Origin: Escherichia phage BF17 | Strand: one strand, 5' to 3' | Sequence record: MW822008.1 | Length of the DNA stretch: 64,000 nt | In this document: positions 1-64,000 of the stretch, one piece after another | Layout of the letters: the number at the start of each line of letters is the position of its first letter | Position numbering within the stretch: position 1 is the first letter of the stretch | Position numbers and translations under genes: made by a program | The notes under the pieces: generated by a model | Databases searched by the model: none | The model's input: only the letters and a program-made list of their open reading frames with translations | Told to the model about the DNA's origin: nothing

Positions 1-48
1 AGGATATTGATAAATTGAATATTCATTGTGAACTTTAAGGTATAACAA

Positions 49-432
49 ATGATAAACGATGTAATGCTTTATGTATTAATTACTCCGATTCTTATTAACT
101 CAGTAATAACTATTTCAATGGCATTATTTGGTATAGTAGCAATTGTTTATGCGGTTAGTACTGGAAAGTATACTTTAATTAGTAAGGTTGATTCATGGTT
201 CGCATCTGATAGTGTACCATATTCAGCTAGTATGATTACGATTGGTATTCTAATCGTTGCATTTACACTGCACTGTATTGGTTTTATTAATACAAGTATT
301 TTTTCAGTTTTTATTGGTCTATCATTATATCCATCACTTTGGTACTTGATTTATGTAATCGATGTTTGGTATAATAACTACAAGCAGTACAAAGTGAAGA
401 AATCCATTTTATCCAAAGGAAACAAATCATGA
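49..432 (+). CDS. hypothetical membrane protein
   Basis: 127-aa ORF, strongly hydrophobic with several TM-like segments; stop overlaps next start. Confidence 0.55.
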   Translation: MINDVMLYVLITPILINSVITISMALFGIVAIVYAVSTGKYTLISKVDSWFASDSVPYSASMITIGILIVAFTLHCIGFINTSIFSVFIGLSLYPSLWYLIYVIDVWYNNYKQYKVKKSILSKGNKS

Positions 433-779
433 AAGTAATTTTGTTTTTTGTTTGTATGATTATATGTGGTATGTCTTATGCAGAACCATTACCTGGACTA
501 GTCTGTACTGAAGGTGATATTAAACACATTTACCAAGGTGATAGCGATGACCATACTATCGTTTATATCGATGGTGAAGTGTATAATTTTGTTAAAGAAC
601 ATACTGTAGGTGACATTAGTTTTACGCAGTACTCGAATGATACTGATCCCAATATGCTTGCATTTCTTCAAGTTGATGTATATGAAGAAAGTAATGGCGA
701 ACAGTATGTTAAACTTGTGATGATGCGTAAGGCAGCAAAACAGGCAACATTCGGTGGCTTGTGTAAATATGAGGACTAA
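429..779 (+). CDS. small secreted protein
   Basis: 116 aa; N-terminal signal-peptide-like MKVILFFVCMIICGMSYA; translationally coupled to upstream ORF. Confidence 0.6.
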   Translation: MKVILFFVCMIICGMSYAEPLPGLVCTEGDIKHIYQGDSDDHTIVYIDGEVYNFVKEHTVGDISFTQYSNDTDPNMLAFLQVDVYEESNGEQYVKLVMMRKAAKQATFGGLCKYED

Positions 780-783
780 ACAT

Positions 784-975
784 ATGTTGATTTATCAATG
801 TGATAACATTCGTGTTATGCAGCATCCATACTTACAAATCTTTGATGTGCAGCAGTATATGGAAGGTGATGATCCAAGAACCTATGGTCGTAAGTATGAT
901 TACTTCACTGTAAAGCAGTGTCGTGACATCAAAGAAGTACGACAATTAGTTCAAGAACTTCAAAATAAAGGTTGA
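784..975 (+). CDS. hypothetical protein
   Basis: ORF 754-975 trimmed to ATG 784, which follows GAGGA; ends in terminator hairpin. Confidence 0.45.
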   Translation: MLIYQCDNIRVMQHPYLQIFDVQQYMEGDDPRTYGRKYDYFTVKQCRDIKEVRQLVQELQNKG

Positions 976-1003
976 CTTCGGTCAACCTTTTTTGTTATAA
1001 TTA
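969..1003 (+). terminator. hairpin terminator with embedded -35 TTGACT and downstream TATAAT
   Basis: AGGTTGACTTCGGTCAACCT + T-run, then TTATAAT ~17 nt after TTGACT. Confidence 0.6.
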
Positions 1004-1030
1004 TTTCATCAACTACTGGGGATTTTAATT

Positions 1031-1471
1031 ATGTACGTATATCGTTTTGAACTTAAATTCAGTTATATTGAACCTAACTTAGATCCAGCAAAAACAGTAG
1101 GGCCGTTCGCACGGTACTCTTCACGATACAGTACTAAAAATGGATTTGACCGTTTGTGCATGACCACGCCTTCGCAATTCCAACCAGAACCAACTGAAGA
1201 TGGAATCTATTCAATCAAACGTGGCTGGGCATTTGGCTGTCAGAGTTTGAATGATTTGTTTAAGTTCTTTACTATGGACTTGGGTAAATTACATCGTGCA
1301 GGGTTTGCTGTATCAGTATATGAAGTTCCTGATAATCATGTTGACATTGGTCGTAGTCAGGTTCAGTACTATTGTGGTAGTGCCAATCTGGTTCGTATTA
1401 TGTCAGTGAGAGAAGCAAAGGATGAGTACCGCCAAAGTAAAAGAGTAATACATGAGGCTGTATATGGATAA
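1031..1471 (+). CDS. hypothetical protein
   Basis: 146-aa ORF downstream of the terminator/promoter unit. Confidence 0.6.
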   Translation: MYVYRFELKFSYIEPNLDPAKTVGPFARYSSRYSTKNGFDRLCMTTPSQFQPEPTEDGIYSIKRGWAFGCQSLNDLFKFFTMDLGKLHRAGFAVSVYEVPDNHVDIGRSQVQYYCGSANLVRIMSVREAKDEYRQSKRVIHEAVYG

Positions 1472-1808
1472 GACTCAAATAGAATTAAAAAAATTTGTAT
1501 CGTTTTATCTACCCAATGACCCACGTTGTACACAATATGATGTTGCATATTACAATGCATTGACTACACAGTTAATGAAGAAATTCAAACAGTGCTTGAC
1601 TGTATTCAATGATGATGGTAGACGTAGATATAGAATCATTCCAATGAATGATGAAAACGATAACTACTTTGACTTTGATGTTGTTTTTCGAGCATACAAT
1701 GATGATAGAATAAAATTAAATTATGAGCAAATAATGCTTGACCTGAGTGTTATCTGTGTTATAATTACTCACATAGCCGAACTTGATGGTTTAAAAGAAT
1801 GGTATTAA
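1452..1808 (+). CDS. hypothetical protein
   Basis: 118-aa ORF; true start may be ATG 1464. Confidence 0.5.
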   Translation: MRLYMDKTQIELKKFVSFYLPNDPRCTQYDVAYYNALTTQLMKKFKQCLTVFNDDGRRRYRIIPMNDENDNYFDFDVVFRAYNDDRIKLNYEQIMLDLSVICVIITHIAELDGLKEWY

Positions 1809-1822
1809 CTTAGAGGATAATC

Positions 1823-2089
1823 ATGAAGCTTAAATTACAATACAATGGTTTTACTTTGCGTAACGACACTGAGTTTGTCAATCGTTCACCCGGTGCTGAG
1901 TTGTTTTTGCGAGAGATGAACATTCCTTTCGTCATCACTACTGTTGGTGACCGTGAAGTGCTACAATACGCAGAGCATCAAGTTATTGATGTTCCGTGGT
2001 ATTCTGAGCATATGTATATGGATATGGCCCGTCGCTACGACTGTAAGTTCGTAGTTGAAGGTGATAAAATTACAGTCCAATTCAAATAA
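1823..2089 (+). CDS. hypothetical protein
   Basis: 88-aa ORF, AGGA upstream. Confidence 0.55.
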   Translation: MKLKLQYNGFTLRNDTEFVNRSPGAELFLREMNIPFVITTVGDREVLQYAEHQVIDVPWYSEHMYMDMARRYDCKFVVEGDKITVQFK

Positions 2090-2100
2090 GGTAACTTAAA

Positions 2101-2394
2101 ATGATCAGTACTTCAGTAAATGCAAGCATCGTGGCAGACGTAGAAATGGTTAAAGAATGTACAGACGAAACCCTTCGCAACATGTACATCAATGATTTGA
2201 TTTCAGAGTACGGAAGTCGTGGTGTTCATGAGTTTGTTCGCCTAAGCGGTGAATTGATGAAGAATCGCATTCGTATGAAGCTTAATGTGCATCCAAAAGC
2301 ATGGGCGTTTACAATGAAGTACGCTGAAGATATTGTTGAGTTGCGTCGCAATGATGTGTATAATCGTTTACACAATGGTACATTAAAGGACTAA
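2101..2394 (+). CDS. hypothetical protein
   Basis: 97-aa ORF; followed by inverted repeat GGAATCC...GGATTCC. Confidence 0.55.
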   Translation: MISTSVNASIVADVEMVKECTDETLRNMYINDLISEYGSRGVHEFVRLSGELMKNRIRMKLNVHPKAWAFTMKYAEDIVELRRNDVYNRLHNGTLKD

Positions 2395-2444
2395 ATTATA
2401 GGAATCCGTAAAAGGATTCCTGTTCTTGTTTATAAGGTAATAAA

Positions 2445-2669
2445 ATGAAATATCTAGTACTAGTACTGCTATTCTTGAGTACTGTTGTATGTGCTAAACC
2501 AAAGTATCATGTAGTGTGTATCAACGAGATGGAAGGATATACTGAAACATATAAGAACCATATTGTTGAAGTTGCAGCCCAAGGTTCCTATGGGACCATC
2601 ATCTTCCTTAAGAACAATGTGATTGTTCAGTACAAAAAAGATTTAAATTGTAAAGTGACTAAAAAATGA
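2445..2669 (+). CDS. small secreted protein
   Basis: 74 aa; signal-peptide-like MKYLVLVLLFLSTVVCA. Confidence 0.55.
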   Translation: MKYLVLVLLFLSTVVCAKPKYHVVCINEMEGYTETYKNHIVEVAAQGSYGTIIFLKNNVIVQYKKDLNCKVTKK

Positions 2670-2739
2670 TCTAGATCAATTTTTCAGATATTCTCTGTAA
2701 ATAATAGCAGTACAGAACATTATTTTACGGAGGTGTAAT

Positions 2740-2976
2740 ATGGAAACTATAATCATCATATGTGCGTTGTTTGCATTTTTGGTAATGTGGTCACCAACAT
2801 TCATTGCATATAAAATGAAAAATAAAAATGCAGAAGCAATTATGTACGTAAACTTATGTTGCATACTAACTTATGGAATACTTTTATTCTTTACTGAATT
2901 TACATTAATCCCAGTAGTAGTTTGTTCATCAATGTTTATTTGGTTGTTTCTGCTTTATGAATCTATTAAAAAATAA
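2740..2976 (+). CDS. small membrane protein
   Basis: 78 aa, two hydrophobic helices; GGAGG upstream. Confidence 0.55.
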   Translation: METIIIICALFAFLVMWSPTFIAYKMKNKNAEAIMYVNLCCILTYGILLFFTEFTLIPVVVCSSMFIWLFLLYESIKK

Positions 2977-3030
2977 AAGATATAGGGTTGGTAATATGCC
3001 ATCCCTTTTACTTTATGTGGGGTTTAATTA

Positions 3031-3603
3031 ATGAATAGAAAAGGTAAGTTCAAAGTATCAAAGAAGAACAAAAGTTCTAGATTTAGACCTATAACTTTAA
3101 CTTTTAAGGCTAAAGAAGAATTAACTGCACTTAGTAAAAAGATAATTTCATCTAAGATTAAAGTATCATACGTAAATTCGGTAAAATTTCAGAAGGTTAA
3201 ACCACAAGACAAACTCATTTCACTTATATTTAAACGTAATGATTTTGAGATATTAGTAGATGATTATAGAGCCTATAATGCTGGATTCATTCATGTCACT
3301 TGTAATACCGAACTAACTGAGTTGGAACATTTGACATGTATCATAAGTGTAGATAACGGTGTGGTGAAGTACAATTTTTTACATTTTACCAATATCAATA
3401 ATGGAATGGGTGTACAATCCAGACCTATAGTACCTACATGTGATGTGACTAATTTAGCAAAGCTCAATGAAGAAGAATATTTTCAAGAAAGCATTGTAAC
3501 TGAGCATTTAGATGCTATAATAGCAACTTACAAAGAATGCATATGGGTTTTGAATGCGATAAAGCCCAAATTGTGTTTAATGAATGTCGTTCGTGATTTA
3601 TAA
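3031..3603 (+). CDS. hypothetical protein
   Basis: 190-aa ORF with Lys-rich N-terminus. Confidence 0.6.
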   Translation: MNRKGKFKVSKKNKSSRFRPITLTFKAKEELTALSKKIISSKIKVSYVNSVKFQKVKPQDKLISLIFKRNDFEILVDDYRAYNAGFIHVTCNTELTELEHLTCIISVDNGVVKYNFLHFTNINNGMGVQSRPIVPTCDVTNLAKLNEEEYFQESIVTEHLDAIIATYKECIWVLNAIKPKLCLMNVVRDL

Positions 3604-3616
3604 CTGGAGATGTAGT

Positions 3617-4060
3617 ATGGGTTGGATTAACGTTAATAGCATTGAACTAAATGAGCAAGACATATTTGCCTTTGTTAATTTGGTAGAGAACATTGCTATT
3701 AAAGGTCGTCTGTTTAGTTCATCGGACGGTAAAAAATGGATCTCTCTTATGAACGACAATGGCGAGATTTATGACGTTATGCAACTACCTCATTGGGCTT
3801 ATAAGAATACATCTGATGATGTGATGGCTGCTGTTATGCGTGAGTTTGAGAAGCTGCCAGGTGGTGATATTAAGAACATCGTATTCAATGCAGAACGCAT
3901 GAACTACACACCAGAGCAGCTTCAACAGTTGGCAATTGCTGCCTATCAAGCTGCCATTAAGAAACCTGAATGTGTGATATTAAAGTACACACCGAACTTG
4001 AAGTTAACATTAGAAGATATGGATTCCTTTATCTTCAGTTCAGAACTTAAACAGTACTGA
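3617..4060 (+). CDS. hypothetical protein
   Basis: ORF 3584-4060 trimmed to ATG 3617 after GGAG. Confidence 0.55.
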   Translation: MGWINVNSIELNEQDIFAFVNLVENIAIKGRLFSSSDGKKWISLMNDNGEIYDVMQLPHWAYKNTSDDVMAAVMREFEKLPGGDIKNIVFNAERMNYTPEQLQQLAIAAYQAAIKKPECVILKYTPNLKLTLEDMDSFIFSSELKQY

Positions 4061-4171
4061 TTTGACTTTGGAACAACCATTTCATATGTGATATAATCTT
4101 AAGTGTCTGTTGAAATAAACAGCACATGAAGTATAAATATTAAAGTAATTTATCTCTTTAAGGAGTATGAA

Positions 4172-4555
4172 ATGGTTGATAAATGGAATAAGAAAGATCC
4201 ATCGCATGATGTGGATATTTCTGGAATTGATAATGCACATAAGCATAAGTATCTTGATTCACTAGGTCTACTAAAGCCTGACCAAAGTCTTGCACATGAT
4301 CGTCCTTCACGTGAAAAAGCTTTCAGTCTAGAATCACTAGGCCATGAATTGAATCGTGTATTTGAAGATCATCCAATTTATGTACGTGATATCATTGAGA
4401 AACTTAAAGTGACTCCTAAAGAGCACTTCAAGGCAACAGTACACGCAGCATTCCGTGCACTACATGAAGCACTAAAGAAAACTCATAACCTTCGCAAGAT
4501 TCATGATGACATCGTGAACTCTATTGAAGGCGAAAAACATAAGTTTAAAAAATAA
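4172..4555 (+). CDS. hypothetical protein
   Basis: 127 aa; AAGGAG upstream; shares SLGLL motif with 5403-6914. Confidence 0.6.
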   Translation: MVDKWNKKDPSHDVDISGIDNAHKHKYLDSLGLLKPDQSLAHDRPSREKAFSLESLGHELNRVFEDHPIYVRDIIEKLKVTPKEHFKATVHAAFRALHEALKKTHNLRKIHDDIVNSIEGEKHKFKK

Positions 4556-4561
4556 TTAAAA

Positions 4562-4595
4562 GGGGTTGACTTCAGTCAGCCCTTTGTCGTATAAT
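4562..4595 (+). terminator. hairpin terminator with embedded -35 and downstream TATAAT
   Basis: GGGGTTGACTTCAGTCAGCCC then TATAAT. Confidence 0.6.
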
Positions 4596-4642
4596 ATTTT
4601 CATCAAGTGATACAAAATACAAACAACGTGAGGTATTAAATT

Positions 4643-4756
4643 ATGCAAGGTACTAAATTCATCATCGCTGCCCTAATCGCTGCTGTTGTAGTGGGTACAG
4701 TATGTTATTCAATTGACACCTATATCAATACACCTAGTGTTGAACAAACCAAATAA
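4643..4756 (+). CDS. small hydrophobic peptide
   Basis: 37-aa ORF below track cutoff; GAGG upstream; single TM-like helix. Confidence 0.35.
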   Translation: MQGTKFIIAALIAAVVVGTVCYSIDTYINTPSVEQTK

Positions 4757-4764
4757 GGGATATC

Positions 4765-5028
4765 ATGGCTGAAACATTATCACTATATGCGTTAGTACTG
4801 TTATTTGTCGGATTTCTTCCCGCACTCATTACCGCCATTCGTGTTGTTAAACATGAAGCTGCATTGATTGTATGTAGTATTGGGTCGAACATTCTATTGT
4901 ATTTCTTTTTGACAAATACTATTGTACTGTTTGCTTTCTTTATCATGATTCTCTGGGTACTTGTAATTCTCGGATTCTTCATTTGGTCATTGGTTGATCC
5001 TAAGAAAAAATCAGGAGAAGTGAAATGA
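4765..5028 (+). CDS. small membrane protein
   Basis: 87 aa, three hydrophobic segments. Confidence 0.55.
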   Translation: MAETLSLYALVLLFVGFLPALITAIRVVKHEAALIVCSIGSNILLYFFLTNTIVLFAFFIMILWVLVILGFFIWSLVDPKKKSGEVK

Positions 5029-5321
5029 AATTAATTATTGCAATGATGATGTGTTTGGCTTTCCCTGTACTGGCTACTCCTAATCTGGACTGCACACTGT
5101 TGCGTTCAGATGGTGACACACTTGAAATCAACACATATGAACTCTTTGGTCCAAGTGTAGTGGAGAATGAAACCACCTACAATTTCAAAGCTATTGACTT
5201 TGAAGGTAATGTTCCAGTACTAACTACAATGACTATTGACAAAACTACTTTACTCGGACGAATCACCACACAACGAGGTGAAAGTAAAACATTCACAGCG
5301 AAAGCTGACTGTAACTACTAA
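5025..5321 (+). CDS. small secreted protein
   Basis: 98 aa; signal-peptide-like MKLIIAMMMCLAFPVLA; overlapping stop/start. Confidence 0.6.
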   Translation: MKLIIAMMMCLAFPVLATPNLDCTLLRSDGDTLEINTYELFGPSVVENETTYNFKAIDFEGNVPVLTTMTIDKTTLLGRITTQRGESKTFTAKADCNY

Positions 5322-5342
5322 TGGTATAGTACAGTGAAAATA

Positions 5343-5380
5343 GGGTTGACTTCGGTCAACCTTTTCTTTATACTATAAAT
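5343..5380 (+). terminator. hairpin terminator with embedded -35
   Basis: GGGTTGACTTCGGTCAACC + T-run. Confidence 0.55.
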
Positions 5381-5402
5381 ATAGTCATAGAGAATAAACA
5401 AT

Positions 5403-6914
5403 ATGAAATCTATGGAGAGAAATCAAATGCCAGGTCAATTTACTGATAAAAATGGCGGGAACATGGCAGGTCACTCTGATAAATGGAGTGAACGCAATCG
5501 TCGTCAAAATAGCTACCAAGCAGGACAGGGGTCACGTGGTTCACGTAATCAAGGGACAGGTTTAGCTGGTAAGGCAAACGCAGAAGCAGGTGAAGTTAAG
5601 AGTACTGAGAACATGACTGAGCTAGAAAAGCTACGTTATGTTAACTCATTAGGTCTTCTTAACGCAACACAGAAACAACGCCTTGCTGATATGGAACGTG
5701 CTGAGAAAGAACAAGCAGTTCCTAAAGAAGAACCAAAACCAGAAGCTCCTAAAGCAGCTAACCCTGTTAAAGAGTTATCTGATAACTTAGGTAAGATCTT
5801 TGCTAACAAACCACAGTTGATTCAGGGTATTGTCAAAGCACTACAGGCAGTTCCTAAAGAAGAACTCAAAGGTAAAGCACAAGCTGTACTTGATGCAATG
5901 AAAGGTAATAAGAGCACTGAACCCACTGAAGTATTCAGTACTATCATGCGTGCACTTGAAGGTACACACAAAGAAGATTCCAAAGAACCTGAACAGGGTG
6001 AAGCAAGTCTTGATGGTATTCTTAAAACTTTTGATAGTATTGGTAAAGCAGACCGTGCTAATGCCCAGCAAGTCAAGAATGTACTGGCTAAACTTGAAAA
6101 CCGTTTAGAAGGTAAAGATGATAAGGTTAAGCTCGTATCAGATGCAGTTAACAGTGCACTTAAATCTTATGTACAAGGTGAGAAAAGTCGCTTCGTAACA
6201 GCTATGGATGCTGCATTCAACACTATGAAAAAGTATGAAGCAGAACATGGTGAGAAAGTGACACCTGATGGATATCTACTACGTAAAGATGAAGAAGGTG
6301 CAGTTGAACAGAAAGATGTTGAGCCTGAGCAAGAAGATCTACCTGATACCGTTGATATGGATGGATACATTCATCGTCCTGAGATGGAAGAGTTTGGGTC
6401 AGATAAAGAAGGTTTTGAACATGCAATGGCAGTATATAAAGCATTAGTTAAAAATCCAGATTATGCTAACCGTTTTGTTGACGAGTTTGATAGTGCATGG
6501 AATAACTACAAAGAGAAAGGTTATGACTTCCCTGCTGAAGCTGCATTCTTTGAACTTGGTAAACTATTAGCTAAACATGGAATTGACGTTGGTTCATCTG
6601 ATTCTGACGGTATGGAAGAAGAACATCTTGAAATGACTGATAAATCAATTCATGAACTTCAAAAGTTAATGATGTGGATATCCGAGATTGGTAAAAAAGC
6701 AGGTGCTGATAGTAAAAGTATCAACAAAAATATTAGTTGGATTAAAGATAATGTTGGTAACAATGCTCGTAAACTTCAAAAGGCTTGGGCTGATTTAGTA
6801 AATGGTGCAGATGATGTTGACATTGAATCACCAGAAGCATATGAGTATGCACTAACTACACTTGATAACTCATTCAAAGAGTACGACCGTGGTGTTGGAA
6901 AGGATAAAAAATAA
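5403..6914 (+). CDS. large charged low-complexity protein
   Basis: 503 aa, Lys/Glu/Asp/Ala-rich; several possible start ATGs between 5403 and 5439. Confidence 0.65.
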   Translation: MKSMERNQMPGQFTDKNGGNMAGHSDKWSERNRRQNSYQAGQGSRGSRNQGTGLAGKANAEAGEVKSTENMTELEKLRYVNSLGLLNATQKQRLADMERAEKEQAVPKEEPKPEAPKAANPVKELSDNLGKIFANKPQLIQGIVKALQAVPKEELKGKAQAVLDAMKGNKSTEPTEVFSTIMRALEGTHKEDSKEPEQGEASLDGILKTFDSIGKADRANAQQVKNVLAKLENRLEGKDDKVKLVSDAVNSALKSYVQGEKSRFVTAMDAAFNTMKKYEAEHGEKVTPDGYLLRKDEEGAVEQKDVEPEQEDLPDTVDMDGYIHRPEMEEFGSDKEGFEHAMAVYKALVKNPDYANRFVDEFDSAWNNYKEKGYDFPAEAAFFELGKLLAKHGIDVGSSDSDGMEEEHLEMTDKSIHELQKLMMWISEIGKKAGADSKSINKNISWIKDNVGNNARKLQKAWADLVNGADDVDIESPEAYEYALTTLDNSFKEYDRGVGKDKK

Positions 6915-6923
6915 ACATTTAAA

Positions 6924-6957
6924 AGGTTGACTTCGGTCAACCTTTTTTTGTAAATAT
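6924..6957 (+). terminator. hairpin terminator with embedded -35
   Basis: AGGTTGACTTCGGTCAACCT + TTTTTTT. Confidence 0.6.
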
Positions 6958-6985
6958 TGTAGAGGGTTTTATAAGAGGTAATGCA

Positions 6986-7237
6986 ATGTTTAAATATGTT
7001 TTATTTTCACTTGTATTGTTTACTGATATAGTTTATAGTACTGAATACCAGTGCTCCATTGCTAGACAGGAGTTTAGAAACGGTGAGTTCTATACCAAGT
7101 CTTACACTAGAGGATTGGTACATGACAATAATAAAACTATAGGGTTCAATGCATTTGATAACAAAGATCGATATACGTCTGGAATACTATCTGAACGTAA
7201 GTCGGATATACTAGGTATCGAGCGTGAATTCCGGTGA
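6986..7237 (+). CDS. small secreted protein
   Basis: 83 aa; signal-peptide-like N-terminus. Confidence 0.5.
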   Translation: MFKYVLFSLVLFTDIVYSTEYQCSIARQEFRNGEFYTKSYTRGLVHDNNKTIGFNAFDNKDRYTSGILSERKSDILGIEREFR

Positions 7238-7598
7238 CACGGTTGCAATGTGTAATGATATTGAGAGTACTAAGAAAGTATATACTAATGGTGAAAATAC
7301 CTTTAGATTCCACAATCTTACTACCAATGAAAGTTTATACTTCTACAACTGTAAAGAGTTCATTAAACCTGCGGATAACTCATGTGATATGCCGGAGCCA
7401 AAAGCTGCTGTATGTGAGGAACCACAATCTAAAGCTGACAAAGATTCAAAAGATAAGAAAGACAAAGCTGACAAATCGGATAAAAAAGAAAACAAAAAGA
7501 AAGCTAAAGATGATAAAGATAAAAAGTCCCCTAAGCCAAATCCATTTGAAAAGCCAAAGAATGAAAAGCCAAAACCAGACATGACATGTAAAATATAA
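7224..7598 (+). CDS. Cys-containing protein with Lys/Asp-rich tail
   Basis: 124 aa; overlaps 6986-7237 by 14 nt in another frame. Confidence 0.45.
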   Translation: MNSGDTVAMCNDIESTKKVYTNGENTFRFHNLTTNESLYFYNCKEFIKPADNSCDMPEPKAAVCEEPQSKADKDSKDKKDKADKSDKKENKKKAKDDKDKKSPKPNPFEKPKNEKPKPDMTCKI

Positions 7599-7606
7599 AA
7601 GAAAAG

Positions 7607-7639
7607 GGTTGACTTCGGTCGGCCCTTTTTGCTATAATC
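7607..7639 (+). terminator. hairpin terminator with embedded -35 and TATAAT
   Basis: GGGTTGACTTCGGTCGGCCC TTTTTGC TATAAT. Confidence 0.6.
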
Positions 7640-7664
7640 ATTTCATCAACTACTGGAGGCAAAC

Positions 7665-8078
7665 ATGTTAAAAGTTATTTTCCGTTCTATCAGTTCATTA
7701 CTTCTTATGATTAGTTCAGTTTGTTATGCAAATGAAGTATCTGATTTATTTGAGAAGAATTACCCAACTGCACAAGAGATGGGTGTTTTAAAATGCAAGC
7801 TAACTTCGTACAACATCATCGGCAGTAAACTTGTACTGGAACATGAACGTAGTACACCAATCCCTCTAGTAGAAGAAGGTAGTACCTTTAGCTTCAAGTA
7901 CGGGGTGAATGTAACATCTGGTGTAATGAACAATGTTGATGCAGAGACTGGTTCAACATGGAGTACTAGCGGTAAAGATGTGTTTCATCGTATGCGTGAA
8001 AATGGTAAACTGAAGTACGTATATGAAAGTTCATTCATGAAACGTGTATTCATTATAAAAAATTGTGTACCAGCATAA
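7665..8078 (+). CDS. secreted protein
   Basis: 137 aa; signal-peptide-like MLKVIFRSISSLLLMISSVCYA. Confidence 0.6.
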   Translation: MLKVIFRSISSLLLMISSVCYANEVSDLFEKNYPTAQEMGVLKCKLTSYNIIGSKLVLEHERSTPIPLVEEGSTFSFKYGVNVTSGVMNNVDAETGSTWSTSGKDVFHRMRENGKLKYVYESSFMKRVFIIKNCVPA

Positions 8079-8089
8079 GGAACAACATC

Positions 8090-8365
8090 ATGCGTTCATT
8101 TGAAAACTTAATCGGTAAACTTCGCTTACAAGAAATTGAAGCTGATGTGAAGGAATTATCTGAAACTAAGAGTTACATTCATTTAGATGAACTGTTTATT
8201 AAGTACGGTGAGATTGGTTTTAAGTCATTATTTGTTTTTGTCATGAAGGTGCATAGTTTAAAGTACTTTGATTTGAGTTCAAAAGACGGACAACCAAATC
8301 TGTATTACATGTATTATCTTAAGAACATAGACGAAGCTAATACATTATTCTTAGAATATATGTAG
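8090..8365 (+). CDS. hypothetical protein
   Basis: ORF 8063-8365 trimmed to ATG 8090. Confidence 0.5.
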   Translation: MRSFENLIGKLRLQEIEADVKELSETKSYIHLDELFIKYGEIGFKSLFVFVMKVHSLKYFDLSSKDGQPNLYYMYYLKNIDEANTLFLEYM

Positions 8366-8374
8366 GGGTAAAAA

Positions 8375-8713
8375 ATGGAACAACATTTTGAATTAATTAA
8401 TAAGGTATCATTTTATGTAGTATCGTTAATTTGGGTGTATTACATGTTTTGTTACATTATTGCATTCTTCCGATACACGACCTTGTATCAACGCATATAC
8501 TACGATGCACCAATTTCATTTTTGATGTTCAGTGCATGTACGTGGGGGATAATTGAAGCACTGGTATGTGGATATAGTACGGACGAATTAAATCTCGTAT
8601 CGGTGTTGACATTACTAACAATTGCTACTATGATAGCTACAGTTCCGATATTTTTGCTCTTTAAACTGCTTCATCGCATCGATGAGTGGCGTAATAAAAT
8701 CCCTGAAAAGTAA
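8375..8713 (+). CDS. small membrane protein, paralog family (cluster A)
   Basis: 112 aa, hydrophobic, basic tail WRNKIPEK. Confidence 0.6.
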   Translation: MEQHFELINKVSFYVVSLIWVYYMFCYIIAFFRYTTLYQRIYYDAPISFLMFSACTWGIIEALVCGYSTDELNLVSVLTLLTIATMIATVPIFLLFKLLHRIDEWRNKIPEK

Positions 8714-8716
8714 GGA

Positions 8717-9064
8717 TTGATAATGATTTTTTACACTAATGCGTTTGCTTATGCCGTTGCATCAATCTACATTGTGTACTTCTTATTTGGTGGAGTACTG
8801 TACTTCTTTAAGTACAAAACATTGTTTAACCGAATGTATCCAAATCACCCAATTGTAGTAGTACTTTTGATTATTTCTGTTGCTCACATCATTGTAGAAA
8901 CAATAATGGGTATTAGTGCAGTACATTACAGTCTAGGTACTATTGTAATTATTACTATGATCATCGCATACATTTTAGTAATGGGTTCTGGTTTATTTGG
9001 GAATGTAGCAATGAAAATGTATAATCGAATCAAAACATTACGTGATAATCTACCGGAGCGTTGA
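8717..9064 (+). CDS. small membrane protein, paralog family (cluster A)
   Basis: 115 aa, tail LRDNLPER. Confidence 0.6.
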   Translation: MIMIFYTNAFAYAVASIYIVYFLFGGVLYFFKYKTLFNRMYPNHPIVVVLLIISVAHIIVETIMGISAVHYSLGTIVIITMIIAYILVMGSGLFGNVAMKMYNRIKTLRDNLPER

Positions 9065-9065
9065 G

Positions 9066-9410
9066 ATGTATAATTTAAATTTAATATCATATATCATAAC
9101 AACACTGTTTACTTTCTATGTCTTTGTTGGTATACTCCTACTGTACTTTAAATTTTATAAACTCTTTGACCGTTTATATCCATCATTGAAACATGAATTC
9201 TTATTGGTGATGTACATCTGTTTAACGTGTATGTCTACATTTTTCACTGTATTTGATGGTATCATCGGTATTAAAGCTGAAGATCCAAATGGGAGTACAC
9301 TTGTTGCCTTTATTCTGGTAGGATTCTTCGGTACTTATATCACTTTCATTTCAACATGGTCTGTGGTTGATTATCTCATTAGATTACGAGATAAAATGCC
9401 AAATCGATAG
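9066..9410 (+). CDS. small membrane protein, paralog family (cluster A)
   Basis: ORF 9042-9410 trimmed to ATG 9066; tail LRDKMPNR. Confidence 0.55.
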   Translation: MYNLNLISYIITTLFTFYVFVGILLLYFKFYKLFDRLYPSLKHEFLLVMYICLTCMSTFFTVFDGIIGIKAEDPNGSTLVAFILVGFFGTYITFISTWSVVDYLIRLRDKMPNR

Positions 9411-9418
9411 GGGGTGCT

Positions 9419-9676
9419 ATGTTTGCATTGCGTAATAAAAATACAAAAGAGATTCTATGTATCTCAACAGTATGGGATTGTGCAGGAAGTGAAATGATTC
9501 TCGAAGAAGGTTCAGGTGATTGTGTTTATGTTGTACAGGATCGTCGCGAACTGGAATCATTACTTGACGAATTTAATGCTGGTGGAAATCCTAAAAGTAC
9601 TCAATTCCCTGAGATCAGGAATCCAGCACCACCAGGCTCTTATGAAATTCTACAACTGTGGGAGATGGATAAGTAA
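9419..9676 (+). CDS. hypothetical protein
   Basis: 85-aa ORF, GGGGG upstream. Confidence 0.5.
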   Translation: MFALRNKNTKEILCISTVWDCAGSEMILEEGSGDCVYVVQDRRELESLLDEFNAGGNPKSTQFPEIRNPAPPGSYEILQLWEMDK

Positions 9677-9936
9677 TGCGTCAAATGCACAAAGTAACCG
9701 AGCTAAACAAGCGTCTGATTAAACAATCAATGTTTGAGGATAAAGAGTCTTACTATAACTTCAAACGTGCTGTAGAGGCTGCTATCCACATTCAGAAGCT
9801 TAAAGATAGTGGATGTATTATTCTCGAAAATGGTTCTGACGTTGTTACTGATGACTTCAGTGTAGCGTTTGATGTTTCACCTGATGGTTCGCTATCAATG
9901 CCACGCTTAGGGACTGGTGACATGACTGTGTGGTAG
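9676..9936 (+). CDS. hypothetical protein
   Basis: 86-aa ORF, start overlaps upstream stop. Confidence 0.5.
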   Translation: MRQMHKVTELNKRLIKQSMFEDKESYYNFKRAVEAAIHIQKLKDSGCIILENGSDVVTDDFSVAFDVSPDGSLSMPRLGTGDMTVW

Positions 9937-10131
9937 GTTTCACTATGGGGAATGTACCAGGCACGGTGTATGTAGATGATGCTGAGTTGAAAGAAAGCTT
10001 CAAAAACTTATCGCATCTTGAACCACAATACGCACATGAAATGAATTTATTTTGAGTTGACAAACTCATTCAGTACTGTATAATGTTTATCAAGGGGATG
10101 AACTTCTCATCCCCACAATCGAGGAATTGTC

Positions 10132-10686
10132 ATGATTACTTTTAAGAAAACTGCTAACCACATCCATGAGATCTACATTAACGGTCACAAAGCTGGCCTT
10201 CTTCGTTTACTCGCCCATCATCCGAATATTACCGTATCTGATAATGAACCTAAAGATTGGCGTGTATTTTTCTTTGGAAAGTACAGTGATTTTCAAGTAT
10301 CAAACCTGAAGAACATTCGTTCAGTATGCACGTTAACTGAAATTAAAGAAAAGTTAACCAAAGCATTGAAAACTAATCCAGATAGTGTTCTTCCACCTGA
10401 TAACTTTGTAGAGAAAGGATATGCCTTAGCTCATTTCAAAGATGGTACTATTCAATCTATCAGTACTGAATATGAATATCAATGGACTGAGTACTTCACT
10501 TATGGATCGCGTAATACATTGATGGCTTCACGTAGTAAATTGGAAGAAGTACTGACTCGTATGAATGAACGCGAGCGTCAATTTTATGACAAACCAGAAA
10601 TGTGGAGTTCAACTTACATTGACCGTATTGACTATGTTATTATGACTCCAATCTTTGACACTGCTTACTATGATTCTTTGAAATAA
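10132..10686 (+). CDS. hypothetical protein
   Basis: 184-aa ORF; GAGG upstream; preceded by TTGACA...TATAAT. Confidence 0.65.
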   Translation: MITFKKTANHIHEIYINGHKAGLLRLLAHHPNITVSDNEPKDWRVFFFGKYSDFQVSNLKNIRSVCTLTEIKEKLTKALKTNPDSVLPPDNFVEKGYALAHFKDGTIQSISTEYEYQWTEYFTYGSRNTLMASRSKLEEVLTRMNERERQFYDKPEMWSSTYIDRIDYVIMTPIFDTAYYDSLK

Positions 10687-10697
10687 GGATAACTTAT

Positions 10698-10874
10698 ATG
10701 AAACTACGTACTCGTAATCGACTGATGGATGCACTGTACCATGAACAGCTTTCACTGAATGAAGTGAAGCGTCAGTTAATGTACACATATCTGTTACCCG
10801 CTCGCATTGCAAAACAACGTGCTAAAGAATTGCTGAAAGAAGCAATCGAGTACTGGGAATCTGATTCGTACTAA
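10698..10874 (+). CDS. small hypothetical protein
   Basis: 58-aa ORF not in track; AGGA upstream. Confidence 0.4.
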   Translation: MKLRTRNRLMDALYHEQLSLNEVKRQLMYTYLLPARIAKQRAKELLKEAIEYWESDSY

Positions 10875-10902
10875 TTGTCACGTTAATTAAGTGAGGCGAT
10901 AA

Positions 10903-11154
10903 ATGAAAATTTTATTAGTTCTAATACTACTAATTGTTTTACCATTTACGTTAGTATCTCCTGAACTTGCATGGAATGTGTTTGTGTACTTACTATGTAC
11001 TATTGTAGTAAATGGTATCTTGTTCTTAGTTCTATTCATAAATGGAATAGGACACGGTGGAGGATGGACCAGTACTGCTGATATTGTACATAAAACCACT
11101 ATGTCTTTATTTGTAGTGTGGAATTTATTCTGGACTTGGTTTGTGTTCTTCTAA
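10903..11154 (+). CDS. small membrane protein
   Basis: 83 aa, hydrophobic throughout; GAGG upstream. Confidence 0.55.
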   Translation: MKILLVLILLIVLPFTLVSPELAWNVFVYLLCTIVVNGILFLVLFINGIGHGGGWTSTADIVHKTTMSLFVVWNLFWTWFVFF

Positions 11155-11164
11155 TTAAAAAAAT

Positions 11165-11536
11165 ATGAATATAGATTTGAAAGGTGCAACACGAACTGTC
11201 ATACTCATTGGGGAATATGCTATCAAGATTCCAACCTTTAAAAGTTGGAAGCTATTCTTAACAGGGATGATAGCTAACCTCAATGAACGTTCGTGGATGC
11301 AGTACTCCAAGCGTAGTAATAGTGGTATCTGCCCTACGTTGTGGTCATCATGTACTGGACTAGTAACTGTACAGAAACGTTGTAAGCCAGTGCAACATAG
11401 GGGTTTATTTTGGCTGGAGTTGTGTGCTTTAGCATTGAATTCAGAGTTAAGTGCTGACTTCTTTTATTCAGATGCGAAGCCAGAAAACTTTGGGTATCTG
11501 TGTGGTAAGTTGGTTAAACTTGATTATGGAGATTAA
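11165..11536 (+). CDS. hypothetical protein
   Basis: 123-aa ORF. Confidence 0.5.
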   Translation: MNIDLKGATRTVILIGEYAIKIPTFKSWKLFLTGMIANLNERSWMQYSKRSNSGICPTLWSSCTGLVTVQKRCKPVQHRGLFWLELCALALNSELSADFFYSDAKPENFGYLCGKLVKLDYGD

Positions 11537-11537
11537 T

Positions 11538-11810
11538 ATGTACGCACTGTATAATAAAGAAAAGAAACGATTTGCTAAGGTTGAAATTTCGATTGATACA
11601 TTTGACATGTTGGAGTACTGTATTGTAACGGACTTATATGCTAACTTGTATTACGTTCTTGATGACGTATCAGTACTGCAACGATTGCTTGAGAATTCCA
11701 AAAGTCAATGCCAGGGCATCCATGATGGTTCATCTTATGAAACACCTGAGTGTTCCTACGGCTATCTGGACGGGTATGAGATTGTGAAGTTGGGTATTGT
11801 TGGATGCTGA
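11538..11810 (+). CDS. hypothetical protein
   Basis: ORF 11451-11810 trimmed to ATG 11538 after GGAG. Confidence 0.5.
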   Translation: MYALYNKEKKRFAKVEISIDTFDMLEYCIVTDLYANLYYVLDDVSVLQRLLENSKSQCQGIHDGSSYETPECSYGYLDGYEIVKLGIVGC

Positions 11811-12084
11811 AACAATGACCAATGATGAATTCATGGAATTTATAAAAAATATACAAAGTTCAAAAACTGGAGAAGAAAAAGAAACATATAAATTTAAAAG
11901 TTCAATAATACTTATGAAAATGAAATTGATTTCTCATACTTTTAATGAGAAGTATGATTTTATCTTTGTGAACAGTGACTACAATGATTTAGTTTATAAT
12001 ATAAATGTTTTGTGGGAAGAAGAACTACAAAGCAAAATACATACAGTACGAAAACCATTAAAAAATCCTTTCAAAACGGGTTGA
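11797..12084 (+). CDS. hypothetical protein
   Basis: 95-aa ORF; ends in terminator hairpin. Confidence 0.5.
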   Translation: MLDAETMTNDEFMEFIKNIQSSKTGEEKETYKFKSSIILMKMKLISHTFNEKYDFIFVNSDYNDLVYNINVLWEEELQSKIHTVRKPLKNPFKTG

Positions 12085-12110
12085 CTTCGGTCAGCCCTTT
12101 TTGCTATAAT
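12078..12110 (+). terminator. hairpin terminator with embedded -35 and TATAAT
   Basis: GGGTTGACTTCGGTCAGCCC TTTTTGC TATAAT. Confidence 0.6.
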
Positions 12111-12138
12111 CATTTCATCAAGACGAGAGGATGAATAC

Positions 12139-12654
12139 ATGACACGCATTAACTTAGTACACGTTAAAGAACTTGCTGACCAACATCTGATGGCTGAATA
12201 TCGTGAACTCCCACGTGTGTTTGGTGCTGTACAAAAACATGTTCAAGCACGTAAGCGAGTCCGTGATTTCAAAATTAACAGTACTTACCTGTTAGGTTCA
12301 GGTCATGTAACATTCTTCTACAACAAGTTATTGTACTTACAGAAGCGTCATATTGATATTGTTAACGAATGTTTGCGTCGTGGTATGAAGATTCAAAACA
12401 CTGAAGTAAACGACATTAGCGGATTCCCTGCTGAGTTTTGTAATGACTACGTACCATCGGAGTCAGAGATTAAAATGTCTCGTGAGCGTTTGATTGAGAA
12501 GATACAGATGAAGCCTATGTGGTATAAATTTACTGACGTTGAACGCCCACAGTACGTTAAAGATATGCAGGACGTAAGTGGTGATATAGAATCTAGTACT
12601 GATATGTTCGACGAAATTGAAGAACAAATCAAAGATGAAATGAATAATTATTAA
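12139..12654 (+). CDS. denV: pyrimidine-dimer DNA glycosylase / AP lyase (T4 endonuclease V family)
   Basis: MTRINL...[19 protein letters not shown]...VRDFKI...GHVTFFY closely matches T4 endonuclease V as I recall it; ~35-aa acidic C-terminal extension. Confidence 0.88.
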
Positions 12655-12660
12655 AGGAAA

Positions 12661-12693
12661 GGGTTGACTTCGGTCAGCCCTTTTTGCTATAAT
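12661..12693 (+). terminator. hairpin terminator with embedded -35 and TATAAT
   Basis: same unit as 12078. Confidence 0.6.
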
Positions 12694-12719
12694 CATTTTA
12701 TCAACTTAAGAGGTAACAC

Positions 12720-12962
12720 ATGAAACTATCTTTTATACGATTAGCAGAATTCTTCGGTACTGATATCATTACTTTACAACAAATTGCAGACAATACTTCA
12801 TTAAGTACACAAGAAGTACTTGACTTAGATGTAATTCAGTGCGATAATACGTCCATCGATTACAAAGAAGGTCTTGTCGAAAAAGATAAGATTCAGGCTA
12901 AGATTAATGGTGCTGGACGGGTTCAGTACTGGAAAGGAGTTTTAAGTAATGTTAATTTATGA
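12720..12962 (+). CDS. hypothetical protein
   Basis: 80-aa ORF, AGAGG upstream. Confidence 0.5.
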   Translation: MKLSFIRLAEFFGTDIITLQQIADNTSLSTQEVLDLDVIQCDNTSIDYKEGLVEKDKIQAKINGAGRVQYWKGVLSNVNL

Positions 12963-14364
12963 CGAGCTTGGTGTTGGATACCATTTTACCGATGTTGTGC
13001 AATTGGAGGGTGAATATGTACGCGACGCACGAGAAGACACACCACTTGATAAAATAAAAACACTTAATTCACTAATAATAAAAAATATAATACACATTGA
13101 ATTATTACAAGGATTTGTCGTTGATGGCATAGATGAGTATAATAAAAAAAGATATTCTAAAAAATTTCGACAACCAAAATGTAATTTGAAAATAGCATTT
13201 TGGTATGATGGTTTATTGTTCATTCAAGGTTATAAACAATTTCTTTCCAACTTAAGTTCAGGAAACTATTGTCCGGGTGAAAAAATATATAATTTAGAAA
13301 AAACCATTTTATCTGCAAAAAATAAACTATCCGGTGGGTGTAGTATAATAACTGGGAATGGTGAGTGGCTGGGGAGAACAAATACTAAACTTTATGCACT
13401 CTGCACGAAAACCAATAAACCTTGGGAATTCACCATCGGTACACAATATTCTCAGAATTGTCCTGACTGTAAAAAAAGCAAAAAAACTAATAAAGACTTA
13501 GATGTGTTTTTTGAACAACAATGTATAAAATTAAATGCAAAATTTATTGGTATTTTCATGTATAATGGTGTAGATAATAGTATTGTCAAATCGGTATGTA
13601 ATTGTTGTGGTAATGAACGTATGGATTATGGAATAACGTTTCGTGCGGGCAGTAGAAAAAGTTTATGCCCACTTGAATCAAGCAGAGTAGAAAAAATAAA
13701 AAAATCCCAATACTTACAAAATGAAGTTTTGGAAGAAAAAATAAAAACTGCAATGAAAATCCATAATATAAGATTTGATGATTCTAACAAATTTGAACCT
13801 GAGAAATACGCAAATGTCAAAACTACTATTATAAATTATATTGATTCGAGTGGAACCCCTGGTAGTACATGTCTTTCAAATTTGATTTATAATACAGACA
13901 AACGAAGTATTGGTTCAAAAAACATGACTAATGGTGGTGAGTTGTATACAAATTCATTTGGAAATATGTACAAACTAGGTCACACGACAAAAACAAGTCG
14001 TAGGATATACGAACAAAATTTATCCTTCTCCAAAAAAAATATATTATGGAAAAATGAACTAATTTTAAAGTTTCCTGGTGAAAATGGGTATGGTCGAGCG
14101 ATTTATTTTGAAAAAACAATTTTAGATTATGTAAATAATATAATTGATTGGGTGAAAAACGTTCAAAAAACACCAATATTCGCCCGTGGTTGTGTTGACG
14201 AAGGTGATGGACATACTGAAACATTTTTAAAGATATATGAATCATATTTTAGATATAAATTGAATGAATTGTACTTGACATATAAAGATGAATGGGATAT
14301 AATTATTTTCAAAGATGAAAAGAATTTTATTTCTAATACAAGAGATACTAAAAATGACCAATGA
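12949..14364 (+). CDS. Cys-rich hypothetical protein in AT-rich insert
   Basis: 471 aa; Lys/Asn/Ile-rich; CPDCKK and CNCCGNE motifs. Confidence 0.6.
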   Translation: MLIYDELGVGYHFTDVVQLEGEYVRDAREDTPLDKIKTLNSLIIKNIIHIELLQGFVVDGIDEYNKKRYSKKFRQPKCNLKIAFWYDGLLFIQGYKQFLSNLSSGNYCPGEKIYNLEKTILSAKNKLSGGCSIITGNGEWLGRTNTKLYALCTKTNKPWEFTIGTQYSQNCPDCKKSKKTNKDLDVFFEQQCIKLNAKFIGIFMYNGVDNSIVKSVCNCCGNERMDYGITFRAGSRKSLCPLESSRVEKIKKSQYLQNEVLEEKIKTAMKIHNIRFDDSNKFEPEKYANVKTTIINYIDSSGTPGSTCLSNLIYNTDKRSIGSKNMTNGGELYTNSFGNMYKLGHTTKTSRRIYEQNLSFSKKNILWKNELILKFPGENGYGRAIYFEKTILDYVNNIIDWVKNVQKTPIFARGCVDEGDGHTETFLKIYESYFRYKLNELYLTYKDEWDIIIFKDEKNFISNTRDTKNDQ

Positions 14365-15412
14365 ACAAATTATTGATATTTTAAACAAACTTGGATATGA
14401 TGAAATAACAATTAATGTGGATAAATGTACATATGATGTATTTCATCCTAAAAGAAAAATAATTTATACTGGTATGGATTTAAATAAGATCAACTTTAAT
14501 ACAAAAGCAATAAAATTTCCACCGTTGGATTATAACACAATAAAATTAAGTTGTGAGAATATTTTCAAAGATAGTGAATGTAAATTTTGTTATTTGGAAT
14601 ATAATGAAAACAAACCAAATGACACAAAAGTTTTTTATTGTGCACCTAAAAGAAAAAAACCAACCAGTATATATTATAGACATTTGGTGAGTGGTGGTAT
14701 TCGTATTAATGTTGAATGGGATATTGAAGACATCTATGATAATGTCTTGATTAAAATAAAAGATATGGATGGTTTTGATATTGATCATGTTGAATATAAT
14801 GAAAAAGAAACTTCAAAAACTATAATTCATTTTAAACACCCAAATAGATTATTAACAGTTAAAAATGAATTTAGATATATAATGAGAGATAATTGGTCAT
14901 TAAAAGAACCGCAGATTTCATTAGACGAAATAAATGAGATTGGTAAGAAATTTTCAAAAGAACATCCAAAATATAAGTATCTTGGATGTAAAAGATTCAA
15001 AGGTTCAAAATCGATATTATCGTTTGTTAAAATCGATAATGGAAAAATTTGGAATCCATCATATGAATCAATAGTTTATAGTAATATTAACAGTGATGTT
15101 GGTGGATATATTGCAAATGATATAAAAAATTTATATATATTTAAAACTGATTCATTTGTTGGAACATTTATATGCAATGAAACAAAATTTAACTTTCATA
15201 AAAATGAAAGGGAGTTTTGGTTGGATGATGGGGAGATTGAGATAATTGGACAATTCAATGAACGATATTCTTTTTTAAAAGGTATTGTAGATACAGTTAA
15301 TAGTGAAATAGAAATAGATCATGATTTAGATATTGTTGGATATACGTGTATTAGGAAAATACATAATATTGAATATATACAACAACGTTGTTATGATTTA
15401 TTCAATTTATAA
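14354..15412 (+). CDS. hypothetical protein in AT-rich insert
   Basis: ORF 14315-15412 trimmed to ATG 14354; ~353 aa. Confidence 0.6.
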   Translation: MTNEQIIDILNKLGYDEITINVDKCTYDVFHPKRKIIYTGMDLNKINFNTKAIKFPPLDYNTIKLSCENIFKDSECKFCYLEYNENKPNDTKVFYCAPKRKKPTSIYYRHLVSGGIRINVEWDIEDIYDNVLIKIKDMDGFDIDHVEYNEKETSKTIIHFKHPNRLLTVKNEFRYIMRDNWSLKEPQISLDEINEIGKKFSKEHPKYKYLGCKRFKGSKSILSFVKIDNGKIWNPSYESIVYSNINSDVGGYIANDIKNLYIFKTDSFVGTFICNETKFNFHKNEREFWLDDGEIEIIGQFNERYSFLKGIVDTVNSEIEIDHDLDIVGYTCIRKIHNIEYIQQRCYDLFNL

Positions 15413-15420
15413 CAAAAAAA

Positions 15421-15453
15421 GGGTTGACTTCGGTCAGCCCTTTTTGCTATAAT
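15421..15453 (+). terminator. hairpin terminator with embedded -35 and TATAAT
   Basis: same unit as 12078. Confidence 0.6.
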
Positions 15454-15481
15454 TATTTCATCAACTGATGAGGATAACGAA

Positions 15482-16252
15482 ATGACCAGAGAAGCACGTA
15501 GCATTCAAATTCAGAAAAACTTCAACTCCATGATGGTTGCTCTTGAGTGTTTGCTCGACGATAACAGTACTGTAAAAAGTATGGTTGTCAGCGGTGCACC
15601 TGGTGTTGGTAAGACTTACACCCTGTCACAACGCCTCCAGAAAGCTCATGACGCAGCAGAATGGAACGTAGCCACTATCAGTGGTAAAATGACTACTCTT
15701 GCTCTGTACGAAGTTCTGTACAAGAATCGTCATAGCACCAACGTATTAGTACTGGATGATATGGACAGCATCTTTGATTCAGAAGACGGTATGAACCTGC
15801 TCAAAGCAGTACTGGACAGCGGTAAACGTACTGTGTCTTACATGACTAGCTCTAAGTACTTAACTACCAACGGTATCCCTAACAGCTTTGATTTTAACGG
15901 TCGTATCGTATTCATTACTAACAAAGATTTAGCACTGAATGCTAAAGCTAAAACCAAAATGTCTGCTCACTATGCTGCTCTTATGTCTCGCTCTGTGTAT
16001 GTTGACTTACAGATCCAGACTAAAAGCGATATCATGATTCACATTGAAAACGTAATGAACAAGACCAATATCCTGTCAACTAAAGGTGTTAATAGTAATG
16101 GTAGCAAAGCAATCCTGAATTGGATGCTGAAACATGAAGATGCACTTCGTGCTCCTTCACTGCGTATGCCTCTGTTGATTTCAGCAGTATACAACAACAA
16201 CCCGTATGATTGGGAAGAGCAGTGCGAAAACTTGTTCCTTGAGAAAATTTAA
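15482..16252 (+). CDS. P-loop NTPase
   Basis: Walker A GAPGVGKT and Walker B-like VLVLDDMD; GAGGA upstream. Confidence 0.7.
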   Translation: MTREARSIQIQKNFNSMMVALECLLDDNSTVKSMVVSGAPGVGKTYTLSQRLQKAHDAAEWNVATISGKMTTLALYEVLYKNRHSTNVLVLDDMDSIFDSEDGMNLLKAVLDSGKRTVSYMTSSKYLTTNGIPNSFDFNGRIVFITNKDLALNAKAKTKMSAHYAALMSRSVYVDLQIQTKSDIMIHIENVMNKTNILSTKGVNSNGSKAILNWMLKHEDALRAPSLRMPLLISAVYNNNPYDWEEQCENLFLEKI

Positions 16253-16267
16253 TTACATGTATTGACA

Positions 16268-16300
16268 GTACTACCATAGTGTAGTACTATAACTTAATAT
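16268..16300 (+). promoter_or_regulatory. sigma70-like promoter for the membrane-protein operon
   Basis: TTGACA, 17 nt, TACTAT upstream of 16320. Confidence 0.5.
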
Positions 16301-16319
16301 TCACCACCGGAGATACGAT

Positions 16320-16658
16320 ATGCTTGAGTTTTTTAATTCAGATACAATGCTTAGTATTACTTTGATTTATCTGTTTGGTTTTTTCTTTTATCATGCACTA
16401 GTTGTAGTACTATGGTATTTTAAAAAGAAAATCGTTTTCAAACTGTATCCTGATGGAAACATTTCACTACTTCTTTTCACTATTATCCAAGGTATGTTTG
16501 CAATTGTTGGTCTTATCGCACACTTAATTTATTGTGCTAATCCACAGTTGAACTCAATATCACAATATATTGTATTCCTTGGATTACTAATTTGGGTGCT
16601 GATATACTTGTTTAATCTCATCATCAATGGTAGAGCAAAAATTCGTGGGGACTTCTAA
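16320..16658 (+). CDS. small membrane protein, paralog family (cluster B)
   Basis: 112 aa, hydrophobic, basic C-terminal tail. Confidence 0.6.
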   Translation: MLEFFNSDTMLSITLIYLFGFFFYHALVVVLWYFKKKIVFKLYPDGNISLLLFTIIQGMFAIVGLIAHLIYCANPQLNSISQYIVFLGLLIWVLIYLFNLIINGRAKIRGDF

Positions 16659-17005
16659 TGTTTGAATCTTATCTTGAGTTTTTAAAGAGTAGTTCTGTTG
16701 CACATTCAATTGCAGGGATTATTCTAACAGGTTATGTAACATTTTGGGTGGTTATGTTTCTAGGATGGTATTTTAAACGACAATTCTATAAGCGTAATGG
16801 TGAAGATTTTATGAATTCTGTTATTAATCAATCGTTGTTTGCATCAACATTGATAGCATGTATTGTAGCAACACTCACAGGAAAGGTACTGCCAGCATTC
16901 TCCGCAGTTTACGGTACATTGGGTATGATATGTGTAGTTTTTTACTTGACCATTAAACTTTGTTGTGTTATGATTGACCTTCGAAACAAGATACCGGAGG
17001 AATGA
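16658..17005 (+). CDS. small membrane protein, paralog family (cluster B)
   Basis: 115 aa; tail LRNKIPEE; overlapping stop/start. Confidence 0.6.
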   Translation: MFESYLEFLKSSSVAHSIAGIILTGYVTFWVVMFLGWYFKRQFYKRNGEDFMNSVINQSLFASTLIACIVATLTGKVLPAFSAVYGTLGMICVVFYLTIKLCCVMIDLRNKIPEE

Positions 17006-17340
17006 TGGAATATTTTTTACACTTACTGCCGTGGTATATGAAAGTTAGTACTATGTACTATATTCTTAGTGCTGGATTCTACTTTCTGATGTGGTTCTTC
17101 AAACGACCAATTTCAGTATTCATCTCTGATAACATGCTGCAATTAAAATTACACGCATGGTTTTTTATGGCGATGTTTATGCCTATTATTCACTACTCAA
17201 TGATTAGTAGAGGGTTCCGTTCCAATGGTGAACCAATTATATTAGTATTCTATTGGGGTTCAACTATTGCATATGTAAGTTTGTTGTTGATCCCAGCCGT
17301 TCATAAATTACGTGCTAAAGTTCCTGATGCGAGGTACTAA
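17002..17340 (+). CDS. small membrane protein, paralog family (cluster B)
   Basis: 112 aa; tail LRAKVPDARY. Confidence 0.6.
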   Translation: MMEYFLHLLPWYMKVSTMYYILSAGFYFLMWFFKRPISVFISDNMLQLKLHAWFFMAMFMPIIHYSMISRGFRSNGEPIILVFYWGSTIAYVSLLLIPAVHKLRAKVPDARY

Positions 17341-17654
17341 TGGATATCGTAACATTGATTTACACGCTTTATTCATTCTATTTTATTATGTGTTGGGTTG
17401 GATTTTTATTTGTATTGAAGATGTTTGATTATGTTGAAAAACAGATAAAAGAATTTTGTATTCCTTTTATTGGGTCAACCATAATTAGTATTACTTGTTT
17501 GTATTATTTGGTATGTGATCCACCTGTTAATACAGCAATGATTGACTTCATGTTATTACCAACAACAGTTATTTTTTTATGTAGTCTGATGCCACCGATT
17601 AGTCGTGGGCTAACCGAATTTAGACGCAATCAAAAGCGTAAACGAGGGATGTGA
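17340..17654 (+). CDS. small membrane protein, paralog family (cluster B)
   Basis: 104 aa; basic tail. Confidence 0.6.
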   Translation: MDIVTLIYTLYSFYFIMCWVGFLFVLKMFDYVEKQIKEFCIPFIGSTIISITCLYYLVCDPPVNTAMIDFMLLPTTVIFLCSLMPPISRGLTEFRRNQKRKRGM

Positions 17655-18022
17655 TGGAAATTGCACTTATTATATTAACTGCTATGTTGTTTATTAGTAC
17701 AATTGTTATTATTGGCAAGTTCTTCTGTGTATCCTTCTTGGAAACCGTATACGATGAAATTGCTGATGATTATGAATTACATGCGGGATTTTTTACTACG
17801 TATTGGATTAGTTTATTACTACTTATCACTGTATGGATTTTACATATATTCAAATGGGGTATGGTAGATGGTGATCCAGTACTGGCAATTATCTGTGTAG
17901 TGTTTGGTCTACTCGGTGGTGCTGTCCATAATCTGATGGTAATTTGGCAAACCGTACAATATGTATTAGTTCCACATTTTCAGAGAATGCACCAAAGCAT
18001 CAAATACCGCAAACGAGGATAA
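17651..18022 (+). CDS. small membrane protein, paralog family (cluster B)
   Basis: 123 aa; basic tail. Confidence 0.6.
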   Translation: MMEIALIILTAMLFISTIVIIGKFFCVSFLETVYDEIADDYELHAGFFTTYWISLLLLITVWILHIFKWGMVDGDPVLAIICVVFGLLGGAVHNLMVIWQTVQYVLVPHFQRMHQSIKYRKRG

Positions 18023-18023
18023 C

Positions 18024-18386
18024 ATGAATAATATTGAATTATCTTTTATTGGTCAATTAATGGTAATGGCGTATACATTTATCTTCTCACTGAATGCATT
18101 CGTGTGCATTGGGAAGTACTTCCATAAGCGACCATTATCAAATATATATGATGTAATACAAAGGAGATATAGTCCAGCATATACTGTGTTGAGTACAGCA
18201 TTCAATTTTGGTTTTATTCTAATGCTGGTTGCATTATTAACATCGAGTTCGAATTTTATAACATTTGGTATTATGGTATGTTCACTAACACTGTGTGTGG
18301 TTATTCTCTGTGCATCAGTTGAGTTGATGGCGTGGATGTATAATAAGATTTCCGAAATCCATGAGCGTTTAGGTAAGAGGAACTAA
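18024..18386 (+). CDS. small membrane protein, paralog family (cluster B)
   Basis: 120 aa. Confidence 0.6.
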   Translation: MNNIELSFIGQLMVMAYTFIFSLNAFVCIGKYFHKRPLSNIYDVIQRRYSPAYTVLSTAFNFGFILMLVALLTSSSNFITFGIMVCSLTLCVVILCASVELMAWMYNKISEIHERLGKRN

Positions 18387-18387
18387 A

Positions 18388-18759
18388 ATGAGTTATCGTG
18401 AAATATTTTCGATCATTACTATTATTGTGTTTAGTTTAGGTTCTTTGATTTGGTTATTGTATTACTTCTGTGTAACCCCAGTATATAATATGCTAAATTC
18501 AGTTCGCTCTGATGTTGGTATTGTTTCTTTTATTATCTTCATGGCATATTATATGCTAAGTATCACAGGTTTGGTTTTGGTTGTTATCTTTGACCTTGGA
18601 CCGAATCAAGATGGTATGGAGATGTGGGAATTGATAACGATGTTTGCATGTATGATACCTGCATTTGGTGTATGTGCTGGTGTATTTTATGGGTTGTGTA
18701 AAGGTGTAAACTACTTAAAAAATATCCACAATACTATTCGTAAAAAACGTATGTTGTAA
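18388..18759 (+). CDS. small membrane protein, paralog family (cluster B)
   Basis: 123 aa; tail IRKKRML. Confidence 0.6.
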   Translation: MSYREIFSIITIIVFSLGSLIWLLYYFCVTPVYNMLNSVRSDVGIVSFIIFMAYYMLSITGLVLVVIFDLGPNQDGMEMWELITMFACMIPAFGVCAGVFYGLCKGVNYLKNIHNTIRKKRML

Positions 18760-18766
18760 TAAAAAA

Positions 18767-18789
18767 TCCAGTACTATAATAGTACTGGA
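18767..18789. terminator. bidirectional hairpin between convergent genes
   Basis: TCCAGTACTATAATAGTACTGGA between plus-strand stop 18759 and minus-strand stop 18796. Confidence 0.55.
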
Positions 18790-18795
18790 TTAATT

Positions 18796-19920
18796 TTAAT
18801 TATCTAAGCCACCAATTACACTGAACAGTGTGGTAACGTCTGAACTATTATCTATGTAAGTTCTTCTACCAACATAATATAGTTGTCCTTTTGCTTGAAT
18901 AAAAGTTACGGTCCCTGTATTGAATGTTATAATATCATTGTATGTAATGTCAGGTGGTAGTGCTGCTGATAACGCAGTAACTTTACTTAATGCAGCACTA
19001 GTACTACCATTTATACCAGCAGCAATACTACCAGTACCATAGAACTTATTATCTTTACCAATGAATACGTTGGCTGATGCTTGTGTAGCTGATGTTATTG
19101 CCTTACCAATTTGGAATGCGGTTCCTATGGTGTATGGTGTGCTCCTGGCTGCGTCTATGCTTTGTGTATATCCATCCCCTAGCTGACCATTAACTTTGTC
19201 ACCACATGAGTATAAAGTACCATTGAGGCTGTATATGATCCCACGGTTAGAGAAGCTAACAGCTTCTGCATTAGTCCATACTGGAGCGGTGTATGAGTTT
19301 ACACGACTAGCAGTAGTTCCTAGTCCTAGTATACCATATGTGTTATCACCACATCCAAACCATTGTCCAGTACTGTTTTGATAGAACACTGAACGTTCTG
19401 TTGATTCCATGCGTACAGCATCCACAGCACCACTTTTAACGAACGAAGTGGATGAGGATGTAGTACCAGTACCCAATGCACCATAAGTGTTTGTACCAAT
19501 CGCATAGATTGATCCTAGTGGTGTCATCACACGTATACAGTTATATCCCAATTGAACTTTACATTCAAATAGGTTGTCCCATATTTCAGGAACAGCAGAA
19601 AATAAATTTGTAATTTCGAACCATGATGTTGTCGAACCAATTAATCCTATACTGCTTTTGTTTCCTAAAATGAAAACAGTTTTGTCCTTCTTAATTATCC
19701 ATGATGATAGGAAACCTATCTCACAGCTATGAACATTTGATTCTATTTGGGTAATATAATACTTAACTGTGTTATCACCCATGAATGCCGCAGCACCGGA
19801 TGCAAAAAGGTTTCCAGTTTGTTTATTTAAAATGTAGTTATTGTTTCCATATACACTAACATCATAAGAACTTTCTTGTTTTTCGTTCCCATAATCAAAT
19901 AACAATACGAAAGGTAACAT
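18796..19920 (-). CDS. array member 1: RCC1-like repeat protein
   Basis: 374 aa; N-term MLPFVLLFDYGN; NGQLGDG and YGILGLG repeats; Gly/Thr/Ser/Asn-rich. Confidence 0.75.
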   Translation of the reverse strand: MLPFVLLFDYGNEKQESSYDVSVYGNNNYILNKQTGNLFASGAAAFMGDNTVKYYITQIESNVHSCEIGFLSSWIIKKDKTVFILGNKSSIGLIGSTTSWFEITNLFSAVPEIWDNLFECKVQLGYNCIRVMTPLGSIYAIGTNTYGALGTGTTSSSTSFVKSGAVDAVRMESTERSVFYQNSTGQWFGCGDNTYGILGLGTTASRVNSYTAPVWTNAEAVSFSNRGIIYSLNGTLYSCGDKVNGQLGDGYTQSIDAARSTPYTIGTAFQIGKAITSATQASANVFIGKDNKFYGTGSIAAGINGSTSAALSKVTALSAALPPDITYNDIITFNTGTVTFIQAKGQLYYVGRRTYIDNSSDVTTLFSVIGGLDN

Positions 19921-19997
19921 GATAAAATCTCCTTGTGTTATACTTTATTTAATCATTTTATAATGTACAATTTTACAGCGATTTAATTGAGGTACTC

Positions 19998-20648
19998 ATG
20001 AATAAAAGAAGTAAGTTCTATCAAGAATATTTCACTAAACATAAACGATTCACAAAAAAATACTTTACATCATCCCACCGACCAGTTGCAAGTTACAAAC
20101 GTCCTAATACTAACTATCTTGCTGGTGGCAAGTTTAGTGCAAAGTTCGAATTACTTATGCGTGAAAAGAATATCAAGATGCATTACGCAGAGACGAGAAA
20201 AAACTCATCAATTATTTGCTCTGATTTTCTTGAGTACGGTTGCTTAACTTATAAATTCAATGATGTATATTTGTATATTGATGTTGATTGTAACAGTACT
20301 CTTATGTTTGAGATTTCAATTCACCCAAATCACAACCGTTATATAAACATTAACTTGATTGATAAAGTACTGATTGGTATATCTAGTACTGATGGTGGTG
20401 GATTTGAATTTATTGCTTCAAAATATGATGAAGATTTCGTACTTTACCCAGTACTTGATGATGTGAAAGATATTCTCAATTCATTAAAAGGAAGTCAATA
20501 CAAATTATCTGAAGAACAGCTATTTCAGTACTCACTTATTCATGATGATATCGAGATATACTTAGAGTGTGCGAGAATCTTGGAGTATCTTTATAATGAA
20601 CTAACAACAACTGGTAAAGTGACTGCATTCACATTATATAATATGTAA
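19998..20648 (+). CDS. hypothetical protein, paralog of 40123-40782
   Basis: 216 aa; plus-strand gene inside the minus-strand array; shares CNST and LSEE[QD]LF[QM]YS with 40123-40782. Confidence 0.65.
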   Translation: MNKRSKFYQEYFTKHKRFTKKYFTSSHRPVASYKRPNTNYLAGGKFSAKFELLMREKNIKMHYAETRKNSSIICSDFLEYGCLTYKFNDVYLYIDVDCNSTLMFEISIHPNHNRYININLIDKVLIGISSTDGGGFEFIASKYDEDFVLYPVLDDVKDILNSLKGSQYKLSEEQLFQYSLIHDDIEIYLECARILEYLYNELTTTGKVTAFTLYNM

Positions 20649-20654
20649 AAGAAA

Positions 20655-20673
20655 AGCCAGTACATAGTACTGG
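20655..20673. terminator. bidirectional hairpin
   Basis: GCCAGTACATAGTACTGGC between convergent 19998-20648 and 20681-21817. Confidence 0.55.
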
Positions 20674-20680
20674 CATTATA

Positions 20681-21817
20681 TTAAACTGGTGGAGAATTAT
20701 ATGGCTCAAATTTATAAGTTGTCGTAGCAGTACCAGCAATGGCGTTGTTAGCTAGTATGTACATAGTCCTGTAGTCGATTACCACTACAGTAATACTACC
20801 ACCAAAAGCATAGTCTGTTATGTTATTAGTGTTGAATGGTAAATTAGATGAACTGGTCCATGTATTAGCTGTTGTGCTATTTGTACCATTGGAATAACCT
20901 ACACTAGATGCACCAGTTGTCCATAAGTTTCCATCATTGAACAAGGAGACATGGTTAGTTGTATATGATTTATTAGGTATAGAACTATCAATTGGTGTAT
21001 TCCAAACTTTAGTAACCCATGTTGTAACTGCTGTATTATTAGTAACGCCATTACCTAATGAACCATTTATTGGTATACCTCTTATATAAGAAGTGTTAGT
21101 ACTAGGGTCAACATATCCAAATGTATATGTATCAAATGCAAATTGAAAACAATCAGAACTCGGTAATGTGTACAGTAATGTATATGAAGACGTGTTTATT
21201 GATGAATTTGTACCGTTCACACCTTGGTATAAAATACCACTAGCCAATATTTGATTATTATTTTTTGTTATAGTGTTCATTGATGGATATGTTTTCACAT
21301 CACGCACATCATTAGTCACATATGTTTGTGTTGATAATGCAACGTTACTACCATTACCTATAACCCCTGTATTTGCACCACTCCCATAAAGTGAACCATC
21401 ATTCAAAAGAACCATTGTAACATTACCATTTCCCGTAATTGTTTTAATATTACTAACATCCACCGCAGCAAATACAGTTGATGTTAAATCAGTGAAACGT
21501 GTATAATGTGATGTTGTGCCATTGATTGGTGTCGCAAAACCAGAATACAAAATTCTATTTTCTTTGGTAATAAGGAATGTGCCAGTAACACCATTTGAAT
21601 GGATATCAACAATATTATCGCCCATTAATACCCAATCACTTACGAATGTTGTTGTACCAGTACCCAACCCATATGTCGTATTGTATCCACGTCCATACAC
21701 TCTACCATCACTGAGTAATGTTACCACACATTGACCACCACCACCAAGTATAACTTTTTGTATAGTACTCTTTACTTTTATATTCCCGTACTTAACCATT
21801 CTTGCAAAAGGTAACAT
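20681..21817 (-). CDS. array member 2: RCC1-like repeat protein
   Basis: 378 aa; N-term MLPFARMVKYGN; 14 nt downstream of member 3, so probably co-transcribed. Confidence 0.75.
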   Translation of the reverse strand: MLPFARMVKYGNIKVKSTIQKVILGGGGQCVVTLLSDGRVYGRGYNTTYGLGTGTTTFVSDWVLMGDNIVDIHSNGVTGTFLITKENRILYSGFATPINGTTSHYTRFTDLTSTVFAAVDVSNIKTITGNGNVTMVLLNDGSLYGSGANTGVIGNGSNVALSTQTYVTNDVRDVKTYPSMNTITKNNNQILASGILYQGVNGTNSSINTSSYTLLYTLPSSDCFQFAFDTYTFGYVDPSTNTSYIRGIPINGSLGNGVTNNTAVTTWVTKVWNTPIDSSIPNKSYTTNHVSLFNDGNLWTTGASSVGYSNGTNSTTANTWTSSSNLPFNTNNITDYAFGGSITVVVIDYRTMYILANNAIAGTATTTYKFEPYNSPPV

Positions 21818-21831
21818 TCTTTTTCTCCTTG

Positions 21832-22980
21832 TTATATTGATGGCATATCCAACACATATGAGTTGCTAGTGATTGATGAATATGTAGAATTTAAACCTGT
21901 ACTATAAACATAATCACCTGCCCATAAGAATGTTCTATCCAATGTTGTATGTATTTCAATATCATCATATGATGATAATGATATTTGTGCTAGTGTATAT
22001 GTAGTAGCATCAATGTTTGAACCAATACCCAAAGTACCATTGTATTGTGATTGGGAGTTTTGACCAGTTGCATATATACCAGATTTGGTTATTAAATGCT
22101 GATTATACATTGACGTACCTTTAAACAATTTAATTAAATTAGAGTTAGGTGTTGTTATTTGTGCAGGAGCAAGTATTGTTGTTGTAGTGCCACCATCACC
22201 TAATTGTCCATATCGTTGGTAACCACCAGCGTATACCTGTTTAACTCCAGTAGTAGTTTCTATAATAAAGAATGAACCATAGCCAGTAGTATTAAAGTCT
22301 ATAATTTTATTTGTACTCAAACCAACATTATATCTAGTAAATGTTGTTGCATTAGCAGAACCACCAGCATTCCCACCGACCATTTGACCACTATAATAAA
22401 ATGCACCAGTACTGTCAGTATAAGCCATACAGTTCTCACTACCATAGATTTTTACTGGTGTACTGGGGAAACTAGAGGTTATATTCACACATGTATTATA
22501 TTTTGCAGTAGTTCCAGTAATTTCACCATTGTTGTTTTGACCAATTGCCCAAACTGTGTCATCGGAACGTATAGCCATTGAGCTAAAAAACGATGACACA
22601 AATTGTTTAATAAAGGAACCAGGGAGGGAAGTAAGCATACTATTGATTTGTGCACTCACATTGGTCCATGTATTCACAACTGAATTGACACCTGCCGCTG
22701 CACCTGAACCTGAACTCCACCATGATTCATCATTCTTTTTAATCAATGTACCGTTAGCAGAACAATAAACATCAGCAACTGAACTATTAACTAATATCCA
22801 TTCCCTCGCTGTTGTGGTATTACCAGTACCTAGCTGTCCTGCTGCATTACTACCCTTAGCATATAAATCACCACTCTGCGTTAAAAGCATAGCATGTTGG
22901 TATCCAGTAGATAATTTCTTTATTTTTGGTAATGCTGGTGCTTCATTTCCATAATCAAACATTCTAACAAAAGGTAACAT
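21832..22980 (-). CDS. array member 3: RCC1-like repeat protein
   Basis: 382 aa; MLPFVRMFDYGN; AGQLGTGNTT and YGQLGDGGTT; own TATAAT/AAGGAGG cassette. Confidence 0.75.
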   Translation of the reverse strand: MLPFVRMFDYGNEAPALPKIKKLSTGYQHAMLLTQSGDLYAKGSNAAGQLGTGNTTTAREWILVNSSVADVYCSANGTLIKKNDESWWSSGSGAAAGVNSVVNTWTNVSAQINSMLTSLPGSFIKQFVSSFFSSMAIRSDDTVWAIGQNNNGEITGTTAKYNTCVNITSSFPSTPVKIYGSENCMAYTDSTGAFYYSGQMVGGNAGGSANATTFTRYNVGLSTNKIIDFNTTGYGSFFIIETTTGVKQVYAGGYQRYGQLGDGGTTTTILAPAQITTPNSNLIKLFKGTSMYNQHLITKSGIYATGQNSQSQYNGTLGIGSNIDATTYTLAQISLSSYDDIEIHTTLDRTFLWAGDYVYSTGLNSTYSSITSNSYVLDMPSI

Positions 22981-23025
22981 AATTCCCTCCTTTATTCATT
23001 ATACTATATTTAATCAAAAAGAAAA

Positions 23026-23044
23026 GCCAGCACTCTGTACTGGC
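23026..23044 (-). terminator. inter-cassette hairpin with T-run
   Basis: GCCAGCACTCTGTACTGGC, then TATAAT and AAGGAGG of the next gene. Confidence 0.55.
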
Positions 23045-23050
23045 ATAATA

Positions 23051-24202
23051 TTATTTCCACGGTAGAAGTGAATCTGGAACTCTTGTTGGTACATTGGTTG
23101 TTGACACACCTGTGAGATTTGGAACACCACATGTATATAAATTATCAGCTTCATCCACTAGCATTGTATAAGAATATCCCCTACAAAAACTACCAATTGC
23201 ACGGCCTTCTAATGCAGAAAGATTCATTTCAGTAAATGTTGTTATATTTGCCACGTTTGAACCAACACCACATTGACCATTTGTATTCAGACCACATAAA
23301 AATAACTTATTATTATTTTTAATTGTACATGATGGCCCTGCAAGGTTTGTGCCAAGTTCACCCACCAACTCTATTTCACCTTGGAATGATAAATTTGGAA
23401 TTAATGCACTCATAGGAACTGGTGTTGTATTTCCAGTACCAGCTTGTCCCCTAACGTTAGTTGAAGCCACTTTGACGGTCCCATCATTAAGAAATATATA
23501 AGAAGTTTCAATTGTATTGACTGCTTTAGTCGCAGTAATAATAGAAGATTCTTGAGTAAATGTTAGTACGTTTTGTGCTGATGTTCCTGATACAAATGTA
23601 TTACCTGCGTACCAATATGTGCCATCATTGAGCACTAATCCAGTACTGCGTATTGCACACCCAGCACTTCGAACATTTTCAATAGTACTATAAGTGAATT
23701 GTGTAACGCTTGCAGTTGAACCATTTCCAAATACACCACCTATTCCCGCTCCACAGTAGAACCACTTTCCATTTTTTAAAAATACACGTAAACAACCAGA
23801 TATAACAATATTATCAATATCATCTGCAATAACACCGAAGTCAGCAAAGTTCTGTGTTACTTCAACCCAAACACCGTTGGTATCTGCTGATAATATTGGA
23901 ATTACAGACCTTGAACCAGTGTACCAAATAGTTCCATTTTTCTTAATAGCAATTGTACCTTGAACACCACCCCAATAACGTTCCACATTTGTATTGACAT
24001 TAGTCCATGAAGTTGATGTGTTAGTTGAGCCATATGCACCATTACCGCTTTGTCCATATGTTGCTGTACCATACCAATATAGATCGCCTGTAGTGTGTAA
24101 ATAAAATTTGGAATCAGCCGAGCATTGTAATCTATTTTTAAATATAGGTTTTGGCTCTGGTGCTACATTCCCGAACTTAACCATTCTTGCAAAAGGTAAC
24201 AT
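23051..24202 (-). CDS. array member 4: beta-propeller-like repeat protein
   Basis: ORF 23051-24268 trimmed to the conserved MLPFARMVKFGN start; the longer reading runs through the RBS. Confidence 0.7.
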   Translation of the reverse strand: MLPFARMVKFGNVAPEPKPIFKNRLQCSADSKFYLHTTGDLYWYGTATYGQSGNGAYGSTNTSTSWTNVNTNVERYWGGVQGTIAIKKNGTIWYTGSRSVIPILSADTNGVWVEVTQNFADFGVIADDIDNIVISGCLRVFLKNGKWFYCGAGIGGVFGNGSTASVTQFTYSTIENVRSAGCAIRSTGLVLNDGTYWYAGNTFVSGTSAQNVLTFTQESSIITATKAVNTIETSYIFLNDGTVKVASTNVRGQAGTGNTTPVPMSALIPNLSFQGEIELVGELGTNLAGPSCTIKNNNKLFLCGLNTNGQCGVGSNVANITTFTEMNLSALEGRAIGSFCRGYSYTMLVDEADNLYTCGVPNLTGVSTTNVPTRVPDSLLPWK

Positions 24203-24247
24203 ATTTCCTCCTTTATTCATTATACTATATTTAATATAAAAAGAAAA

Positions 24248-24266
24248 GCCAGTATCAAGTACTGGC
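24248..24266 (-). terminator. inter-cassette hairpin with T-run
   Basis: minus strand reads GCCAGTACTTGATACTGGC TTTTCTTTTT, then TATAAT, AAGGAGG, ATG. Confidence 0.6.
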
Positions 24267-24279
24267 ATAGTATTAAGGT

Positions 24280-25410
24280 TTAAATATTTTTATAATTAAT
24301 TTCTACATAGTTACGTTGTGTTCCAGTATATCCTGGAACATTACCTAAATTTCCATTACCTGCACCAAACAGACGTTCTCCGACTGCAAAATATGTCCCA
24401 TAGAAACAACCATCAAACACAGGAACATCATTATAATTTGATATGTAATTATCCATTGAATCCATTCTAGTGTATGCAGTCAGAGTTACATTTGTACCTA
24501 TACCATATGCACCATAAGGGTTAGTACCAGCAACATAATACCCAGTGGGTGTACATATTACTGGTGAATTTGCCCCTGATCTCGTGTGGATAAATCTAAA
24601 TGTACCTTCAGGTACTGGTGCTTCTTTACTGAATAATGTTGTAGCTACTACTGGGTAATCAATACCATAACTATTACCACTCAACCACGTTTTACCATCA
24701 CTATCTTTGAATAATGAACAGGATTGTGTGCATCCGAACAGATTCAAATTGGTTACATTTGGAAATTTACTAATTTGTGTATATACCAGAACTGTGGTTG
24801 CGGTAGCACTACCAAGTTGTCCACGACCATTATCACCCGCACTGTACATGTACCCATCGGTCTTTAATATTATACTAGCGTTTCCTAAAATATCAAAATC
24901 AACAACATCCGTTTGTGTTAATGTAGCTATAGGATAACGAAAATTCACTGCCTCACCAGTACCAAATTGACAATTGGTGTTTACCCCACATCCATATAAG
25001 TTGCCGTTTTGCATTAATATAAACAAACCTGTTGTCATTTTAATTTTCTTAATATTAAGAATATCTATATCTTGGAATATGTGTGTTACATTTACAAATG
25101 TGGTTGAGTTAACAGCACTTGAACCATAATAAGAACCGTTCCCGCTACCAAAGAATTCATCGCCTTTTCTGTACATTGCACATAGACTGCCACCCCATAC
25201 ATCATCAACTCCAGTGTCAATTTGAATAACTGAAGTAACACTAGTTGTTGCACCAGTGCCAAGTTCACCACCTGAATTGAATCCAAAACCATACAAATCT
25301 CCACTTTCGGTGAGCACCAAAACACTGTTAGTGGTTGTGCATGAAATCTTTTTGATATTATTAGATGGTCTTTTATTTCCGTACTTAACCATTCTTGCAA
25401 AAGGTAACAT
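24280..25410 (-). CDS. array member 5: RCC1-like repeat protein
   Basis: trimmed to MLPFARMVKYGN; GGELGTG and RGQLGS repeats. Confidence 0.7.
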   Translation of the reverse strand: MLPFARMVKYGNKRPSNNIKKISCTTTNSVLVLTESGDLYGFGFNSGGELGTGATTSVTSVIQIDTGVDDVWGGSLCAMYRKGDEFFGSGNGSYYGSSAVNSTTFVNVTHIFQDIDILNIKKIKMTTGLFILMQNGNLYGCGVNTNCQFGTGEAVNFRYPIATLTQTDVVDFDILGNASIILKTDGYMYSAGDNGRGQLGSATATTVLVYTQISKFPNVTNLNLFGCTQSCSLFKDSDGKTWLSGNSYGIDYPVVATTLFSKEAPVPEGTFRFIHTRSGANSPVICTPTGYYVAGTNPYGAYGIGTNVTLTAYTRMDSMDNYISNYNDVPVFDGCFYGTYFAVGERLFGAGNGNLGNVPGYTGTQRNYVEINYKNI

Positions 25411-25454
25411 AATTCCTCCTTTATTCATTATACTATATTTAATCAAAAATAAAA

Positions 25455-25473
25455 GCCAGTATCAAGTACTGGC
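25455..25473 (-). terminator. inter-cassette hairpin
   Basis: GCCAGTATCAAGTACTGGC on plus strand. Confidence 0.6.
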
Positions 25474-25487
25474 ATAGTTTTATAGTA

Positions 25488-26597
25488 TCATTTCGGCATT
25501 GTAATTGCAGACCATGAGTTCGTGGTAATAGGACCTGGCACATACAAAAAAGAACCACAAGCATAAATTTGATTATTACCATCAAATACTATACTAAAAT
25601 GTGCACATGTGTATAATGCTGATTTTTCTGGGTTGTAATTATCTAAAGTTAGTGTATTGGTGAATCTACTCAAACCACCACCAGAACCATTTCTACCAAA
25701 TTCACCAGTACTATATATCTTTCCTTCGGTTGTTGCGTACATATTAACATATGAAGTTGCACTTGATTTTGATATTTTATGTATCTTACTATCAATAGTA
25801 GTGGAGTTAAATGCAAATGGATATACTTGTGTGTTCGTTGTAATACCGTTACCAAGTTGACCAACATACTGCCAACCTGCGTTGTATATATTGCTGGCTG
25901 AATAAGCAAGAGTACCAGTACTGTTACCACCAAACAGTTTAACACTGGTTAACCTGCTTACTAGTGTAGTATACTGTCCTGGACTTACGCCAAGTGAACC
26001 ATACCCACTACTCCCACAACCGAGAAGTTCACCATTTGATGTTAATATTAATGTGTTATTCTGTGTACCCAATATATCAAGGACTGTATTAGCTCCGGTA
26101 TTAATAACTGAAACAAAAGTACTCTGAGCCGTGGAATACCCACCACCGAGTGAATAGTTACCATTCATGCCTCTACCATAAACAATCGAACCACTAGCAT
26201 CAACGTAGTGCATTGTATCTGCACCAATTGATATCATTTTAATATTAGATATATGTGGAAATGAAGAAGTAACATTCAAACCACCCAACGGAATCGTAGT
26301 ATTTCCTGTGCCTAATTGTGTGGTAACTCCATGCATTATGAATTCTTCACCCTTGATATAAAGAATATTGTACGCCCCAGCCCATGCATCAGTAACACCT
26401 TCTGAAATTAATATCCAAGTATTTCTTGTTGCTGTATTTGTAACGTTTAACTGAAAATACGAATTAACCCCACAACCATAAAGTGAGCCATCGCCATAGA
26501 GGACGTACAAATTATCAAGACCGCACAGTACTTTCTTTATCTTTGGATCTTCAGGTGCAATATTCCCGTAATCAAACATTCTAACAAAAGGTAACAT
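25488..26597 (-). CDS. array member 6: RCC1-like repeat protein
   Basis: trimmed to MLPFVRMFDYGN; VGQLGNG repeat. Confidence 0.7.
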   Translation of the reverse strand: MLPFVRMFDYGNIAPEDPKIKKVLCGLDNLYVLYGDGSLYGCGVNSYFQLNVTNTATRNTWILISEGVTDAWAGAYNILYIKGEEFIMHGVTTQLGTGNTTIPLGGLNVTSSFPHISNIKMISIGADTMHYVDASGSIVYGRGMNGNYSLGGGYSTAQSTFVSVINTGANTVLDILGTQNNTLILTSNGELLGCGSSGYGSLGVSPGQYTTLVSRLTSVKLFGGNSTGTLAYSASNIYNAGWQYVGQLGNGITTNTQVYPFAFNSTTIDSKIHKISKSSATSYVNMYATTEGKIYSTGEFGRNGSGGGLSRFTNTLTLDNYNPEKSALYTCAHFSIVFDGNNQIYACGSFLYVPGPITTNSWSAITMPK

Positions 26598-26642
26598 ATT
26601 TCCTCCTTTATTCATTATACTATATTTAATACAAAAAGAAAA

Positions 26643-26661
26643 GCCAGTATCAAGTACTGGC
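26643..26661 (-). terminator. inter-cassette hairpin
   Basis: GCCAGTATCAAGTACTGGC. Confidence 0.6.
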
Positions 26662-26668
26662 CTATATC

Positions 26669-27406
26669 TTAGACTGAATTGTCAGGATAATATCTCCCAC
26701 GTCCCCATATTATTCGCACAGCACCACCACCAGCAGCCGTATAAGAAGAATTATCCCATATACTACCACCACCACCATACCTCTTACCAGCACCACCACT
26801 ACCAGCACCACCATTATATGAACCATCGTAGCTACCACCAATACCATTAGCACCTTGAACAATGATACCAGTACCACCACCCGTACCAATGAACGAGGTA
26901 TTATAGAATGCACCACCACCACCGCCCCCGCCAGCACCATTTTCACCAGTGATTGCATTTCCGTTACCACCTTTACCTGTGTAGCCACCAGCACCACCAC
27001 CAATGACTGCACCACCACTTAAACCAGTGTTGCCACCATTACCACCACCATCATTAATAGCGTTAGCAGCTTTTCCACCTAGTCCACCAACCGTATATGC
27101 ACCAGTGAAGCTAACACATAGTTTTTCAGTTCCACGATATAAACCGTTTTCAACTGCTGTAGTAGTGTTGGGATGTGTAAGAGAAACACTTAAGTACTCA
27201 CCACCAGAAACCGGAATATTATTACGCCACGATAAGCCGCCACCAGCACCACGTTGACCACCCGGCGAAATAACACATACTGATATTTCGGTAACGCCAG
27301 CAGGAACTGTAAATTGTGTTGTTCCTATTGTCGTGATTAATTGTTCACCATGTGGCTTATATTCAATTTTATTCCCGAACTTAACCATTCTTGCAAAAGG
27401 TAACAT
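26669..27406 (-). CDS. array member 7: glycine-rich protein with the shared N-terminal tag
   Basis: 245 aa; MLPFARMVKFGN followed by long poly-Gly tracts. Confidence 0.7.
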   Translation of the reverse strand: MLPFARMVKFGNKIEYKPHGEQLITTIGTTQFTVPAGVTEISVCVISPGGQRGAGGGLSWRNNIPVSGGEYLSVSLTHPNTTTAVENGLYRGTEKLCVSFTGAYTVGGLGGKAANAINDGGGNGGNTGLSGGAVIGGGAGGYTGKGGNGNAITGENGAGGGGGGGAFYNTSFIGTGGGTGIIVQGANGIGGSYDGSYNGGAGSGGAGKRYGGGGSIWDNSSYTAAGGGAVRIIWGRGRYYPDNSV

Positions 27407-27451
27407 AATTCCCTCCTTTATTCATTATACTATATTTAACCAAAAAGAAAA

Positions 27452-27470
27452 GCCAGTATCAAGTACTGGC
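27452..27470 (-). terminator. inter-cassette hairpin
   Basis: GCCAGTATCAAGTACTGGC. Confidence 0.6.
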
Positions 27471-27477
27471 TTTTACA

Positions 27478-28668
27478 TTACAATTGTCTAGGTGTATCCA
27501 GTACATATCTATTTGTACTAGGACCACCATCATCATAAGTTCCGGTTGAATATATATTTTTCATATCAGCAGTTAGGAAAGTACGTAACGACCCTCGATA
27601 TATTTTTATTTTATCATACATAGAATATGTTATTTCTGACGGCAATGGACATGCAGTAAATTTACCAATGGTAACATTAGAACCAACACCCAATGAACCA
27701 GCATAACTACTCGCATTTAAACCTGTTGCATATACACCAGAACTCGTAACTAGTATACTAGATTGTGCTGGGTATCCAGTATGAATTGAATACAAAGTAC
27801 CGGGTGGTAAGGTTGAACTATTATTTCCTAATACTGCTCGTGCTGTACTAGACGTAGTGTTATTACCCCATGCCCCATTATTGGCGTTCCCACCCACTAG
27901 GAACTGACGTGCTCCTGTACTTGGATTCTCCACTAAAGCACTGACTGCACCAATTGTACATACAACATATTGTAATGTTTTTGTATATGTTGTACTTGGC
28001 TGATATAAAGTATATTGATTGTATGGAGTCCATGTATCAGTAGTACTTATACCTGATGTACTACCACCAATATATAAATTATTTTGTGTATCATAAAACA
28101 TTACACAGCTATTTGTTGACTGTATTCGTGCAATATCAACATTAGGCGTGACAGCTTTTACAAATGATCCATCTGTTATTTGTTGAGTACTACCAGTACC
28201 ATCAGCGAATTGTCTAGCCCCACTCCAACCAGTACTCCATATTGTATTATTATCCATTAAGAAAGTAAACCAAGTAGTACCTGCATACATCTGTTTAATT
28301 GAAGTACCTGAACTTTGTGTGTACAAATTTTCAATATATTGGTTATAACTTAAAAATGATGTAGTACTAGTTTCTAAACCAATATGACCACCATATCCAC
28401 AATAAAAATAATTTAAGTCCTTATCTTGAACTAACAAAGTTCCTTGTGTCATCCAGCAATCTTTGACATTTTCTCTAATTAATGTCCACGACCTTACTGC
28501 ATTATTATTTCCGCGACCGAACTTCCCATAACTATTATTTCCTCGTGCGTATAGTTGACCGTCAGTATAAAGTACAACCACATCAGTATCAGTTGGTATT
28601 ATTTTCTTAATTAGAAGAGGTTCAGGTGTGATATTCCCATAATCAAACAATCTAACAAAAGGTAACAT
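27478..28668 (-). CDS. array member 8: beta-propeller-like repeat protein
   Basis: 396 aa; MLPFVRLFDYGN; Thr/Ser/Asn/Gly-rich. Confidence 0.7.
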   Translation of the reverse strand: MLPFVRLFDYGNITPEPLLIKKIIPTDTDVVVLYTDGQLYARGNNSYGKFGRGNNNAVRSWTLIRENVKDCWMTQGTLLVQDKDLNYFYCGYGGHIGLETSTTSFLSYNQYIENLYTQSSGTSIKQMYAGTTWFTFLMDNNTIWSTGWSGARQFADGTGSTQQITDGSFVKAVTPNVDIARIQSTNSCVMFYDTQNNLYIGGSTSGISTTDTWTPYNQYTLYQPSTTYTKTLQYVVCTIGAVSALVENPSTGARQFLVGGNANNGAWGNNTTSSTARAVLGNNSSTLPPGTLYSIHTGYPAQSSILVTSSGVYATGLNASSYAGSLGVGSNVTIGKFTACPLPSEITYSMYDKIKIYRGSLRTFLTADMKNIYSTGTYDDGGPSTNRYVLDTPRQL

Positions 28669-28713
28669 ATTTCCCTCCTTTATTCATTATACTATATTTA
28701 ACCAAAAAGAAAA

Positions 28714-28732
28714 GCCAGTACTTGATACTGGC
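28714..28732 (-). terminator. inter-cassette hairpin
   Basis: GCCAGTACTTGATACTGGC. Confidence 0.6.
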
Positions 28733-28738
28733 GTAATG

Positions 28739-29881
28739 TCAATAAGCTTCCCACGGTAAGGGTGTCTTCCTAAATCCATACCTGGTTGTGGTCGCACCAT
28801 CACCAGCAATGTATCGACCGATACCACATTGGTATAACTCTGTACTACTACATATAGCACCACCAATAGTACCACTACTCCACAGAATTATATTAGAATA
28901 TGTTATTGGTAAATCACTACATTTAGTATATACACCAACGGTAGCAGCCCCACTAATACCACCAAACATACTTCGGTTAGCACCAGTATAATATATACCA
29001 TCTGGACTCATAAATGCAGAGGTGTAAGTTGTACTACAATCCACTGGACTTCTTATAGTATTAAGATCGCCTGGGTATGTCCTGGCACCAAAGGTGTATA
29101 CATTACCATCAGTTGTAATACCATTACCTAACTGCCCACTGTTTTGTCCACCACATGTAAGCAACAATGCAGAACCAGAAACAATTGCAGTAGCATTATA
29201 CGAAGTACCCATCGCAATAGAAGCACCAGACAATAGTTTTGGAGTAACAATAGCTGTTGTATTACCCTGGCCTAATTCACCATTGATATTTCGTCCCCAT
29301 GCGTATATAGAAGTTGTATCCAATCGACATAGTACTGAACCATAACTAAACGTATATCGCATGTCAATTACCGCATTAGGCAAATTAACCTTAGTTGCAA
29401 CACTAATAACACCACCAGTAACACCACTGTTTGCGTTCATGTTACGACCATATGCATATAAAGAACCATCTGAAGTTTTAATATGCATCATACCATCTGT
29501 ACAATACAATGCATCTATACTATCCACTGCAACCGGACCCATACTGGTAGTTATATCGGTCCACCCAAGCGTGGTAGTACTGGAAATTAAGTTATTTCCG
29601 GCGTATAGTATTCTATTATTATTAGTAACTACAACTGTATATCTGGCAGTAACACCAATTAATCGAACATCAGTATATATCTTAGACCACGCACCTAATG
29701 AATTGGTGTTTGCATCCAAAAAGCCCAACTGCCCATCTGTATTGTATCCAATACCCCATACATCACCTGCACTGTCCAATAACACTTCATGTGAAAATCC
29801 AATCTTAAAATCTTTTATTGTAGGAACTACCGGAACTGGTGCAATATTCCCGTACTTAACCATTCTAGCAAAAGGTAACAT
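28739..29881 (-). CDS. array member 9: RCC1-like repeat protein
   Basis: 380 aa; MLPFARMVKYGN; DGQLG, NGELGQG, SGQLGNG repeats. Confidence 0.75.
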   Translation of the reverse strand: MLPFARMVKYGNIAPVPVVPTIKDFKIGFSHEVLLDSAGDVWGIGYNTDGQLGFLDANTNSLGAWSKIYTDVRLIGVTARYTVVVTNNNRILYAGNNLISSTTTLGWTDITTSMGPVAVDSIDALYCTDGMMHIKTSDGSLYAYGRNMNANSGVTGGVISVATKVNLPNAVIDMRYTFSYGSVLCRLDTTSIYAWGRNINGELGQGNTTAIVTPKLLSGASIAMGTSYNATAIVSGSALLLTCGGQNSGQLGNGITTDGNVYTFGARTYPGDLNTIRSPVDCSTTYTSAFMSPDGIYYTGANRSMFGGISGAATVGVYTKCSDLPITYSNIILWSSGTIGGAICSSTELYQCGIGRYIAGDGATTTRYGFRKTPLPWEAY

Positions 29882-29927
29882 AATTCCCTCCTTTATTCAT
29901 TATACTATATTTAATACAAATAAGAAT

Positions 29928-29946
29928 GCCAGTATCAAGTACTGGC
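29928..29946 (-). terminator. inter-cassette hairpin
   Basis: GCCAGTATCAAGTACTGGC. Confidence 0.6.
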
Positions 29947-29952
29947 ATTATG

Positions 29953-31062
29953 TTATTTTGGTAAATCAATTTTAGTAAAGACTGCAACATCCTCGCTTGC
30001 TCCAGGAATGGCGTAATACGATCCAGTACTATACACATCTCCATCTTTGGTTAATATTGATGTCAAACCATCACTAAAAAGAACATCCCTAATTGCACTA
30101 ACTTCAACGGGTAATTGTAAATTTGTAGCACTATATATAGCACCAGTTTGAGAATTGTTTAATCCCAAACCACGGTTCGCCCCAACACCCTTCTGATATG
30201 TACTAGTAATTACCATTTGTGTCGCAGTATTTAAGGCAGGTGAATTCGTCATAAACAACGGAGAACTATTCGGCAAAGTACTTACAGGAACTGCACGGAA
30301 TGTAGTCGTACCTGAACTAAGAAAGTTTGGAGTTTGACCACATACGAAATATGATGTGCCATTATAGTAATTTAATGCATTACCACCAATTGCTGCATCG
30401 ATTACACCAGAACTACGTAATCCCCAAGTGTTAACTTGTGTTTGGCTCCCCGTGCCATGCTGCCCACTGCTATTCCATCCAGAACTATATAGCTTATTAT
30501 CTAATGTAAGATACATACTATCATTCGCATTGGTCATTACTTTACGAACGTTCGTAGCACATTGAGTTAATGTGTAAATTGATGATGAACCAATACCTAA
30601 AGAACCACGATATCCATTATCTCCTGCACCATAGAGTACTGAATTAGTGCTAAGTACAAATATTAAACCATTTGTACATACAATATTAGCAATTTCACTT
30701 ACTGGTATTGCATTTGTGAACCAACTGGTTCTATCAACTAATACAGTACTGTAAGAAGTAGTTGTGGAAGATGTGAACCAGTACGTTTGACCTGATGACC
30801 ATATCGTATTATCATTTTTAATAATAACAAGTGTACGATCACCCACGAAAAAATTAGAAACATCTGTACTTACTAATATCCATGAGGATACTGTGTTGGT
30901 ATTTCCATTTCCAGATTCACCACCTTGATTTCTACCTATGTAATATAAATCATGTGAATCTGTCAATAAGAATTGACCCTGTGTAGAAGCACCAACTTTA
31001 ATTATATTTTTAGGACCAGGTGTGATATTCCCATAATCAAACAATCTAACAAAAGGTAACAT
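29953..31062 (-). CDS. array member 10: beta-propeller-like repeat protein
   Basis: 369 aa; MLPFVRLFDYGN; 10 nt downstream of member 11. Confidence 0.7.
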   Translation of the reverse strand: MLPFVRLFDYGNITPGPKNIIKVGASTQGQFLLTDSHDLYYIGRNQGGESGNGNTNTVSSWILVSTDVSNFFVGDRTLVIIKNDNTIWSSGQTYWFTSSTTTSYSTVLVDRTSWFTNAIPVSEIANIVCTNGLIFVLSTNSVLYGAGDNGYRGSLGIGSSSIYTLTQCATNVRKVMTNANDSMYLTLDNKLYSSGWNSSGQHGTGSQTQVNTWGLRSSGVIDAAIGGNALNYYNGTSYFVCGQTPNFLSSGTTTFRAVPVSTLPNSSPLFMTNSPALNTATQMVITSTYQKGVGANRGLGLNNSQTGAIYSATNLQLPVEVSAIRDVLFSDGLTSILTKDGDVYSTGSYYAIPGASEDVAVFTKIDLPK

Positions 31063-31072
31063 ATTTCTCTCC

Positions 31073-32203
31073 TTAATTTAGTAATGCCCCTGGCAAATCC
31101 ACTTTGACGAATTGTGCATATGCTGAGGAATTTTGATCAAAGTTTGGTCCCAATCCATAAAATGAGCTAATGCCGTCTTCATTTGTGTATATGATATAAA
31201 CGTTCTTTACATCATTTCCGCATATAAATCGAATGTCTTTCGTTTGTGTTCCCGCTGGAACATTACGAAGGTTCACAACGCCATTACTTGCATTGTTATC
31301 AGCCGACGCAATTGGTAATTGATTTTGACCATATTGACCACGCATATTTTTTGCATCTAAACCAAACACAGTATCTGATACCGCACCAACTTTCAAAAAT
31401 GAACCAAAACTATTATTGAATGACTTTGGAAATGTACCACTATAAACACTTCTCCCATCTGATAATACCGCTGAACTGAATTTCCCGCTATTCGATATGG
31501 CAAATTCATTGTAAGGAAGTGTACCCATTTTGGTATATACAGAATATGAATTAGTGGAAGTATTATCAATAATCTTATTACCATTATATCCAATACCATA
31601 CTGGTATCCGTCTGCATCTTGAACTATACACAAAGGACCACTTGGGGTTTGTGTCAACGAAACAACACGTTCAACTTGTATATCACCAAATGTATTTCTT
31701 CGCCATGTTCTATCTATTATAGTACTAGTATTACCCAAAGATAATGCCACACTATATAATAGATTGTTTTCAGTAAAAATGGCAACATAATATGCGTGGT
31801 TAATAACTTGCTTCATCCCAGCATCAATAACTTCCTGTGGAATATGATCAGTAACATCCAACCAATCAAGGTTAGATGATGCAATATCTGGAGTACTGAA
31901 TTTGTCAAATCTAGTTGAGCCACAAACTAGCACTCTATCATCATTTGTCAAAGCCACTGTGCTAGTCTGCATATTAGAACTGAATGATTTAACATTACTA
32001 ATGTTAGACTTGTACCAACCCTTATCAGCAGCACCCACCGTGAATCCGGTTCCCATTGATCCACTTGTACTTGTACCATAAGCCCACATCTCACCACTAT
32101 ATGTTAGTGCCATACAGTGGCTTCCATTTGCTTGGAAATCCTTTATACCAGTGGGAGCAACCACTGTATTCCCATAATCAAACATTCTAACAAAAGGTAA
32201 CAT
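31073..32203 (-). CDS. array member 11: beta-propeller-like repeat protein
   Basis: trimmed to MLPFVRMFDYGN; more divergent body. Confidence 0.65.
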   Translation of the reverse strand: MLPFVRMFDYGNTVVAPTGIKDFQANGSHCMALTYSGEMWAYGTSTSGSMGTGFTVGAADKGWYKSNISNVKSFSSNMQTSTVALTNDDRVLVCGSTRFDKFSTPDIASSNLDWLDVTDHIPQEVIDAGMKQVINHAYYVAIFTENNLLYSVALSLGNTSTIIDRTWRRNTFGDIQVERVVSLTQTPSGPLCIVQDADGYQYGIGYNGNKIIDNTSTNSYSVYTKMGTLPYNEFAISNSGKFSSAVLSDGRSVYSGTFPKSFNNSFGSFLKVGAVSDTVFGLDAKNMRGQYGQNQLPIASADNNASNGVVNLRNVPAGTQTKDIRFICGNDVKNVYIIYTNEDGISSFYGLGPNFDQNSSAYAQFVKVDLPGALLN

Positions 32204-32245
32204 AACTAAAATCTCCATATAATAATTATAATGTATTTACAAAAA

Positions 32246-32269
32246 AATACCAGTACGTATTTCAGTACT
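32246..32269 (-). terminator. inter-cassette hairpin (variant)
   Basis: ACCAGTACGTATTTCAGTACTGGT. Confidence 0.5.
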
Positions 32270-32277
32270 GGTATCAT

Positions 32278-33459
32278 TTATGGTAAAATGATAGATTGTA
32301 ACGAACTCATACCCAATGCTGGAACACTAGCCTGTGGTGCTGGAGAATTCAATTTTGGTGATGAAACCGCATAAGTCATTCCTGTACCCAAATCTGGATC
32401 AAAAACTACAGCACAATAATTCCCACTATATATAAGTCCATTCTTGTATCCTTGTGCACTTTGAATGCATTTCGTGAACGTACCAATATCTGTAGTGGCA
32501 TTTATTAAGTTCCTCCCACGATAACCGCAGGTGTATATGAAATTATCATCGCCTATGTACATACTAGAATCCCCAGAAGAACTACATAGATACGACATAT
32601 AAGCACGCATGTTTTTAGGAGCAACTGACAATGTACCTGCATAGAATTTATTATTCGAACCCGTAATATCACCATCACCCAATGCACCAAAACTTCCCCA
32701 GCCAGTACCGTAATATCTCTTATCACTCAAAAATATAATACAGTTGTTATTACACATCTTGATTTGATATATCAATGAAGGATCAACCCCAGGGAATGAT
32801 TCAGTGAATGTTAGAACAGCCGGATCAGTACTAGCATTACATTGATGATATGTATTAGTACCAGCGGACAAGATTGTTCCATTAGCTAACAGAATTCTCG
32901 CAGTACCAGTACCAGCAGTACAAGCAACTGCACTTCCTGCACTTCCGGTGTATATTTGTCTGAAAGTAAAGAAACCAACAGTCTTACTCCCTTGTCCACT
33001 CCAACCAGTATTATCAACACCACACGCCCATACTGAACCATCTTCCATGATCATCATTACACCAAAGCGTTCTATTGAAATATAAACAATCTTTTTAGTA
33101 TCAACTGCACGAAATCTAGAAGTTATATCCGTCCAAACCTTTACACTTACCGAAGTCGCACTGGAAGTAGGATCTTCACCTGCTATCATTATCCTACCAT
33201 TGTTAGTCAGATACATTGTCTGACTATAACCAGTACTACAAAACTTAACACTATCAGTCTCTGGAACTTTTAACCACTCGTTGTAACGTGTTACGTTAGT
33301 GTTATTACCTAACTGATAATAGTTATTCATCCCAGATACATATAACACACCATCCTTTATTAAACTATAAGTCGCACTATAGTCACTACAGGTATAACGT
33401 GTACCCACAGGTCGCTCAACGACGTTCCCATAATCAAACATTCTAACAAAAGGTAACAT
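32278..33459 (-). CDS. array member 12: beta-propeller-like repeat protein
   Basis: 393 aa; MLPFVRMFDYGN; 9 nt downstream of member 13. Confidence 0.7.
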   Translation of the reverse strand: MLPFVRMFDYGNVVERPVGTRYTCSDYSATYSLIKDGVLYVSGMNNYYQLGNNTNVTRYNEWLKVPETDSVKFCSTGYSQTMYLTNNGRIMIAGEDPTSSATSVSVKVWTDITSRFRAVDTKKIVYISIERFGVMMIMEDGSVWACGVDNTGWSGQGSKTVGFFTFRQIYTGSAGSAVACTAGTGTARILLANGTILSAGTNTYHQCNASTDPAVLTFTESFPGVDPSLIYQIKMCNNNCIIFLSDKRYYGTGWGSFGALGDGDITGSNNKFYAGTLSVAPKNMRAYMSYLCSSSGDSSMYIGDDNFIYTCGYRGRNLINATTDIGTFTKCIQSAQGYKNGLIYSGNYCAVVFDPDLGTGMTYAVSSPKLNSPAPQASVPALGMSSLQSIILP

Positions 33460-33468
33460 GATTTTCTC

Positions 33469-34662
33469 CTATGATTGCCATAACTGCGTTGGCATTAATG
33501 TTAATGTTTTAATTAAGTAAGTACCATCCGGTAAGTTACCACCTGAACCGTTAAAGCCCCCACATGCATATAATTTATAATCTTTAGTTATAATTATTGT
33601 TCTGGACCAGTCTTTGGATGCCATAAGAACATTGTCATATCCACCCTGTATCGCACTTAAAGAAAACGCCCCCCACGAAGTAATTACTGTTGTATTTCCC
33701 GTCCCTTCTTGACCATATGTATTGATGCCTGCACTCCTGACATATGATGGGTATTGAGCCATAGGTGCACCAATTGTTGAGTTACCCATATTACTAGGAC
33801 ACAGGAAACCATCACTAATATTCACTATAACCTGTGAATTCTGAACTGTAGTTAATTGGTTTGTAGTTGAAGTAGTACCATTCCCAGCTTGTCCAGAATT
33901 GTTTCTACCACTCCAGTACACCCTACCGGCAGTGAACCACCAGGTAACATCATAAGTAGCACTTATATAATCGACGTTGGTTCGTATTAATTTATTAGTA
34001 AAAACGTATGAGCTAGTCCCACCACCACTTTCACCAAAGTTATCCTTACCACAAAACCATGCTTCTTTATTTGTTTTGAGATAGTGCGTACCCTGTAATG
34101 AACACGCCAATTGAGAAACTTCACCCATACCAGTAACAACTGTTAGTACTGGAATGGAATTTTGGTTACCTGTTCCACATTCGGCATTTGCATTTTTACC
34201 ACAAACAACTACTCTTCCATCGTGTAGTAATATTCTAGTACTTTCACCTATATGTACACTCTTGATTAAATTAGCGTGTACATTTATTTTGTTAAATGCG
34301 GCAGTAACATCAGTCCATGTTCTAAAATAACCATTAACTGGAGTTGCATCTCCATAATCGGGGAATGCTACAGTATTCCCTGTGAAATATATTCTATTAT
34401 CCAAGTCAATCATCAATGAGCCATGAACGCCTAACCAAAAGGCTGCACAGTGCGTTGCCAGTACTGTAAAAGTAGAAACTGTCGATTGATTCCCTAGACC
34501 TAATTGGCTCAAGTTATTACCACCATAACCGTATAGTGTATTCGTGGGCTTATGTAGATACATAGCATTAGTATAATGTTGCTGTAAAACATCAGTGAAC
34601 TCAACTGGTTCAGGAATAGGCAGTTTATTCCCGTATTTAACCATTCTTGCAAAAGGTAACAT
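33469..34662 (-). CDS. array member 13: RCC1-like repeat protein
   Basis: 397 aa; MLPFARMVKYGN. Confidence 0.7.
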   Translation of the reverse strand: MLPFARMVKYGNKLPIPEPVEFTDVLQQHYTNAMYLHKPTNTLYGYGGNNLSQLGLGNQSTVSTFTVLATHCAAFWLGVHGSLMIDLDNRIYFTGNTVAFPDYGDATPVNGYFRTWTDVTAAFNKINVHANLIKSVHIGESTRILLHDGRVVVCGKNANAECGTGNQNSIPVLTVVTGMGEVSQLACSLQGTHYLKTNKEAWFCGKDNFGESGGGTSSYVFTNKLIRTNVDYISATYDVTWWFTAGRVYWSGRNNSGQAGNGTTSTTNQLTTVQNSQVIVNISDGFLCPSNMGNSTIGAPMAQYPSYVRSAGINTYGQEGTGNTTVITSWGAFSLSAIQGGYDNVLMASKDWSRTIIITKDYKLYACGGFNGSGGNLPDGTYLIKTLTLMPTQLWQS

Positions 34663-34725
34663 ATTTCCCTCCTTTATTCATTATACTATATTTAATCAAA
34701 AATAAATGCCAGTACTCATTTAATT

Positions 34726-35880
34726 TTAACGAGGTATAACTATTTTTTTGAATAATCCAGTATTTCCTGCATTTTCTTCTTCATATGGAATTGTACCCAT
34801 ACCAGCAGTTCTGCCACCATTCCCTGAACCATACAGTTCTCCATTCTTAATCATGAATGTTATCATATAACCATGTGTCATTTTATCATATGGAACTGGT
34901 TCAGTTATATTATTACATGCTCGCCATGTACTAATAACACGAGAGTTCGTTATACCATCACCTGATGCGTTTCCTCGACCAGCGAAATACCATATCCCAC
35001 CTGCTCTAACGTGTGCTTCATAATTAGAACCACCTATGTAATCAATCGCAGTACTAGGAATACTAGAAGCTGGTATCTTTGTGATTGTTCTAAGACTGTT
35101 AATAGTGCCATCAGTTCCATCACCCAACTGTCCATCTATTTGTGAACCGAATACATATAGCCCATCACTCTTTAATACGTAATTAGCACTATATGCATTT
35201 TCTGAATTTATCTGTAATACTCCAGTAGTAACAGTAGTCAATGTGGTAGTTGTACTAGTCGTACCAGTCGAACCAATACTAGATTTATTCCCACTGTACT
35301 TTAATGTCCCATCATTGTATAATACAAATGAAGCATTATTCGCGGTTACACCAATATCTTTAACATCAACTTCAGGTGTCAATGTCAGTACTGATACTCT
35401 TTGTCCAACAGCCCCAGTAAAAACTTCACCGTTGTTATTGTCACCCATCTTATATAATTTATTATCTATTGTTAATAATAATGTAACGCCGTTTCCTATA
35501 ACTATTTTACTATATGTGTCATTCACATTATTAAAAATACCAAGTATTTCTGTCCATACACGATAAGTAGTATTAACACCACGATAGATTTGAGTACCAG
35601 TACTCCACCATGTGCCATCATTTTTACGTACTAATATTCCTTGTGTATCACCAGTAGTCCAAAATTCCTTTACATCAGTTAAACATAAAACCCACTCTTC
35701 AACTATAGTAGGAGAACTACTACCAGTACCTAATTGATAGTAAAAATTATGCCCTCTGCCATATAATCTTCCGTCTTCTAATAAAATAAACACATTATTC
35801 TGTAAAACTTTTACCATCTTTATACCAACTGGCACAGGTGCTTCATTCCCATAATCGAACATTCTAACAAAAGGTAACAT
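34726..35880 (-). CDS. array member 14: RCC1-like repeat protein
   Basis: ORF 34726-36015 trimmed to MLPFVRMFDYGN; DGQLGDGTDGT. Confidence 0.7.
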   Translation of the reverse strand: MLPFVRMFDYGNEAPVPVGIKMVKVLQNNVFILLEDGRLYGRGHNFYYQLGTGSSSPTIVEEWVLCLTDVKEFWTTGDTQGILVRKNDGTWWSTGTQIYRGVNTTYRVWTEILGIFNNVNDTYSKIVIGNGVTLLLTIDNKLYKMGDNNNGEVFTGAVGQRVSVLTLTPEVDVKDIGVTANNASFVLYNDGTLKYSGNKSSIGSTGTTSTTTTLTTVTTGVLQINSENAYSANYVLKSDGLYVFGSQIDGQLGDGTDGTINSLRTITKIPASSIPSTAIDYIGGSNYEAHVRAGGIWYFAGRGNASGDGITNSRVISTWRACNNITEPVPYDKMTHGYMITFMIKNGELYGSGNGGRTAGMGTIPYEEENAGNTGLFKKIVIPR

Positions 35881-35926
35881 ATTCCCTCCTTTATTCATTA
35901 TAATATATTTAATACAAAAAAGAAAA

Positions 35927-35945
35927 GCCAGTATCAAGTACTGGC
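35927..35945 (-). terminator. inter-cassette hairpin
   Basis: GCCAGTATCAAGTACTGGC. Confidence 0.6.
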
Positions 35946-35953
35946 ATATTAAT

Positions 35954-37102
35954 TTACTGCACAAATGACATATCGACTTCGGTATAATTAAGAACGTTCT
36001 GTCCAGCACTACCACCCATTACTACAAATGAAGCACCCGAATAATATAACTTCGAAGTGTCAGTAAGTATAAGTGAACCAGATGGAGTGCGTACCAAATT
36101 ACACGAAGTATTAAACGAAGTATATGAAGGAGTATAGGAGTACTGATTATTATTATTACCAACACCTAATTGCCCAAACCCATTCGATCCAGAAGCATAT
36201 AGAACTTCATCTGCTTTGACAATATGTGATGCCATGTTACCAACACAAGTATATAGAGTATAAACTCCTGAACTCAATAATGTCGGAGTTTTATATTGTA
36301 TATCTGTAGATGTAGAAGTACCACCTGTACCAAATTCGTTCCCATATTGTGCACCGAACTGTTTACCACAAGCGTACAAATTATTATCCGATTTGATAAA
36401 AAATGTACTCTGATAACTTACATTAAAATCTATAACATCCGAAGAAATCATCGTCACCCCAGTAATAGAAGTTTGATTACCCGTGCCCAACTGGTAGTAA
36501 TAGTTAAAACCACAACCCCATAAAGTATTATCTTCTCGCAAATAAATGTTACCAACTGCCTTTTTAACCGAAGTTATAGTATCTACTCTTTTGAATGTGT
36601 TAAAAGAATTAATGTTTGTGCCATCACCAAATGATGATATGTTCGATATATTGTTAGTTCCACAACAATACAATGTACCATCGTTTGTTATCAAATTCAC
36701 CTTCATATCATAAAAACTACTCATGTATTTTATATCAGAAACATTAATACCACTTGATGTTATCCACGTAGTACAGTCCGTCCACAAAGTTTTTCTATCA
36801 GTTACACCAGTGAATGCCTTCGTGTTACCAGTGATAAAAACTTTTCCAGTACCTTTCTCTTCATACAATTGACAATCACTACTGTTATCTTCCAATAGAA
36901 CTCGTTTAACATTCTCCGCACAAAGAATAAATTTACTCGATGTTACACCTGTACCAGTACCCCAATTCGCCGCAGAAGATGCATACAACTTATCAGTATA
37001 AGTATCATGAAGATACATAGAATCACTGGAATATATTTTAAAACGCCCAGAGTTGGTAGGTGCTTCATTCCCATAATCAAACATTCTTACAAAAGGTAAC
37101 AT
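35954..37102 (-). CDS. array member 15: RCC1-like repeat protein
   Basis: 382 aa; MLPFVRMFDYGN; YYQLGTGNQTS and FGQLGVGNNNN; 12 nt downstream of member 16. Confidence 0.75.
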   Translation of the reverse strand: MLPFVRMFDYGNEAPTNSGRFKIYSSDSMYLHDTYTDKLYASSAANWGTGTGVTSSKFILCAENVKRVLLEDNSSDCQLYEEKGTGKVFITGNTKAFTGVTDRKTLWTDCTTWITSSGINVSDIKYMSSFYDMKVNLITNDGTLYCCGTNNISNISSFGDGTNINSFNTFKRVDTITSVKKAVGNIYLREDNTLWGCGFNYYYQLGTGNQTSITGVTMISSDVIDFNVSYQSTFFIKSDNNLYACGKQFGAQYGNEFGTGGTSTSTDIQYKTPTLLSSGVYTLYTCVGNMASHIVKADEVLYASGSNGFGQLGVGNNNNQYSYTPSYTSFNTSCNLVRTPSGSLILTDTSKLYYSGASFVVMGGSAGQNVLNYTEVDMSFVQ

Positions 37103-37114
37103 ATTTCCTCCAAA

Positions 37115-38020
37115 TTATTTAAAAACATACTGCGTATTAACACGTGTCCCGTTGTCGTAACCAAGTACGTAAAATATTTCAGCACTATTATTAGAGCCAA
37201 ATAATGCACCAGTACTATTACTCAACGTTGTATTGATAGCTAATGGTATCCATTTGTTTTGCTCGGCATCATATTTTAATAAATTTAATGCACCATAAGA
37301 TACTGCATATATACCTTTGTCATATCTATTGTAAATTATCTTACTAGGGTTAGCTCCACCAACTGCTGCCATTCTTGACCAAACCGCACTCTCTATGTGA
37401 TATTTTTGTGCAGGAGTAGATCCTTGTCCTGTAAAATATATGTAAGTACCATCAGTGCACATATCACCACCACCATTGTTTGTTGTATTCCCAGTAGTAC
37501 CTAACGATGCCCATGTATTAGTACTCGGCGTATAACTATATAATGCAGTATTAGACGGTGAACCCCACAAATATATCTTATCCCCTGTAGTAATCATCTT
37601 ACTATATACTGCCTGGTTAGGTTTGCCAACACTTGTATTATTCAGTGTCCATGTATCAGAGCTTATGTCATATACATAAAAATTATTATTAGCAACATTC
37701 GCTGCACCTAAACCACCGAACAAATATATTTTTCCTTGATAGGCACACAATGCACTTCCATAGGTGGATACTGGTGGTGATGATAATTGTACCCATATTC
37801 TAGAATTTAAATTAAAACTCCATAACTGATTATCCTGGTTCGAAGTATTCATTATACCACCAAATATATAAGCAGTATTTCTTGATGCATCATACGTATA
37901 ACCAAAGTTATTTCGTGCTGAAGGTACTGGTGATGTGGTAAATTGAGTTCGTACACCACCATTTGGGACTGGTAATGGAGCTTCATTCCCGTAATCAAAC
38001 ATTCTAACAAAAGGTAACAT
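37115..38020 (-). CDS. array member 16: Kelch-like repeat protein with the shared N-terminal tag
   Basis: 301 aa; MLPFVRMFDYGN then repeated IY(L)FGG...W blades. Confidence 0.7.
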   Translation of the reverse strand: MLPFVRMFDYGNEAPLPVPNGGVRTQFTTSPVPSARNNFGYTYDASRNTAYIFGGIMNTSNQDNQLWSFNLNSRIWVQLSSPPVSTYGSALCAYQGKIYLFGGLGAANVANNNFYVYDISSDTWTLNNTSVGKPNQAVYSKMITTGDKIYLWGSPSNTALYSYTPSTNTWASLGTTGNTTNNGGGDMCTDGTYIYFTGQGSTPAQKYHIESAVWSRMAAVGGANPSKIIYNRYDKGIYAVSYGALNLLKYDAEQNKWIPLAINTTLSNSTGALFGSNNSAEIFYVLGYDNGTRVNTQYVFK

Positions 38021-38123
38021 AAATCCCTCCTTTATTCATTATATCATATTTACCCCAAAAAGAAAACCCTTGACAACCTTCCAGTACTGATGTACTATAG
38101 AAGGAATATAAGGAGAACTGTAC
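38021..38123. promoter_or_regulatory. divergent promoter region
   Basis: minus-strand TATAAT/AAGGAGG for member 16 plus plus-strand TTGACA-17-TACTAT and AAGGAG for 38124. Confidence 0.5.
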
Positions 38124-38351
38124 ATGACAACTACACTTAAGTACTACATTAATACTCTAAATGAAATAGAGTACGCGAAGTTTCTCGCGGATAGTTCGTG
38201 GCTAATTGAGCTAAAAACACATAACAGTACTGGATGTAACCTTATGCTGAACAATGCACTTGATACCCTTGTAGTGAGTATTTTACACAGCAACATCTGC
38301 GGGAATAGCAATAAACAATTATCAAAAATCTTAGTACTGGTAGCTCTATGA
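38124..38351 (+). CDS. small protein, ~60-aa paralog family
   Basis: 75 aa; first gene of the plus-strand array. Confidence 0.55.
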   Translation: MTTTLKYYINTLNEIEYAKFLADSSWLIELKTHNSTGCNLMLNNALDTLVVSILHSNICGNSNKQLSKILVLVAL

Positions 38352-38560
38352 ACACTATGAACATTGAACAGTACTACATTGATGCACTACCAACAAAAGG
38401 TCTACGAGAAAGCCTACTGTATACACAAAATAATTATATAAACCTCAAACATTGTCCTAAACTCTTGAACTCGTACAGGAATAATAAAATAAGAAATGCT
38501 GTACAAGGGGTAGAAAGTATGCAATACTATTACATCCTAACCCTTTTAATCGAGCACTAA
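38348..38560 (+). CDS. small protein, ~60-aa paralog family
   Basis: 70 aa; shared Y-Y near N-terminus and L-x-L-I near C-terminus. Confidence 0.55.
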   Translation: MNTMNIEQYYIDALPTKGLRESLLYTQNNYINLKHCPKLLNSYRNNKIRNAVQGVESMQYYYILTLLIEH

Positions 38561-38561
38561 T

Positions 38562-38747
38562 ATGTATAAAGAATTCTACTGTAGTAAGCTGCACAAACAA
38601 TACAGAGATTCATTTCCCAATGAACCTATGGATATGAATAGTCCCTTTTATAAATTTGACTTCAGACTGGAGACACGTTATGCAATAGAACATCAATTTC
38701 CTGAAACTAAGTACTTATCTATCATGAACCTCATCTTTAAGTTCTAA
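38562..38747 (+). CDS. small protein, ~60-aa paralog family
   Basis: 61 aa. Confidence 0.5.
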   Translation: MYKEFYCSKLHKQYRDSFPNEPMDMNSPFYKFDFRLETRYAIEHQFPETKYLSIMNLIFKF

Positions 38748-38758
38748 AAGAGTACTAT

Positions 38759-38971
38759 ATGAAAACAATGAACATACACCAGTACTACTTAGATATTCTC
38801 CCTAAAGATGTACAGTTCATCCTTAAACAAGAATACAGTACTTTAAAAAACCTTAAAAGAACCGCACCGAATGTATTAATCCTGCACCAAGAAAATGTAG
38901 TTGATAATATTCTACAAGGTGTACCAGGGACCGAGTACTTTAACATAATAAGGCTAATTACATTACCATGA
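38759..38971 (+). CDS. small protein, ~60-aa paralog family
   Basis: 70 aa; close paralog of 38348. Confidence 0.55.
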   Translation: MKTMNIHQYYLDILPKDVQFILKQEYSTLKNLKRTAPNVLILHQENVVDNILQGVPGTEYFNIIRLITLP

Positions 38972-39153
38972 ATCATATATTATACTATTACCAAAATCTA
39001 TCCGACAGGGACAAGTACACCCACAACTCCAATGTATGGTACTACAAACGCGGTAGTATAAGAGATAAACAACATTACTTCTGTATTGCTATAAAAGAAG
39101 CACTAACAACTAAGTACACGTACAGAGCAGTACTGAAACTTATTGATATGTAA
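38968..39153 (+). CDS. small protein, ~60-aa paralog family
   Basis: 61 aa; C-term YTYRAVLKLIDM. Confidence 0.5.
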   Translation: MNHILYYYQNLSDRDKYTHNSNVWYYKRGSIRDKQHYFCIAIKEALTTKYTYRAVLKLIDM

Positions 39154-39163
39154 AGAGAATACT

Positions 39164-39346
39164 ATGAGCATTGAATTGTACTTAAGTAAATTACAGCCTG
39201 GCGATAGATTCATCTACAATAAGTTCGAATTCAACTACAAGAACGGGAGCAACAAATATCGTCGAGGATACCTATATACAAGCACAAGAGATGCACAAAA
39301 CGAAAAGTACACATACAGAGAAGTACTTAAACTAATCTCTATTTGA
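39164..39346 (+). CDS. small protein, ~60-aa paralog family
   Basis: ORF 39143 trimmed to ATG 39164; C-term YTYREVLKLISI. Confidence 0.5.
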   Translation: MSIELYLSKLQPGDRFIYNKFEFNYKNGSNKYRRGYLYTSTRDAQNEKYTYREVLKLISI

Positions 39347-39354
39347 GGTAATAT

Positions 39355-39540
39355 ATGAATACATTTGAGTACTATACCAATAAACTATCTATGCCTGAAA
39401 GATCTCATCTCTATGTGTGGAGAAATGCGTATAAAAGCGGCAATAAACTTATACAAAGAAATTCCCTTACAGTGTGTACAAATTTAATTAAAGCAGAGTA
39501 CCGCACATATATTGAAGTACTGAAGCTGATAGCAATCTAA
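39355..39540 (+). CDS. small protein, ~60-aa paralog family
   Basis: 61 aa; MNTFEYY...VLKLIAI. Confidence 0.55.
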   Translation: MNTFEYYTNKLSMPERSHLYVWRNAYKSGNKLIQRNSLTVCTNLIKAEYRTYIEVLKLIAI

Positions 39541-39548
39541 GGTACTCT

Positions 39549-39728
39549 ATGCAAGAATTCTATATCTATAACCTCCAGCACAAAGATAGATACAACTATA
39601 ATAAATTCCAAAGGTACTACACAGTCGGGAACAAAAGAGATAAAAAACGATACCTACTATCATGTACAGTAGAAGCACAAAACGAAAAGTACACGTACAG
39701 AGAAGTACTTAAACTAATCTCAATCTAA
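39549..39728 (+). CDS. small protein, ~60-aa paralog family
   Basis: 59-aa ORF below track cutoff; MQEFYIY...YTYREVLKLISI. Confidence 0.5.
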   Translation: MQEFYIYNLQHKDRYNYNKFQRYYTVGNKRDKKRYLLSCTVEAQNEKYTYREVLKLISI

Positions 39729-39735
39729 GGTAGAC

Positions 39736-39924
39736 ATGAACACTTTTGAGTACTACTTCAATAAACTAAACCGCATAGAACAAAGTATGCACAACTCATT
39801 TATTCAGCACCATCAATCATCTGCATCTGGAATTAAAAATATATCGATTGAGATTATCACTACCCGTGTACTGTCATCTGAACGTTATATGTATATTGAT
39901 GTACTGAAACTCATCTCTATGTAA
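39736..39924 (+). CDS. small protein, ~60-aa paralog family
   Basis: 62 aa; MNTFEYY...VLKLISM. Confidence 0.55.
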   Translation: MNTFEYYFNKLNRIEQSMHNSFIQHHQSSASGIKNISIEIITTRVLSSERYMYIDVLKLISM

Positions 39925-39932
39925 GGAATAAT

Positions 39933-40112
39933 ATGCAAGAATACTATATAGAACACATAAGCATTAAAGACCGTTTCATGTACGACACCTTCGTGAAGTA
40001 CTACAACCTGGCAACTAACAGTACTAAAAATATTAATCTCAATAGCTGCATTCATCACGCACTAACAAAAGATAATCCCTTCAGGGAAATCCTCGCACTA
40101 GCATCTGTATAA
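39933..40112 (+). CDS. small protein, ~60-aa paralog family
   Basis: 59-aa ORF below track cutoff; MQEYYIEH. Confidence 0.45.
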   Translation: MQEYYIEHISIKDRFMYDTFVKYYNLATNSTKNINLNSCIHHALTKDNPFREILALASV

Positions 40113-40122
40113 AGGAAACCAA

Positions 40123-40782
40123 ATGAAACTTAATGCACACAGCAAACAATACCTTAAGCACTTTAAGTACCTCAACAGTATTCAAGCAGAATCTTTTACA
40201 TCTGCATATACGTATCACCCAAATGTACTAAAGAAACGAAATAAAAAGAAAAAATCCAGAAATGTTCTCGTATCTAAGAACCTCAAATCGTACTTGAAGA
40301 AAAATAATATAGCTCTTGCTTTTATTAATATCTATAATACTGATTTAAAAGTATTGAGTACTAATACCAGCACAAAAGCACTAAAGAATGCATCTATCTA
40401 TATACACATGGATAATATCCCGTGCACTATAATTCTATCTTTCGGGAATGTATACTTCTTCGGGAATTGTAATAGCACCCATGATATCAGTACTGCACAA
40501 TTCCAAATCGGAGATATGTACTGCATGGGTTCAGAAAAAATACACGATAACATGCACTTCTTCCAAAAGCAACGTACTAACGAAACTGATACAGTACTGC
40601 AATTCCTCAAAGAACTACAAAACAAAGAATTATCAGAAGAAGATCTATTCATGTACAGTACTGTAATCGATAATCCAGGACTCTATAAAAACGCGTACAA
40701 ACTAACAAAACATGTACAGGAACTTATCAGTACTGATAAGAAATTTCATAACCTCATTACGTATATTTCAAACTATGTATAA
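40123..40782 (+). CDS. hypothetical protein, paralog of 19998-20648
   Basis: 219 aa; embedded in the small-protein array. Confidence 0.65.
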   Translation: MKLNAHSKQYLKHFKYLNSIQAESFTSAYTYHPNVLKKRNKKKKSRNVLVSKNLKSYLKKNNIALAFINIYNTDLKVLSTNTSTKALKNASIYIHMDNIPCTIILSFGNVYFFGNCNSTHDISTAQFQIGDMYCMGSEKIHDNMHFFQKQRTNETDTVLQFLKELQNKELSEEDLFMYSTVIDNPGLYKNAYKLTKHVQELISTDKKFHNLITYISNYV

Positions 40783-40957
40783 AGAATACTACAAAGATAA
40801 AATCCCAATGCATCTACAACACCATATACCAAACGTTGCATTGGGTATCAAAGAACACGCAAAGATAATGTTCCAACAATGTACTAAGTACACGCTCATA
40901 TACGATGATAATCCATATATGCTGTACTACGTAGTAATGCTAACATTCAGGTACTAA
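40775..40957 (+). CDS. small protein, ~60-aa paralog family
   Basis: ORF 40712 trimmed to MYKEYYKDK. Confidence 0.5.
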   Translation: MYKEYYKDKIPMHLQHHIPNVALGIKEHAKIMFQQCTKYTLIYDDNPYMLYYVVMLTFRY

Positions 40958-40958
40958 T

Positions 40959-41138
40959 ATGCACAAATATAAAGAATTCTACCTCTCGTACCTTAATTCC
41001 GATATAGTAACATCCAATACCTTCAGTACTAAAATTATCTATAATGAATTAATGAAAGAATGTATTAAAGGTGCTATTAACCCTAAAGATACGTATGACT
41101 TGTACTATGCAGTACTAACCCTTGTTTTCACGAAATAA
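40959..41138 (+). CDS. small protein, ~60-aa paralog family
   Basis: 59-aa ORF below track cutoff; MHKYKEFY. Confidence 0.45.
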   Translation: MHKYKEFYLSYLNSDIVTSNTFSTKIIYNELMKECIKGAINPKDTYDLYYAVLTLVFTK

Positions 41139-41146
41139 CACATAAT

Positions 41147-41338
41147 ATGAATAACCACAAAGAATACTACATAGAGAAACTCCCAATGTATCTCCAACAT
41201 CTTGTACCAACAGAACCATTGCGTATAGAAAAAGACTACGAAAAAGACTACTTCGTTAAGTGCACTAAATCCTCGATAGATATTGAGGACTATAATCGAG
41301 TACTGTATCACATCCTTTTACTAATATATAAGTACTAA
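41147..41338 (+). CDS. small protein, ~60-aa paralog family
   Basis: 63 aa; MNNHKEYYIEKL...LLLIYKY. Confidence 0.55.
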   Translation: MNNHKEYYIEKLPMYLQHLVPTEPLRIEKDYEKDYFVKCTKSSIDIEDYNRVLYHILLLIYKY

Positions 41339-41339
41339 T

Positions 41340-41528
41340 ATGAATAACCACAAAGAATACTACATACAATTTCTCCCCAGTATTTTTGAACACTACGCCA
41401 GATATAAAGTCCCCCTGGATAACGATTTGGCAGTACTGGGATTCAATAACTGCATAGAACGAAGTATAGAAAATAGTAGTAGCTATGACCAATTATATAA
41501 CACTATCCTACTTATATTCAGGTACTAA
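41340..41528 (+). CDS. small protein, ~60-aa paralog family
   Basis: 62 aa; MNNHKEYYIQFL...LLIFRY. Confidence 0.55.
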   Translation: MNNHKEYYIQFLPSIFEHYARYKVPLDNDLAVLGFNNCIERSIENSSSYDQLYNTILLIFRY

Positions 41529-41529
41529 T

Positions 41530-41718
41530 ATGCATAAAGAATACTACACAAAATATTTCCCAATGTACCTCAGTACTAATCTATTAGATAAACCTCGCGG
41601 TATCAATGCTCAAAACGATAAAGTGTACTTTACTATGTGCACTAAAGCATGTATACTAGATTTTGACAGCTATCATCGAGTACTGTATCATACCCTGTAC
41701 CTAGCTTTCGTGTACTAA
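41530..41718 (+). CDS. small protein, ~60-aa paralog family
   Basis: ORF 41485 trimmed to MHKEYYTKY. Confidence 0.55.
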   Translation: MHKEYYTKYFPMYLSTNLLDKPRGINAQNDKVYFTMCTKACILDFDSYHRVLYHTLYLAFVY

Positions 41719-41728
41719 AGAGGCCAAT

Positions 41729-41935
41729 ATGAACGAACAGAAAGAATTTTACACCAAACACCTCAGTGCATCAGAACAAATGTTTCTAAGGAGTGTATCA
41801 CCTTTAAGTTTAGATACACCACACGCCAGAGATTGCTTTAATAATTGTATACGTATTACTCTAGAAGCTTTAGAAAACAATAACAAAAATATTCAGTACT
41901 CAGGCGTAATGGGACTAATATTCTTCTATGAATAA
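41729..41935 (+). CDS. small protein, ~60-aa paralog family
   Basis: 68 aa; close paralog of 42309. Confidence 0.55.
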   Translation: MNEQKEFYTKHLSASEQMFLRSVSPLSLDTPHARDCFNNCIRITLEALENNNKNIQYSGVMGLIFFYE

Positions 41936-42116
41936 CAAAGAATTCTACTTAAACCATCTGGAACTAAACTCCCAAATGCTTATACCACTAAAACCAATAG
42001 ATATCAAGGATAAGAAAAATACCAAACAATTCCACTACCACACACTATGTGCAATCAACCCAGATTATAATACATATAAACTGTACTACATTCTCGCCCT
42101 AATATACAGGTACTGA
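41928..42116 (+). CDS. small protein, ~60-aa paralog family
   Basis: 62 aa; ends LALIYRY. Confidence 0.55.
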   Translation: MNNKEFYLNHLELNSQMLIPLKPIDIKDKKNTKQFHYHTLCAINPDYNTYKLYYILALIYRY

Positions 42117-42117
42117 T

Positions 42118-42303
42118 ATGCATAGAGAATACTACACACAATTTGTTAAAGGGAACTACAAACACGCCGTCCCCGTAAACCCCTTAAATTCTAATGACCC
42201 AAGTACTATATTCTTGTTCCATGACGCAATACGTACAGTACTCAATACTAAAGATGAACAGGTGCAGTACGTATTCTTACTATTACTTATATACAGACAC
42301 TAA
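42118..42303 (+). CDS. small protein, ~60-aa paralog family
   Basis: 61 aa; MHREYYTQF...LLLIYRH. Confidence 0.55.
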   Translation: MHREYYTQFVKGNYKHAVPVNPLNSNDPSTIFLFHDAIRTVLNTKDEQVQYVFLLLLIYRH

Positions 42304-42308
42304 CTAAT

Positions 42309-42518
42309 ATGAATAAAGAACATAAAGAATACTACTCCAAACACCTCAGCCCCTCAGAACAAATGTTTCTAAGGACTACAGCACCTTTAAGTACTGATAC
42401 ATATTTCGGCAGATTATGCTACAATAATTGTATTCAAATGACTTTAAACGCAAACGACAATAATAACAGTACTAACCTGTACTCAGGCATCATAGGTATA
42501 CTATTTCTATATGAATAA
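42309..42518 (+). CDS. small protein, ~60-aa paralog family
   Basis: 69 aa; MNKEHKEYYSKHLSPSEQMFLR. Confidence 0.55.
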   Translation: MNKEHKEYYSKHLSPSEQMFLRTTAPLSTDTYFGRLCYNNCIQMTLNANDNNNSTNLYSGIIGILFLYE

Positions 42519-42693
42519 AAAACATAAAGAGTACTATATAAGTAAACTAACATTCGTCCCCGTAAAAATATATAAAGAATGCGACCCAAGATTATACCTA
42601 TGGCACTTCAATGAGTGCATAAAAGATTCTATATACCATAAGAACTATAAAGAACAATTGATCTCAGTACTAACACTAGTACTATCATATTAA
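42511..42693 (+). CDS. small protein, ~60-aa paralog family
   Basis: 60 aa; MNKKHKEYYISKL. Confidence 0.55.
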   Translation: MNKKHKEYYISKLTFVPVKIYKECDPRLYLWHFNECIKDSIYHKNYKEQLISVLTLVLSY

Positions 42694-42706
42694 TAGAGAT
42701 AATACT

Positions 42707-42889
42707 ATGTATAAAGACTTCTATATAAGTAAACTAAAAGAAAATGAACAAATATGGATTAACAATCTAATCCCCCTACCAATGACTCAATACGAATTTA
42801 ATATGTGTACAAAGATTGTTTTAACTAGTAATGATATCTCTAATACGTACTACTTCCTATTAAGAGTACTATATGGTACTTTGAAATAA
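42707..42889 (+). CDS. small protein, ~60-aa paralog family
   Basis: 60 aa; MYKDFYISKL. Confidence 0.5.
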   Translation: MYKDFYISKLKENEQIWINNLIPLPMTQYEFNMCTKIVLTSNDISNTYYFLLRVLYGTLK

Positions 42890-42900
42890 TAAGGTATACT

Positions 42901-43107
42901 ATGCAGAACATAAAAAACTATAAAGAGTACTATATAAGTAAACTACCACCGACTGACCAAGCATGGATTAGATCTATAATAGTACTGGCATTTAATAGAT
43001 ATGCATTTAACAGATGTACCGAGATTGCTATAGACCCTTATAATATTAAAGAGAATGTACAGCATAATCAGTACTACTATATGTTAATGCTTATATATAG
43101 GAAGTAA
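42901..43107 (+). CDS. small protein, ~60-aa paralog family
   Basis: 68 aa; last member; ...YKEYYISKL...MLMLIYRK. Confidence 0.55.
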   Translation: MQNIKNYKEYYISKLPPTDQAWIRSIIVLAFNRYAFNRCTEIAIDPYNIKENVQHNQYYYMLMLIYRK

Positions 43108-43227
43108 TTCAACATATAGACAGGGGAAGCTCCGCAGGGAAAGCATTGGACAGGCTTTAACATATGTTATATATGTTAAAATTCAGCCTGGACAAATGCG
43201 ATCACTAGGATTCTCCCCAGGCTAAAC

Positions 43228-43520
43228 CCCGTAATCATATGTAGTCATAAGTAATCATATATAAACATTTATGTAATCATTTATAATCATTGTAGTGATT
43301 AGTATTGAGTACTAGAGTGTAATAGAGTACAGGAATGTGCACGTTTAATCAAGAACGTAGCAGTACTGCCCCAAAAGTATTCAGTACTGAAGGTGTCGAT
43401 ATCCCACTAAAGTAGGCAGAGGAAGTCTGCCGTACTTTTTAGTTTCCAAGCTCCTTTTCCATTTTTCAAATTACATCAAATGTAATCAAAAGTAATCACG
43501 CAATGATTAGTACTGAATTA
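43228..43520. repeat. cluster of GTAATCA / TGATTAC heptamer repeats
   Basis: GTAATCAT five times in 43228-43300; ATGTAATCAAAAGTAATCACGCAATGATTAG at 43470-43515. Confidence 0.5.
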
Positions 43521-44194
43521 TTACTTTCACCTTAATTTCAATTACCCTTTTACCCGTCGGGGTAAAATTCAATTACCCCTTGAGGCTCCAGAAAAAAGTT
43601 GGTTAGTACTCCATCCTAAATCTCGATCCTAAAAATTTTGGAGTACCTATGAAATAAAAGTTGGATCTTCGAAAGTTGAAATTTACGTTGGGACGTTTAT
43701 GATTTGTGGGATATAATGATGTTTGTAGACGGGTAGTTCTCAAGAATATCAGTACTGAATAATGAAAGAAAGTTATTGACATTATGATTCAGTACTGTAT
43801 AATGTTCTACATAGCTTCAAGGGTGATGAGTTGCTGCGAACAATTCATTTACTCTACCTCCTGTCGTGAGACAGTACAGAAAAGATAGTTCCTCCTGTGG
43901 TGGTACATCTTTTTGAACCTCATATGAAAATCGTAATAACAGTACTGATATTAACAGAATGGTGTCAGTACTGATTTTAATCTAAAGCATTATGCCACCA
44001 GCACAAGCTGGTGGATTCCCTCTAACAGTATTCAGTACTACATGATAGTCTTCATCCTCCTAGGGTAACATAGTGAGGGCTATGATGGCAGTACTGAATA
44101 CTCCCTTTCAAAAGATAGATCTATGGTATAGTACTGACGGATTTTGGGCGTAGTTACCCTGGATGGATTTTGGACGTAGATATGTCTAGCCCTC

Positions 44195-44335
44195 CAGAAG
44201 TCTGGAAGTAAAGATGGCTATCCATCTAGACGGCTAAACGGCTAGATTTCTGGATGGCTAGATGGCTAGACGTTTGGACGGCTAAACGGCTAGATGGTTA
44301 CACGTCTGGAAGTATAGACGGCTAAATCAAAATTT
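44195..44335. repeat. iteron-like cluster of GGCTA(A/G)A / ACGGCTA repeats
   Basis: GGCTA nine times in ~130 bp. Confidence 0.55.
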
Positions 44336-45081
44336 TATTTTGTTTTTCCAATAGTTCCCCTACCGCGTGGGGATAGTTTCCCCGCAGTATCTGGAGTTAG
44401 ATTTTTCTGAATCTGGAATCATTATCTTATAAACTGGGGGCAATGTCAACGACCTGGACGGATATTTTTAAAAATTTTTTCAGTACTGAATTTTGGGCGT
44501 AACTATGCACCCGGTGGGCTTGAGTCTTTCTCGACTTGATGGAACTATTATACAGTACTGAAAAAATAAAGCAATACCCTGGAAGCAAAAAAGTTTTAAT
44601 TAATTTGCTTGCTATCCTGGGCCGGACTATGGTACTATATTTCAGTACTGAGAAAGTGCGTTTACCTGCTAGGGTGCGGGAGTGTATCCTTTTTTTATAT
44701 CTTGAATTTTGGGCGTAATTTCGCACCCTCTGGGGTTTCCGCTTTCTCGCGTCTATGTAGTAATTATACGCTTTTTCAGGATCAAGTCAATACCTAAAAA
44801 CAAAATAATTGAAAATAATTTAACGCGTTTAAACGGCCCGTAAAGCCCTGGAATGATTGGAATGGTGCAAATGTATAGCTTATGTGTATTAATGCGTTAG
44901 AATGCGTCTGAGGCCGTTTTACGGGGTATGGGGATGATTTGGTGGATTGATTCAGTACTGAATAATAGTACTACTATATAGAAAGATAGTTCCCCTGGAT
45001 GGTTGCAGTACTGAATGATAGTACTGAATAATAGTTCCCCTATATAGAAAGAAAACTATTTTAAAAGTATTTGTAGAAAGT

Positions 45082-45142
45082 ACTTGCAAACTAAGTTTAA
45101 CGGCGTATAATGTTTTACATCGAGAGCGGGAACACTTCCCGC
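45082..45142 (+). promoter_or_regulatory. early-type sigma70-like promoter with leader hairpin
   Basis: ACTTGCAAACTAAGTTTAACGGCG TATAAT ... GCGGGAACACTTCCCGC. Confidence 0.6.
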
Positions 45143-45166
45143 TACATATTACGAGAGATTAAAACG

Positions 45167-45529
45167 ATGGCGACTCAAATCACTAAAATTATTGCTAACC
45201 TGGTTAACTTTCGCGACGAGATGAAAGATCTTCCGGCAGAAACGGTAAAAATTCACATTTCAGCTTATCGGGAACTTATTGCAATGTTACCGCTTAAGCG
45301 TGAACAATACGCCGCGACCGTGATGCTTGATGCGATGATCCATAAGATGATCGCCAGTGATTTAACGATGGTTTATCAGTATATGGGCGAAAATTTCGCG
45401 GTGTATAGTAAACCAGTACCAGGAATGGAAAGTACAGAAGTATTACACGGTTTAAATTTAAAACAAGATGCATGGGATAATATGCCTCGTTTCCTGGTAT
45501 GGGCTGACAGTGGCAAAATTTACGAATAA
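45167..45529 (+). CDS. hypothetical protein
   Basis: ORF 45110 trimmed to MATQITK; the longer reading starts inside the promoter. Confidence 0.6.
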   Translation: MATQITKIIANLVNFRDEMKDLPAETVKIHISAYRELIAMLPLKREQYAATVMLDAMIHKMIASDLTMVYQYMGENFAVYSKPVPGMESTEVLHGLNLKQDAWDNMPRFLVWADSGKIYE

Positions 45530-45541
45530 GTTTAATAAAGT

Positions 45542-45602
45542 ACTTGCAAACTAAGTTTAAAAGCGTATAATACTTTACATCAGGTGGGGAATAGTTCCCC
45601 AC
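45542..45602 (+). promoter_or_regulatory. early-type promoter with leader hairpin
   Basis: TACTTGCAAACTAAGTTTAAAAGCG TATAAT; hairpin GGGGAATAGTTCCCC. Confidence 0.6.
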
Positions 45603-45623
45603 TATAATTAAGAGATTAATTTT

Positions 45624-45857
45624 ATGAGTACTATTTTAACTGTTTCTCAATCCGTTGCACTGACTGACCTATTAAACGCTTTAAGCCGTTGCACTGAGGT
45701 TGGCTTGTTTGATGTGGTTGACGTTGCACCGGACGTTATTAATCATTTTTGTGATGCGATGGAAGAATGTAAGGAAGATGATAGCCGTATGATGGCGGTC
45801 GCCTTTGAGGAAGTACAGCCGGGTGAGATCAAAGGTTTACCAGTACTGAAAAAATAG
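45624..45857 (+). CDS. hypothetical protein
   Basis: 77-aa ORF after promoter/hairpin. Confidence 0.6.
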   Translation: MSTILTVSQSVALTDLLNALSRCTEVGLFDVVDVAPDVINHFCDAMEECKEDDSRMMAVAFEEVQPGEIKGLPVLKK

Positions 45858-45918
45858 TACTTGCAAACTAAGTTTAAAAGCGTATAATACTTTCTATCAG
45901 GTGGTGAATAGTTCCCCA
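45858..45918 (+). promoter_or_regulatory. early-type promoter with leader hairpin
   Basis: near-identical copy of 45542 unit. Confidence 0.6.
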
Positions 45919-45939
45919 CTATATAAGAGGATTAAAAAA

Positions 45940-46179
45940 ATGGCTAAATCAAAAATGTTCTTAGGTCACAAAAACAAAACTCATTGGAATGTAAGCCTTT
46001 GGATTAATAACGATGAGTCATTGTACCGGTTGGCCCAGGACTTTATTAATGATAGCACTAATCGCAATGATGCGGCCCGTCATATGATGCTATTTTTAGA
46101 ACAGACTGGACAAGATAAAACACCGGACGGATTCAAATATAGCACTACTGCGATCCGTGCGGCGATGGTTGGAATGTAA
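45940..46179 (+). CDS. hypothetical protein, paralog of 47980-48219
   Basis: trimmed to MAKSK; shares GHKNKT.WNVSLWINN and PDGFKYSTTAIRAAMVGM. Confidence 0.6.
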   Translation: MAKSKMFLGHKNKTHWNVSLWINNDESLYRLAQDFINDSTNRNDAARHMMLFLEQTGQDKTPDGFKYSTTAIRAAMVGM

Positions 46180-46265
46180 TAGAATTTATTTAAAGTACTA
46201 TCATTTTTTTGCGATAGTACTTTATAATAGTGTTTTATTCATACACCAACGATAAGGGTAACAGC

Positions 46266-46532
46266 ATGAATATTAAGTATTTTGCGACGCGTGAACAAGC
46301 TCGGATCGCCGCACGCCAGGACGGGGCAACGTTTAAAGATATGGGAGCGGGATCGGCAAGTGGTGAACGTTGGGCCATTGTAAAGCGTAGTACCGCCAGA
46401 TCATTACAGTACTGGTTAGCGGCGTTAAAAAGTCCCGATAGTGTATCGCGTCGAGTGGTAGAAATAAAGCTCGACCGAAAGGGCAACCGCGTGACCGTGT
46501 ACCGTACTAAAAAGATTGCAGTACTTGAATAA
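46266..46532 (+). CDS. hypothetical protein, paralog of 58638-59033
   Basis: trimmed to MNIKYFATREQARIAARQDG; shares DRKGNRVTVY. Confidence 0.6.
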   Translation: MNIKYFATREQARIAARQDGATFKDMGAGSASGERWAIVKRSTARSLQYWLAALKSPDSVSRRVVEIKLDRKGNRVTVYRTKKIAVLE

Positions 46533-46536
46533 AAAG

Positions 46537-46598
46537 TACTTGCAAACTATGTTTAATGGCGTATAATGTTTTACATCGAGAGCGGGAACACTTCCCGC
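46537..46598 (+). promoter_or_regulatory. early-type promoter with leader hairpin
   Basis: ACTTGCAAACTATG...TATAAT...GCGGGAACACTTCCCGC. Confidence 0.6.
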
Positions 46599-46619
46599 CT
46601 ATAACCTGGAGTAATAAAA

Positions 46620-46850
46620 ATGACTAATATGTATATGACTGAAGTTAAAACCGTAAAAGATACTACCACGAATAAAACTACTTACTTACAGCGGATCTGC
46701 GGTGTATGGCAACGTATCAGCAAATCAAAGTACTTTAAATTAACATCATATGCAAACCGTTCGGATTCATTCAGTACTGAAATAAAAGGTAATAAAGTAC
46801 ACCAATACGGCACTTATTATTATTATAGCCTGGACGCGATTGCAGTATAA
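46620..46850 (+). CDS. hypothetical protein
   Basis: 76-aa ORF, GGAG upstream. Confidence 0.55.
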   Translation: MTNMYMTEVKTVKDTTTNKTTYLQRICGVWQRISKSKYFKLTSYANRSDSFSTEIKGNKVHQYGTYYYYSLDAIAV

Positions 46851-47092
46851 GCAGTTTACAAATCTTTACAATTGCCGGTATTGACTTATTTTGTCAGTAC
46901 TGGCATAATGTATTCATTGGCAGATAAGCCGTAGCCCATAGGGTGCGGGAGTGTATCTATAGAAAAAGTAGTTTATTACAGTTACAATTGTGCACCCGGT
47001 GGGTTAGCTGTTGTCATGGGGTATATTATGCCAGTACTTGATAATGCTGTCAATACTTTTTTTACTATTCAGTACTGAAAACTATTTTTAAA

Positions 47093-47130
47093 AAGTACTT
47101 GCAAACTATGTTTAAAGGCGTATAATGTTT
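47093..47130 (+). promoter_or_regulatory. early-type promoter driving a non-coding leader
   Basis: ACTTGCAAACTATGTTTAAAGGCG TATAAT; no ORF before the next promoter. Confidence 0.55.
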
Positions 47131-47215
47131 TACATCAGGACGGGGAACGAAATAAGTAACTCCCCGTTAAGTAGCCCAGGAGTAAGGCACACGAAAAACT
47201 CCCCTGATAAAATAG
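47131..47215 (+). ncRNA. candidate small RNA / structured leader, copy 1
   Basis: ~85-nt conserved block CAGGACGGGGAACGAAA.AAGTAAC.CCCGTTAAGTAG.CCAGGAGTAAG...CCCCTGATAAAA; second copy at 57447-57525. Confidence 0.4.
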
Positions 47216-47262
47216 TTTGACAAATGTTTTTAAAAGCGTATAATACTTACATCAACTACTGA
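47216..47262 (+). promoter_or_regulatory. promoter upstream of 47277
   Basis: TTGACA ... TATAAT before GAGGG and ATG. Confidence 0.45.
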
Positions 47263-47276
47263 ATGAGGGTTACAAA

Positions 47277-47888
47277 ATGAAAACTATCACTACTACTACT
47301 TTCGTTATGGATTTTTCTGAATTGAACGCAGAACAAAAAACGTCAGCTATCGAACTGGTTCGGGAACGTGAAAAAAACTTAAACGATGATTATTTTTCTG
47401 AAAGTGAAATTGAATACTATAAAGAAACAGTACTACCGGAATATGGCATTAATGACGCTGATTTACGTTTCAGTGGCTTTTGGTCCCAGGGTGACGGTGC
47501 ATCAATCAGTACTGACCACGTTGACGCAGTGAAGTTTTTACGCAAGGTAAGAGCATTAACTAAGTATCGCTCAATCCGTCACTTGCTGAATGAAGATGAT
47601 TTGGCGATGAGTGTAAAGCGTTCTCACTCCCACTACTCGCATGAAAACACTGTAAGCGGGTACATTGAATCGGCTTACACTGATTTAACCGCAAAACAAG
47701 AAACGTTAGTTAATGAGCTTGAGGAACTACTCACTGAAACTATTCGTGAATTATCCCGCAAGTTGTACCGTGATTTAGAGAATGCATATGAGGATCAATT
47801 CACTACTGAAAACATTACGGCACTGATTGAGGGTAACGAATATCAATTCAATGTTATTGATGGCGTAGTAGAATCAATCGAATATTAA
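47277..47888 (+). CDS. hypothetical acidic protein
   Basis: 203-aa ORF. Confidence 0.65.
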   Translation: MKTITTTTFVMDFSELNAEQKTSAIELVREREKNLNDDYFSESEIEYYKETVLPEYGINDADLRFSGFWSQGDGASISTDHVDAVKFLRKVRALTKYRSIRHLLNEDDLAMSVKRSHSHYSHENTVSGYIESAYTDLTAKQETLVNELEELLTETIRELSRKLYRDLENAYEDQFTTENITALIEGNEYQFNVIDGVVESIEY

Positions 47889-47896
47889 TTTAAAAA

Positions 47897-47960
47897 AGTA
47901 CTTGCAAACTAAGTTTAAAAGCGTATAATACTTTATATCGAGGCGGGGAGTGGTTCCCCG
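47897..47960 (+). promoter_or_regulatory. early-type promoter with leader hairpin
   Basis: ACTTGCAAACTAAG...TATAAT; hairpin GCGGGGAGTGGTTCCCCGC. Confidence 0.6.
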
Positions 47961-47979
47961 CTCAAACGAGGATTTAAAA

Positions 47980-48219
47980 ATGGCTAGTTCTAAAACTTAC
48001 AACGGGCACAAAAACAAAACTCAATGGAATGTAAGCCTTTGGATTAATAACGGTGAGTCATTGTATCGGCTTGCACAAAGTTGTATCGCACAAAGTAGAA
48101 CTAAAGATATTGCAGCGGAATGTATGTACCGCAGATTAAAAGCCAACGGTACTACTACAACGCCGGACGGTTTTAAGTATAGCACTACTGCGATCCGTGC
48201 TGCAATGGTTGGAATGTAA
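47980..48219 (+). CDS. hypothetical protein, paralog of 45940-46179
   Basis: trimmed to MASSKTYNGHKNKTQWNVSLWINN. Confidence 0.6.
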   Translation: MASSKTYNGHKNKTQWNVSLWINNGESLYRLAQSCIAQSRTKDIAAECMYRRLKANGTTTTPDGFKYSTTAIRAAMVGM

Positions 48220-48276
48220 TATTCAGTACTGAGATAATGGCGGGTAATAGTTCCCGCCTTTACTGAGGGTTATCTA

Positions 48277-48537
48277 ATGAGTAAAGTAATAAAGTACAAT
48301 GTGTTAAGCAAATCATTGTCTATCAGTGAATGCACCGATGGTTTTTGGATGTACGATGAAACGCGTGGCATGAATTTAGCTATGCGTGCAAAAACTGCTG
48401 AGGCGGCGTATATTCAAGCACTGGAATACTACCAGGAACGTTTAAAGGAAGTAGAAGAAGATTATAAAAGCCTCAAAGCGAAAGTAGATCATTTCGTCGG
48501 TCAATTCATCGAGGAAGACGACGACAAACAATATTGA
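48277..48537 (+). CDS. hypothetical protein
   Basis: 86-aa ORF, GAGGG upstream. Confidence 0.55.
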   Translation: MSKVIKYNVLSKSLSISECTDGFWMYDETRGMNLAMRAKTAEAAYIQALEYYQERLKEVEEDYKSLKAKVDHFVGQFIEEDDDKQY

Positions 48538-48540
48538 AAA

Positions 48541-48606
48541 AGTACTTGCAATTAGTTTTCAGTACTGTATAATGGTTTACATCAAAGGGAGAAATGGTTC
48601 TCCCTG
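48541..48606 (+). promoter_or_regulatory. early-type promoter with leader hairpin
   Basis: ACTTGCAATTAG...TATAAT; hairpin GGGAGAAATGGTTCTCCC. Confidence 0.6.
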
Positions 48607-48623
48607 GTAATGAGGAAAATAAA

Positions 48624-48845
48624 ATGGCTAATATCACTACTCTTTCCCAACTGGAAGCACTGGTTAAATCTATGCGGGAACATGCCGACAAAATCGGCGT
48701 ACAAGATCCAGCCGTTTGCTTCTGCGACGAATTGAATGATGATACCCTGGTAATAGCAGAAGTCCAGGACGTTTCTAACTATTCATCGCGTTACACTGGC
48801 GGCGTAGCAAATAAAGGTGACTTCTGTTTATACCTTACAAAATAA
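48624..48845 (+). CDS. hypothetical protein
   Basis: trimmed to MANITTLSQ. Confidence 0.55.
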   Translation: MANITTLSQLEALVKSMREHADKIGVQDPAVCFCDELNDDTLVIAEVQDVSNYSSRYTGGVANKGDFCLYLTK

Positions 48846-49009
48846 CAACGCGGGGAGATAATAACTCCCCGTTACTTTTTCAGTACTGAATCATTTAATA
48901 GACGGATCTATGCACCCGGTGGGTTAGTGACTGTTTCGTCTTGATGTAGTAATTATGCCAGTACTGGATGCACTTGTCAACAACTATTTTTCAAATACTT
49001 TTTATTAAA

Positions 49010-49068
49010 ATACTTGCAATTAGTTTTTAAACGCGTATAATGTTTTGCATAGGGGGAGCGGTTCCCCT
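49010..49068 (+). promoter_or_regulatory. early-type promoter with leader hairpin
   Basis: ACTTGCAATTAG...TATAAT; hairpin GGGGGAGCGGTTCCCC. Confidence 0.6.
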
Positions 49069-49088
49069 GGTAACTAAGGAATAATAAA

Positions 49089-49325
49089 ATGCTTGAACAA
49101 ATCAAATCAACGTCTTCGAATGTAACGGGAACGGTAGCACACTTTACTAGTGATGAATCGCGGGGCGTTCCCTATTGTGCTGTACATGTAAACACTGAGG
49201 GTAACTACTGGTTTACGGTTTACGGATCATATTCATTTGGACGGCCAGGGCATCAAAAAATTCTGGATAAAGTACAACCAACGGGTAAAAATATCACTGC
49301 TGAAATGTTTTATAAAAAATCATAA
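49089..49325 (+). CDS. hypothetical protein
   Basis: 78-aa ORF. Confidence 0.55.
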   Translation: MLEQIKSTSSNVTGTVAHFTSDESRGVPYCAVHVNTEGNYWFTVYGSYSFGRPGHQKILDKVQPTGKNITAEMFYKKS

Positions 49326-49326
49326 A

Positions 49327-49390
49327 GTACTTGATAATAGTTTTTAGTACTGTATAATATTTTACATCGCAAGGGGGAGCGGTTCCCCCT
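49327..49390 (+). promoter_or_regulatory. early-type promoter with leader hairpin
   Basis: ACTTGATAATAG...TATAAT; hairpin GGGGGAGCGGTTCCCCC. Confidence 0.55.
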
Positions 49391-49409
49391 GGTAACTAAG
49401 GATAATCAA

Positions 49410-49709
49410 ATGAAAATTGCAATCATCGCCCTGGCTTTATCTGTTTCCTCTTTCGCTGTTAATGCGTCATTAGATGTAAGTAGTGAAAAATTCATTCAGT
49501 GCACTGTTGCAATGACCGATGAAAGTACTGGCGAGATTGTTTTAAAGGATTTAGAGATCCAGCCGGAAGCATTTAAAAACGGGCCGTTCCATGAAGAAGA
49601 CGAAAAAGGTAGCACGACAATTTATTACGATGCAAGTACTAAACGCGGTTCGGTCACTGTTATGGATACTGAGAAAGTAACTCATACTGGCGTTATTAAT
49701 TGCCGTTGA
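49410..49709 (+). CDS. small secreted protein
   Basis: 99 aa; signal-peptide-like MKIAIIALALSVSSFAVNA. Confidence 0.6.
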   Translation: MKIAIIALALSVSSFAVNASLDVSSEKFIQCTVAMTDESTGEIVLKDLEIQPEAFKNGPFHEEDEKGSTTIYYDASTKRGSVTVMDTEKVTHTGVINCR

Positions 49710-49730
49710 TATATACTACGGGGTAACATC

Positions 49731-49961
49731 ATGACTAAGCGAATTGTTTTACTTAACGAAAGCAGTACTACACAACTACTTAACGCCGTGCATTATGATA
49801 TTGAAACGAGCGTTAATCTTATCAGTACTGTAGTACTGTTGGACACTGGAAAGGTCGCCAATGATAAAGCGATTGCAGGTATACTAACGGATCTTGAGCC
49901 TGGTAGCAGTGCATCAATAACGTTAAATGGTAAAGTGTTTAACATTTTACTTACTGATTAA
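49731..49961 (+). CDS. hypothetical protein
   Basis: 76-aa ORF. Confidence 0.5.
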   Translation: MTKRIVLLNESSTTQLLNAVHYDIETSVNLISTVVLLDTGKVANDKAIAGILTDLEPGSSASITLNGKVFNILLTD

Positions 49962-49966
49962 GTACA

Positions 49967-49995
49967 TAGCCCACCTGGTGGGCTTTTTTGTTTTT
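49967..49995 (+). terminator. rho-independent terminator
   Basis: AGCCCACCTGGTGGGCT + TTTTTGTTTTTG. Confidence 0.65.
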
Positions 49996-50043
49996 GTAGT
50001 ATCGTAGTACTGAGATACTTTGAAAATAGTTTTAAAAAAGTAG

Positions 50044-50072
50044 TTGACATTACCGCAGAAAAGCGTAGAATG
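50044..50072 (+). promoter_or_regulatory. sigma70-like promoter with ~120-nt leader
   Basis: TTGACA, 16-17 nt, TAGAAT. Confidence 0.5.
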
Positions 50073-50194
50073 TATTACATCAAGACGGGGAGCACTAAGT
50101 AGACCGCCAGTAAGTCGAACGAAAAACTGGACACGTCGAGAAAACTTTGATACACTAATAAACGTAAACTAAACTTTAATTGAGGATTTATAAA

Positions 50195-50677
50195 ATGGCT
50201 AATGTAAAATCATTCATCAAAGCACTGGTAGCAAATGAAACTAACGTCGCGGCTGAGATCCTGGCTGAACTGGATAACGATACCATGAAAGCGGTACGCA
50301 ATAATTTTAACATCGCGTACAGTACTGCGAAAGAACTACAAGCAAATAAAGCGGCAGAAATTGAAGCGGCAAAGGCGGCCCGTGAAGCAGAACTACAAGC
50401 AACAATCGAAAGTATTCAGGCGGCAGTAGTTGGATTGGATCTGGAAGTAGTTACAGAGATGGCACAAAAAGCCCTGGCGGTTAAGTATGGGGAAGACAAG
50501 CCAGAAGTAAAAGCCAAAAAATGGATTCAGGAACGCGTAGCGGTAGTACTGGACAACGGGGAAGAATATCTGATTCCGGTGCGTGGTAACTGCATTGCGG
50601 TAGTACTGGACGCGATTAACTCCAGTGGTATGACTCGCGAGGAATGGATCGAAGCTCATCGCAAAGTTGAAGCATAA
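50195..50677 (+). CDS. hypothetical Ala/Glu-rich protein
   Basis: trimmed to MANVKSF after GAGGA; ~160 aa. Confidence 0.6.
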   Translation: MANVKSFIKALVANETNVAAEILAELDNDTMKAVRNNFNIAYSTAKELQANKAAEIEAAKAAREAELQATIESIQAAVVGLDLEVVTEMAQKALAVKYGEDKPEVKAKKWIQERVAVVLDNGEEYLIPVRGNCIAVVLDAINSSGMTREEWIEAHRKVEA

Positions 50678-50698
50678 CAATTAAAGTACTGAATCACT

Positions 50699-50730
50699 AG
50701 CCCACTTATACAGTGGGCTTTTTTGTGTTT
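50699..50730 (+). terminator. rho-independent terminator
   Basis: AGCCCACTTATACAGTGGGCT + TTTTTGTGTTT. Confidence 0.65.
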
Positions 50731-50875
50731 ATCGTTTACCAGGCCACCAGCACCGCCTAGAAACGATTCTAACGCATTAAACTGATTATCTGATGCATCA
50801 CCCTAGCTGGTGGCGTTAAGGTCGTTAGAATGCGATTGAGTGCGTTTAAAGTATTTTACAAAAAGTAATAAAAAG

Positions 50876-50940
50876 TACTTGCACGATTAAGAGATTAGCG
50901 TATAATGTTTTACATCGAGAGGGGGAAACGGTTCTCCTTC
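50876..50940 (+). promoter_or_regulatory. early-type promoter with leader hairpin
   Basis: ACTTGCACGATT...TATAAT; hairpin GGGGGAAACGGTTCTCC. Confidence 0.55.
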
Positions 50941-50961
50941 CAAATCAAAGGAATCAAAACA

Positions 50962-51189
50962 ATGGCTATTATCATTACTCGCGTATCTGGTACTACTGGC
51001 AACGAACAAGTAGTTGCAGTCATTACCAACAAGGAAGGTGCGGAATTGCAAAATGCAATGAATACCTGGGCCGTTAATGAGTTCGGTCAGTGGGCAAGTG
51101 TAGCATACATTGAAACCTATCAAGTGCCGTCGATTAGTTTAACTGATTTGGGCGTTGAGCGTATCCTTTGCCTTGATGAATTAAATTAA
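50962..51189 (+). CDS. hypothetical protein
   Basis: trimmed to MAIIITRVSG. Confidence 0.55.
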   Translation: MAIIITRVSGTTGNEQVVAVITNKEGAELQNAMNTWAVNEFGQWASVAYIETYQVPSISLTDLGVERILCLDELN

Positions 51190-51193
51190 AAAA

Positions 51194-51260
51194 GTACTTG
51201 CAAAGTAAATCGAATAAAGTATAATACATTACATCAAGGGGAGAAAATGGTTCTCCCCAC
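51194..51260 (+). promoter_or_regulatory. early-type promoter with leader hairpin
   Basis: ACTTGCAAAGTAAATCGAATAAAG TATAAT; hairpin GGGGAGAAAATGGTTCTCCCC. Confidence 0.55.
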
Positions 51261-51275
51261 TACAAGGAAACTAAA

Positions 51276-51419
51276 ATGAAAACTTGTCAATGTGGTCAGA
51301 AATCTATTACGGGTTTAAAGCGGGGCGTTGCTCTTTGCCAGTACCATTATAATTTACAAGTATGGGGTAAAGAATGGGCCGACCAGGTGGAAGCAGCAAA
51401 GAAAGCAAAAAGTAAGTAA
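51276..51419 (+). CDS. small Cys-containing protein
   Basis: 47-aa ORF below cutoff; MKTCQCGQ...CQYH. Confidence 0.4.
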   Translation: MKTCQCGQKSITGLKRGVALCQYHYNLQVWGKEWADQVEAAKKAKSK

Positions 51420-51438
51420 AAATATTATCACAGTACTA

Positions 51439-51467
51439 TTGACATAGTTTGATAGTACTGGCATAAT
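51439..51467 (+). promoter_or_regulatory. sigma70-like promoter (TTGACA class), in an ~80-bp repeat
   Basis: TTGACATAGTTTGATAGTACTGG CATAAT; block repeated at 51712-51790. Confidence 0.55.
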
Positions 51468-51498
51468 AGATTTTATCAAGACGACTAAGGAAAACAAA

Positions 51499-51711
51499 AT
51501 GGCTATCATTACAAAAATCAAAGTAAACAAATCACTGGTTAAACTTGAACAAGTGAAAGCAGGTTATAAAGTATCGTGGTGCGGTATGTATCGGATGTTC
51601 GCAGATATTGATGAAGCGATCAATTATTACAGCGACACGGTTAAAAACTTTGTTCGTGCTGATGTGGTTATGGCAGTGGCAGCACATAAAGCAGCGAAAG
51701 AAAGTAAGTAA
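51499..51711 (+). CDS. hypothetical protein
   Basis: 70 aa; MAIITKIKV; N-terminal similarity to 54613-54792. Confidence 0.55.
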   Translation: MAIITKIKVNKSLVKLEQVKAGYKVSWCGMYRMFADIDEAINYYSDTVKNFVRADVVMAVAAHKAAKESK

Positions 51712-51730
51712 AAATATTATCACAGTACTA

Positions 51731-51759
51731 TTGACATAGTTTGATAGTACTGGCATAAT
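51731..51759 (+). promoter_or_regulatory. sigma70-like promoter (TTGACA class), repeat copy
   Basis: same sequence as 51439-51467. Confidence 0.55.
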
Positions 51760-51800
51760 AGATTTTATCAAGACAACATATTAATTTAAGGAATACAAAA

Positions 51801-52124
51801 ATGGCTAAAACTATCATTAACACCGTTTCCCTGGCTGCAATCCGTGCAATCAATGTTGACGGTAAACGTTGGACTGATTCATATGGCAATACTTATCATT
51901 CTTGTCATGTAAGCGTTGAACTGGATAACGGTTTGAATGATCTGGCGGTTGAATCATTTACTTATGGCTATGAAGATGCATATCAACAAACGGCGTTAGA
52001 TCTCTTAAAGGAATCAGTAGACGGGCTTAATACTGATGAAACCTCCCTTACTCGTTTGTGCAATGATCTTAATATCCCGTTGCATTGTACTGTACAGAAT
52101 GTTAAACGCAAAAAAGATCTTTAA
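51801..52124 (+). CDS. hypothetical protein, paralog of 58219-58542
   Basis: 107 aa; shared RWTDS.GNTYHSC.VS and FTYGY, ending VKRKKD. Confidence 0.6.
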   Translation: MAKTIINTVSLAAIRAINVDGKRWTDSYGNTYHSCHVSVELDNGLNDLAVESFTYGYEDAYQQTALDLLKESVDGLNTDETSLTRLCNDLNIPLHCTVQNVKRKKDL

Positions 52125-52204
52125 TTAGCTTTACTTTATGCAGATACTTTGATATAGTGTCTGCATAGGGGAAAGAAATTAAATTAACTTAAGAGGATCG
52201 TATA

Positions 52205-52474
52205 ATGAAAAATATCAGTACTTTAATCGATGCAGGTACACATGTTCGGCGGTCTATGGTTGCAACCAGTACTACAAAACAAGTAGCGAGCGGTTATCTT
52301 GTATTTGTGCACGATGGTAAACTCCTGGAACGTTCAATCAATTTTGATGTTAAAAACAATTGCCGTTTTATTATCTTTAAGCGTGAACAATATAAAATTG
52401 ATTTACCAGCGAAGCCCATAAGCGGGGCGTACAACGTGCAATCATTGTTTGAGCGTCAACCTTACACCTATTAA
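52205..52474 (+). CDS. hypothetical protein
   Basis: 89-aa ORF, GAGGA upstream. Confidence 0.55.
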   Translation: MKNISTLIDAGTHVRRSMVATSTTKQVASGYLVFVHDGKLLERSINFDVKNNCRFIIFKREQYKIDLPAKPISGAYNVQSLFERQPYTY

Positions 52475-52525
52475 TCAAAACATCGTTAGCGGTCGTTTAA
52501 GGCCGCTTATATTGGGGATTATACC

Positions 52526-52798
52526 ATGAACGTTAATCAAGTACTGAATGAGATCGAAAGCATCATTAAACCGATGAAGCGTACTGATGCTATGTTAACA
52601 CCGGAAGAAAGCCGCCTATATGAGCGTTACAGCGTCGAACAAGTCCAGGCAATGGCTATGGCTACGCCAGCCGTTAAACCGCCTGAGAATGCGTTACAGG
52701 ACGTTACAGGGGATTATATCATTAATCCAGTACTAGGGAAGATGCCGCCAATCACCGAAGAACAAAAAGACTATTTGAGTCAGTACTTAAAAGGTTAA
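52526..52798 (+). CDS. hypothetical protein
   Basis: 90-aa ORF. Confidence 0.55.
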   Translation: MNVNQVLNEIESIIKPMKRTDAMLTPEESRLYERYSVEQVQAMAMATPAVKPPENALQDVTGDYIINPVLGKMPPITEEQKDYLSQYLKG

Positions 52799-52803
52799 TT
52801 AAT

Positions 52804-53013
52804 ATGCTTACTGTACAGGATAAGATCGACATCTTAAAGGTTAATATGTATGTGATTGATGCCGTACCTGGTAAAGTATTTGCATACGATGATTCTAATC
52901 GCAGTCCTTTCTATTGTAGTCATGTAGTTGGATACGTGCCGTTGGCGTATGTTATCGAAAGAGTGGTTGATGCAGCATACAATCATTTTTTAGAAAATAA
53001 TACTTGCAATTAG
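52804..53013 (+). CDS. hypothetical protein
   Basis: 69-aa ORF. Confidence 0.5.
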   Translation: MLTVQDKIDILKVNMYVIDAVPGKVFAYDDSNRSPFYCSHVVGYVPLAYVIERVVDAAYNHFLENNTCN

Positions 53014-53065
53014 TTTTTAAACGCGTATAATGTTTTACATGAAGGGGAGAAATGATTCTCCCCAC
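53002..53065 (+). promoter_or_regulatory. early-type promoter with leader hairpin
   Basis: ACTTGCAATTAG...TATAAT; hairpin GGGGAGAAATGATTCTCCCC. Confidence 0.55.
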
Positions 53066-53082
53066 TAATTAAGGAATATGAA

Positions 53083-53229
53083 ATGAAAGCATCAAAAAAG
53101 AGTAATACCAAGAAAGCATGTTCACCTTTCGCTGGGGTATTCCCTTTACGTTTCGTTGATGAAGTGGTTTCCTACCCGCTGGGCCTTACTCCTGAGATGG
53201 TAGAAAGTTTGCGTAAATCTAAAAAATAA
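53083..53229 (+). CDS. small basic protein
   Basis: 48-aa ORF below cutoff. Confidence 0.4.
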   Translation: MKASKKSNTKKACSPFAGVFPLRFVDEVVSYPLGLTPEMVESLRKSKK

Positions 53230-53230
53230 T

Positions 53231-53292
53231 ACTTGCAATTAGTTTTCAGTACTGTATAATAGTTTACATGAAGGGGAGAAATGATTCTCCCC
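53231..53292 (+). promoter_or_regulatory. early-type promoter with leader hairpin
   Basis: near-duplicate of 53002 unit. Confidence 0.55.
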
Positions 53293-53310
53293 AATAACAG
53301 GAGAAACAAA

Positions 53311-53463
53311 ATGAAACAATACAACGCTCGGTTTGATGTTACTATCGGCAACGGCAAAGGTCAATTCTCTTTCAGTACTCGCCGCAGTTATACAGAAAAC
53401 TTCCTGCGAAATTGTGCACTGACCGCCGCACAAATTAAACATTACTTCCAGGCTAAAAAATGA
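53311..53463 (+). CDS. small protein
   Basis: trimmed to MKQYNARF; 50 aa. Confidence 0.45.
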   Translation: MKQYNARFDVTIGNGKGQFSFSTRRSYTENFLRNCALTAAQIKHYFQAKK

Positions 53464-53679
53464 AATCATTAGCTTATTACAGTTCGGCGGTGATCGGTGC
53501 ATTGATCGCGGCATTGTTAGTAACCTATCTATTCTTTATGGTGATTTAAATGAATCCTAACGGTTTAATTTACAGTACTACTAAAACGAAAGCAGATAAA
53601 GCGAAAGTAAAGGAGTACATTAAGCAAGGCATGACGCGAAAGGCGGCAGTACTGAAAGCTAAAAAATAAATGAAAAAAG

Positions 53680-53699
53680 TGGTTGACTTCGGTCAGCCA
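53680..53699 (+). terminator. hairpin terminator with embedded TTGACT
   Basis: TGGTTGACTTCGGTCAGCCA. Confidence 0.5.
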
Positions 53700-53800
53700 T
53701 TTTGCTATTATATATTCATTGAGAGATAGCTCACTAGCCCACCGGGTGCATAAGTGTATCTATTATATAAGTATTGAGTACTGAGAACTATTTTTAAAAA

Positions 53801-53866
53801 GTACTTGCAAACTATCTCAATTGGCGTATAATGTTTTACATCGAGAGGGGGAACGGTTTCCCCTGG
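53801..53866 (+). promoter_or_regulatory. early-type promoter with leader hairpin
   Basis: ACTTGCAAACTATCTCAATTGGCG TATAAT; hairpin GGGGGAACGGTTTCCCC. Confidence 0.6.
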
Positions 53867-53883
53867 TAATAAGGAAACGAATC

Positions 53884-54225
53884 ATGACTATCTCAATTGC
53901 TCAATCTAACTTTGAAAATGAAATCATCGCCCAGGCACTGCGTTTAAATGATGGTCGGGCCGAAATTAATTACGGTTTCAATTCAGGCGGTTGTGAAAAC
54001 TATCAGTACTTTGTAACTGCTGATGGCGGTGTCCTGGGCATCAATACCGTTATTGTAAACATTCAGAAAATTAATTTCAATGATCCAGACGATAGCCAGT
54101 TTTACATTGTAGGCGTAGACGTGAACTATGAGGATGACTCACTAACTGATGATCACACTGGCGAGAAGTTAGAAAGTGCATACGGTGAAGATGATTATCA
54201 GTCCGGTCCAGAAGATTTTGAATAA
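53884..54225 (+). CDS. hypothetical acidic protein
   Basis: trimmed to MTISIAQSNFE; 113 aa. Confidence 0.6.
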   Translation: MTISIAQSNFENEIIAQALRLNDGRAEINYGFNSGGCENYQYFVTADGGVLGINTVIVNIQKINFNDPDDSQFYIVGVDVNYEDDSLTDDHTGEKLESAYGEDDYQSGPEDFE

Positions 54226-54238
54226 TATTAAAAAATAG

Positions 54239-54300
54239 TTTGACAATAGATTATAGTACTGTATAATAAGTTACATCAAGGGGAGAATAGTTCTCCCCAC
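54239..54300 (+). promoter_or_regulatory. sigma70-like promoter with leader hairpin
   Basis: TTGACA-17-TATAAT; hairpin GGGGAGAATAGTTCTCCCC. Confidence 0.6.
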
Positions 54301-54316
54301 TAACAGAGAAAACAAA

Positions 54317-54529
54317 ATGGCTAATATCTGCACTGTACTGAAAAATGCAAAACAAGTTTTATTTTCTGACCACGATTATTTTAATAAAGATATTACAGGC
54401 GTTCGGAATATCAAAGATGTAAAAAGTGTTATGGGTATCTATTGCAATATGAAACGTGTTGGAACGTTCGGCGACAAAGTACTATACCAGGCAGGGGATT
54501 ACAATTTTACACTGACTATCATTAACTAA
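54317..54529 (+). CDS. hypothetical protein
   Basis: 70-aa ORF. Confidence 0.55.
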   Translation: MANICTVLKNAKQVLFSDHDYFNKDITGVRNIKDVKSVMGIYCNMKRVGTFGDKVLYQAGDYNFTLTIIN

Positions 54530-54548
54530 AAATATTATCACAGTACTA

Positions 54549-54578
54549 TTGACATAGTTTGATAGTACTGACATAATA
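54549..54578 (+). promoter_or_regulatory. sigma70-like promoter (TTGACA class), repeat copy
   Basis: third copy of the 51421 block with -10 variant ACATAAT. Confidence 0.5.
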
Positions 54579-54612
54579 ACTTTTATCAACTACACTACTA
54601 AGGAATTAAAAA

Positions 54613-54792
54613 ATGGCTATCATCGCAAAAACTGAAATCGTTGGTCTGGATTCTATCATCATGACGTTTGAAGATCAAAAAGGTATGTATGTAGTTTCAT
54701 ATGGTGATTATGTTCGGGAGTATGAAACGGTAGACGAAGCCTTTGAAAGTTATATTCGCCAGGTGAATAAAGCATACGACGACTACCGCTAA
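54613..54792 (+). CDS. small protein
   Basis: 59-aa ORF below cutoff; MAIIAKTEIVGL. Confidence 0.45.
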   Translation: MAIIAKTEIVGLDSIIMTFEDQKGMYVVSYGDYVREYETVDEAFESYIRQVNKAYDDYR

Positions 54793-54819
54793 AATATATT
54801 ACCAGTACTATTAAAGTTA

Positions 54820-54848
54820 TTGACATAGTTTGATAGTACTGTATAATA
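54820..54848 (+). promoter_or_regulatory. sigma70-like promoter (TTGACA class)
   Basis: TTGACATAGTTTGATAGTACTG TATAAT. Confidence 0.5.
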
Positions 54849-54891
54849 AGTTTTATAAACAGTAGTTAACTTAACCTAAGAGAGAAATAAA

Positions 54892-55035
54892 ATGATCGCA
54901 CTGGATTCATTCATCGACGCAGTACTGGCAAAAACTGGCGAGGATCTGACCGCAGAACAATACGCGATGATCGAGCAATGTCAGCAAAACGGTAAATCGG
55001 TGAAAGATACTGTTAAGATTATCCGCAAGATGTAA
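54892..55035 (+). CDS. small protein
   Basis: 47-aa ORF below cutoff; followed by terminator-like inverted repeat. Confidence 0.4.
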   Translation: MIALDSFIDAVLAKTGEDLTAEQYAMIEQCQQNGKSVKDTVKIIRKM

Positions 55036-55134
55036 GATTATAGCCCACTGGTTAACGCTGGTGGGCTTTAATCCTTTACCCTATACAATGTCAGTACTAA
55101 ACCGTTTATCTCATTAGAATGCGTTACAGGACGT

Positions 55135-55338
55135 TTGACAATGATTAGCATGAAATCAGTACAAAAACAAATAGAAACATTATCAAAAATTAAACGTAAA
55201 CAGTACTCGTTAGAATATACAATCAATGGTAACTATCATCTAATGAAAGAGAATAATTTTATCGTCATTGATGAATCATTGCAAGTTATTAGTATAGTAC
55301 TGAAAGCATTAATTAATGATAGAAAAAAATTAAAATAA
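55135..55338 (+). CDS. hypothetical protein
   Basis: 67-aa ORF. Confidence 0.45.
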   Translation: MTMISMKSVQKQIETLSKIKRKQYSLEYTINGNYHLMKENNFIVIDESLQVISIVLKALINDRKKLK

Positions 55339-55669
55339 TCTATTGACAATATCCTCCAGTACTGGCATAATACTTACATCAAGACGAGAACGTCACTAAC
55401 CCATAGGGTGCACAAATGTAACTGTATAATATTGATCAAAAAATGATCTGATCAATACTTGATCAATTTGCGTAAAGTAGTATAATTCTATGCAGTTGGT
55501 TAGACGAAAGGTTATGATTAGTAGTGCAAGTGTATAAAAATTTTCATGGTGTATCGTTCCGCACATATGGCAATGAATATGTGGTATCATGTGGATTGGA
55601 AAAAGTAAGAACAAGTAATATTATTGTCGCATTACAGTACTATAGTATTTTTATAATGAGGTTAAAATA

Positions 55670-55927
55670 ATGGCTGTAGGATTCGCGAAAGATGGGGCCG
55701 AACAAGACGAGATTAACGCAGTGATTCAGGCCGCCGTTAACCACGCTAGAAAGCAAATTAACGCACAAATAGAATCACTGATACATTGCCTCGACTGCGG
55801 CGATATAATCCCTGAGAAACGACGCCAGGCCGTTAAGGGATGTAAGTACTGCATAACTTGCCAGGAGGATCATGATAGTACTTTTAAACGTCCCCCGCGT
55901 AATTGTTGGCATAGATCTATGAGATAA
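55670..55927 (+). CDS. TraR/DksA-family C4 zinc-finger protein
   Basis: 85 aa; C-x2-C...C-x2-C in HCLDCGDIIPEKRRQAVKGCKYCITCQE. Confidence 0.65.
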   Translation: MAVGFAKDGAEQDEINAVIQAAVNHARKQINAQIESLIHCLDCGDIIPEKRRQAVKGCKYCITCQEDHDSTFKRPPRNCWHRSMR

Positions 55928-55933
55928 AAAGTA

Positions 55934-55990
55934 TTGACAGTACTATCCAGTAGTGTTATAGTACTTACATCAAGGGGAAACATCTTCCCC
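55934..55990 (+). promoter_or_regulatory. sigma70-like promoter with leader hairpin
   Basis: TTGACAGTACTATCCAGTAGTG TTATAGT; hairpin GGGGAAACATCTTCCCC. Confidence 0.5.
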
Positions 55991-56002
55991 TACTAAGAGG
56001 AA

Positions 56003-56197
56003 ATGAAAATGGAAAACTTATCAAGTATTTTAGTACAAGATGATTTCGGTAATCCTGGAAGTGCTATCATTGTTCGGGGTAATAAAGCAACATTTGTTAT
56101 TGCTGGTGGACCTGTACAGCGTAGCATTAAAAACAATGCCGTTACTATTAATAATGTACGCTATCGCTTAGATAAAGAATTGATTCATAAACTGTAA
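56003..56197 (+). CDS. hypothetical protein
   Basis: 64-aa ORF (alternative start 56009). Confidence 0.5.
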   Translation: MKMENLSSILVQDDFGNPGSAIIVRGNKATFVIAGGPVQRSIKNNAVTINNVRYRLDKELIHKL

Positions 56198-56224
56198 TAT
56201 TAATTTAATAGAGGATAACAATAA

Positions 56225-56548
56225 ATGTACATTCATACTACTATCACAAAGGAAGTCCGTTGCCAGTTCGAAAGTATTCCGGGCGTATGTTTCATCACTG
56301 GTACGTTTTCCCCTGGTGATCGTGATAATCCAGTACTGTTACAATTACGCCATCCATCATGGGATAAAGCATTTGATCTACCGTTGAATGAATTCGCAAC
56401 TACTGCTGAAAAGTACATTAAAAATATTCGCGAGAATGATCGACTATTCATTAATGCTTTCAGTGATTCCGCGTTAAGCGAGATCCACAGCGTATTGGTT
56501 GCAATCATGGAATCAATGGAGAAAACTAAATTCAAACAAGGTGAATAA
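56225..56548 (+). CDS. hypothetical protein
   Basis: 107-aa ORF, GAGGA upstream. Confidence 0.55.
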   Translation: MYIHTTITKEVRCQFESIPGVCFITGTFSPGDRDNPVLLQLRHPSWDKAFDLPLNEFATTAEKYIKNIRENDRLFINAFSDSALSEIHSVLVAIMESMEKTKFKQGE

Positions 56549-56553
56549 AAACT

Positions 56554-56616
56554 ATTGACAAGATAATCTAGTACTGTATAATAAGTTACATGAAGGGGAG
56601 AAATGATTCTCCCCAC
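56554..56616 (+). promoter_or_regulatory. sigma70-like promoter with leader hairpin
   Basis: TTGACA-17-TATAAT; hairpin GGGGAGAAATGATTCTCCCC. Confidence 0.6.
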
Positions 56617-56631
56617 TGAGAGGAAAGAAAA

Positions 56632-56844
56632 ATGCAAGGTCAACTAATCGTTCGTAAATGGTCTGATACTAACGCTAAACCGTGGGATGTACAATACATC
56701 GGACCGGATGGGGTATCACGTTATCAGCCTGGCGTAACGCATAGTACTGAGCAATATGCCGCCGCTCACCGCGAACGCCTGTTAGAATCCATGAAACAGG
56801 GATACGGTGAAAAATTCATTCAAGATCATTGGCTGAAAGATTAA
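56632..56844 (+). CDS. hypothetical protein
   Basis: 70-aa ORF. Confidence 0.55.
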   Translation: MQGQLIVRKWSDTNAKPWDVQYIGPDGVSRYQPGVTHSTEQYAAAHRERLLESMKQGYGEKFIQDHWLKD

Positions 56845-56861
56845 TATAAGGAGTACAGCTT

Positions 56862-56954
56862 ATGCAAATGAATCCGATGATTATTGTGTTAGCTGTACTT
56901 ATGATCATTCATGCAATAGTAAAAGTATTAACGCAATCAGGAGTAATAAAATGA
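56862..56954 (+). CDS. small hydrophobic peptide
   Basis: 30-aa ORF; AAGGAG upstream; single TM-like helix. Confidence 0.35.
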   Translation: MQMNPMIIVLAVLMIIHAIVKVLTQSGVIK

Positions 56955-57124
56955 TTCAAGTAGAATTATCAGTACTGAAAGATCTGTTTTATCGGTTAGG
57001 TACTACTGGCGAGTATCCTAAAAGTGATACCGCAAAACTTTTTGTATCACTCGACTTATGGCAACGCGAACAATTAGTAATGTCCTGGCGTAAAGGTAAA
57101 GCAGATAGCGAGGTGAAAGCATGA
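56951..57124 (+). CDS. small protein
   Basis: 57-aa ORF overlapping upstream stop (ATGA). Confidence 0.35.
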   Translation: MIQVELSVLKDLFYRLGTTGEYPKSDTAKLFVSLDLWQREQLVMSWRKGKADSEVKA

Positions 57125-57270
57125 AAGAATTCTTATTCGAAGTAGTGTTTCAAGGTGTCGGTAGTAACCAACTGATTCGCTCAAGTGGTTATAATGTTAA
57201 CCAGGCATGGAATAACATTAAACAAATGTACCCGAACGCTATCACCTATCGCAACCCGAAAGAAGTTTAA
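57121..57270 (+). CDS. small protein
   Basis: 49-aa ORF overlapping upstream stop. Confidence 0.35.
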   Translation: MKEFLFEVVFQGVGSNQLIRSSGYNVNQAWNNIKQMYPNAITYRNPKEV

Positions 57271-57284
57271 AAATATTTGAAAAA

Positions 57285-57306
57285 GGGATTGACTCCGGTC
57301 AGTCCC
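57285..57306 (+). terminator. hairpin terminator with embedded TTGACT
   Basis: GGGATTGACTCCGGTCAGTCCC. Confidence 0.55.
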
Positions 57307-57414
57307 TTTGCTATTATATACGCATAGAAACAAATCAGCCCACAGGGTGCATAAATGTATCTATTGTTTGCTGGTGGCTAGTACTGAAAACTATTTTTAA
57401 AAAAGTACTTGCAT

Positions 57415-57446
57415 TGTACTTAGAATCAAGTATAATGTTTTACATC
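57415..57446 (+). promoter_or_regulatory. early-type promoter driving the second candidate small-RNA copy
   Basis: ACTTGCATTGTACTTAGAATCAAG TATAAT. Confidence 0.55.
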
Positions 57447-57525
57447 AGGACGGGGAACGAAACAAGTAACCCCGTTAAGTAGTCCAGGAGTAAGACATAA
57501 GAAAACCTCCCCTGATAAAATAGTT
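57447..57525 (+). ncRNA. candidate small RNA / structured leader, copy 2
   Basis: near-identical to 47131-47215; again between an upstream promoter and a downstream TTGACA...TATAAT. Confidence 0.4.
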
Positions 57526-57585
57526 TGACAATAGAAAGTAAACGAGTATAATACTTACATCAACCACTGATAAGGAAACATTAAA

Positions 57586-57861
57586 ATGCGGATTCTACTG
57601 ACAGCTAACGAAATCGAACAAGTACTGACTACTAACCTGGAAGACTGGAAACGTGAAGCAGATATCCAGGCGGTTCAACTGCTTAACGATAAGTTAACGC
57701 CGGATGACTTAAGCAAGATTGTAGATCCTCAATTCTACGAAGATATCCACGACACCGCGTTAAGCGTCGAGGATGTACTAGATAAGCACTACATTGATAT
57801 TGATTTGCAGGTTTACGGTCGTAAAAACTTTATCACTATTCACGACATTTATAATAATTAA
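57586..57861 (+). CDS. hypothetical protein
   Basis: 91-aa ORF. Confidence 0.55.
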   Translation: MRILLTANEIEQVLTTNLEDWKREADIQAVQLLNDKLTPDDLSKIVDPQFYEDIHDTALSVEDVLDKHYIDIDLQVYGRKNFITIHDIYNN

Positions 57862-57863
57862 GT

Positions 57864-57925
57864 ATTGACAAAGTATCTTAGTACTGTATAATAGTTTACA
57901 TCGAGAGGGGGAATGGTTCCCCTCC
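57864..57925 (+). promoter_or_regulatory. sigma70-like promoter with leader hairpin
   Basis: TTGACAAAGTATCTTAGTACTG TATAAT; hairpin GGGGGAATGGTTCCCCTCC. Confidence 0.6.
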
Positions 57926-57947
57926 TAACAAAGAGAGAGAAATAAAA

Positions 57948-58130
57948 ATGGCTAAATGCACTATCTGCAAGAAAGAAATAGTATTAGTTCCAAGTGCCCG
58001 TGAACGTGCCGCTCGGTTCGGTGGCAAAGCGTCAGACTATACAAAAATGTTTACTACCCATGCAGCTTGCCAGGTAGCAAAACGTTCACAAGAAAGCGTA
58101 GAATTAATGCGTAAACTTTCCAAAAAATAA
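57948..58130 (+). CDS. small Cys-containing protein
   Basis: 60 aa; C-x2-C at N-terminus. Confidence 0.5.
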   Translation: MAKCTICKKEIVLVPSARERAARFGGKASDYTKMFTTHAACQVAKRSQESVELMRKLSKK

Positions 58131-58133
58131 GTA

Positions 58134-58196
58134 TTGACAAAGTATCTTAGTACTGTATAATAGTTTACATCAAGTGAGGGGAAACGGTTCCCCTCC
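58134..58196 (+). promoter_or_regulatory. sigma70-like promoter with leader hairpin
   Basis: near-duplicate of 57864 unit. Confidence 0.6.
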
Positions 58197-58218
58197 TAAC
58201 AAAGAGAGAGAAATAAAA

Positions 58219-58542
58219 ATGGCTATGATCCTTGCCCAGAAAGTAGAACTGAAAATTGTAACCTCCTTTGACATTAAAGTTAATCGGTGGACTGATTCAC
58301 ACGGCAATACTTACCACTCTTGCTACGTGTCCGCGTTAATTGGCGACCGCTGGGAAGACTTGGGACATGAAACCTTTACTTACGGTTACGGTACACAAGG
58401 AGAATACACGGGCTTGGAGATCATTAAAGAAACCGTTATAGGTTTCAACCCGAAAGAAAAAGTTATTCACCGCATCGAAAAAGAGATTAACAAAGAAATA
58501 ACAGTTCGCTACTACGATGTAAAACGTAAGAAAGACATGTAA
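58219..58542 (+). CDS. hypothetical protein, paralog of 51801-52124
   Basis: trimmed to MAMILAQ. Confidence 0.6.
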   Translation: MAMILAQKVELKIVTSFDIKVNRWTDSHGNTYHSCYVSALIGDRWEDLGHETFTYGYGTQGEYTGLEIIKETVIGFNPKEKVIHRIEKEINKEITVRYYDVKRKKDM

Positions 58543-58637
58543 TAGAATCCATTTAAAGTACTATTTGACATTGCCCAGATAGTACTTTATAATAGACTCT
58601 AACTTGTAGTACTAACTCAACTAATAGGATGTATACC

Positions 58638-59033
58638 ATGATTACTAAATTCTACGCTACCCGTGAAGCTGCCCGTATTGTTGCACGCGAGGAAGGAGCA
58701 GCATTTAAAGACATGGGCAAAGATGCACCGAAAGGTCAACGCTGGGCCGTACAGTTCAAAGAAATCTCTGATATTGTGAATTCACCTGAGCCAGTACTAA
58801 CAGCAGCAGAACTAAAACGAGCGGATTTACTGGCGGCAGTACTTAACGCACAAGATGAATTTATCGCTGATTCTGATATCAAAGTACAGACAAACCATAC
58901 CGCTTGGACTCACGCGGATCACCTGGCAAACCTTAAGCGTCCAAGTGAACTGGTTCGCAACCAGAAAGAGATCCGACACGACCGTAAGGGTAATCGTGTA
59001 ACAGTATACAGTAAACGCCGCCAGGTTATCTAA
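58638..59033 (+). CDS. hypothetical protein, paralog of 46266-46532
   Basis: trimmed to MITKFYATREAARIVAREEG. Confidence 0.6.
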   Translation: MITKFYATREAARIVAREEGAAFKDMGKDAPKGQRWAVQFKEISDIVNSPEPVLTAAELKRADLLAAVLNAQDEFIADSDIKVQTNHTAWTHADHLANLKRPSELVRNQKEIRHDRKGNRVTVYSKRRQVI

Positions 59034-59054
59034 TAACTTGCAGTACTAACAACA

Positions 59055-59088
59055 CGGCGGGATCAGTTCCCGCCTTTTTTATAGGATA
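59055..59088 (+). terminator. rho-independent terminator
   Basis: GGCGGGATCAGTTCCCGCC + TTTTTT. Confidence 0.65.
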
Positions 59089-59095
59089 AACTAAA

Positions 59096-59350
59096 ATGAT
59101 TAAGGTACAACTATCTAAAGATAATATCTTGCGGGTACACTATAAAGCACCACAGAGAATCATCACAAAGGCCGTACAGCTTGCTAATGAGTTTATTAAT
59201 GGTAACCTATTACCAAGGAAGTTAAGCAACGGAAAACTGCGTGTAATCGATGTAGACACTAACAACAGAATAGTAATTGAGAACACAGGAAAGATAAACC
59301 TATATGAACACCAACAATATAATAAGAAAATAAAACTAATATCACGTTGA
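59096..59350 (+). CDS. hypothetical protein
   Basis: 84-aa ORF. Confidence 0.5.
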   Translation: MIKVQLSKDNILRVHYKAPQRIITKAVQLANEFINGNLLPRKLSNGKLRVIDVDTNNRIVIENTGKINLYEHQQYNKKIKLISR

Positions 59351-59376
59351 CAGTACTCAATTGTTTTAGTATTATG
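59347..59376 (+). promoter_or_regulatory. sigma70-like promoter
   Basis: TTGACA-17-TATTAT; duplicated at 59623. Confidence 0.55.
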
Positions 59377-59403
59377 TACACATACCAACACGGGAGAAAC
59401 AAA

Positions 59404-59622
59404 ATGAAATTATCTAAAATCGAAAAGAAAACTATTGATGAAGCAGTTAAGCACGGTTATACCTTTCGTAATGATTCACATTTTACCAATTTTCAACAAG
59501 GCCAAAGGACTATTAAAAAACTAATTGACAAAGGTTTATTAGTTAAAGTAGATAACGGTAACGGCATTGAGTATCAGCCAACCCAAGACGCATTATCTTT
59601 AAAGAAATATGCAATTATCTAA
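59404..59622 (+). CDS. hypothetical protein
   Basis: trimmed to MKLSKIEKK. Confidence 0.55.
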   Translation: MKLSKIEKKTIDEAVKHGYTFRNDSHFTNFQQGQRTIKKLIDKGLLVKVDNGNGIEYQPTQDALSLKKYAII

Positions 59623-59653
59623 TTGACAGTACTCAAATGTTTTAGTACTATAT
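59623..59653 (+). promoter_or_regulatory. sigma70-like promoter (duplicate of 59347 unit)
   Basis: TTGACAGTACTCAAATGTTTTAG TACTAT. Confidence 0.55.
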
Positions 59654-59679
59654 GTACATACCAACACGGGGAAAACAAA

Positions 59680-59922
59680 ATGATTACTTTAGAAAAACGT
59701 ATCAAAGAAACTACATCGCTGGTGGAACTGTTAACAGTACTGAAATGCCGTACTACTCGGTTTAGTACACCGGACTTTATTAATATGGTTGATGTTAACG
59801 GTCGTTATCGCATTGCAGTAGAACATGGAACAGCGAAAGTATTCAGTACTAAAAACACTAAGGAAGTGATTCACGCGGTTAGTGTGAAAAAAGTGGTTGC
59901 CATTGATAGTAAAGTACTGTAA
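59680..59922 (+). CDS. hypothetical protein
   Basis: trimmed to MITLEKRIKE. Confidence 0.55.
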   Translation: MITLEKRIKETTSLVELLTVLKCRTTRFSTPDFINMVDVNGRYRIAVEHGTAKVFSTKNTKEVIHAVSVKKVVAIDSKVL

Positions 59923-59953
59923 GATAGTTTCATTAACTCAAGGAGAACATGCA

Positions 59954-60538
59954 ATGCGTAATTATACTAAATTCATCCGTACCCTGTCAGAAATGGAAAC
60001 CAACAAAGAGATCCTTTCAGCTTGTCGGTTAGCTGGTCTGGAGATCATCGGTGCGGGTTCTTCCCGTATTGTATTCGCTTTAAATGATCGGTTAGTGATT
60101 AAGGTCGCCAATTGTGATGCGGGTGTAGAACAAAATGAAACTGAATGTAAGGTATGGAATTTTTTAGACTATGACCGCCCTCAATTGAAACAGTACTTTG
60201 CAAAGGTGCATATGCATTTATGCGATCCTGATAATATGTTTATCGTTATGGATCGGTTGAGTACTGCAAGCAAAGGCAGTGTAAAGCACGTTAACGCGTG
60301 CAACGAATTAAAGTACAATATTAAACGTAATGCCATTGAACGCCAGCACCGCTTTGCTGATGCACTACAACACGTCGATGATACATTATCAACACTAACG
60401 ATAAGAGATATCAGAAAACAGAATATCGGCCAGGATCGTAATGGACTTATTAAAGTACTTGATTACGGTTTAACCCGCAATATCTGGAATCAGTACTATA
60501 AAAAGCGTGATGTGGCAGCAAGTAAAGTAACACGATAA
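59954..60538 (+). CDS. possible small protein-kinase-like protein
   Basis: trimmed to MRNYTKF after AGGAGA; kinase-like motifs IGAGSSRIVF, VIKVA, IRDIRKQNIG, VLDYGL. Confidence 0.45.
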   Translation: MRNYTKFIRTLSEMETNKEILSACRLAGLEIIGAGSSRIVFALNDRLVIKVANCDAGVEQNETECKVWNFLDYDRPQLKQYFAKVHMHLCDPDNMFIVMDRLSTASKGSVKHVNACNELKYNIKRNAIERQHRFADALQHVDDTLSTLTIRDIRKQNIGQDRNGLIKVLDYGLTRNIWNQYYKKRDVAASKVTR

Positions 60539-60551
60539 AAAAGATTAAAAA

Positions 60552-60573
60552 AGGGATTGATTTCGGTCAGTCC
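60552..60573 (+). terminator. hairpin terminator with embedded -35-like box
   Basis: GGGATTGATTTCGGTCAGTCCC. Confidence 0.55.
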
Positions 60574-60674
60574 CTTTGCTATTATATATTCATTGAGAGA
60601 TAGCTCACTGACCCACAGGGTGCATAAATGTATCTATTATATAAGTATTCAGTACTGAAAACTATTTTTAAAAA

Positions 60675-60742
60675 GTACTTGCATTGTACTTAGAATCAAG
60701 TATAATGTTTTATATCGAGAGGGGGGGAACGGTTCTCCCTCA
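60675..60742 (+). promoter_or_regulatory. early-type promoter with leader hairpin
   Basis: ACTTGCATTGTACTTAGAATCAAG TATAAT; hairpin GGGGGGGAACGGTTCTCCCTC. Confidence 0.6.
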
Positions 60743-60761
60743 AAGAATAAGGAATAAAATC

Positions 60762-60983
60762 ATGACTACAATGACTTGCATTTACGCTTCCAATCTTCTG
60801 AATGATGCGGCCTTTAATGTTGATTCAGAATATCAATGTTATCGGGATGAAAATAAAAAAGTTTTTGTAGTTGATAATAATGGTTTCCATATTGAAATAC
60901 AATCCGGCTTCACTGGTGTTGATGGTAAATCAGTATGGGGCGTACAGGATGATAACGGTACATATCATTTTAAACGTAATTAA
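60762..60983 (+). CDS. hypothetical protein
   Basis: trimmed to MTTMTCIYAS. Confidence 0.55.
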   Translation: MTTMTCIYASNLLNDAAFNVDSEYQCYRDENKKVFVVDNNGFHIEIQSGFTGVDGKSVWGVQDDNGTYHFKRN

Positions 60984-60985
60984 GT

Positions 60986-61046
60986 ATTGACAAAGTATCT
61001 TAGTACTGTATAATAGTTTACATCAAGGGGAGAATAGTTCTCCCCG
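60986..61046 (+). promoter_or_regulatory. sigma70-like promoter with leader hairpin
   Basis: TTGACAAAGTATCTTAGTACTG TATAAT; hairpin GGGGAGAATAGTTCTCCCC. Confidence 0.6.
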
Positions 61047-61067
61047 ATACTAAAAGGAAACAAAATT

Positions 61068-61340
61068 ATGTCCAGCTACTCCGCTACTATGATCATTAAA
61101 GATATGAACGGTAATCCTACTTCCGCTGGTGGATCATTTGGAAACATTAATTTAGATGGTCGGTTATCCATGCAATCAGCCATCGATGCAGCGAAAGAAG
61201 TTTTTAAGAATGAATGCACTGTAAGCAAGCTGGATTATATGGGATTCGCTATCGAGAAAACTAATCGTTTTGTGAACTACAAAAATCCACTGATGATTGA
61301 TACTAACCTGAAAGCTAACGAAGTGGAATACTTATTATGA
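61068..61340 (+). CDS. hypothetical protein
   Basis: 90-aa ORF. Confidence 0.55.
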   Translation: MSSYSATMIIKDMNGNPTSAGGSFGNINLDGRLSMQSAIDAAKEVFKNECTVSKLDYMGFAIEKTNRFVNYKNPLMIDTNLKANEVEYLL

Positions 61341-61528
61341 CAGTTGAAGAAGTTAAAAAAGTACTGGCAGTACTACGCTATCATAATCATTGCAAGGTGA
61401 AGAATGATCCTGATTATGTTGATTCATCCCTGGAGGAAGACACATTAAACGCAATAAGCCATATGCAAACATTAGCAAAGCGTATGACCGAAAAGAATAG
61501 ACCGGACTATATCGGAAATAAAATTTAA
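61337..61528 (+). CDS. hypothetical protein
   Basis: 63-aa ORF overlapping upstream stop. Confidence 0.5.
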   Translation: MTVEEVKKVLAVLRYHNHCKVKNDPDYVDSSLEEDTLNAISHMQTLAKRMTEKNRPDYIGNKI

Positions 61529-61530
61529 AA

Positions 61531-61597
61531 AGTACTTGCATTGTAGTTAGATTAACGTATAATGTTTTACATAGAGCGGGGGAATAGTTCTCCCGCC
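61531..61597 (+). promoter_or_regulatory. early-type promoter with leader hairpin
   Basis: ACTTGCATTGTAGTTAGATTAACG TATAAT; hairpin GCGGGGGAATAGTTCTCCCGC. Confidence 0.6.
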
Positions 61598-61614
61598 AGT
61601 CCAGGAGATACACC

Positions 61615-61878
61615 ATGAACACTATCGAAATCACTATCAATGCACACGTATACGACAACGTAGTACTGCAAACTACTATGACCGCTAACGATACCAGTAC
61701 TTTGCGGAATACTGTTATTAGTGCCGTATGTGCCGCTATCGGTGATGTCGCCCTGGAAAATGCAAAACACGTAAACGATGGTTTCACTATGTGCAAACGT
61801 GATAACGCAAAACATATCATCGTGGAAGGTTACGGCGGTGTAGAATTTAATGTTTATATGAAAAAAGTACTTGCATAA
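61615..61878 (+). CDS. hypothetical protein
   Basis: 87-aa ORF. Confidence 0.55.
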   Translation: MNTIEITINAHVYDNVVLQTTMTANDTSTLRNTVISAVCAAIGDVALENAKHVNDGFTMCKRDNAKHIIVEGYGGVEFNVYMKKVLA

Positions 61879-61927
61879 TAACTAAAACAAAGTATAATGT
61901 TTTGCATAGGGGGAGATGTCCTCCCCC
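61866..61927 (+). promoter_or_regulatory. early-type promoter with leader hairpin
   Basis: ACTTGCATAATAACTAAAACAAAG TATAAT; hairpin GGGGGAGATGTCCTCCCCC. Confidence 0.55.
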
Positions 61928-61945
61928 ACTAAAAGGAGTAATAAA

Positions 61946-62170
61946 ATGGCTAACTTTGATGAACTGATGCGGGAAGTAGCTAACCTGGCAGAAGAGAAAA
62001 AATCATTCGATTCTATCTATAACACCTCTTACCGTGATTCAGTACTGGCATGTAACCAGGATCAAAAAGATGAACTAATCGCCACCTATCATGAAGCATG
62101 GAAGTACTACCGACAATGGGAGAAAGAAGAAAGAGAGTCTACCATTGACGGCCTCAATAATCTAATCTAA
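61946..62170 (+). CDS. hypothetical protein
   Basis: trimmed to MANFDELMRE. Confidence 0.55.
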   Translation: MANFDELMREVANLAEEKKSFDSIYNTSYRDSVLACNQDQKDELIATYHEAWKYYRQWEKEERESTIDGLNNLI

Positions 62171-62189
62171 AAGTTTTATTTCAGTACTA

Positions 62190-62220
62190 TTGACATAGCT
62201 TGATAGTACTGATGTAATAA
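62190..62220 (+). promoter_or_regulatory. sigma70-like promoter (TTGACA class), repeat copy
   Basis: TTGACATAGCTTGATAGTACTGA TGTAAT. Confidence 0.5.
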
Positions 62221-62246
62221 CTTTACTAACTACAAGGGGAAACATC

Positions 62247-62504
62247 ATGGAACAATTCACACAATATCGGGTAAATCCTCAAGCTATGGCCTACGTAGAA
62301 GACCATAAAACGTTACCAGTACTGCAACCAGTTAAAGGCCATATCTATCGTGCAATGTCGTGGAGTACGGCCCAGGATGGCTATAAAACCGTAGCCGTTG
62401 GTATGTACTGCGGTAATGGTGAATGGTTTGATCCAAATAATCCGGTAGCCATTGACAGTACTGAAAAAATGAAATGGGCCGACTACATCGAAGATATTTC
62501 ATAA
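62247..62504 (+). CDS. hypothetical protein
   Basis: 85-aa ORF. Confidence 0.55.
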   Translation: MEQFTQYRVNPQAMAYVEDHKTLPVLQPVKGHIYRAMSWSTAQDGYKTVAVGMYCGNGEWFDPNNPVAIDSTEKMKWADYIEDIS

Positions 62505-62518
62505 AAAGAATAAAAAAA

Positions 62519-62540
62519 AGGAGTTGACTTCGGTCCGCTC
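62519..62540 (+). terminator. hairpin terminator with embedded TTGACT
   Basis: GGAGTTGACTTCGGTCCGCTCC. Confidence 0.55.
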
Positions 62541-62746
62541 CTTTAGTACTATATACGCATAGAAACAAATCAGCCCACAGGGTGCATAAGTGTATCCAAA
62601 ATATATAGTTAATAACGGTGAGTAACTATCTGCTGGTGGAACTAAAACTATTAATAAAAAAGTATTGACAAAGTATATCAGTACTGCAATAATGTATCTC
62701 GTAGGGCGGCAATGGTGCGACGGCCCACAAAGTTAGGAGATTCAAA

Positions 62747-63079
62747 ATGAGTACTTCAATCGCTATCGTTAAAGCTTTCATCCGTACCAATGTTTCATCT
62801 GTATTCATCGACGGTCTGGATCGGGAAGTAGAATACTCAATCATTATCGCACAGACTGCAAACGGTGCTCGGTATATCCTTAATGATAGTGAAGCAAATC
62901 ACTACTACTTCACTAAAGCTACTGGCTTTAAACGCATCGATGCTGATGTAGTATACGCTAAGATGAATAAGCTGGTAGACAAGATTAACGCTAAAGGTAC
63001 TATAGATTTACAGTACTGGACCGAAACCGATCCAGAATATGGATCTCACCGCTACCTGAATCCAGGTATTAAAATGTAA
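62747..63079 (+). CDS. hypothetical protein
   Basis: 110-aa ORF; AGGAG upstream; preceded by TTGACA promoter at 62664. Confidence 0.55.
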   Translation: MSTSIAIVKAFIRTNVSSVFIDGLDREVEYSIIIAQTANGARYILNDSEANHYYFTKATGFKRIDADVVYAKMNKLVDKINAKGTIDLQYWTETDPEYGSHRYLNPGIKM

Positions 63080-63083
63080 AAAG

Positions 63084-63150
63084 TACTTGCATAGTACTTA
63101 GAATCAAGTATAATGTTTTACATAGAGAGGGGGAAATGGTTCTCCCTCCT
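63084..63150 (+). promoter_or_regulatory. early-type promoter with leader hairpin
   Basis: ACTTGCATAGTACTTAGAATCAAG TATAAT; hairpin GAGGGGGAAATGGTTCTCCCTCC. Confidence 0.6.
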
Positions 63151-63168
63151 AAATTAAGGAGTTTTATC

Positions 63169-63570
63169 ATGACCTTCTCAATCAATTCCTTCGCTGACGT
63201 TTTAGTACTGGCTCGGACTTTCGGTAAAGATGCACTGGAGTACGCTGTAAGTAATGGCACTATCCAACCGGAACAGTGCCGCATCATTGGAAACTGCAAA
63301 CGTTGGGCGGTATCCAATACTATTGCACTGGAAAACTTCCACGATGGCAACAATGAATATTCTGTTGATGTAGTATTCGAAGCCGTTGATCTCGGCGGTA
63401 TCTATAATACTAACCTGAATGATGTGCGTATCGTTCGCACGGGGTTCGGTGCTTATGATGTATCTATCCGTGAAGCTATGGACAACGGATACATTAGCAA
63501 GGACTTACTTGCTCACATCATGCAGCTGTGTACGGAACGTAACGAAGCACGCACTATCTTAGGACTGTAA
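63169..63570 (+). CDS. hypothetical protein
   Basis: trimmed to MTFSINSF; 133 aa. Confidence 0.6.
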   Translation: MTFSINSFADVLVLARTFGKDALEYAVSNGTIQPEQCRIIGNCKRWAVSNTIALENFHDGNNEYSVDVVFEAVDLGGIYNTNLNDVRIVRTGFGAYDVSIREAMDNGYISKDLLAHIMQLCTERNEARTILGL

Positions 63571-63584
63571 GCGTTACACATCAC

Positions 63585-63615
63585 CAAACATCATAGGCCG
63601 CCTTGTAGCGGCCTT
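63585..63615 (+). terminator. terminator-like hairpin
   Basis: GGCCGCCTTGTAGCGGCC; no strong T-run. Confidence 0.4.
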
Positions 63616-63638
63616 AACTATATCAGGAGTACATACAT

Positions 63639-63848
63639 ATGTTCTATACAGTATACAGCGTTCTAGGTACTATTGCAGGCGTACATGATAACGTCAATGA
63701 TGCTATGCGTACAGTACTGCAACAGGTTCCACTAAAGCCTAAGACCATTAAGCAGATGACAGCACGACTAACCAGGGCGACCGATGGCGTGGAAGTATGG
63801 CAGGACTACGGGGATACACAGATAATCGTTAGCGTAACGAAGGATTAA
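63639..63848 (+). CDS. hypothetical protein
   Basis: 69-aa ORF, AGGAG upstream. Confidence 0.55.
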   Translation: MFYTVYSVLGTIAGVHDNVNDAMRTVLQQVPLKPKTIKQMTARLTRATDGVEVWQDYGDTQIIVSVTKD

Positions 63849-64000
63849 TGCGTAAAGGGATCTAGTACTGATTCAGAAAAAAGTCAAGGCGTTTTTAAAA
63901 TTATGCGTTAAAAAAATGCATAGGTAATCCCTTGACTTTTTTGAAATAAAAGGGATTGGACTATGGCAAAATGCGTAGGGGGCTAAAGGGCGGGTAACCT

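Follow-up and report, generated by a model that had tools for sequence, protein, structure and literature searches.

In the analysed stretch of Escherichia phage BF17 DNA (the window, 64,000 nt) we found six small genes, sp1 to sp6 (Table 1), whose products are very likely exported to the periplasm of the host. There they might act as binders or inhibitors, a complete reading, functional role included, that we put forward only tentatively. The source is a jumbo coliphage of the 121Q/PBECO4 type (Asteriusvirus), a type in which all six genes are conserved. A first-pass annotation of the window had claimed at least six small proteins with signal peptides, and its six ORFs proved to be real: they lie at exactly the coordinates it gave, on the + strand and with ATG starts, all of them are annotated CDSs in the closest phage records, and all bear signal-peptide features. 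Purine-rich Shine-Dalgarno-like sequences precede the six genes, that of sp5, which lies beyond the position limit of the SD scan, having been read from the sequence and the annotation.

Table 1. Positions in the window of the six genes, their small membrane neighbours and the nearby regulatory motifs; signal peptides and cleavage sites are predicted.
Feature	Position	Strand	Description
127-aa membrane protein	49..432	+	three-TM inner-membrane protein; TM segments and junction sequence; stop overlaps sp1 start (ATGA)
sp1	429..779	+	116 aa; signal peptide 429-482 (after SYA18); mature 98 aa, Cys8 and Cys94
sp2	2445..2669	+	74 aa; signal peptide 2445-2495 (after VCA17); mature 57 aa, Cys8 and Cys52
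78-aa membrane protein	2740..2976	+	three-TM small membrane protein; downstream of sp2
sigma70-like promoter	4566..4595	+	TTGACT-18-TATAAT; 11/12 matches, a consensus match only; before the 4643/4765/sp3 operon
37-aa protein	4643..4756	+	single-TM; first gene in the sp3 operon
87-aa membrane protein	4765..5028	+	three-TM; stop overlaps sp3 start (ATGA)
sp3	5025..5321	+	98 aa; signal peptide 5025-5075 (after VLA17); mature 81 aa, Cys6 and Cys79
hairpin	5342-5363		downstream of sp3
sp4	6986..7237	+	83 aa; signal peptide 6986-7039 (after VYS18); mature 65 aa, single Cys5
sigma70-like promoter	7609..7638	+	TTGACT-18-TATAAT, flagged TG-extended; 27 nt upstream of sp5
sp5	7665..8078	+	137 aa; signal peptide 7665-7730 (after CYA22); mature 115 aa, Cys22 and Cys112
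early-promoter cassette	49306..49393	+	before sp6; -35 TTGATA 49331-49336, -10 TATAAT 49353-49358, GC hairpin 49373-49389
Shine-Dalgarno sequence	49398-49402		AAGGA; between the promoter cassette and sp6
sp6	49410..49709	+	99 aa; signal peptide 49410-49466 (after VNA19); mature 80 aa, Cys12 and Cys79

Each of the six proteins begins as a Sec/signal peptidase I substrate does, with Lys or Arg in the n-region and, as its core, a hydrophobic stretch of about 9-13 uncharged residues, and in none of them is there a later transmembrane (TM) segment downstream of the signal peptide. The h-region of sp4 is short and is followed by Asp14, and its ortholog in 121Q is canonical. Small neutral residues are kept at the predicted cleavage site across orthologs (A/G/S at -1, A/V/S/T/C at -3), and in diverged orthologs the features of the signal peptide are preserved while its sequence drifts, which argues for export. 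Three further observations point the same way: an invariant cysteine pair, which makes sense only in an oxidising compartment; two predicted folds that match periplasmic barrel proteins; and the sp6 homolog of Klebsiella phage Muenster, annotated as a 'putative secreted protein', for which InterPro gives SignalP N, H and C regions and a non-cytoplasmic domain. The signal peptides are probably cleaved.

We also scanned all ORFs of the window on both strands, internal start codons included, with a rule-based heuristic for signal peptides. The scan gave no further convincing candidate of at least 60 aa, and therefore 'at least six' is effectively six within the window; antisense and off-frame ORFs, multi-TM proteins and a weak amphipathic case at 51801-52124 were discarded. 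Of about 131-146 genes derived from ORFs, only these six are clean candidates for a Sec signal peptide, and five of them lie within the first 22 genes of the window (hypergeometric P = 4.7e-4, post hoc). The earlier remark that the phage encodes many exported proteins was right and even understated, as further members and true lipoproteins are encoded in relatives and immediately upstream of the window; among the lipobox proteins elsewhere in these genomes are g526 and g528 of fEgEco12 and two proteins of EJP2.

Five of the six proteins have exactly two cysteines in the mature domain, one near the mature N-terminus and the other 1-5 residues from the C-terminus, a pair that even homologs of about 31% identity retain without exception. 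In the 121Q ortholog of sp2, for instance, which is 51% identical, both mature cysteines are kept and that of the signal peptide is lost. In the models of sp1 and sp5 the two residues, invariant in all homologs, fall on the first and last predicted strands. A disulfide probably ties the first and last strands together in the five proteins. The exception is sp4, in which the second cysteine is missing. We rejected the possibility that sp4 is the N-terminal half of a frameshifted two-Cys protein running into 7224/7248-7598, because its 83-aa length and its stop are conserved in 121Q and SHEFM2K, where the next gene is separate.

The predicted models of sp1 and sp5 are compact, all-beta, up-and-down barrels with the eight antiparallel strands of the MliC/PliC fold (PF09864), and we consider it likely that both proteins adopt a barrel. 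MliC and PliC are periplasmic inhibitors of c-type lysozymes and have Neisseria ACP and Brucella PhiA as fold relatives; the four belong to a group of periplasmic lysozyme or peptidoglycan-hydrolase inhibitors with the same barrel architecture as the two models. Relative to MliC/PliC, the sp5 model has an additional N-terminal helix and a ninth strand; the sp genes also differ in being carried by phages, in their hypervariability and in their frequent pairing with genes for small membrane proteins. Sequence homology to MliC/PliC was rejected since sequence, profile and motif tests all failed: for the six proteins there was no match to the PF09864 profile at E <= 1, profile-profile comparison gave hhalign probabilities of at most 1.2%, shuffle tests gave p > 0.14 for all six, and a regex search found in none of them SxSGAxY or YxxxTKG, the lysozyme-binding motifs of MliC/PliC (PMC5507604). 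Other small beta-barrel enzyme inhibitors, namely BtaiB (PDB 9jdd), a periplasmic T6SS immunity protein, and the staphostatins, resemble the sp proteins at the level of the fold only; there is no sequence link, and the likeness comes from a model of moderate confidence. The sp proteins matched no known defence or NCBIfam family.

The six proteins fall into at least four sequence families. The only significant pair in shuffle tests was sp3 and sp6 (z = 5.8), sp4 being marginal; iterative local HMM searches connected sp1 only with the g539/gp188 type, and hhalign gave a probability of 0.2% for sp5 against sp1. A single paralogous family for all six is not supported, and a BLASTP E-value of 2e-4 in its favour arose from a database of seven sequences. 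The sp genes diverge faster than their neighbours and their presence varies among relatives: sp6 is present in 50 phage records, sp2 in 31 records with a bimodal distribution of identities, and sp3, an accessory gene, in only 10 phage records. In large databases the families are all but missing elsewhere: searches gave 8 clusters with sp6, 18 with the pooled alignment and, with sp5, 8 matches in 1.84 billion representatives. The prophage homologs of sp5 are neighboured by unknown proteins, a small terminase subunit and an 8xMP membrane protein, and we found no endolysin adjoining them. The genome papers of fEgEco12 and phAPEC6 do not mention signal peptides, lipoproteins or superinfection.

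The sp genes sit among genes for small inner-membrane proteins, and two of them, sp1 and sp3, are joined to such a gene by an ATGA overlap. The 127-aa protein is a conserved partner of sp1, as Klebsiella phage KP13-7 has the two genes as a pair too (its membrane protein matches with a BLASTP E of 1e-12), while the 87-aa protein and sp3 are both missing from 121Q. So is the 78-aa protein downstream of sp2, to which vB_Ec-M-J attaches the label 'immunity to superinfection' on slight grounds: it scored 15.7 bits with Pfam Imm_superinfect (PF14373), under the 27.9-bit cut-off. The 87-aa protein had no Pfam match to T4 Imm (PF14373), a PHROG 'immunity to superinfection' match among these membrane neighbours reached E = 0.02, and the 78-aa and 87-aa proteins have no mutual similarity.

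Because sigma70-type promoters lie upstream of sp3, sp5 and sp6, these genes are probably transcribed early by the host RNA polymerase, a timing that we read from promoter-like motifs. The cassette before sp6 is one of at least 15 copies in the terminal-repeat block; sp6 itself is within the direct terminal repeat, and its ortholog EcMJ_011 lies 6 kb inside a terminal repeat of 21.5 kb.

As for what the proteins do, the following course of events would fit. Signal peptidase I would remove the signal peptides, freeing soluble domains of 57-115 residues into the E. coli periplasm, and the host Dsb system would form the disulfide of the five two-Cys proteins, tying their first and last strands. 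With sp3, sp5 and sp6 (the last in the terminal repeat) transcribed early, and several sp genes co-transcribed or translationally coupled with small inner-membrane proteins, the products would be stable periplasmic binders or inhibitors, acting alone or docked on membrane partners, and would shield the envelope of the infected cell throughout the long jumbo-phage cycle. Their likeliest role would be superinfection exclusion, in which they neutralise what incoming phages use to enter the cell or to degrade its wall; the rapid divergence and the turnover of genes would then stem from an arms race with competing phages. The model would be T4, with Spackle as an inhibitor of the gp5 tail lysozyme and Imm active at the inner membrane. 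Spackle (gp61.3) is an alpha-helical bundle that acts in the periplasm, alongside Imm, against superinfecting phage (PMC7677548). It resembles the sp proteins as we predict them: a small phage product made early, it is directed to the periplasm by a signal that is cleaved off, and it has one disulfide. Its partner Imm is a small inner-membrane protein, as are the neighbours of the sp genes; however, the sp1 and sp5 models are all-beta, the 'Imm-like' neighbours score under the Pfam threshold, and no sp protein matched the Spackle family in PHROG or Pfam. Superinfection exclusion or envelope protection by whatever mechanism seems to us a possible role, to be held with reserve, and inhibition of peptidoglycan hydrolases in particular a rather unlikely one.

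The first-pass annotation had further proposed that the proteins modify the periplasm or the outer surface, for example by blocking receptors or altering the envelope. Its export part stands on the signal features, the cysteine pair, the predicted folds and the Muenster homolog. An outer-surface location is unlikely, as the proteins are too small and their strands too short for outer-membrane barrels, and a soluble periplasmic location, often beside small inner-membrane proteins, is the better reading; that they block receptors or alter the envelope we infer only. The proteins might still jam receptors or transporters from the periplasmic side, binding outer-membrane receptors or envelope machines and allosterically blocking adsorption or injection. 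T5 Llp binds FhuA at its periplasmic face. Llp is an early periplasmic exclusion protein of about 61 residues, similar in size to sp2, and its cysteines, one at residue 11 of the mature protein and the other 4 residues before the C-terminus, are laid out as in the sp proteins; Llp and Cor of T1/phi80 are, like these, small (about 60 aa mature) early phage envelope proteins facing the periplasm. Fast evolution would fit the tracking of receptors, and in fEgEco12 sp4 and two genes upstream of it are labelled 'lytic conversion lipoprotein', yet sp4 has no lipobox. Llp and Cor are lipidated outer-membrane lipoproteins, whereas the lipobox [LVI][ASTVI][GAS]C is absent at the signal-peptide end in all six proteins (orthologs of sp2 and sp5 do not retain the signal-peptide cysteine, and sp1 has a conserved Cys13 that comes after bulky residues), and therefore none is anchored in the outer membrane or of the Llp/Cor type. 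Moreover, similarity was not significant, either to Llp by shuffle test (best p = 0.011, for sp3, before correction for 8 tests) or to the Cor PHROG (E = 0.032, residues 1-50 of sp2), so that both lipoprotein status and Llp/Cor homology were rejected. No receptor-binding protein gene adjoins any of the six genes, and jamming is on the whole unlikely.

If the N-terminal segment stayed uncleaved, the sp proteins would be anchored in the inner membrane in type II orientation, with their domain in the periplasm. A simple hydropathy scan with a 19-residue window does call an N-terminal TM segment in sp1, sp2, sp3 and sp5, two distant sp5 relatives (P0151 and P0152) have longer N-terminal regions with no obvious cleavage motif, and the topology of T4 RI was long disputed. 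Such anchors are nevertheless decidedly unlikely, given that in every ortholog set the short uncharged core is followed by helix-breaking or polar residues and the small -3/-1 pair, and that InterPro annotates the Muenster homolog with all three regions. T4 RI is also the precedent for a control of lysis timing, in which the sp proteins would be periplasmic antiholin-like sensors or partners of holin- or spanin-like membrane proteins: RI is small and periplasmic, has a signal peptide that can be cleaved off and binds the periplasmic domain of the holin (PMC8385771), and several sp genes are coupled with small multi-TM proteins. This is improbable, since no endolysin and no recognisable holin or spanin adjoins the sp genes, six different proteins are too many for a single lysis switch, the predicted fold is all-beta, and the sigma70-like promoters and the position of sp6 in the terminal repeat suggest early rather than late expression. 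That the proteins are virion components or small outer-membrane beta-barrels is highly improbable: the sp orthologs are not among the 62 proteins of the published phAPEC6 virion proteome, in which products of flanking genes are found, the mature domains, at 57-115 aa, and most of their predicted strands, at 5-8 residues, fall short of what a membrane-spanning barrel needs, and a conserved cysteine pair from the first to the last strand is a trait of soluble MliC/PliC-type barrels (PMC5507604).

The six genes, read as periplasmic effectors, make up a concrete group of small proteins that would be early and exported; some have membrane partners, and the group bears the structural signature of signal peptide, terminal disulfide and small beta-barrel and shows signs of an arms race. 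To our knowledge, little is known on how jumbo phages handle the host envelope, and we know of only a handful of well-understood periplasmic phage effectors, from T-even and T5/T1 phages. If the proteins were inert in assays of exclusion or hydrolase inhibition, the finding would shrink to an ordinary set of exported ORFans; if they exclude other phages or inhibit hydrolases, some of the 'dark' accessory genome of the jumbo phages concerned would be accounted for, new stable periplasmic inhibitor scaffolds would be at hand, and the design of phage cocktails would be affected, as such phages could block co-administered ones. A bolder and unlikely extension is that Asteriusvirus and related jumbo phages hold a diversified arsenal of MliC/PliC-fold periplasmic barrels, often with dedicated membrane partners, each neutralising a different hydrolase or entry device of rival phages. 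Such an arsenal may share no detectable sequence with bacterial inhibitors, and its fold may not have been linked before to conflict between phages; if true, it would amount to a multi-specific, fast-evolving superinfection-exclusion system.

Six plus-strand ORFs of Escherichia phage BF17, here sp1 to sp6, had been read by the first-pass annotation as genes of small exported proteins that may modify the host envelope. All of them are present with ATG starts and correspond to annotated CDSs in the closest records. We considered as a signal peptide any N-terminus with a net positive n-region, an uncharged hydrophobic core and a small -3/-1 pair, in a protein with no later transmembrane (TM) segment. 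This rule-based screen covered about 131-146 greedy gene calls and picked all six proteins and nothing else convincing in the window; they were again the only convincing candidates when it was repeated with all the internal start codons on both strands. Down to about 31% identity, orthologs and distant homologs vary in the sequence of the signal peptide but retain its n/h/c organisation and small residues at -3/-1, and the sp6 homolog of Klebsiella phage Muenster is annotated, from InterPro signal-peptide regions, as a 'putative secreted protein'. The dN/dS values relative to the orthologs in phage 121Q (0.21-0.38) indicate purifying selection.

Coordinates of the six genes, with predicted cleavage sites (slash), and of the regulatory elements in the window
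Feature	Coordinates (nt)	Description	Basis
sp1	429-779	116 aa; SYA18/E	rule-based screen
sp2	2445-2669	74 aa; VCA17/K	rule-based screen
sp3	5025-5321	98 aa; VLA17/T	rule-based screen
sp4	6986-7237	83 aa; VYS18/T	rule-based screen
sp5	7665-8078	137 aa; CYA22/N	rule-based screen
sp6	49410-49709	99 aa; VNA19/S	rule-based screen
Promoter, sp5	7609-7638	TTGACT-18-TATAAT	consensus match
Promoter, operon of sp3 with TM-protein genes 4643 and 4765	4566-4595	TTGACT-18-TATAAT	consensus match
Hairpin, 4643/4765/sp3 operon	5342-5363		
88-nt cassette, example copies	45059-45146, 49306-49393, 53780-53867		
Recurrent perfect hairpin	967-1001, 5342-5374, 6921-6946, 53663-53722, 57269-57328	AAAGGTTGACTTCGGTCAACCTTT	

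The mature domains of five of the six proteins have exactly two cysteines each: one lies close to the mature N-terminus, the other 1-5 residues from the C-terminus. Of the targets, 5/6 have a cysteine within 7 residues of the C-terminus, versus 5/86 other small genes (Fisher P = 2.9e-5). Every homolog collected retains the pair, including the prophage relatives of sp5 and the Klebsiella and Salmonella phage relatives of sp6 and sp1; no such conservation is seen for cysteines within the signal peptides. The conserved exception is sp4, with a single cysteine, and a frameshift artefact was ruled out in this case, its 83-aa length and stop codon being conserved. A signal peptide plus a conserved Cys pair in a domain of 60-115 residues is the pattern expected of a periplasmic, Dsb-oxidised protein. 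The observation of the first-pass annotation is confirmed and sharpened. Its interpretation is partly supported: the n/h/c organisation, the -3/-1 residues and, in five of them, the Cys pair support the six as real, probably exported proteins; the envelope function stays putative.

The treatment of the six as one detectable family was not supported by sequence comparisons. Precisely, sp1 groups with the g539/gp188-type proteins, the similarity between sp3 and sp6 is significant (z = 5.8; 0/2000 shuffles reached the score), sp4 shows marginal similarity to sp3 and sp6 alike, and sp2 and sp5 each stand alone in the family tests. The families (PHROGs of unknown function) occur very rarely beyond this phage group. 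In 5.8 billion sequences, 8 clusters matched sp6 and 18 the pooled profile; for sp5 there were 8 matches in 1.84 billion representatives, including two prophage genes between a serine recombinase and a terminase. Only 10 phage records contain sp3, the identity distribution of sp2 and sp5 is bimodal (about 9 records at >= 95% and 22 below 60%), and sp1, sp4 and sp6 extend to Klebsiella jumbo phages, sp6 also to a Vequintavirinae phage. Relative to 121Q, the sp genes are 40-78% identical or absent, whereas most neighbours are 79-97% identical. In the prophage of Enterobacter sp. BIGb0383 (L007:6322-7098) an sp5 homolog is divergent from an operon with a member of 8xMP (octameric membrane protein, PF24838), an arrangement suggestive of an accessory or conflict locus.

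Modelled by AlphaFold2 on shallow family alignments, mature sp5 has nine strands and a short helix, with good confidence (pLDDT 82.6, pTM 0.77), and sp1 has eight strands, with moderate confidence (pLDDT 69.2); in both models, the first and last strands carry the two cysteines. The MliC/PliC family of periplasmic c-type lysozyme inhibitors has an eight-stranded barrel with a beta1-beta8 disulfide, kept in ACP, St-PliC, Pa-MliC and Ba-PliC (PMC5507604), and the beta1-beta8 disulfide of the eight-stranded barrel is likewise preserved in PhiA (PMC8334348). E. coli MliC shares the Cys layout of the sp proteins, with 'YQC...' early in the sequence and '...NNC' seven residues before the C-terminus. 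One distant sp5 homolog has a lipobox (ILSGC) in place of the SPase I site, and this difference among sp5 relatives parallels the split between MliC (lipoprotein) and PliC (soluble). The six proteins have no match to Pfam PF09864 and contain neither the SxSGAxY nor the YxxxTKG motif; the pooled family profile had no match in a PDB sequence search, hhalign to MliC/PliC gave a probability <= 1.2%, and none of the shuffle tests against MliC/PliC was significant. In fold scores, generic barrels (Cap15, lipocalins, YceI, outer-membrane proteins, the T6SS immunity protein BtaiB, staphostatin) equal the MliC/PliC group, and Foldseek against viral models returned nothing but uncharacterised proteins from other large phages, of which two are annotated 'Lipoprotein'. 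We consider membership of the sp proteins in MliC/PliC as not established; no description of phage-encoded MliC/PliC-like proteins was found in the literature searched.

Over its first 9 kb the window has 99.2-99.4% identity with WPEC5, WPEC3, vB_Ec-M-J, fEgEco12 and other Escherichia phages, and about 86% with 121Q and PBECO4; these relatives are jumbo myoviruses (350-385 kb) of the genus Asteriusvirus. Since these 9 kb correspond to 314.7-323.7 kb of vB_Ec-M-J, and 48-52 kb to 2.5-8.7 kb inside its annotated 21.5-kb direct terminal repeat, the window extends from the right genome arm into the terminal repeat. Near the inner terminal-repeat boundary and a GC-skew switch at about 44 kb lies a tandem array of 8-nt period (GGCTAGAT / GGCTAAAC-like units, 44164-44323), which may have to do with the repeat boundary or with packaging.

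Five of the six signal-peptide proteins (hypergeometric P = 4.7e-4, post hoc) and six small TM proteins are encoded by the first 22 genes of the window, and the interleaving of the two kinds is also seen in 121Q and EJP2. One upstream three-TM gene each overlaps the starts of sp1 and sp3 by ATGA, another three-TM gene is downstream of sp2, and Klebsiella phage KP13-7 also keeps the TM+sp1 pair. The TM partner of sp1 (49-432) weakly matches the PADLOC '4TM effector' model PDLC00725 (E = 3e-4, 18 bits), probably by generic TM similarity. The cassette of three-TM gene and sp3 (4765-5321) and the three-TM gene after sp2 (2740-2976) are absent from 121Q and are thus insertion/deletion modules. In vB_Ec-M-J the three-TM genes at 2740-2976 and before sp3 are labelled 'immunity to superinfection' with sub-threshold support (Pfam, 15.7 vs 27.9 bits), and the two proteins have no similarity to each other.

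Around sp5 (7598-8090; L003:7711-8841 and L004:7754-9355 in relatives), three genes follow one another in SHEFM2K: an sp5 paralog of gp204 type, a protein kinase gene and an sp5 ortholog. 121Q retains the paralog and the kinase, and the window phage only sp5, without the kinase, which indicates reciprocal gene loss around a hypervariable spot. At 7248-7598 lies an ORF without a signal peptide, whose N-terminal part contains Cys and which has a long low-complexity tail rich in Lys, Asp and Glu; its identity to 121Q gp203 is only 46%, and it matched no family. Two tandem paralogous three-TM proteins of 112-113 aa (8375-8713 and 8723-9064; both phrog_19285 in the SHEFM2K annotation) extend the envelope-protein island past the six genes. 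Just upstream of the counterpart of the window's start, fEgEco12 encodes g526 (L006:44873-45124) and g528 (L006:45486-45761), with a true lipobox (LTAC) and annotated 'lytic conversion lipoprotein', and g539 (L006:48886-49251), a two-Cys signal-peptide protein of the sp1/gp188 type; comparable lipoproteins occur in EJP2 (L005:2224-2472 and L005:15219-15485). The exported repertoire is hence larger than six.

A copy of an 88-nt promoter/hairpin/Shine-Dalgarno cassette, present in at least 15 copies, precedes sp6. In the terminal-repeat block (44000-58000) nearly all small genes have the cassette in front of them. It consists of a sigma70-like promoter (AGTACTTGCAA...17 nt...TATAAT), 'TTTACATC', a GC-rich hairpin (GGGGAG..TTCCCC), SD and ATG, and has the look of a standardised unit for early-gene expression whose 5'-UTR hairpin is conserved. 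The recurrent perfect hairpins of the table have a TTGACT -35 box in the stem-loop, followed at some copies by a TATAAT-like -10, and look like combined terminator/promoter elements between genes. As the promoters are consensus matches, and sigma70-like matches as a class are not enriched over shuffles, we only infer early timing.

We propose that the sp proteins would be made early, exported by Sec and stapled by a disulfide, as periplasmic binders or inhibitors, and that some may act with dedicated inner-membrane partners. The most likely role would be superinfection exclusion or envelope protection, with T4 Spackle with Imm (PMC7677548) and T5 Llp (PMC9586334) as precedents. Receptor jamming is a rival to this role; no lipobox was found (0/6), and the outer surface, also named in the first-pass annotation, is an unlikely location. 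The most specific guess, drawn from the MliC/PliC-like architecture, is an inhibition of peptidoglycan hydrolases, which we hold to be rather improbable, weakened as it is by the missing lysozyme-inhibitor motifs and by PhiA, a protein of the same fold whose proposed target was not inhibited in vitro (PMC8334348). Control of lysis timing is a further rival.

Two other rivals concern location. In a signal-anchored topology the hydrophobic N-termini would stay in the membrane, and the kept -3/-1 residues speak for cleavage. It is very improbable that the proteins belong to the virion or the outer membrane; orthologs of sp1, sp2, sp4 and sp5 are absent among the 62 phAPEC6 virion proteins, in which both flanking genes are present. 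The sp families are so far unannotated, and the six proteins would belong with an already known kind, the small early periplasmic phage effectors.

Follow-up and report, generated by a model that had tools for sequence, protein, structure and literature searches.

Known Composite Cassettes of Promoter and Stem-Loop

The closest described systems are the PeSL (promoter-early stem-loop) cassettes of T4-type phages. For those of RB49 and phi1, Arbiol et al. (2010) demonstrated both promoter and terminator activity with lacZ fusions, whereby the stem-loop of an RB49 PeSL cut lacZ as strongly as rrnB T1, and the authors' own term for this half of the cassette is 'terminator/attenuator' (PMC2839356). 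The same phages harbor a PeSL subclass in which the stem-loop lies over the -35 box, and their copies were found to recombine with a crossover in the loop, giving rise to indels and mini-circles (PMC2839356). Comeau, Arbiol and Krisch (2014) furthermore described the PeSLs of the Vibrio phages nt-1 and KVP40; those of nt-1 follow the layout AAAAGGGTTGC-TTCG-GCAGCCCTTTTTTG..TATTCT..CATTTATCAAC and have a published -35 consensus of TTGYVH (PMC4122927).

The DNA studied here (the whole 64-kb stretch that was analysed, hereafter the window) stems from an Asteriusvirus coliphage (121Q/PBECO4-like, RaK2-related) and contains a repeated element of ~45 bases, in which the strong promoter that follows has its -35 box inside a predicted RNA terminator hairpin. 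Its architecture is identical to that of published PeSLs, and by this measure the element can be assigned to the PeSL cassettes of T4-type phages, now in a new phage group. As in nt-1 and KVP40, an A3-4G3 ... C3T3-4 stem-loop, often with a UUCG loop, surrounds the -35 box and is followed by a T-run, and the copies are concentrated in regions of small ORFs and associated with indels; also shared with these phages are a -10 box at 17 nt, a CATCAAC-type start region and a subsequent SD and ATG. Intergenic sequences from the published PeSL-rich region of nt-1 show the same design (for example, AAAAGGGTTGCTTCGGCAGCCCTTTTTTGTTATTCTACATTTATCAAC), and the KVP40-type phage phi-pp2 carries AAAAGGGTTGACTGCGGTCAGCCCTTTCGCGTATTAT. 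With the RB49/phi1 PeSLs, the element has in common a near-consensus sigma-70 promoter and a stem-loop terminator within a single intergenic cassette. Further traits of the class were likewise found, namely a promoter (except at 6924), a stem-loop, an upstream AT-rich tract, placement at gene junctions, many copies in variable regions of small ORFs, and element-bounded indels with chimeric or half elements.

There are differences as well. Unlike nt-1 and KVP40, the present carrier is a RaK2-related jumbo myovirus rather than a member of the Straboviridae, and in its last block, a ~100-nt leader and a second promoter are joined to the element. The RB49 stems are polyG/polyC and mostly lie between -35 and -10 or over the -10, whereas the stem in the window encloses the -35; moreover, activity and mini-circles were measured in RB49/phi1, whereas the activities of the present element are predicted from its sequence. 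A looser parallel is offered by the lambdoid morons described by Hendrix and colleagues, single genes or small gene groups with their own promoter and terminator that are gained or lost as units (PMC2839356). In contrast to the element, however, the promoters and terminators of morons are separate from each other, do not form conserved repeats and are not believed to be the cause of mobility.

Occurrence and Anatomy of the Element

A search of the window with the pattern GGGTTGACTTCGGTCARCCC (up to three mismatches) gave 12 matches, all on the + strand (Table 1), while 100 dinucleotide-preserving shuffles gave a mean of 0.00 and a maximum of 0. As a relaxed search with a 12-nt core on both strands of the window added no further true copy, the number of copies is exactly eight plus four. 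This agrees with the first-pass annotation, which had proposed at least eight sites in the first 16 kb and four in the last block, with coordinates that proved right within 1-2 nt. The first eight copies lie within 16 kb of small hypothetical genes and the other four in a block of small ORFs at 53-63 kb. All 12 are co-oriented with + strand genes, and the minus-strand gene array at 18.8-38 kb of the window contains no copy. Each copy comprises a hairpin of 8-9 bp with a UUCG-type loop, flanked by a T-run on one side and, immediately 5' of the stem, by an A-tract of 3-8 A on the other (12/12 copies). The stop codon of the upstream gene is found 5-16 nt before the stem or, at two sites, inside TTGACT itself. 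In the first block, an SD and ATG follow 20-41 nt past the predicted start, and the copies of the last block have leaders of 90-260 nt.

Table 1. Elements and associated features in the window (T3-T7, number of T in the run that follows the hairpin).
Feature	Element start	Position	Strand	Basis
Composite element 1: A-tract, hairpin AGGTTGAC-TTCG-GTCAACCT (969-988), T6, TGnTATAAT, predicted start; TGA inside TTGACT is the stop codon of the upstream ORF (784-975)	969	962..1008	+	pattern match, fold
Composite element 2: hairpin 4563-4582, TTCA loop, only 3 T, TATAAT -10 at 18 nt	4563	4556..4602	+	
Composite element 3: hairpin 5343-5362, TATACT -10 at 17 nt; upstream of the gene for a 503-aa virion structural protein	5343	5336..5381	+	
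Element 4: hairpin 6924-6943, longest T-run (7 T), no acceptable -10	6924	6917..6961	+	
Composite element 5: hairpin 7606-7625, two U.G wobble pairs, T5, TGCTATAAT	7606	7599..7645	+	
Composite element 6: consensus hairpin 12078-12097, T5, TGCTATAAT; TTGACT contains the TGA stop of the upstream ORF; denV (endonuclease V) downstream; right boundary of an HNH-endonuclease replacement found in relatives	12078	12071..12117	+	
Composite element 7: consensus hairpin 12661-12680; left repeat beside the 2.76-kb cassette	12661	12654..12700	+	
2.76-kb cassette between elements 7 and 8: three ORFs (80 aa, phrog_34150; ORFans of 471 aa and 365 aa)		12701..15413	+	
Composite element 8: consensus hairpin 15421-15440 after a 7-A tract; right cassette repeat	15421	15414..15460	+	
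Composite element 9: hairpin TGGTTGAC-TTCG-GTCAGCCA, compensated outer pair, T4, TGCTATTAT at 17 nt; start of a ~230-nt repeated unit	53680	53673..53718	+	
Second promoter without hairpin: TTGCAA-N16-TATAAT, A-tract upstream, ~100 nt past element 9	 	53805..53832	+	
Composite element 10: 9-bp hairpin GGGATTGAC-TCCG-GTCAGTCCC, compensated A-U pair, T3, TATTAT	57286	57279..57324	+	
Homologue of the hairpin-less promoter after element 10		57409-57436		
Composite element 11: hairpin GGGATTGAT-TTCG-GTCAGTCCC, -35 TTGATT, T3, TATTAT	60554	60547..60592	+	
Homologue of the hairpin-less promoter after element 11		60679-60706		
Composite element 12, most degenerate: one stem mismatch, T3, TACTAT	62521	62514..62559	+	
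Homologue of the hairpin-less promoter after element 12		62665-62693		

The Predicted Promoter Half

Near-consensus sigma-70 parts follow one another in the element, that is, the A-tract, the -35 box, TGn, the -10 box and a conserved start region, succeeded at 20-25 nt by SD and ATG. In 11 of the 12 copies, TTGACT or TTGATT (the latter at 60554) is followed by a -10 box at 17-18 nt, the exception being 6924, where no acceptable -10 box was found. Unlike the TTGYVH of nt-1, the -35 box here is TTGACT, and six copies have a perfect TATAAT at 18 nt from it, five of them (not 4563) with an extended -10 TG. This 18-nt spacer is one above the optimum and counts against the reading as a composite cassette. 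At 17 nt, the -10 box is TATACT at 5343, TATTAT at three sites of the last block and TACTAT at 62521.

The Hairpin and Probable Terminator Half

All 12 copies fold as predicted, with minimum free energies of -14.1 to -19.5 kcal/mol in a context of 43 nt (z-scores, -4.0 to -6.5). In the window, 18 of the 19 stem substitutions found among the 12 copies preserve pairing, including four different double-compensated outer pairs (A-U, U-A, A3-U18 and A2-U19), and the stems contain U.G wobbles that are fine in RNA and disrupt a DNA palindrome. In an alignment of 24 copies, whose 12 non-window sequences were chosen for having hairpins, 94.1 % of the cells are paired, and changes on both sides occur in 46 cells as compared to 9.7±3.3 after shuffling (0/500). 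A scan of IMG/VR, which was not conditioned on the outer stem, found all five free pairs formed in 60 of 130 hits versus ~1.3 % expected. The outer stems are lineage-specific (GGG/CCC, CCC/GGG, CAC/GUG, UAG/CUA, GAG/CUC, CGG/CCG), and at pair 4-17 the U.G wobble is the commonest state (15 of the 24 copies). Since compensatory and G.U changes alike keep the stem, the RNA hairpin appears to be under selection. At 6924, moreover, the hairpin and seven T are kept in the lack of a -10 box, as is also the case in 121Q, which indicates that retention of the hairpin does not depend on the promoter; in both phages this looks like a terminator-only copy.

The T-run measures 5-7 T at six sites (969, 6924, 7606, 12078, 12661 and 15421) and just 3-4 T at 4563, 5343 and all four sites of the last block. 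According to a d'Aubenton-Carafa-type rule, nine of the 12 copies are positive, with the six T5-7 sites at +13 to +20, close to trpA and lambda tR2 under the same scoring, and negative scores at 4563, 60554 and 62521. Independently, the annotators of the GenBank records of phages G17 and GAP32 had placed ARNold terminators on these same hairpins. In view of the short U-runs and negative scores, termination may be weak at such sites: it is probably partial at the four of the last block, and the four to five sites with weak U-runs are more likely attenuators. In addition, the upstream A-tract and the U-run can pair with each other, and termination may be less efficient as a result. A survey of the literature found no transcript-end data for Asteriusvirus.

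Like intrinsic terminators such as T7 T-phi and trpA, the element has a tetraloop hairpin with a GC-rich 8-9-bp stem and, directly 3' of it, a U-run, and its tail UUUUUGCU resembles that of T-phi, UUUUUUGCU. In the element, however, the 5' arm doubles as a -35 box and the tail as promoter spacer and extended -10 TG, and the U-run is shorter at half of the sites.

A Sequence Probably Read in Two Ways

All copies are likely, in our view, to be composite cassettes of the PeSL type with two readings, as promoter and as terminator/attenuator. As duplex DNA, it would constitute a very strong promoter for the host sigma-70 polymerase, with the A-tract at the proximal UP subsite, TTGACT, a spacer of 17-18 nt, TGn and TATAAT/TATTAT, and a predicted start ~7 nt past the -10 box, inside the conserved CATTTCATCAAC; the resulting transcripts would presumably be early ones. 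In the RNA of a polymerase that comes in from upstream, the same stretch would fold into GGGUUGAC-UUCG-GUCAGCCC, followed by U3-7, and thus act as an intrinsic terminator or, where the U-run is short, as an attenuator. The polymerase would be released before reaching the -10 region, which would both turn every small gene or group of genes into a separate, insulated transcription unit and shield the promoter from occlusion. Nearly every base would have a dual function, given that the UUCG tetraloop is closed by the C of TTGAC and that the TG of the extended -10 comes from the end of the U-run. The proposal of the first-pass annotation that the same ~35 nt end the upstream transcript and start the next one is supported in silico, by covariation, U-run scores, ARNold calls, sigma-70 parts and the match to PeSLs.

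Cassette Exchange between Elements

Both the already-known class and a role in recombination had escaped the earlier annotation. In the relative fEgEco12, the 2.76-kb cassette is missing, and a single chimeric element, composed of the upstream flank of copy 12661 and the downstream flank of copy 15421, stands in place of the two copies. In seven other relatives, the cassette is swapped for other genes. Ecwhy_1, 121Q and JP4 have a half element and an insert at the position of element 7, with the junctions inside the hairpin. By these junctions, the elements mark cassette exchange, as PeSLs do. As regards the direction and mechanism of these events, we infer that the directly repeated ~35-60 nt allow homologous recombination to delete, insert or swap cassettes, with a functional element remaining each time. 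Of the 24 distinct synteny breakpoints, about 18 are located away from elements. Since cassette boundaries are expected to be intergenic anyway and the element is present in eight of the 14 intergenic gaps of at least 40 nt, the association with breakpoints is statistically weak, and the direct-repeat and chimera junctions are the only informative evidence of recombination.

Alternative Explanations

A different view of the hairpin would leave the sigma-70 promoter genuine and assign to the stem-loop mainly the protection of the upstream mRNA from 3' exonucleases, or a weak pause or attenuation with mostly read-through. The short U-runs at six of the 12 sites and the three negative terminator scores fit such a role, and cUUCGg tetraloop hairpins are classic stability elements. 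We nevertheless regard it as unlikely: the T5-7 sites of the first block score as bona fide terminators, in agreement with ARNold, and a pure stabilizer needs no conserved U-run, even if this run is here also constrained as promoter spacer. The wording 'terminator/attenuator' of the PeSL authors would suit a protective hairpin, whereas the lowering of lacZ by the RB49 stem-loop to the same extent as by rrnB T1 speaks against it (PMC2839356). An inverted repeat over the -35 box could also be an operator, where a dimer-forming protein of phage or host binds and switches these early promoters off or on, and a 20-bp palindrome, near-perfect and centred over the -35 region, that recurs at many promoters is indeed the usual operator layout. 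Such an operator is very improbable, however, given that the U.G at pair 4-17 spoils the symmetry of the DNA and not the pairing of the RNA, that the outer three pairs change wholly between lineages yet remain complementary, that an RNA-specific UUCG-type loop is followed by a U-run, and that 6924 has the hairpin without a promoter.

That copies and half copies bound indels, and that near-identical copies occur in unrelated phage families, would also be expected of selfish or purely recombinational repeats, i. e., mobile miniature elements or recombination sites with an incidental likeness to promoters and terminators. This is hardly credible for an element that always lies between a stop codon and SD/ATG, oriented with the genes, with a correctly spaced -10 box and a conserved start region; in addition, beyond itself it shows neither terminal inverted repeats nor target duplications, and it was not found in 5,426 E. 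coli genomes. A last parallel concerns the hairpins at early promoters of the virulent phage N4, as the present element is likewise a hairpin at an early promoter, here of a large virulent phage. N4-type promoters consist of a DNA hairpin with a 3-nt loop, extruded from supercoiled DNA and recognised by the phage-encoded virion RNA polymerase, and have no sigma-70 hexamers. Here, by contrast, the loop is 4 nt long, the sigma-70 hexamers are complete and correctly spaced, with an extended -10, the G.U pairs would count as mismatches in one strand of the DNA, and T4-type phages, which use the host polymerase, carry the same element. An N4-type mechanism thus has next to no chance of being correct, and the preferred reading pairs a duplex sigma-70 promoter with a hairpin in the RNA.

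Distribution among Phages

Near-identical elements are found in RaK2, GAP32, KVP40-like, Aeromonas, Certrevirus and Yersinia phages. A nearly invariant stretch of ~35-45 nt, AAAGGGTTGACTTCGGTCAGCCCTTTTTGCTAnnAT, is common to at least five unrelated or distantly related phage groups with different hosts, its carriers being the Asteriusvirus, RaK2, GAP32 and Eneladusvirus jumbo phages, KVP40-type vibriophages, Aeromonas T4-likes, Certrevirus and a 50-kb Yersinia myovirus. KP15 and T4-like cyanophages have the TTGAC-UUCG core with other, compensated outer stems. It is conceivable, if rather doubtful, that PeSLs beyond the T4 family represent either a regulatory part in general use among virulent phages and swapped across families or a unique solution that was repeatedly re-invented. 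Either way, PeSLs could then carry small early-gene cassettes between phage families; in the case of re-invention, the solution would answer a three-way coding problem, in which a -35 box, a cUUCGg hairpin and a U-run with extended -10 have to be reconciled. As a separate observation, single-ORF segments of the window are 80-89 % identical to rV5/phAPEC8-like coliphages.

Occurrence and anatomy of the element

A search of the window with GGGTTGACTTCGGTCARCCC, allowing up to three mismatches, returned 12 matches, all on the + strand, as compared to 0 in 100 dinucleotide-preserving shuffles. Since a looser search with a 12-nt core on both strands of the window added no genuine copy, the count is exactly eight in the first 16 kb (first block) and four at 53-63 kb (last block), as proposed in the first-pass annotation, whose coordinates lie within 1-2 nt of the pattern matches (copies are named here by the start of their hairpin; see table). 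Over its first 16 kb, the window shares 98-99 % identity with the Escherichia phages Ecwhy_1, fEgEco12, and vB_Ec-M-J, as well as 88 % with 121Q; all four are Asteriusvirus jumbo myoviruses of ~350-380 kb that are related to RaK2, GAP32, and CBB. The last block overlaps the annotated direct terminal repeat of vB_Ec-M-J. The copies are confined to two stretches of small + strand genes, mostly annotated as hypothetical, with none in the minus-strand array at 18.8-38 kb. This array consists of paralogous genes, which the fEgEco12 annotation lists as chromosome condensation regulator (RCC1-like), and its copy number and content differ among relatives.

The layout is the same in every copy: an A-tract is followed by a stem of 8 bp, or of 9 bp at three sites of the last block. 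The stem carries a loop of four bases, which read TTCG in 10 of 12 copies, TTCA in another, and TCCG in the last, and a T-run follows. The hairpin is predicted to form in all 12 copies when these are folded with 43 nt of context, with energies of -14.1 to -19.5 kcal/mol and z-scores of -4.0 to -6.5; its 3' arm reads GTCAGCCC and does not contain TTGACT. A -10 hexamer follows TTGACT by 17-18 nt in 11 of 12 copies, as the first-pass annotation had stated for a -35 box located within the stem, the exception being 6924, where no acceptable -10 was found. Its assignment of this hexamer as TATAAT applies to six sites only (at 18 nt, with an extended -10 TG in all of these but 4563); site 5343 has TATACT and the last block TATTAT or TACTAT, each at 17 nt.

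The UUCG tetraloop is closed by the C of TTGAC and the extended -10 TG is supplied by the end of the T-run. The A-tract lies where we take the proximal UP subsite to be (UP consensus per Estrem et al.). First-block stems begin 5-9 nt after the stop codon of the upstream gene; for 969 and 12078, the TGA within TTGACT (973-975 and 12,082-12,084) is itself this stop, so that stop codon, -35 box, and hairpin arm fall on the same bases. The predicted transcription start lies ~7 nt past the -10, within the conserved CATTTCATCAAC, and is followed after 20-25 nt (41 nt at 4563) by a Shine-Dalgarno sequence (SD) and ATG. Due to this close packing of stop codon, element, SD, and ATG, the intergenic space amounts to only ~55-90 nt, in which nearly every base has an assigned job. 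Two further intergenic hairpins with T-runs in the first block could be either degenerate elements or alternative ones that serve as terminators only.

Positions of the element and neighboring features in the window
Feature	Position	Strand	Remark
Element copies, first block	969, 4563, 5343, 6924, 7606, 12078, 12661, 15421	+	hairpin starts
Element copies, last block	53680, 57286, 60554, 62521	+	hairpin starts
Further hairpin with T-run	2,976-3,031		GGGTTGGTAATATGCCATCCCTTTT
Further hairpin with T-run	2,394-2,445		AGGAATCCGTAAAAGGATTCCT
Three-ORF cassette	12,701-15,413		2.76 kb; 80, 471, 365 aa
Overlapping ORFan genes	12,949-15,412		471 and 365 aa
Tandem paralog array	18,796-38,020	minus	~17 genes, 370-430 aa (~375 aa)
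Leaders, hairpin promoter to second promoter	53,718-53,800; 57,324-57,405; 60,592-60,675; 62,559-62,660		~100 nt
Hairpin-less promoter family	46,532-63,130		15 copies, e.g. 53,797-53,850; 57,401; 60,671; 63,079
Single-ORF segments	~45,925-48,222; 54,318-54,524; 57,887-58,208; 61,335-61,525		80-89 % DNA identity to rV5/phAPEC8-like coliphages

Predicted termination and apparent selection on the hairpin

On a d'Aubenton-Carafa-type score (our own implementation with modern energies, and indicative only), the six sites with T-runs of five to seven residues reached +13 to +20, values similar to those that the same procedure gave for trpA and lambda tR2. Scores were marginal at 5343, 53680, and 57286 and negative at 4563, 60554, and 62521. 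The short U-runs suggest attenuation instead of full termination for the last-block hairpins. Homologous hairpins are listed as terminators in the independently made, ARNold-based GenBank annotation of phages G17 (four sites equivalent to the last block) and GAP32. Site 6924 retains the hairpin and the longest T-run without a -10, a state also found in 121Q, and the hairpin is thus maintained independently of the promoter.

Measured against the consensus, the stems of the 12 window copies carry 19 substitutions, 18 of which keep pairing. Four different outer pairs show double compensation (A1-U20, U1-A20, A3-U18, and A2-U19) and the other pairing-neutral changes are U.G wobbles. A scan of IMG/VR with TTGACTTCGGTC-N10-13-TANNAT, which leaves the outer stem free, gave at least 120 stretches, about the number expected by chance for 16 fixed bases, and hence only the subset with complete hairpins is meaningful: all five unconstrained pairs are formed in 60 of 130 hits vs. 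~1.3 % expected. The outer stems vary by lineage (GGG/CCC, CCC/GGG, CAC/GUG, UAG/CUA, GAG/CUC, and CGG/CCG). When 12 IMG/VR copies were aligned with the 12 window copies (alignment A3), 94.1 % of cells were paired and both sides had changed in 46 cells as compared to 9.7+-3.3 in shuffles (0/500), a count that illustrates the pattern but does not test it, since the outside sequences were picked for having hairpins; in slid registers, pairing collapsed to 23-60 %. Taken with the wobble pairs and the cUUCGg-type loop, the complete turnover of the outer stem under retained pairing points to an RNA hairpin, rather than a DNA operator, as the target of selection. At hairpin position 17 (e.g. window 12,094), 15 of the 24 aligned copies carry G (U.G) instead of A, which keeps the RNA pair and converts the mirror-image TTGAC of the minus strand into CTGAC; we infer that this G may avoid an antisense -35.

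Relation to known cassettes and distribution among phages

Composite cassettes of a sigma-70 promoter and a stem-loop terminator, termed promoter-early stem-loops (PeSLs), were described in the T4-type phages RB49 and phi1, where five subclasses were distinguished by the position of the stem-loop (one overlapping the -35) and both promoter and terminator activity were measured by lacZ fusions (PMC2839356). Recombination between PeSL copies in these phages generates indels and mini-circles, with one crossover placed in the loop (PMC2839356). The class was later extended to T4/PST and nt-1/KVP40, with A3-4G3-loop-C3T3-4 as the stem consensus for the latter pair (PMC4122927). We inspected the intergenic spacers of nt-1 at 51-56 kb, the region singled out in PMC4122927, and found AAAAGGGTTGCTTCGGCAGCCCTTTTTTGTTATTCTACATTTATCAAC and GAAAAGGGTTGCACTATGCAGCCCTTTTTAGTATTATATCTACATCGAAAC, in both of which the -35 lies within a stem-loop (with a UUCG loop in one) and is followed by a T-run, a -10 box, and a start region of the CATCAAC type. 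As this architecture is the same as in the window, the element displays every PeSL property that can be assessed in silico and, judged from sequence, is a member of this already known class. The first-pass proposal that the same nucleotides would both terminate the upstream transcript and start the next is the best-supported reading, drawing on hairpin covariation, terminator scores, promoter anatomy, and the PeSL match.

By blastn, a 59-nt version of the element matched 193 phage records. It recurs in all Asteriusvirus genomes at 5-10 places each and was further found in RaK2, K64-1, and GAP32, in Eneladusvirus (Yersinia, Erwinia, and Serratia) and Xanthomonas XbC2, in KVP40-type vibriophages and the Aeromonas phages 65 and AS-zj, in Certrevirus (CB7, PBES 02, and CR8), and in 50-kb Yersinia myoviruses. 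The matched sequences are intergenic and near-identical (e.g. AAATAAAGGGTTGACTTCGGTCAGCCCTTTTTGCTACTAT in Aeromonas phage 65), with a CCC/GGG outer-stem variant in Klebsiella phage KP15 and a ggacCCC...GGGgtcc variant in T4-like cyanophages. Since none of 5,426 complete E. coli genomes contains the element, a host or prophage origin is ruled out. The spread of the element across phage families may reflect either horizontal movement of cassettes or convergence on one sequence that satisfies three constraints.

Our literature search found the element described neither in Asteriusvirus nor in RaK2-like phages. Promoters and terminators go unmentioned in the papers on RaK2 and fEgEco12, those on CBB and PA5oct list the two separately and describe no composite element, and a full-text search with the literal sequence returned unrelated primer matches only. 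The novelty is modest and lies in the occurrence of PeSLs in RaK2-related jumbo phages, in the clean junctions of the cassettes, and in the range of phage families that share the TTGAC-UUCG form. The finding does not overturn current understanding. It extends to the RaK2/121Q group of jumbo phages a strategy in which one short sequence would serve as the end of a transcription unit, the start of the next, and a portable recombination site. It also improves annotation, because current records mark these sites as terminators only or not at all, and points synthetic biology to a very compact (~45 nt) natural part that would combine an insulator with a strong promoter.

Probable recombination and cassette exchange

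Window positions 1-17,000 were compared by blastn with eight relatives and the junctions were then aligned. The three-ORF cassette is bracketed by the identical copies 12661 and 15421; in fEgEco12, only one element occupies this locus, with the upstream flank of 12661 and the downstream flank of 15421, which places the crossover within the 34-nt identical core. Opposite the single copy 12661, Ecwhy_1, 121Q, and JP4 carry in order a half element (GGGTTGACTTCGGTyAC, then unrelated sequence), an insert of 0.7-1.3 kb, and a full element. In several comparisons, similarity restarts 1-7 nt ahead of the stem at 5343, 12078, 12661, and 15421. Only about 6 of 24 distinct synteny breakpoints fall within elements, and an element is present in 8 of the 14 gaps between genes that span at least 40 nt, so that a null model of breakpoints that are simply intergenic is not clearly rejected; the informative evidence for recombination is the junction anatomy, not the breakpoint statistic. 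Endonuclease-driven mobility may contribute as well at the hypervariable locus between denV and an AAA-ATPase-like gene, which differs in nearly every relative, as several of them harbor homing-endonuclease genes there. The two ORFan genes of the cassette are absent from the eight close relatives, which have homing endonucleases or other genes instead, and their products matched neither Pfam nor PHROG. Exchange at the element offers a concrete mechanism for differences in gene content among Asteriusvirus genomes that are otherwise 95-99 % identical, which is relevant to phage-therapy isolates.

The repeated unit of the last block

In the last block, the element opens a repeated unit of ~230 nt that comprises, in order, the hairpin promoter, a ~100-nt leader, a second promoter, a G-rich 5' hairpin, an SD, and ATG. 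The leader is conserved, contains AGCCCACAGGGTGCATAAGTGTATC, and has CCCAC-GGGTGCATAA-TGTATC as its invariant block. It matched no Rfam family, and its four copies share only a weak, non-covarying 7-bp helix, for which reason we make no claim of a noncoding RNA; the leader could bind a protein or give rise to a short transcript. A search of the whole window against Rfam (gathering thresholds) and a tRNA scan likewise gave no matches.

The second promoter lacks the hairpin and reads AAAAAGTACTTGCA-N16-TATAAT. Promoter-like sites number 108 at 44-64 kb vs. 65.7+-7.3 in shuffles, nine of them with a perfect 12/12 consensus. The family to which this second promoter belongs, AAAAAGTACTTGCA-N16-TATAATGTTTTACATCGAGAGGGGG with a G-rich 5' stem, an SD, and ATG behind it, has 15 copies between 46,532 and 63,130, and nearly every tiny ORF of the block is equipped with a consensus promoter of its own. 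The similarity of four short single-ORF segments to rV5/phAPEC8-like coliphages (140-150 kb, with some records labelled Campylobacter phage) suggests that small early-gene cassettes are exchanged across phage families.

Follow-up and report, generated by a model that had tools for sequence, protein, structure and literature searches.

Characterised early small inner-membrane proteins of phage T4, such as Imm, act on superinfecting phage. Imm is ~83 aa long, has two transmembrane (TM) helices and is encoded by a single-copy gene. Class I holins of the lambda S105 type are ~105 aa proteins with three TM helices, an N-out/C-in orientation and a basic C-terminal tail. RaK2-like jumbo phages encode small proteins that genome records label as hypothetical proteins or assign to separate families, and PHROGs likewise keeps them as separate unknown families (19285, 19454, 19046, 27396, 33258, 26405 and 27618). 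In the literature and sequence records, we found none that treats these genes as one multigene family, studies them or assigns them a function.

Here we analyze ten such genes in a 64,000-nt stretch of the Escherichia phage BF17 genome (MW822008.1), referred to as the window. The phage is an Asteriusvirus (a 121Q/PBECO4-like E. coli jumbo phage), and its closest relative is fEgEco12.

Gene content and organization

The window encodes ten proteins of 104-123 aa, and all of the genes listed in a preliminary description of this DNA, three at 8375-9410 and seven at 16320-18759, are present as open reading frames (ORFs).

8375-8713, plus strand: m1, 112 aa, three-TM family member (phrog_19285)
8723-9064, plus strand: m2, 113 aa, family member (phrog_19285); ATG favoured over TTG 8717 of the longest ORF
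9066-9410, plus strand: m3, 114 aa, family member; ATG favoured over GTG 9042 of the longest ORF
16320-16658, plus strand: m4, 112 aa, family member (phrog_19454)
16658-17005, plus strand: m5, 115 aa, family member (phrog_19046); modelled by AF2 as three long helices
17002-17340, plus strand: m6, 112 aa, family member (phrog_27396)
17340-17654, plus strand: m7, 104 aa, the most divergent of the ten (phrog_33258)
17654-18022, plus strand: m8, 122 aa, family member (phrog_26405); starts at ATG, the longest ORF at GTG 17651
18024-18386, plus strand: m9, 120 aa, family member
18388-18759, plus strand: m10, 123 aa, family member (phrog_27618)

For m2, m3 and m8, the fEgEco12 annotation uses the same ATG starts. 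Cluster 1 (m1-m3) lies 7 kb upstream of cluster 2 (m4-m10) and is separate from the NTPase-linked array described below. Gaps at the cluster 2 junctions are -1, -4, -1, -1, +1 and +1 nt, with the sequences TAATG, ATGA, TAATG and TGATG followed by two 1-nt spacers; those of cluster 1 are +9 and +1 nt. The overlap of starts and stops described earlier therefore holds for the first four junctions of cluster 2 (-1 to -4 nt) but not for cluster 1, which has no overlaps. Shine-Dalgarno motifs at the junctions sit within the last codons of the preceding gene. Given this placement and the junctions of -4 to +1 nt, the ten genes, which are tightly packed, are probably translationally coupled.

The ten genes form one diverged family

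Links detectable by BLASTP are limited to m1-m2-m3 and m4-m5. Orthologue profiles compared with hhalign join all ten: m1-m6 (group A) match m8-m10 (group B) at 93% probability and m7 at 85%, and group B matches m7 at 95%. Each match spans 97-102 columns, and m1 against m2 reaches 98%. Paralogy, as originally claimed, is thus borne out by alignment, with profile-profile probabilities of 85-95% against at most 3.4% for reversed-sequence controls. A family HMM recovers exactly these ten ORFs in the window (next-best ORF, E = 0.04). These comparisons show that the genes make up a single diverged family of predicted inner-membrane proteins of ~110 aa, expanded to ten copies. Their dN/dS values lie between 0.08 and 0.48 apart from a single 0.84, obtained where divergence is very low; all being below 1, they show that m1-m10 are genuine genes under purifying selection.

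Each of the ten proteins has exactly three hydrophobic segments on the Kyte-Doolittle scale, as do nearly all of the 106 family members recovered in total, in line with the multi-helix membrane proteins first proposed. The basic C-terminal tails LRNKIPEE, LRDNLPER and IRKKRML had also been quoted correctly. Lysine and arginine, summed over the ten proteins, number 4 at the N-terminus, 29 in loop 1, 4 in loop 2 and 45 in the C-terminal tail. Because positive charge is concentrated in loop 1 and the tail, the distribution indicates an N-out/C-in topology, and the TMHMM notes that accompany the Klebsiella phage Muenster record point the same way. All ten window proteins combine a length of ~100-130 aa with three hydrophobic helices and this charge pattern.

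Two positions are near-invariant, and all ten window proteins have both. One is a Phe where helix 1 reaches the cytoplasm (87/88 sequences; F39 in m5), the other an Arg or His in the C-terminal tail (R in 58/88, H in 30/88; R109 in m5). They belong to juxtamembrane motifs that face the cytoplasm: [W/K][F/Y]F[K/C] follows helix 1 and [L/I/F][R/H]x[K/N/R][I/L][P/K/R] follows helix 3. Variability is greatest in helices 2 and 3. The periplasmic loop was considered as the hypervariable part and rejected, as it is no more variable than the remainder of the protein.

Distribution of the family

An exhaustive search of 1.84 billion protein representatives returned only 49 clusters, all of 89-130 aa, and every cluster with a named source is from an Asteriusvirus phage. 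All 106 members found by the iterated HMM come from 14 RaK2-like loci; four control loci yielded none. These searches place the family in RaK2-like jumbo phages only. A tblastn search with the Erwinia phage family member gave only a self-match. Copy number per Asteriusvirus genome is 8 to 11 and varies through duplications.

Comparison of m1-m10 with Pfam, NCBIfam and PADLOC gave noise-level matches only, and the family profile, searched against PDB sequences, likewise gave nothing beyond noise. Resemblance to Mrp/Mnh antiporter subunit G was dismissed, as the scores stay at noise level (m1, 13.6 bits, cut-off 107; m8, 8.8 bits, cut-off 273) and Pfam gives no match. The phi92 homologues noted in the ph0011 record (Phi92_gp233, Phi92_gp231) are an annotation artefact; the phi92 gene sizes are wrong and the family HMM finds none. 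Elsewhere in the window (6986-7237), the label "lytic conversion lipoprotein" carried by fEgEco12 g556 is unsupported by Pfam or PHROGs.

An NrdC.10-like NTPase adjoins the array

Cluster 2 is preceded by a conserved neighbour.

15482-16252, plus strand: P-loop NTPase, 256 aa, homologue of T4-type NrdC.10 (phrog_1250), upstream of the array

The window NTPase is 38-41% identical to T4 NrdC.10 over ~95% of its length, and the RB3 coding sequence under the match carries the note nrdC.10. RaK2-like versions lack the N-terminal ~75 residues of the T4 protein and align to phrog_1250 positions 77-326. That the T4 extension is a membrane anchor replaced by the small membrane proteins was rejected, as the extension is soluble. 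A gene of 257-260 aa inside the Mimasvirus and Eneladusvirus arrays was likewise rejected as a second NTPase. An array lies directly downstream of the NTPase for m4-m10 and in 13 other loci, but not for m1-m3, and the arrangement is found in different RaK2-like genera. With the NTPase as query, IMG/VR yielded 121Q and RaK2 only.

The main rival to the role we favour below is that the paralogues are distinct subunits of a hetero-oligomeric inner-membrane complex, built early and possibly docking the co-transcribed NTPase through the cytoplasmic motifs. This is rather unlikely in our judgement. Paralogues are kept one-to-one between Asteriusvirus and the Klebsiella Alcyoneusvirus, with nearly unchanged order, a pattern expected of non-redundant subunits no less than of an arms-race battery. 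Array size, however, varies from ~5 genes (Munch, Yersinia phage, CBB) to 10 (Hallingskeid) with lineage-specific duplicates, and the separate cluster 1 has 1 to 4 copies. Divergence within the array is also mosaic: against ph0011, m9 and m10 are ~60% identical and m7 91%. The NTPase, moreover, occurs without the family, which is not found downstream of it in RB3 (T4-like), Vibrio phage BX-1 or Pseudomonas phage Deifobo. Less probable still is the specific version in which the 7-10 retained paralogues form a non-redundant complex that only RaK2-like jumbo phages possess and that the NTPase energises or organises, with the variable helices defining incompatibility or exclusion types.

Transcription signals and the case of lysis proteins

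Both clusters are headed by a composite transcription element.

7606-7638, plus strand: 33-bp composite element, a GC-rich hairpin and T-run (terminator-like) containing the -35 TTGACT, then the extended -10 TGCTATAAT
15421-15453, plus strand: identical copy of this terminator/promoter element (33 bp), preceding the NTPase gene and cluster 2
16262-16290, plus strand: sigma-70-like promoter TTGACA-17-TACTAT in the 67-nt gap preceding m4
18765-18791, no strand assigned: hairpin with a 12-bp stem between the convergent m10 and first RCC1-like gene

The element at 7606-7638 begins the transcription unit carrying cluster 1 and scores 11/12 in a promoter scan. The window holds four copies of this host-type sigma-70 consensus element at ≤1 mismatch, where chance predicts 0, and two of them head the clusters. 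JNE01, ph0011, Hallingskeid and Munch also carry the conserved element ahead of their NTPase genes. The promoter before m4 is conserved in JNE01, ph0011 and UE-S1 despite diverged coding flanks. Judging from this promoter and the sigma-70 consensus copies, host RNA polymerase probably transcribes both arrays early in infection. The 18765-18791 hairpin is likely a bidirectional terminator closing the array's transcription unit.

This context bears on whether the proteins could be holins, antiholins or other lysis-timing proteins. Their size of ~105-125 aa, three TM helices, N-out/C-in orientation and charged C-terminal tail match the class I architecture, but the sigma-70 consensus promoters suggest early, not late, expression. 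Neither an endolysin nor a spanin is annotated in the surrounding loci (fEgEco12 and Muenster annotations). The endolysin homologue is 121Q gp532, ~300 genes away from the array (121Q genes 224-231), and the predicted endolysin of these phages has its own N-terminal TM domain (PMC5259590). No Pfam or NCBIfam holin model matches, and 8 to 11 copies per Asteriusvirus genome are unlike any lysis cassette. We thus regard a lysis function as very improbable.

Divergence between related phages

Family members in the window are 25-65% identical to their JNE01 or A4 orthologues, whereas flanking genes (10132-12962) are 93-100% identical. The m10 protein is 39% identical to its same-genus orthologue and 41% to that of a Klebsiella phage. 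The NTPase of Erwinia phage Hallingskeid is 87% identical to the JNE01 type, but none of this phage's array proteins exceeds 33% identity to a family member from the window, JNE01 or A4. As dN/dS is <1 throughout, the divergence is best described as old alleles and recombination, not demonstrable positive selection.

A second rival reading is that each paralogue inhibits or hijacks a different host inner-membrane protein (such as a membrane-bound abortive-infection or defence effector, a transporter or a protease), serving anti-defence or host takeover rather than exclusion between phages. The arrays do differ most between phages of different hosts, even where the adjacent NTPase is conserved as in Hallingskeid, and variability peaking in helices 2 and 3 fits intramembrane recognition. 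The apparent early expression and the hyper-divergent cassettes are evidence that this explanation shares with exclusion. Against it, the proteins have no similarity to known anti-defence proteins or PADLOC models, and three deeply different cassettes exist among phages that all infect E. coli. Action on host targets seems rather unlikely to us.

A tentative role in envelope-level conflict

We infer, with low confidence, that the family functions in envelope-level conflict, such as superinfection exclusion or immunity. This role is compatible with the sigma-70-type promoters, the early-region context and the high allelic divergence beside near-identical flanks. Both arrays would be transcribed early by host RNA polymerase with coupled translation, and the proteins would enter the host's inner membrane shortly after infection begins. 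There they could act where phage-host or phage-phage conflict occurs, keeping competing phages from delivering their genomes or damaging the envelope. The conserved cytoplasm-facing motifs after helices 1 and 3 may give all members a shared activity or partner, and specificity may be set, for each paralogue and each allele, by helices 2 and 3, which are more variable. Points against exclusion are a periplasmic loop that is not hypervariable, dN/dS below 1, the one-to-one retention of paralogues, the lack of homology to characterised exclusion proteins and the unsupported lipoprotein label of the nearby fEgEco12 g556 counterpart.

In jumbo phages, genes of unknown function make up a large share of the genome; here, 8-11 of them per Asteriusvirus genome collapse into one family. 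It is lineage-specific, under purifying selection, probably early and located at one of the most variable positions in otherwise near-identical genomes, a pattern that likely marks a determinant of phage-phage or phage-host compatibility. This bears on which Asteriusvirus phages to pick or combine in therapy cocktails, where mutual exclusion might be a concern. Should the proteins instead form a complex with the widespread NrdC.10-type NTPase, this would be the first functional context for that orphan T4-type protein.

Comparison with known systems

The family resembles T4 Imm as a small, putatively early phage inner-membrane protein, a functional analogy without sequence match: Pfam and NCBIfam searches give m1-m10 no sequence link to Imm or other characterised exclusion proteins, and none of the ten matches the Imm model PF14373 at E ≤ 1. 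A different window ORF (2740-2976) has a weak, sub-threshold Imm match. From class I holins the family differs in its early promoter context, remote endolysin and, here, ten diverged copies. In T4-like phages, NrdC.10 is not followed by this membrane family. The closest counterparts are the "putative membrane proteins" of RaK2-like phages, which share the size, three TM helices, N-out/C-in orientation and place downstream of an NrdC.10-like NTPase. By HMM, the same family includes Klebsiella phage Muenster CPT_Muenster_554-561, the RaK2 array, Pectobacterium phage CBB gp434-436 and Erwinia phage Hallingskeid CDS0085-0095.

Gene layout and topology

Between 8 and 19 kb the window is 88-99% identical by megablast, in a mosaic pattern, to members of the genus Asteriusvirus, which are Escherichia coli jumbo phages (121Q, PBECO4, phAPEC6, CMSTMSU and others). 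The ten small membrane protein genes that the preliminary description placed at 8375-18759 are all present, three in cluster 1 (m1-m3, 8375-9410) and seven in cluster 2 (m4-m10, 16320-18759). They belong to a block of short + strand genes abutting a long convergent - strand array of RCC1-like genes. ATG starts at 8723, 9066 and 17654 match the annotation of the Asteriusvirus phage fEgEco12, whose g574 is 100% identical to m5, and were preferred over upstream TTG/GTG codons. Overlapping starts and stops, claimed for both clusters, hold for cluster 2, where genes overlap or lie 1 nt apart (gaps of -1, -4, -1, -1, +1 and +1), but not for cluster 1, which has 9-nt and 1-nt spacers. The Shine-Dalgarno motif of every downstream gene sits inside the final codons of the gene before it (as in CCG GAG GAA TGA, which encodes ...PEE*), placing C-terminal tail codons under dual constraint. 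A K-[I/L]-P motif is kept where the Shine-Dalgarno differs and is therefore a protein-level feature too.

The several hydrophobic helices proposed earlier resolve to exactly three hydrophobic segments in 10/10 proteins. Summed lysines and arginines number 4 at the N-terminus, 29 in loop 1, 4 in loop 2 and 45 in the C-tail, so the positive-inside rule predicts an N-out/C-in topology. The TMHMM result on record for most homologues in Klebsiella phage Muenster is the same. An AF2 model of m5 has three long helices (pLDDT 69).

One family from ten divergent paralogues

By BLASTP, the only links are among m1-m2-m3 (E 1e-9 to 1e-11) and between m4 and m5 (4e-4). Orthologues from six further Asteriusvirus loci gave ten syntenic orthogroups, whose profiles hhalign joined into group A (m1-m6) and group B (m8-m10), leaving m7 on its own. 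Once sequences from Klebsiella and Erwinia phages were included, the profiles linked A to B at 93% (E 3e-7), A to m7 at 85% and B to m7 at 95% (E 4e-8), each alignment spanning 97-102 columns; reversed sequences that preserved composition and the three-helix pattern reached at most 3.4%. A phenylalanine at the cytoplasmic end of helix 1 occurs in 87 of 88 aligned sequences, and an Arg/His in the tail in all 88 (R 58, H 30). The profile links and these near-invariant residues bear out the suggested paralogy, and m1-m10 therefore form one family. The family HMM found no eleventh member in the window.

PHROGs divides the ten among seven unknown-function families with weak full-length cross-matches, and the family has no match in Pfam, NCBIfam, PADLOC or PDB. 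A word-indexed search of 5.8e9 proteins gave 24 matches, and an exhaustive HMMER search of 1.84e9 representatives (E<=1e-3) gave 49 clusters, all of 89-130 aa and aligned end to end. Clusters sampled from these came from phage contigs of ~350 kb or from short metagenomic ones; those members that carry a name are all from Asteriusvirus phages. With m4, tblastn also picks up Klebsiella RaK2-like phages (27.6% identity, full length). An iterated HMM recovered 106 members across 14 loci and none in four control loci: 8-11 per locus in Asteriusvirus, 8 in both RaK2 and Muenster, and 10 in Erwinia phage Hallingskeid; Salmonella Munch, Yersinia fHe-Yen9-03, Xanthomonas XbC2 and Pectobacterium CBB contribute no fewer than 2-3 each. 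The arrays of these four also contain more membrane ORFs of the same size that score below threshold.

Conserved order and cassette-like divergence

Every complete Asteriusvirus locus that was read contains all seven cluster 2 orthogroups; an intact m5 is missing from the fragmented SD-1_S14 assembly. Muenster and RaK2 carry one-to-one counterparts in nearly the same order (m5, m5, m4, m6, m7, m8, m10, plus one).

The window shares 93-100% identity with the Asteriusvirus phages JNE01 or A4 across the genes at 10132-12962, but only 25-65% across m1-m10. The m10 protein is 39% identical to same-genus orthologues and 41% to its Klebsiella phage orthologue. Divergence is mosaic even within the array: against Asteriusvirus ph0011, identity is 91% for m7 but ~60% for m9 and m10. 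Conservation inside orthogroups is highest in helix 1 and loop 1 (65-67% identity) and lowest in helix 2 (53%) and helix 3 (48%); the periplasmic loop does not stand out as variable. In 28 of 29 comparisons dN/dS was 0.08-0.48 (the remaining one 0.84 at dS 0.04; dS range 0.04 to >2), similar to or somewhat higher than in neighbouring genes (0.03-0.29), and these comparisons do not demonstrate positive selection. With dN/dS below 1 and mosaic divergence, m1-m10 are thus functional genes, and the phages carry them as allelic cassettes that are old and recombine.

The NTPase neighbour

Directly upstream of cluster 2 lies a gene for a 256-aa P-loop NTPase (15482-16252, +), sharing 38-41% identity with a T4-type protein that carries the annotation nrdC.10. 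Detected family members in RaK2-like loci all lie downstream of this NTPase, except Asteriusvirus cluster 1 and one additional member each in Munch and XbC2, a few kb upstream of it. T4-like, Vibrio and Pseudomonas phages have the NTPase without the membrane family. Asteriusvirus has two NTPase alleles, the window type being ~58% identical to the JNE01/ph0011 type. Identity between the JNE01 type and the Hallingskeid NTPase reaches 87%, which suggests exchange across host genera at this locus; despite this, no family member in the window, JNE01 or A4 is more than 33% identical to a Hallingskeid array protein.

It is rather unlikely that the paralogues form a hetero-oligomeric complex. Long-term retention of every paralogue in fixed order, translational coupling of array genes, conserved motifs on the cytoplasmic face and the NTPase as a constant neighbour would fit such an assembly, but variation in array size (about 5-10) and mosaicism inside the array speak against a strict machine.

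A conserved gene of ~257-260 aa stands mid-array in Eneladusvirus and Mimasvirus (L015 7132-7911, L016 8402-9184, L017 7477-8247); considered as an NTPase paralogue, it proved not to be one. After the array, Klebsiella, Yersinia and Pectobacterium relatives carry a further envelope-directed gene of ~200 aa (L008 11104-11691, L015 9729-10352, L017 9747-10370), labelled a (possible) lipoprotein in Klebsiella and Yersinia records and carrying Pfam DUF1190 in Klebsiella and Pectobacterium. Near its position the window has a different ORF (216 aa, 19998-20648).

Promoters and terminators

A 33-bp element, GGGTTGACTTCGGTCAGCCCTTTTTGCTATAAT, occurs in four near-identical copies in the window (0 expected by chance):

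7606-7638, + strand, heads the unit that includes cluster 1
12078-12110, + strand, near-identical copy
12661-12693, + strand, near-identical copy
15421-15453, + strand, heads the NTPase and cluster 2 unit

It comprises an intrinsic-terminator-like hairpin and T-run with an embedded sigma-70 -35 box, then an extended -10. The copy upstream of the NTPase is also found in other phages and is kept in Erwinia and Salmonella relatives; the element looks like standard punctuation for early transcription units of the RaK2-like clade. Another promoter, TTGACA-17-TACTAT at 16262, lies ahead of m4 and has been kept in JNE01, ph0011 and UE-S1. A hairpin with a 12-bp stem (18765-18791) probably terminates the cluster 2 unit. 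From these signals we infer that both clusters would be transcribed early by host RNA polymerase. A literature search found no transcriptome for the RaK2-like clade.

Promoters of early type also weigh against a holin-type role, which we consider highly improbable and which only the architecture of the proteins fits. Lysis genes are not annotated nearby, and the Muenster record calls these genes membrane proteins only. The predicted endolysin of the clade has its own N-terminal TM domain, and the 121Q endolysin homologue, gp532, is distant from the array genes (224 onwards) (PMC5259590).

Other genes in the window

The convergent array (18796-38020, -) consists of about 16 tandem paralogous genes for RCC1-repeat beta-propeller proteins of ~370-430 aa, labelled 'DNA condensation' or 'chromosome condensation regulator' in public records. 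These too are hyper-divergent across Asteriusvirus, sharing 23-32% identity with JNE01 and A4.

Between denV and the NTPase, 12720-15412 (+) holds ORFs of 80, 471 and 365 aa without a Pfam match, at the window's lowest GC (0.30). In fEgEco12 these are absent and denV adjoins the NTPase gene; JNE01 and A4 have a homologue of the 80-aa ORF, then a large ORF of similar size. The segment is possibly a mobile insertion.

A 78-aa membrane ORF (2740-2976, +) matches Pfam Imm_superinfect only weakly, below the gathering score (E 0.014; 15.7 bits vs 27.9), and may be a T4 Imm-like gene separate from the ten-member family. Signal-peptide-like N-termini on small + strand ORFs (429-779, 2445-2669, 5025-5321, 6986-7237 and 7665-8078) make the early region appear rich in exported as well as membrane proteins. 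Pfam and PHROGs do not reproduce the 'lytic conversion lipoprotein' label of the fEgEco12 homologue of 6986-7237. Further small multi-helix membrane ORFs (+) at 49-432 (127 aa), 4765-5028 (87 aa) and 10903-11154 (83 aa) are unmatched by the family HMM; the first also ends in a basic tail and belongs to phrog_31707, of unknown function.

Function and comparison with known phage proteins

Public records list single genes as hypothetical or 'putative membrane' proteins, and a literature search found no paper treating the family. Its union, signature residues, and synteny with cassette-like variation appear to be new descriptive findings. Small phage membrane proteins made early are a familiar biological kind, and our preferred reading is that the ten would act at a conflict interface. 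Pointing that way are their predicted early presence in the inner membrane, a copy number that varies, and hyper-divergent cassettes beside flanks that are nearly identical. By analogy with Imm and other characterised early membrane proteins of T4, the role we tentatively favour is superinfection exclusion or immunity; as a close, if doubtful, alternative they might instead inhibit proteins of the host membrane or of its defences.
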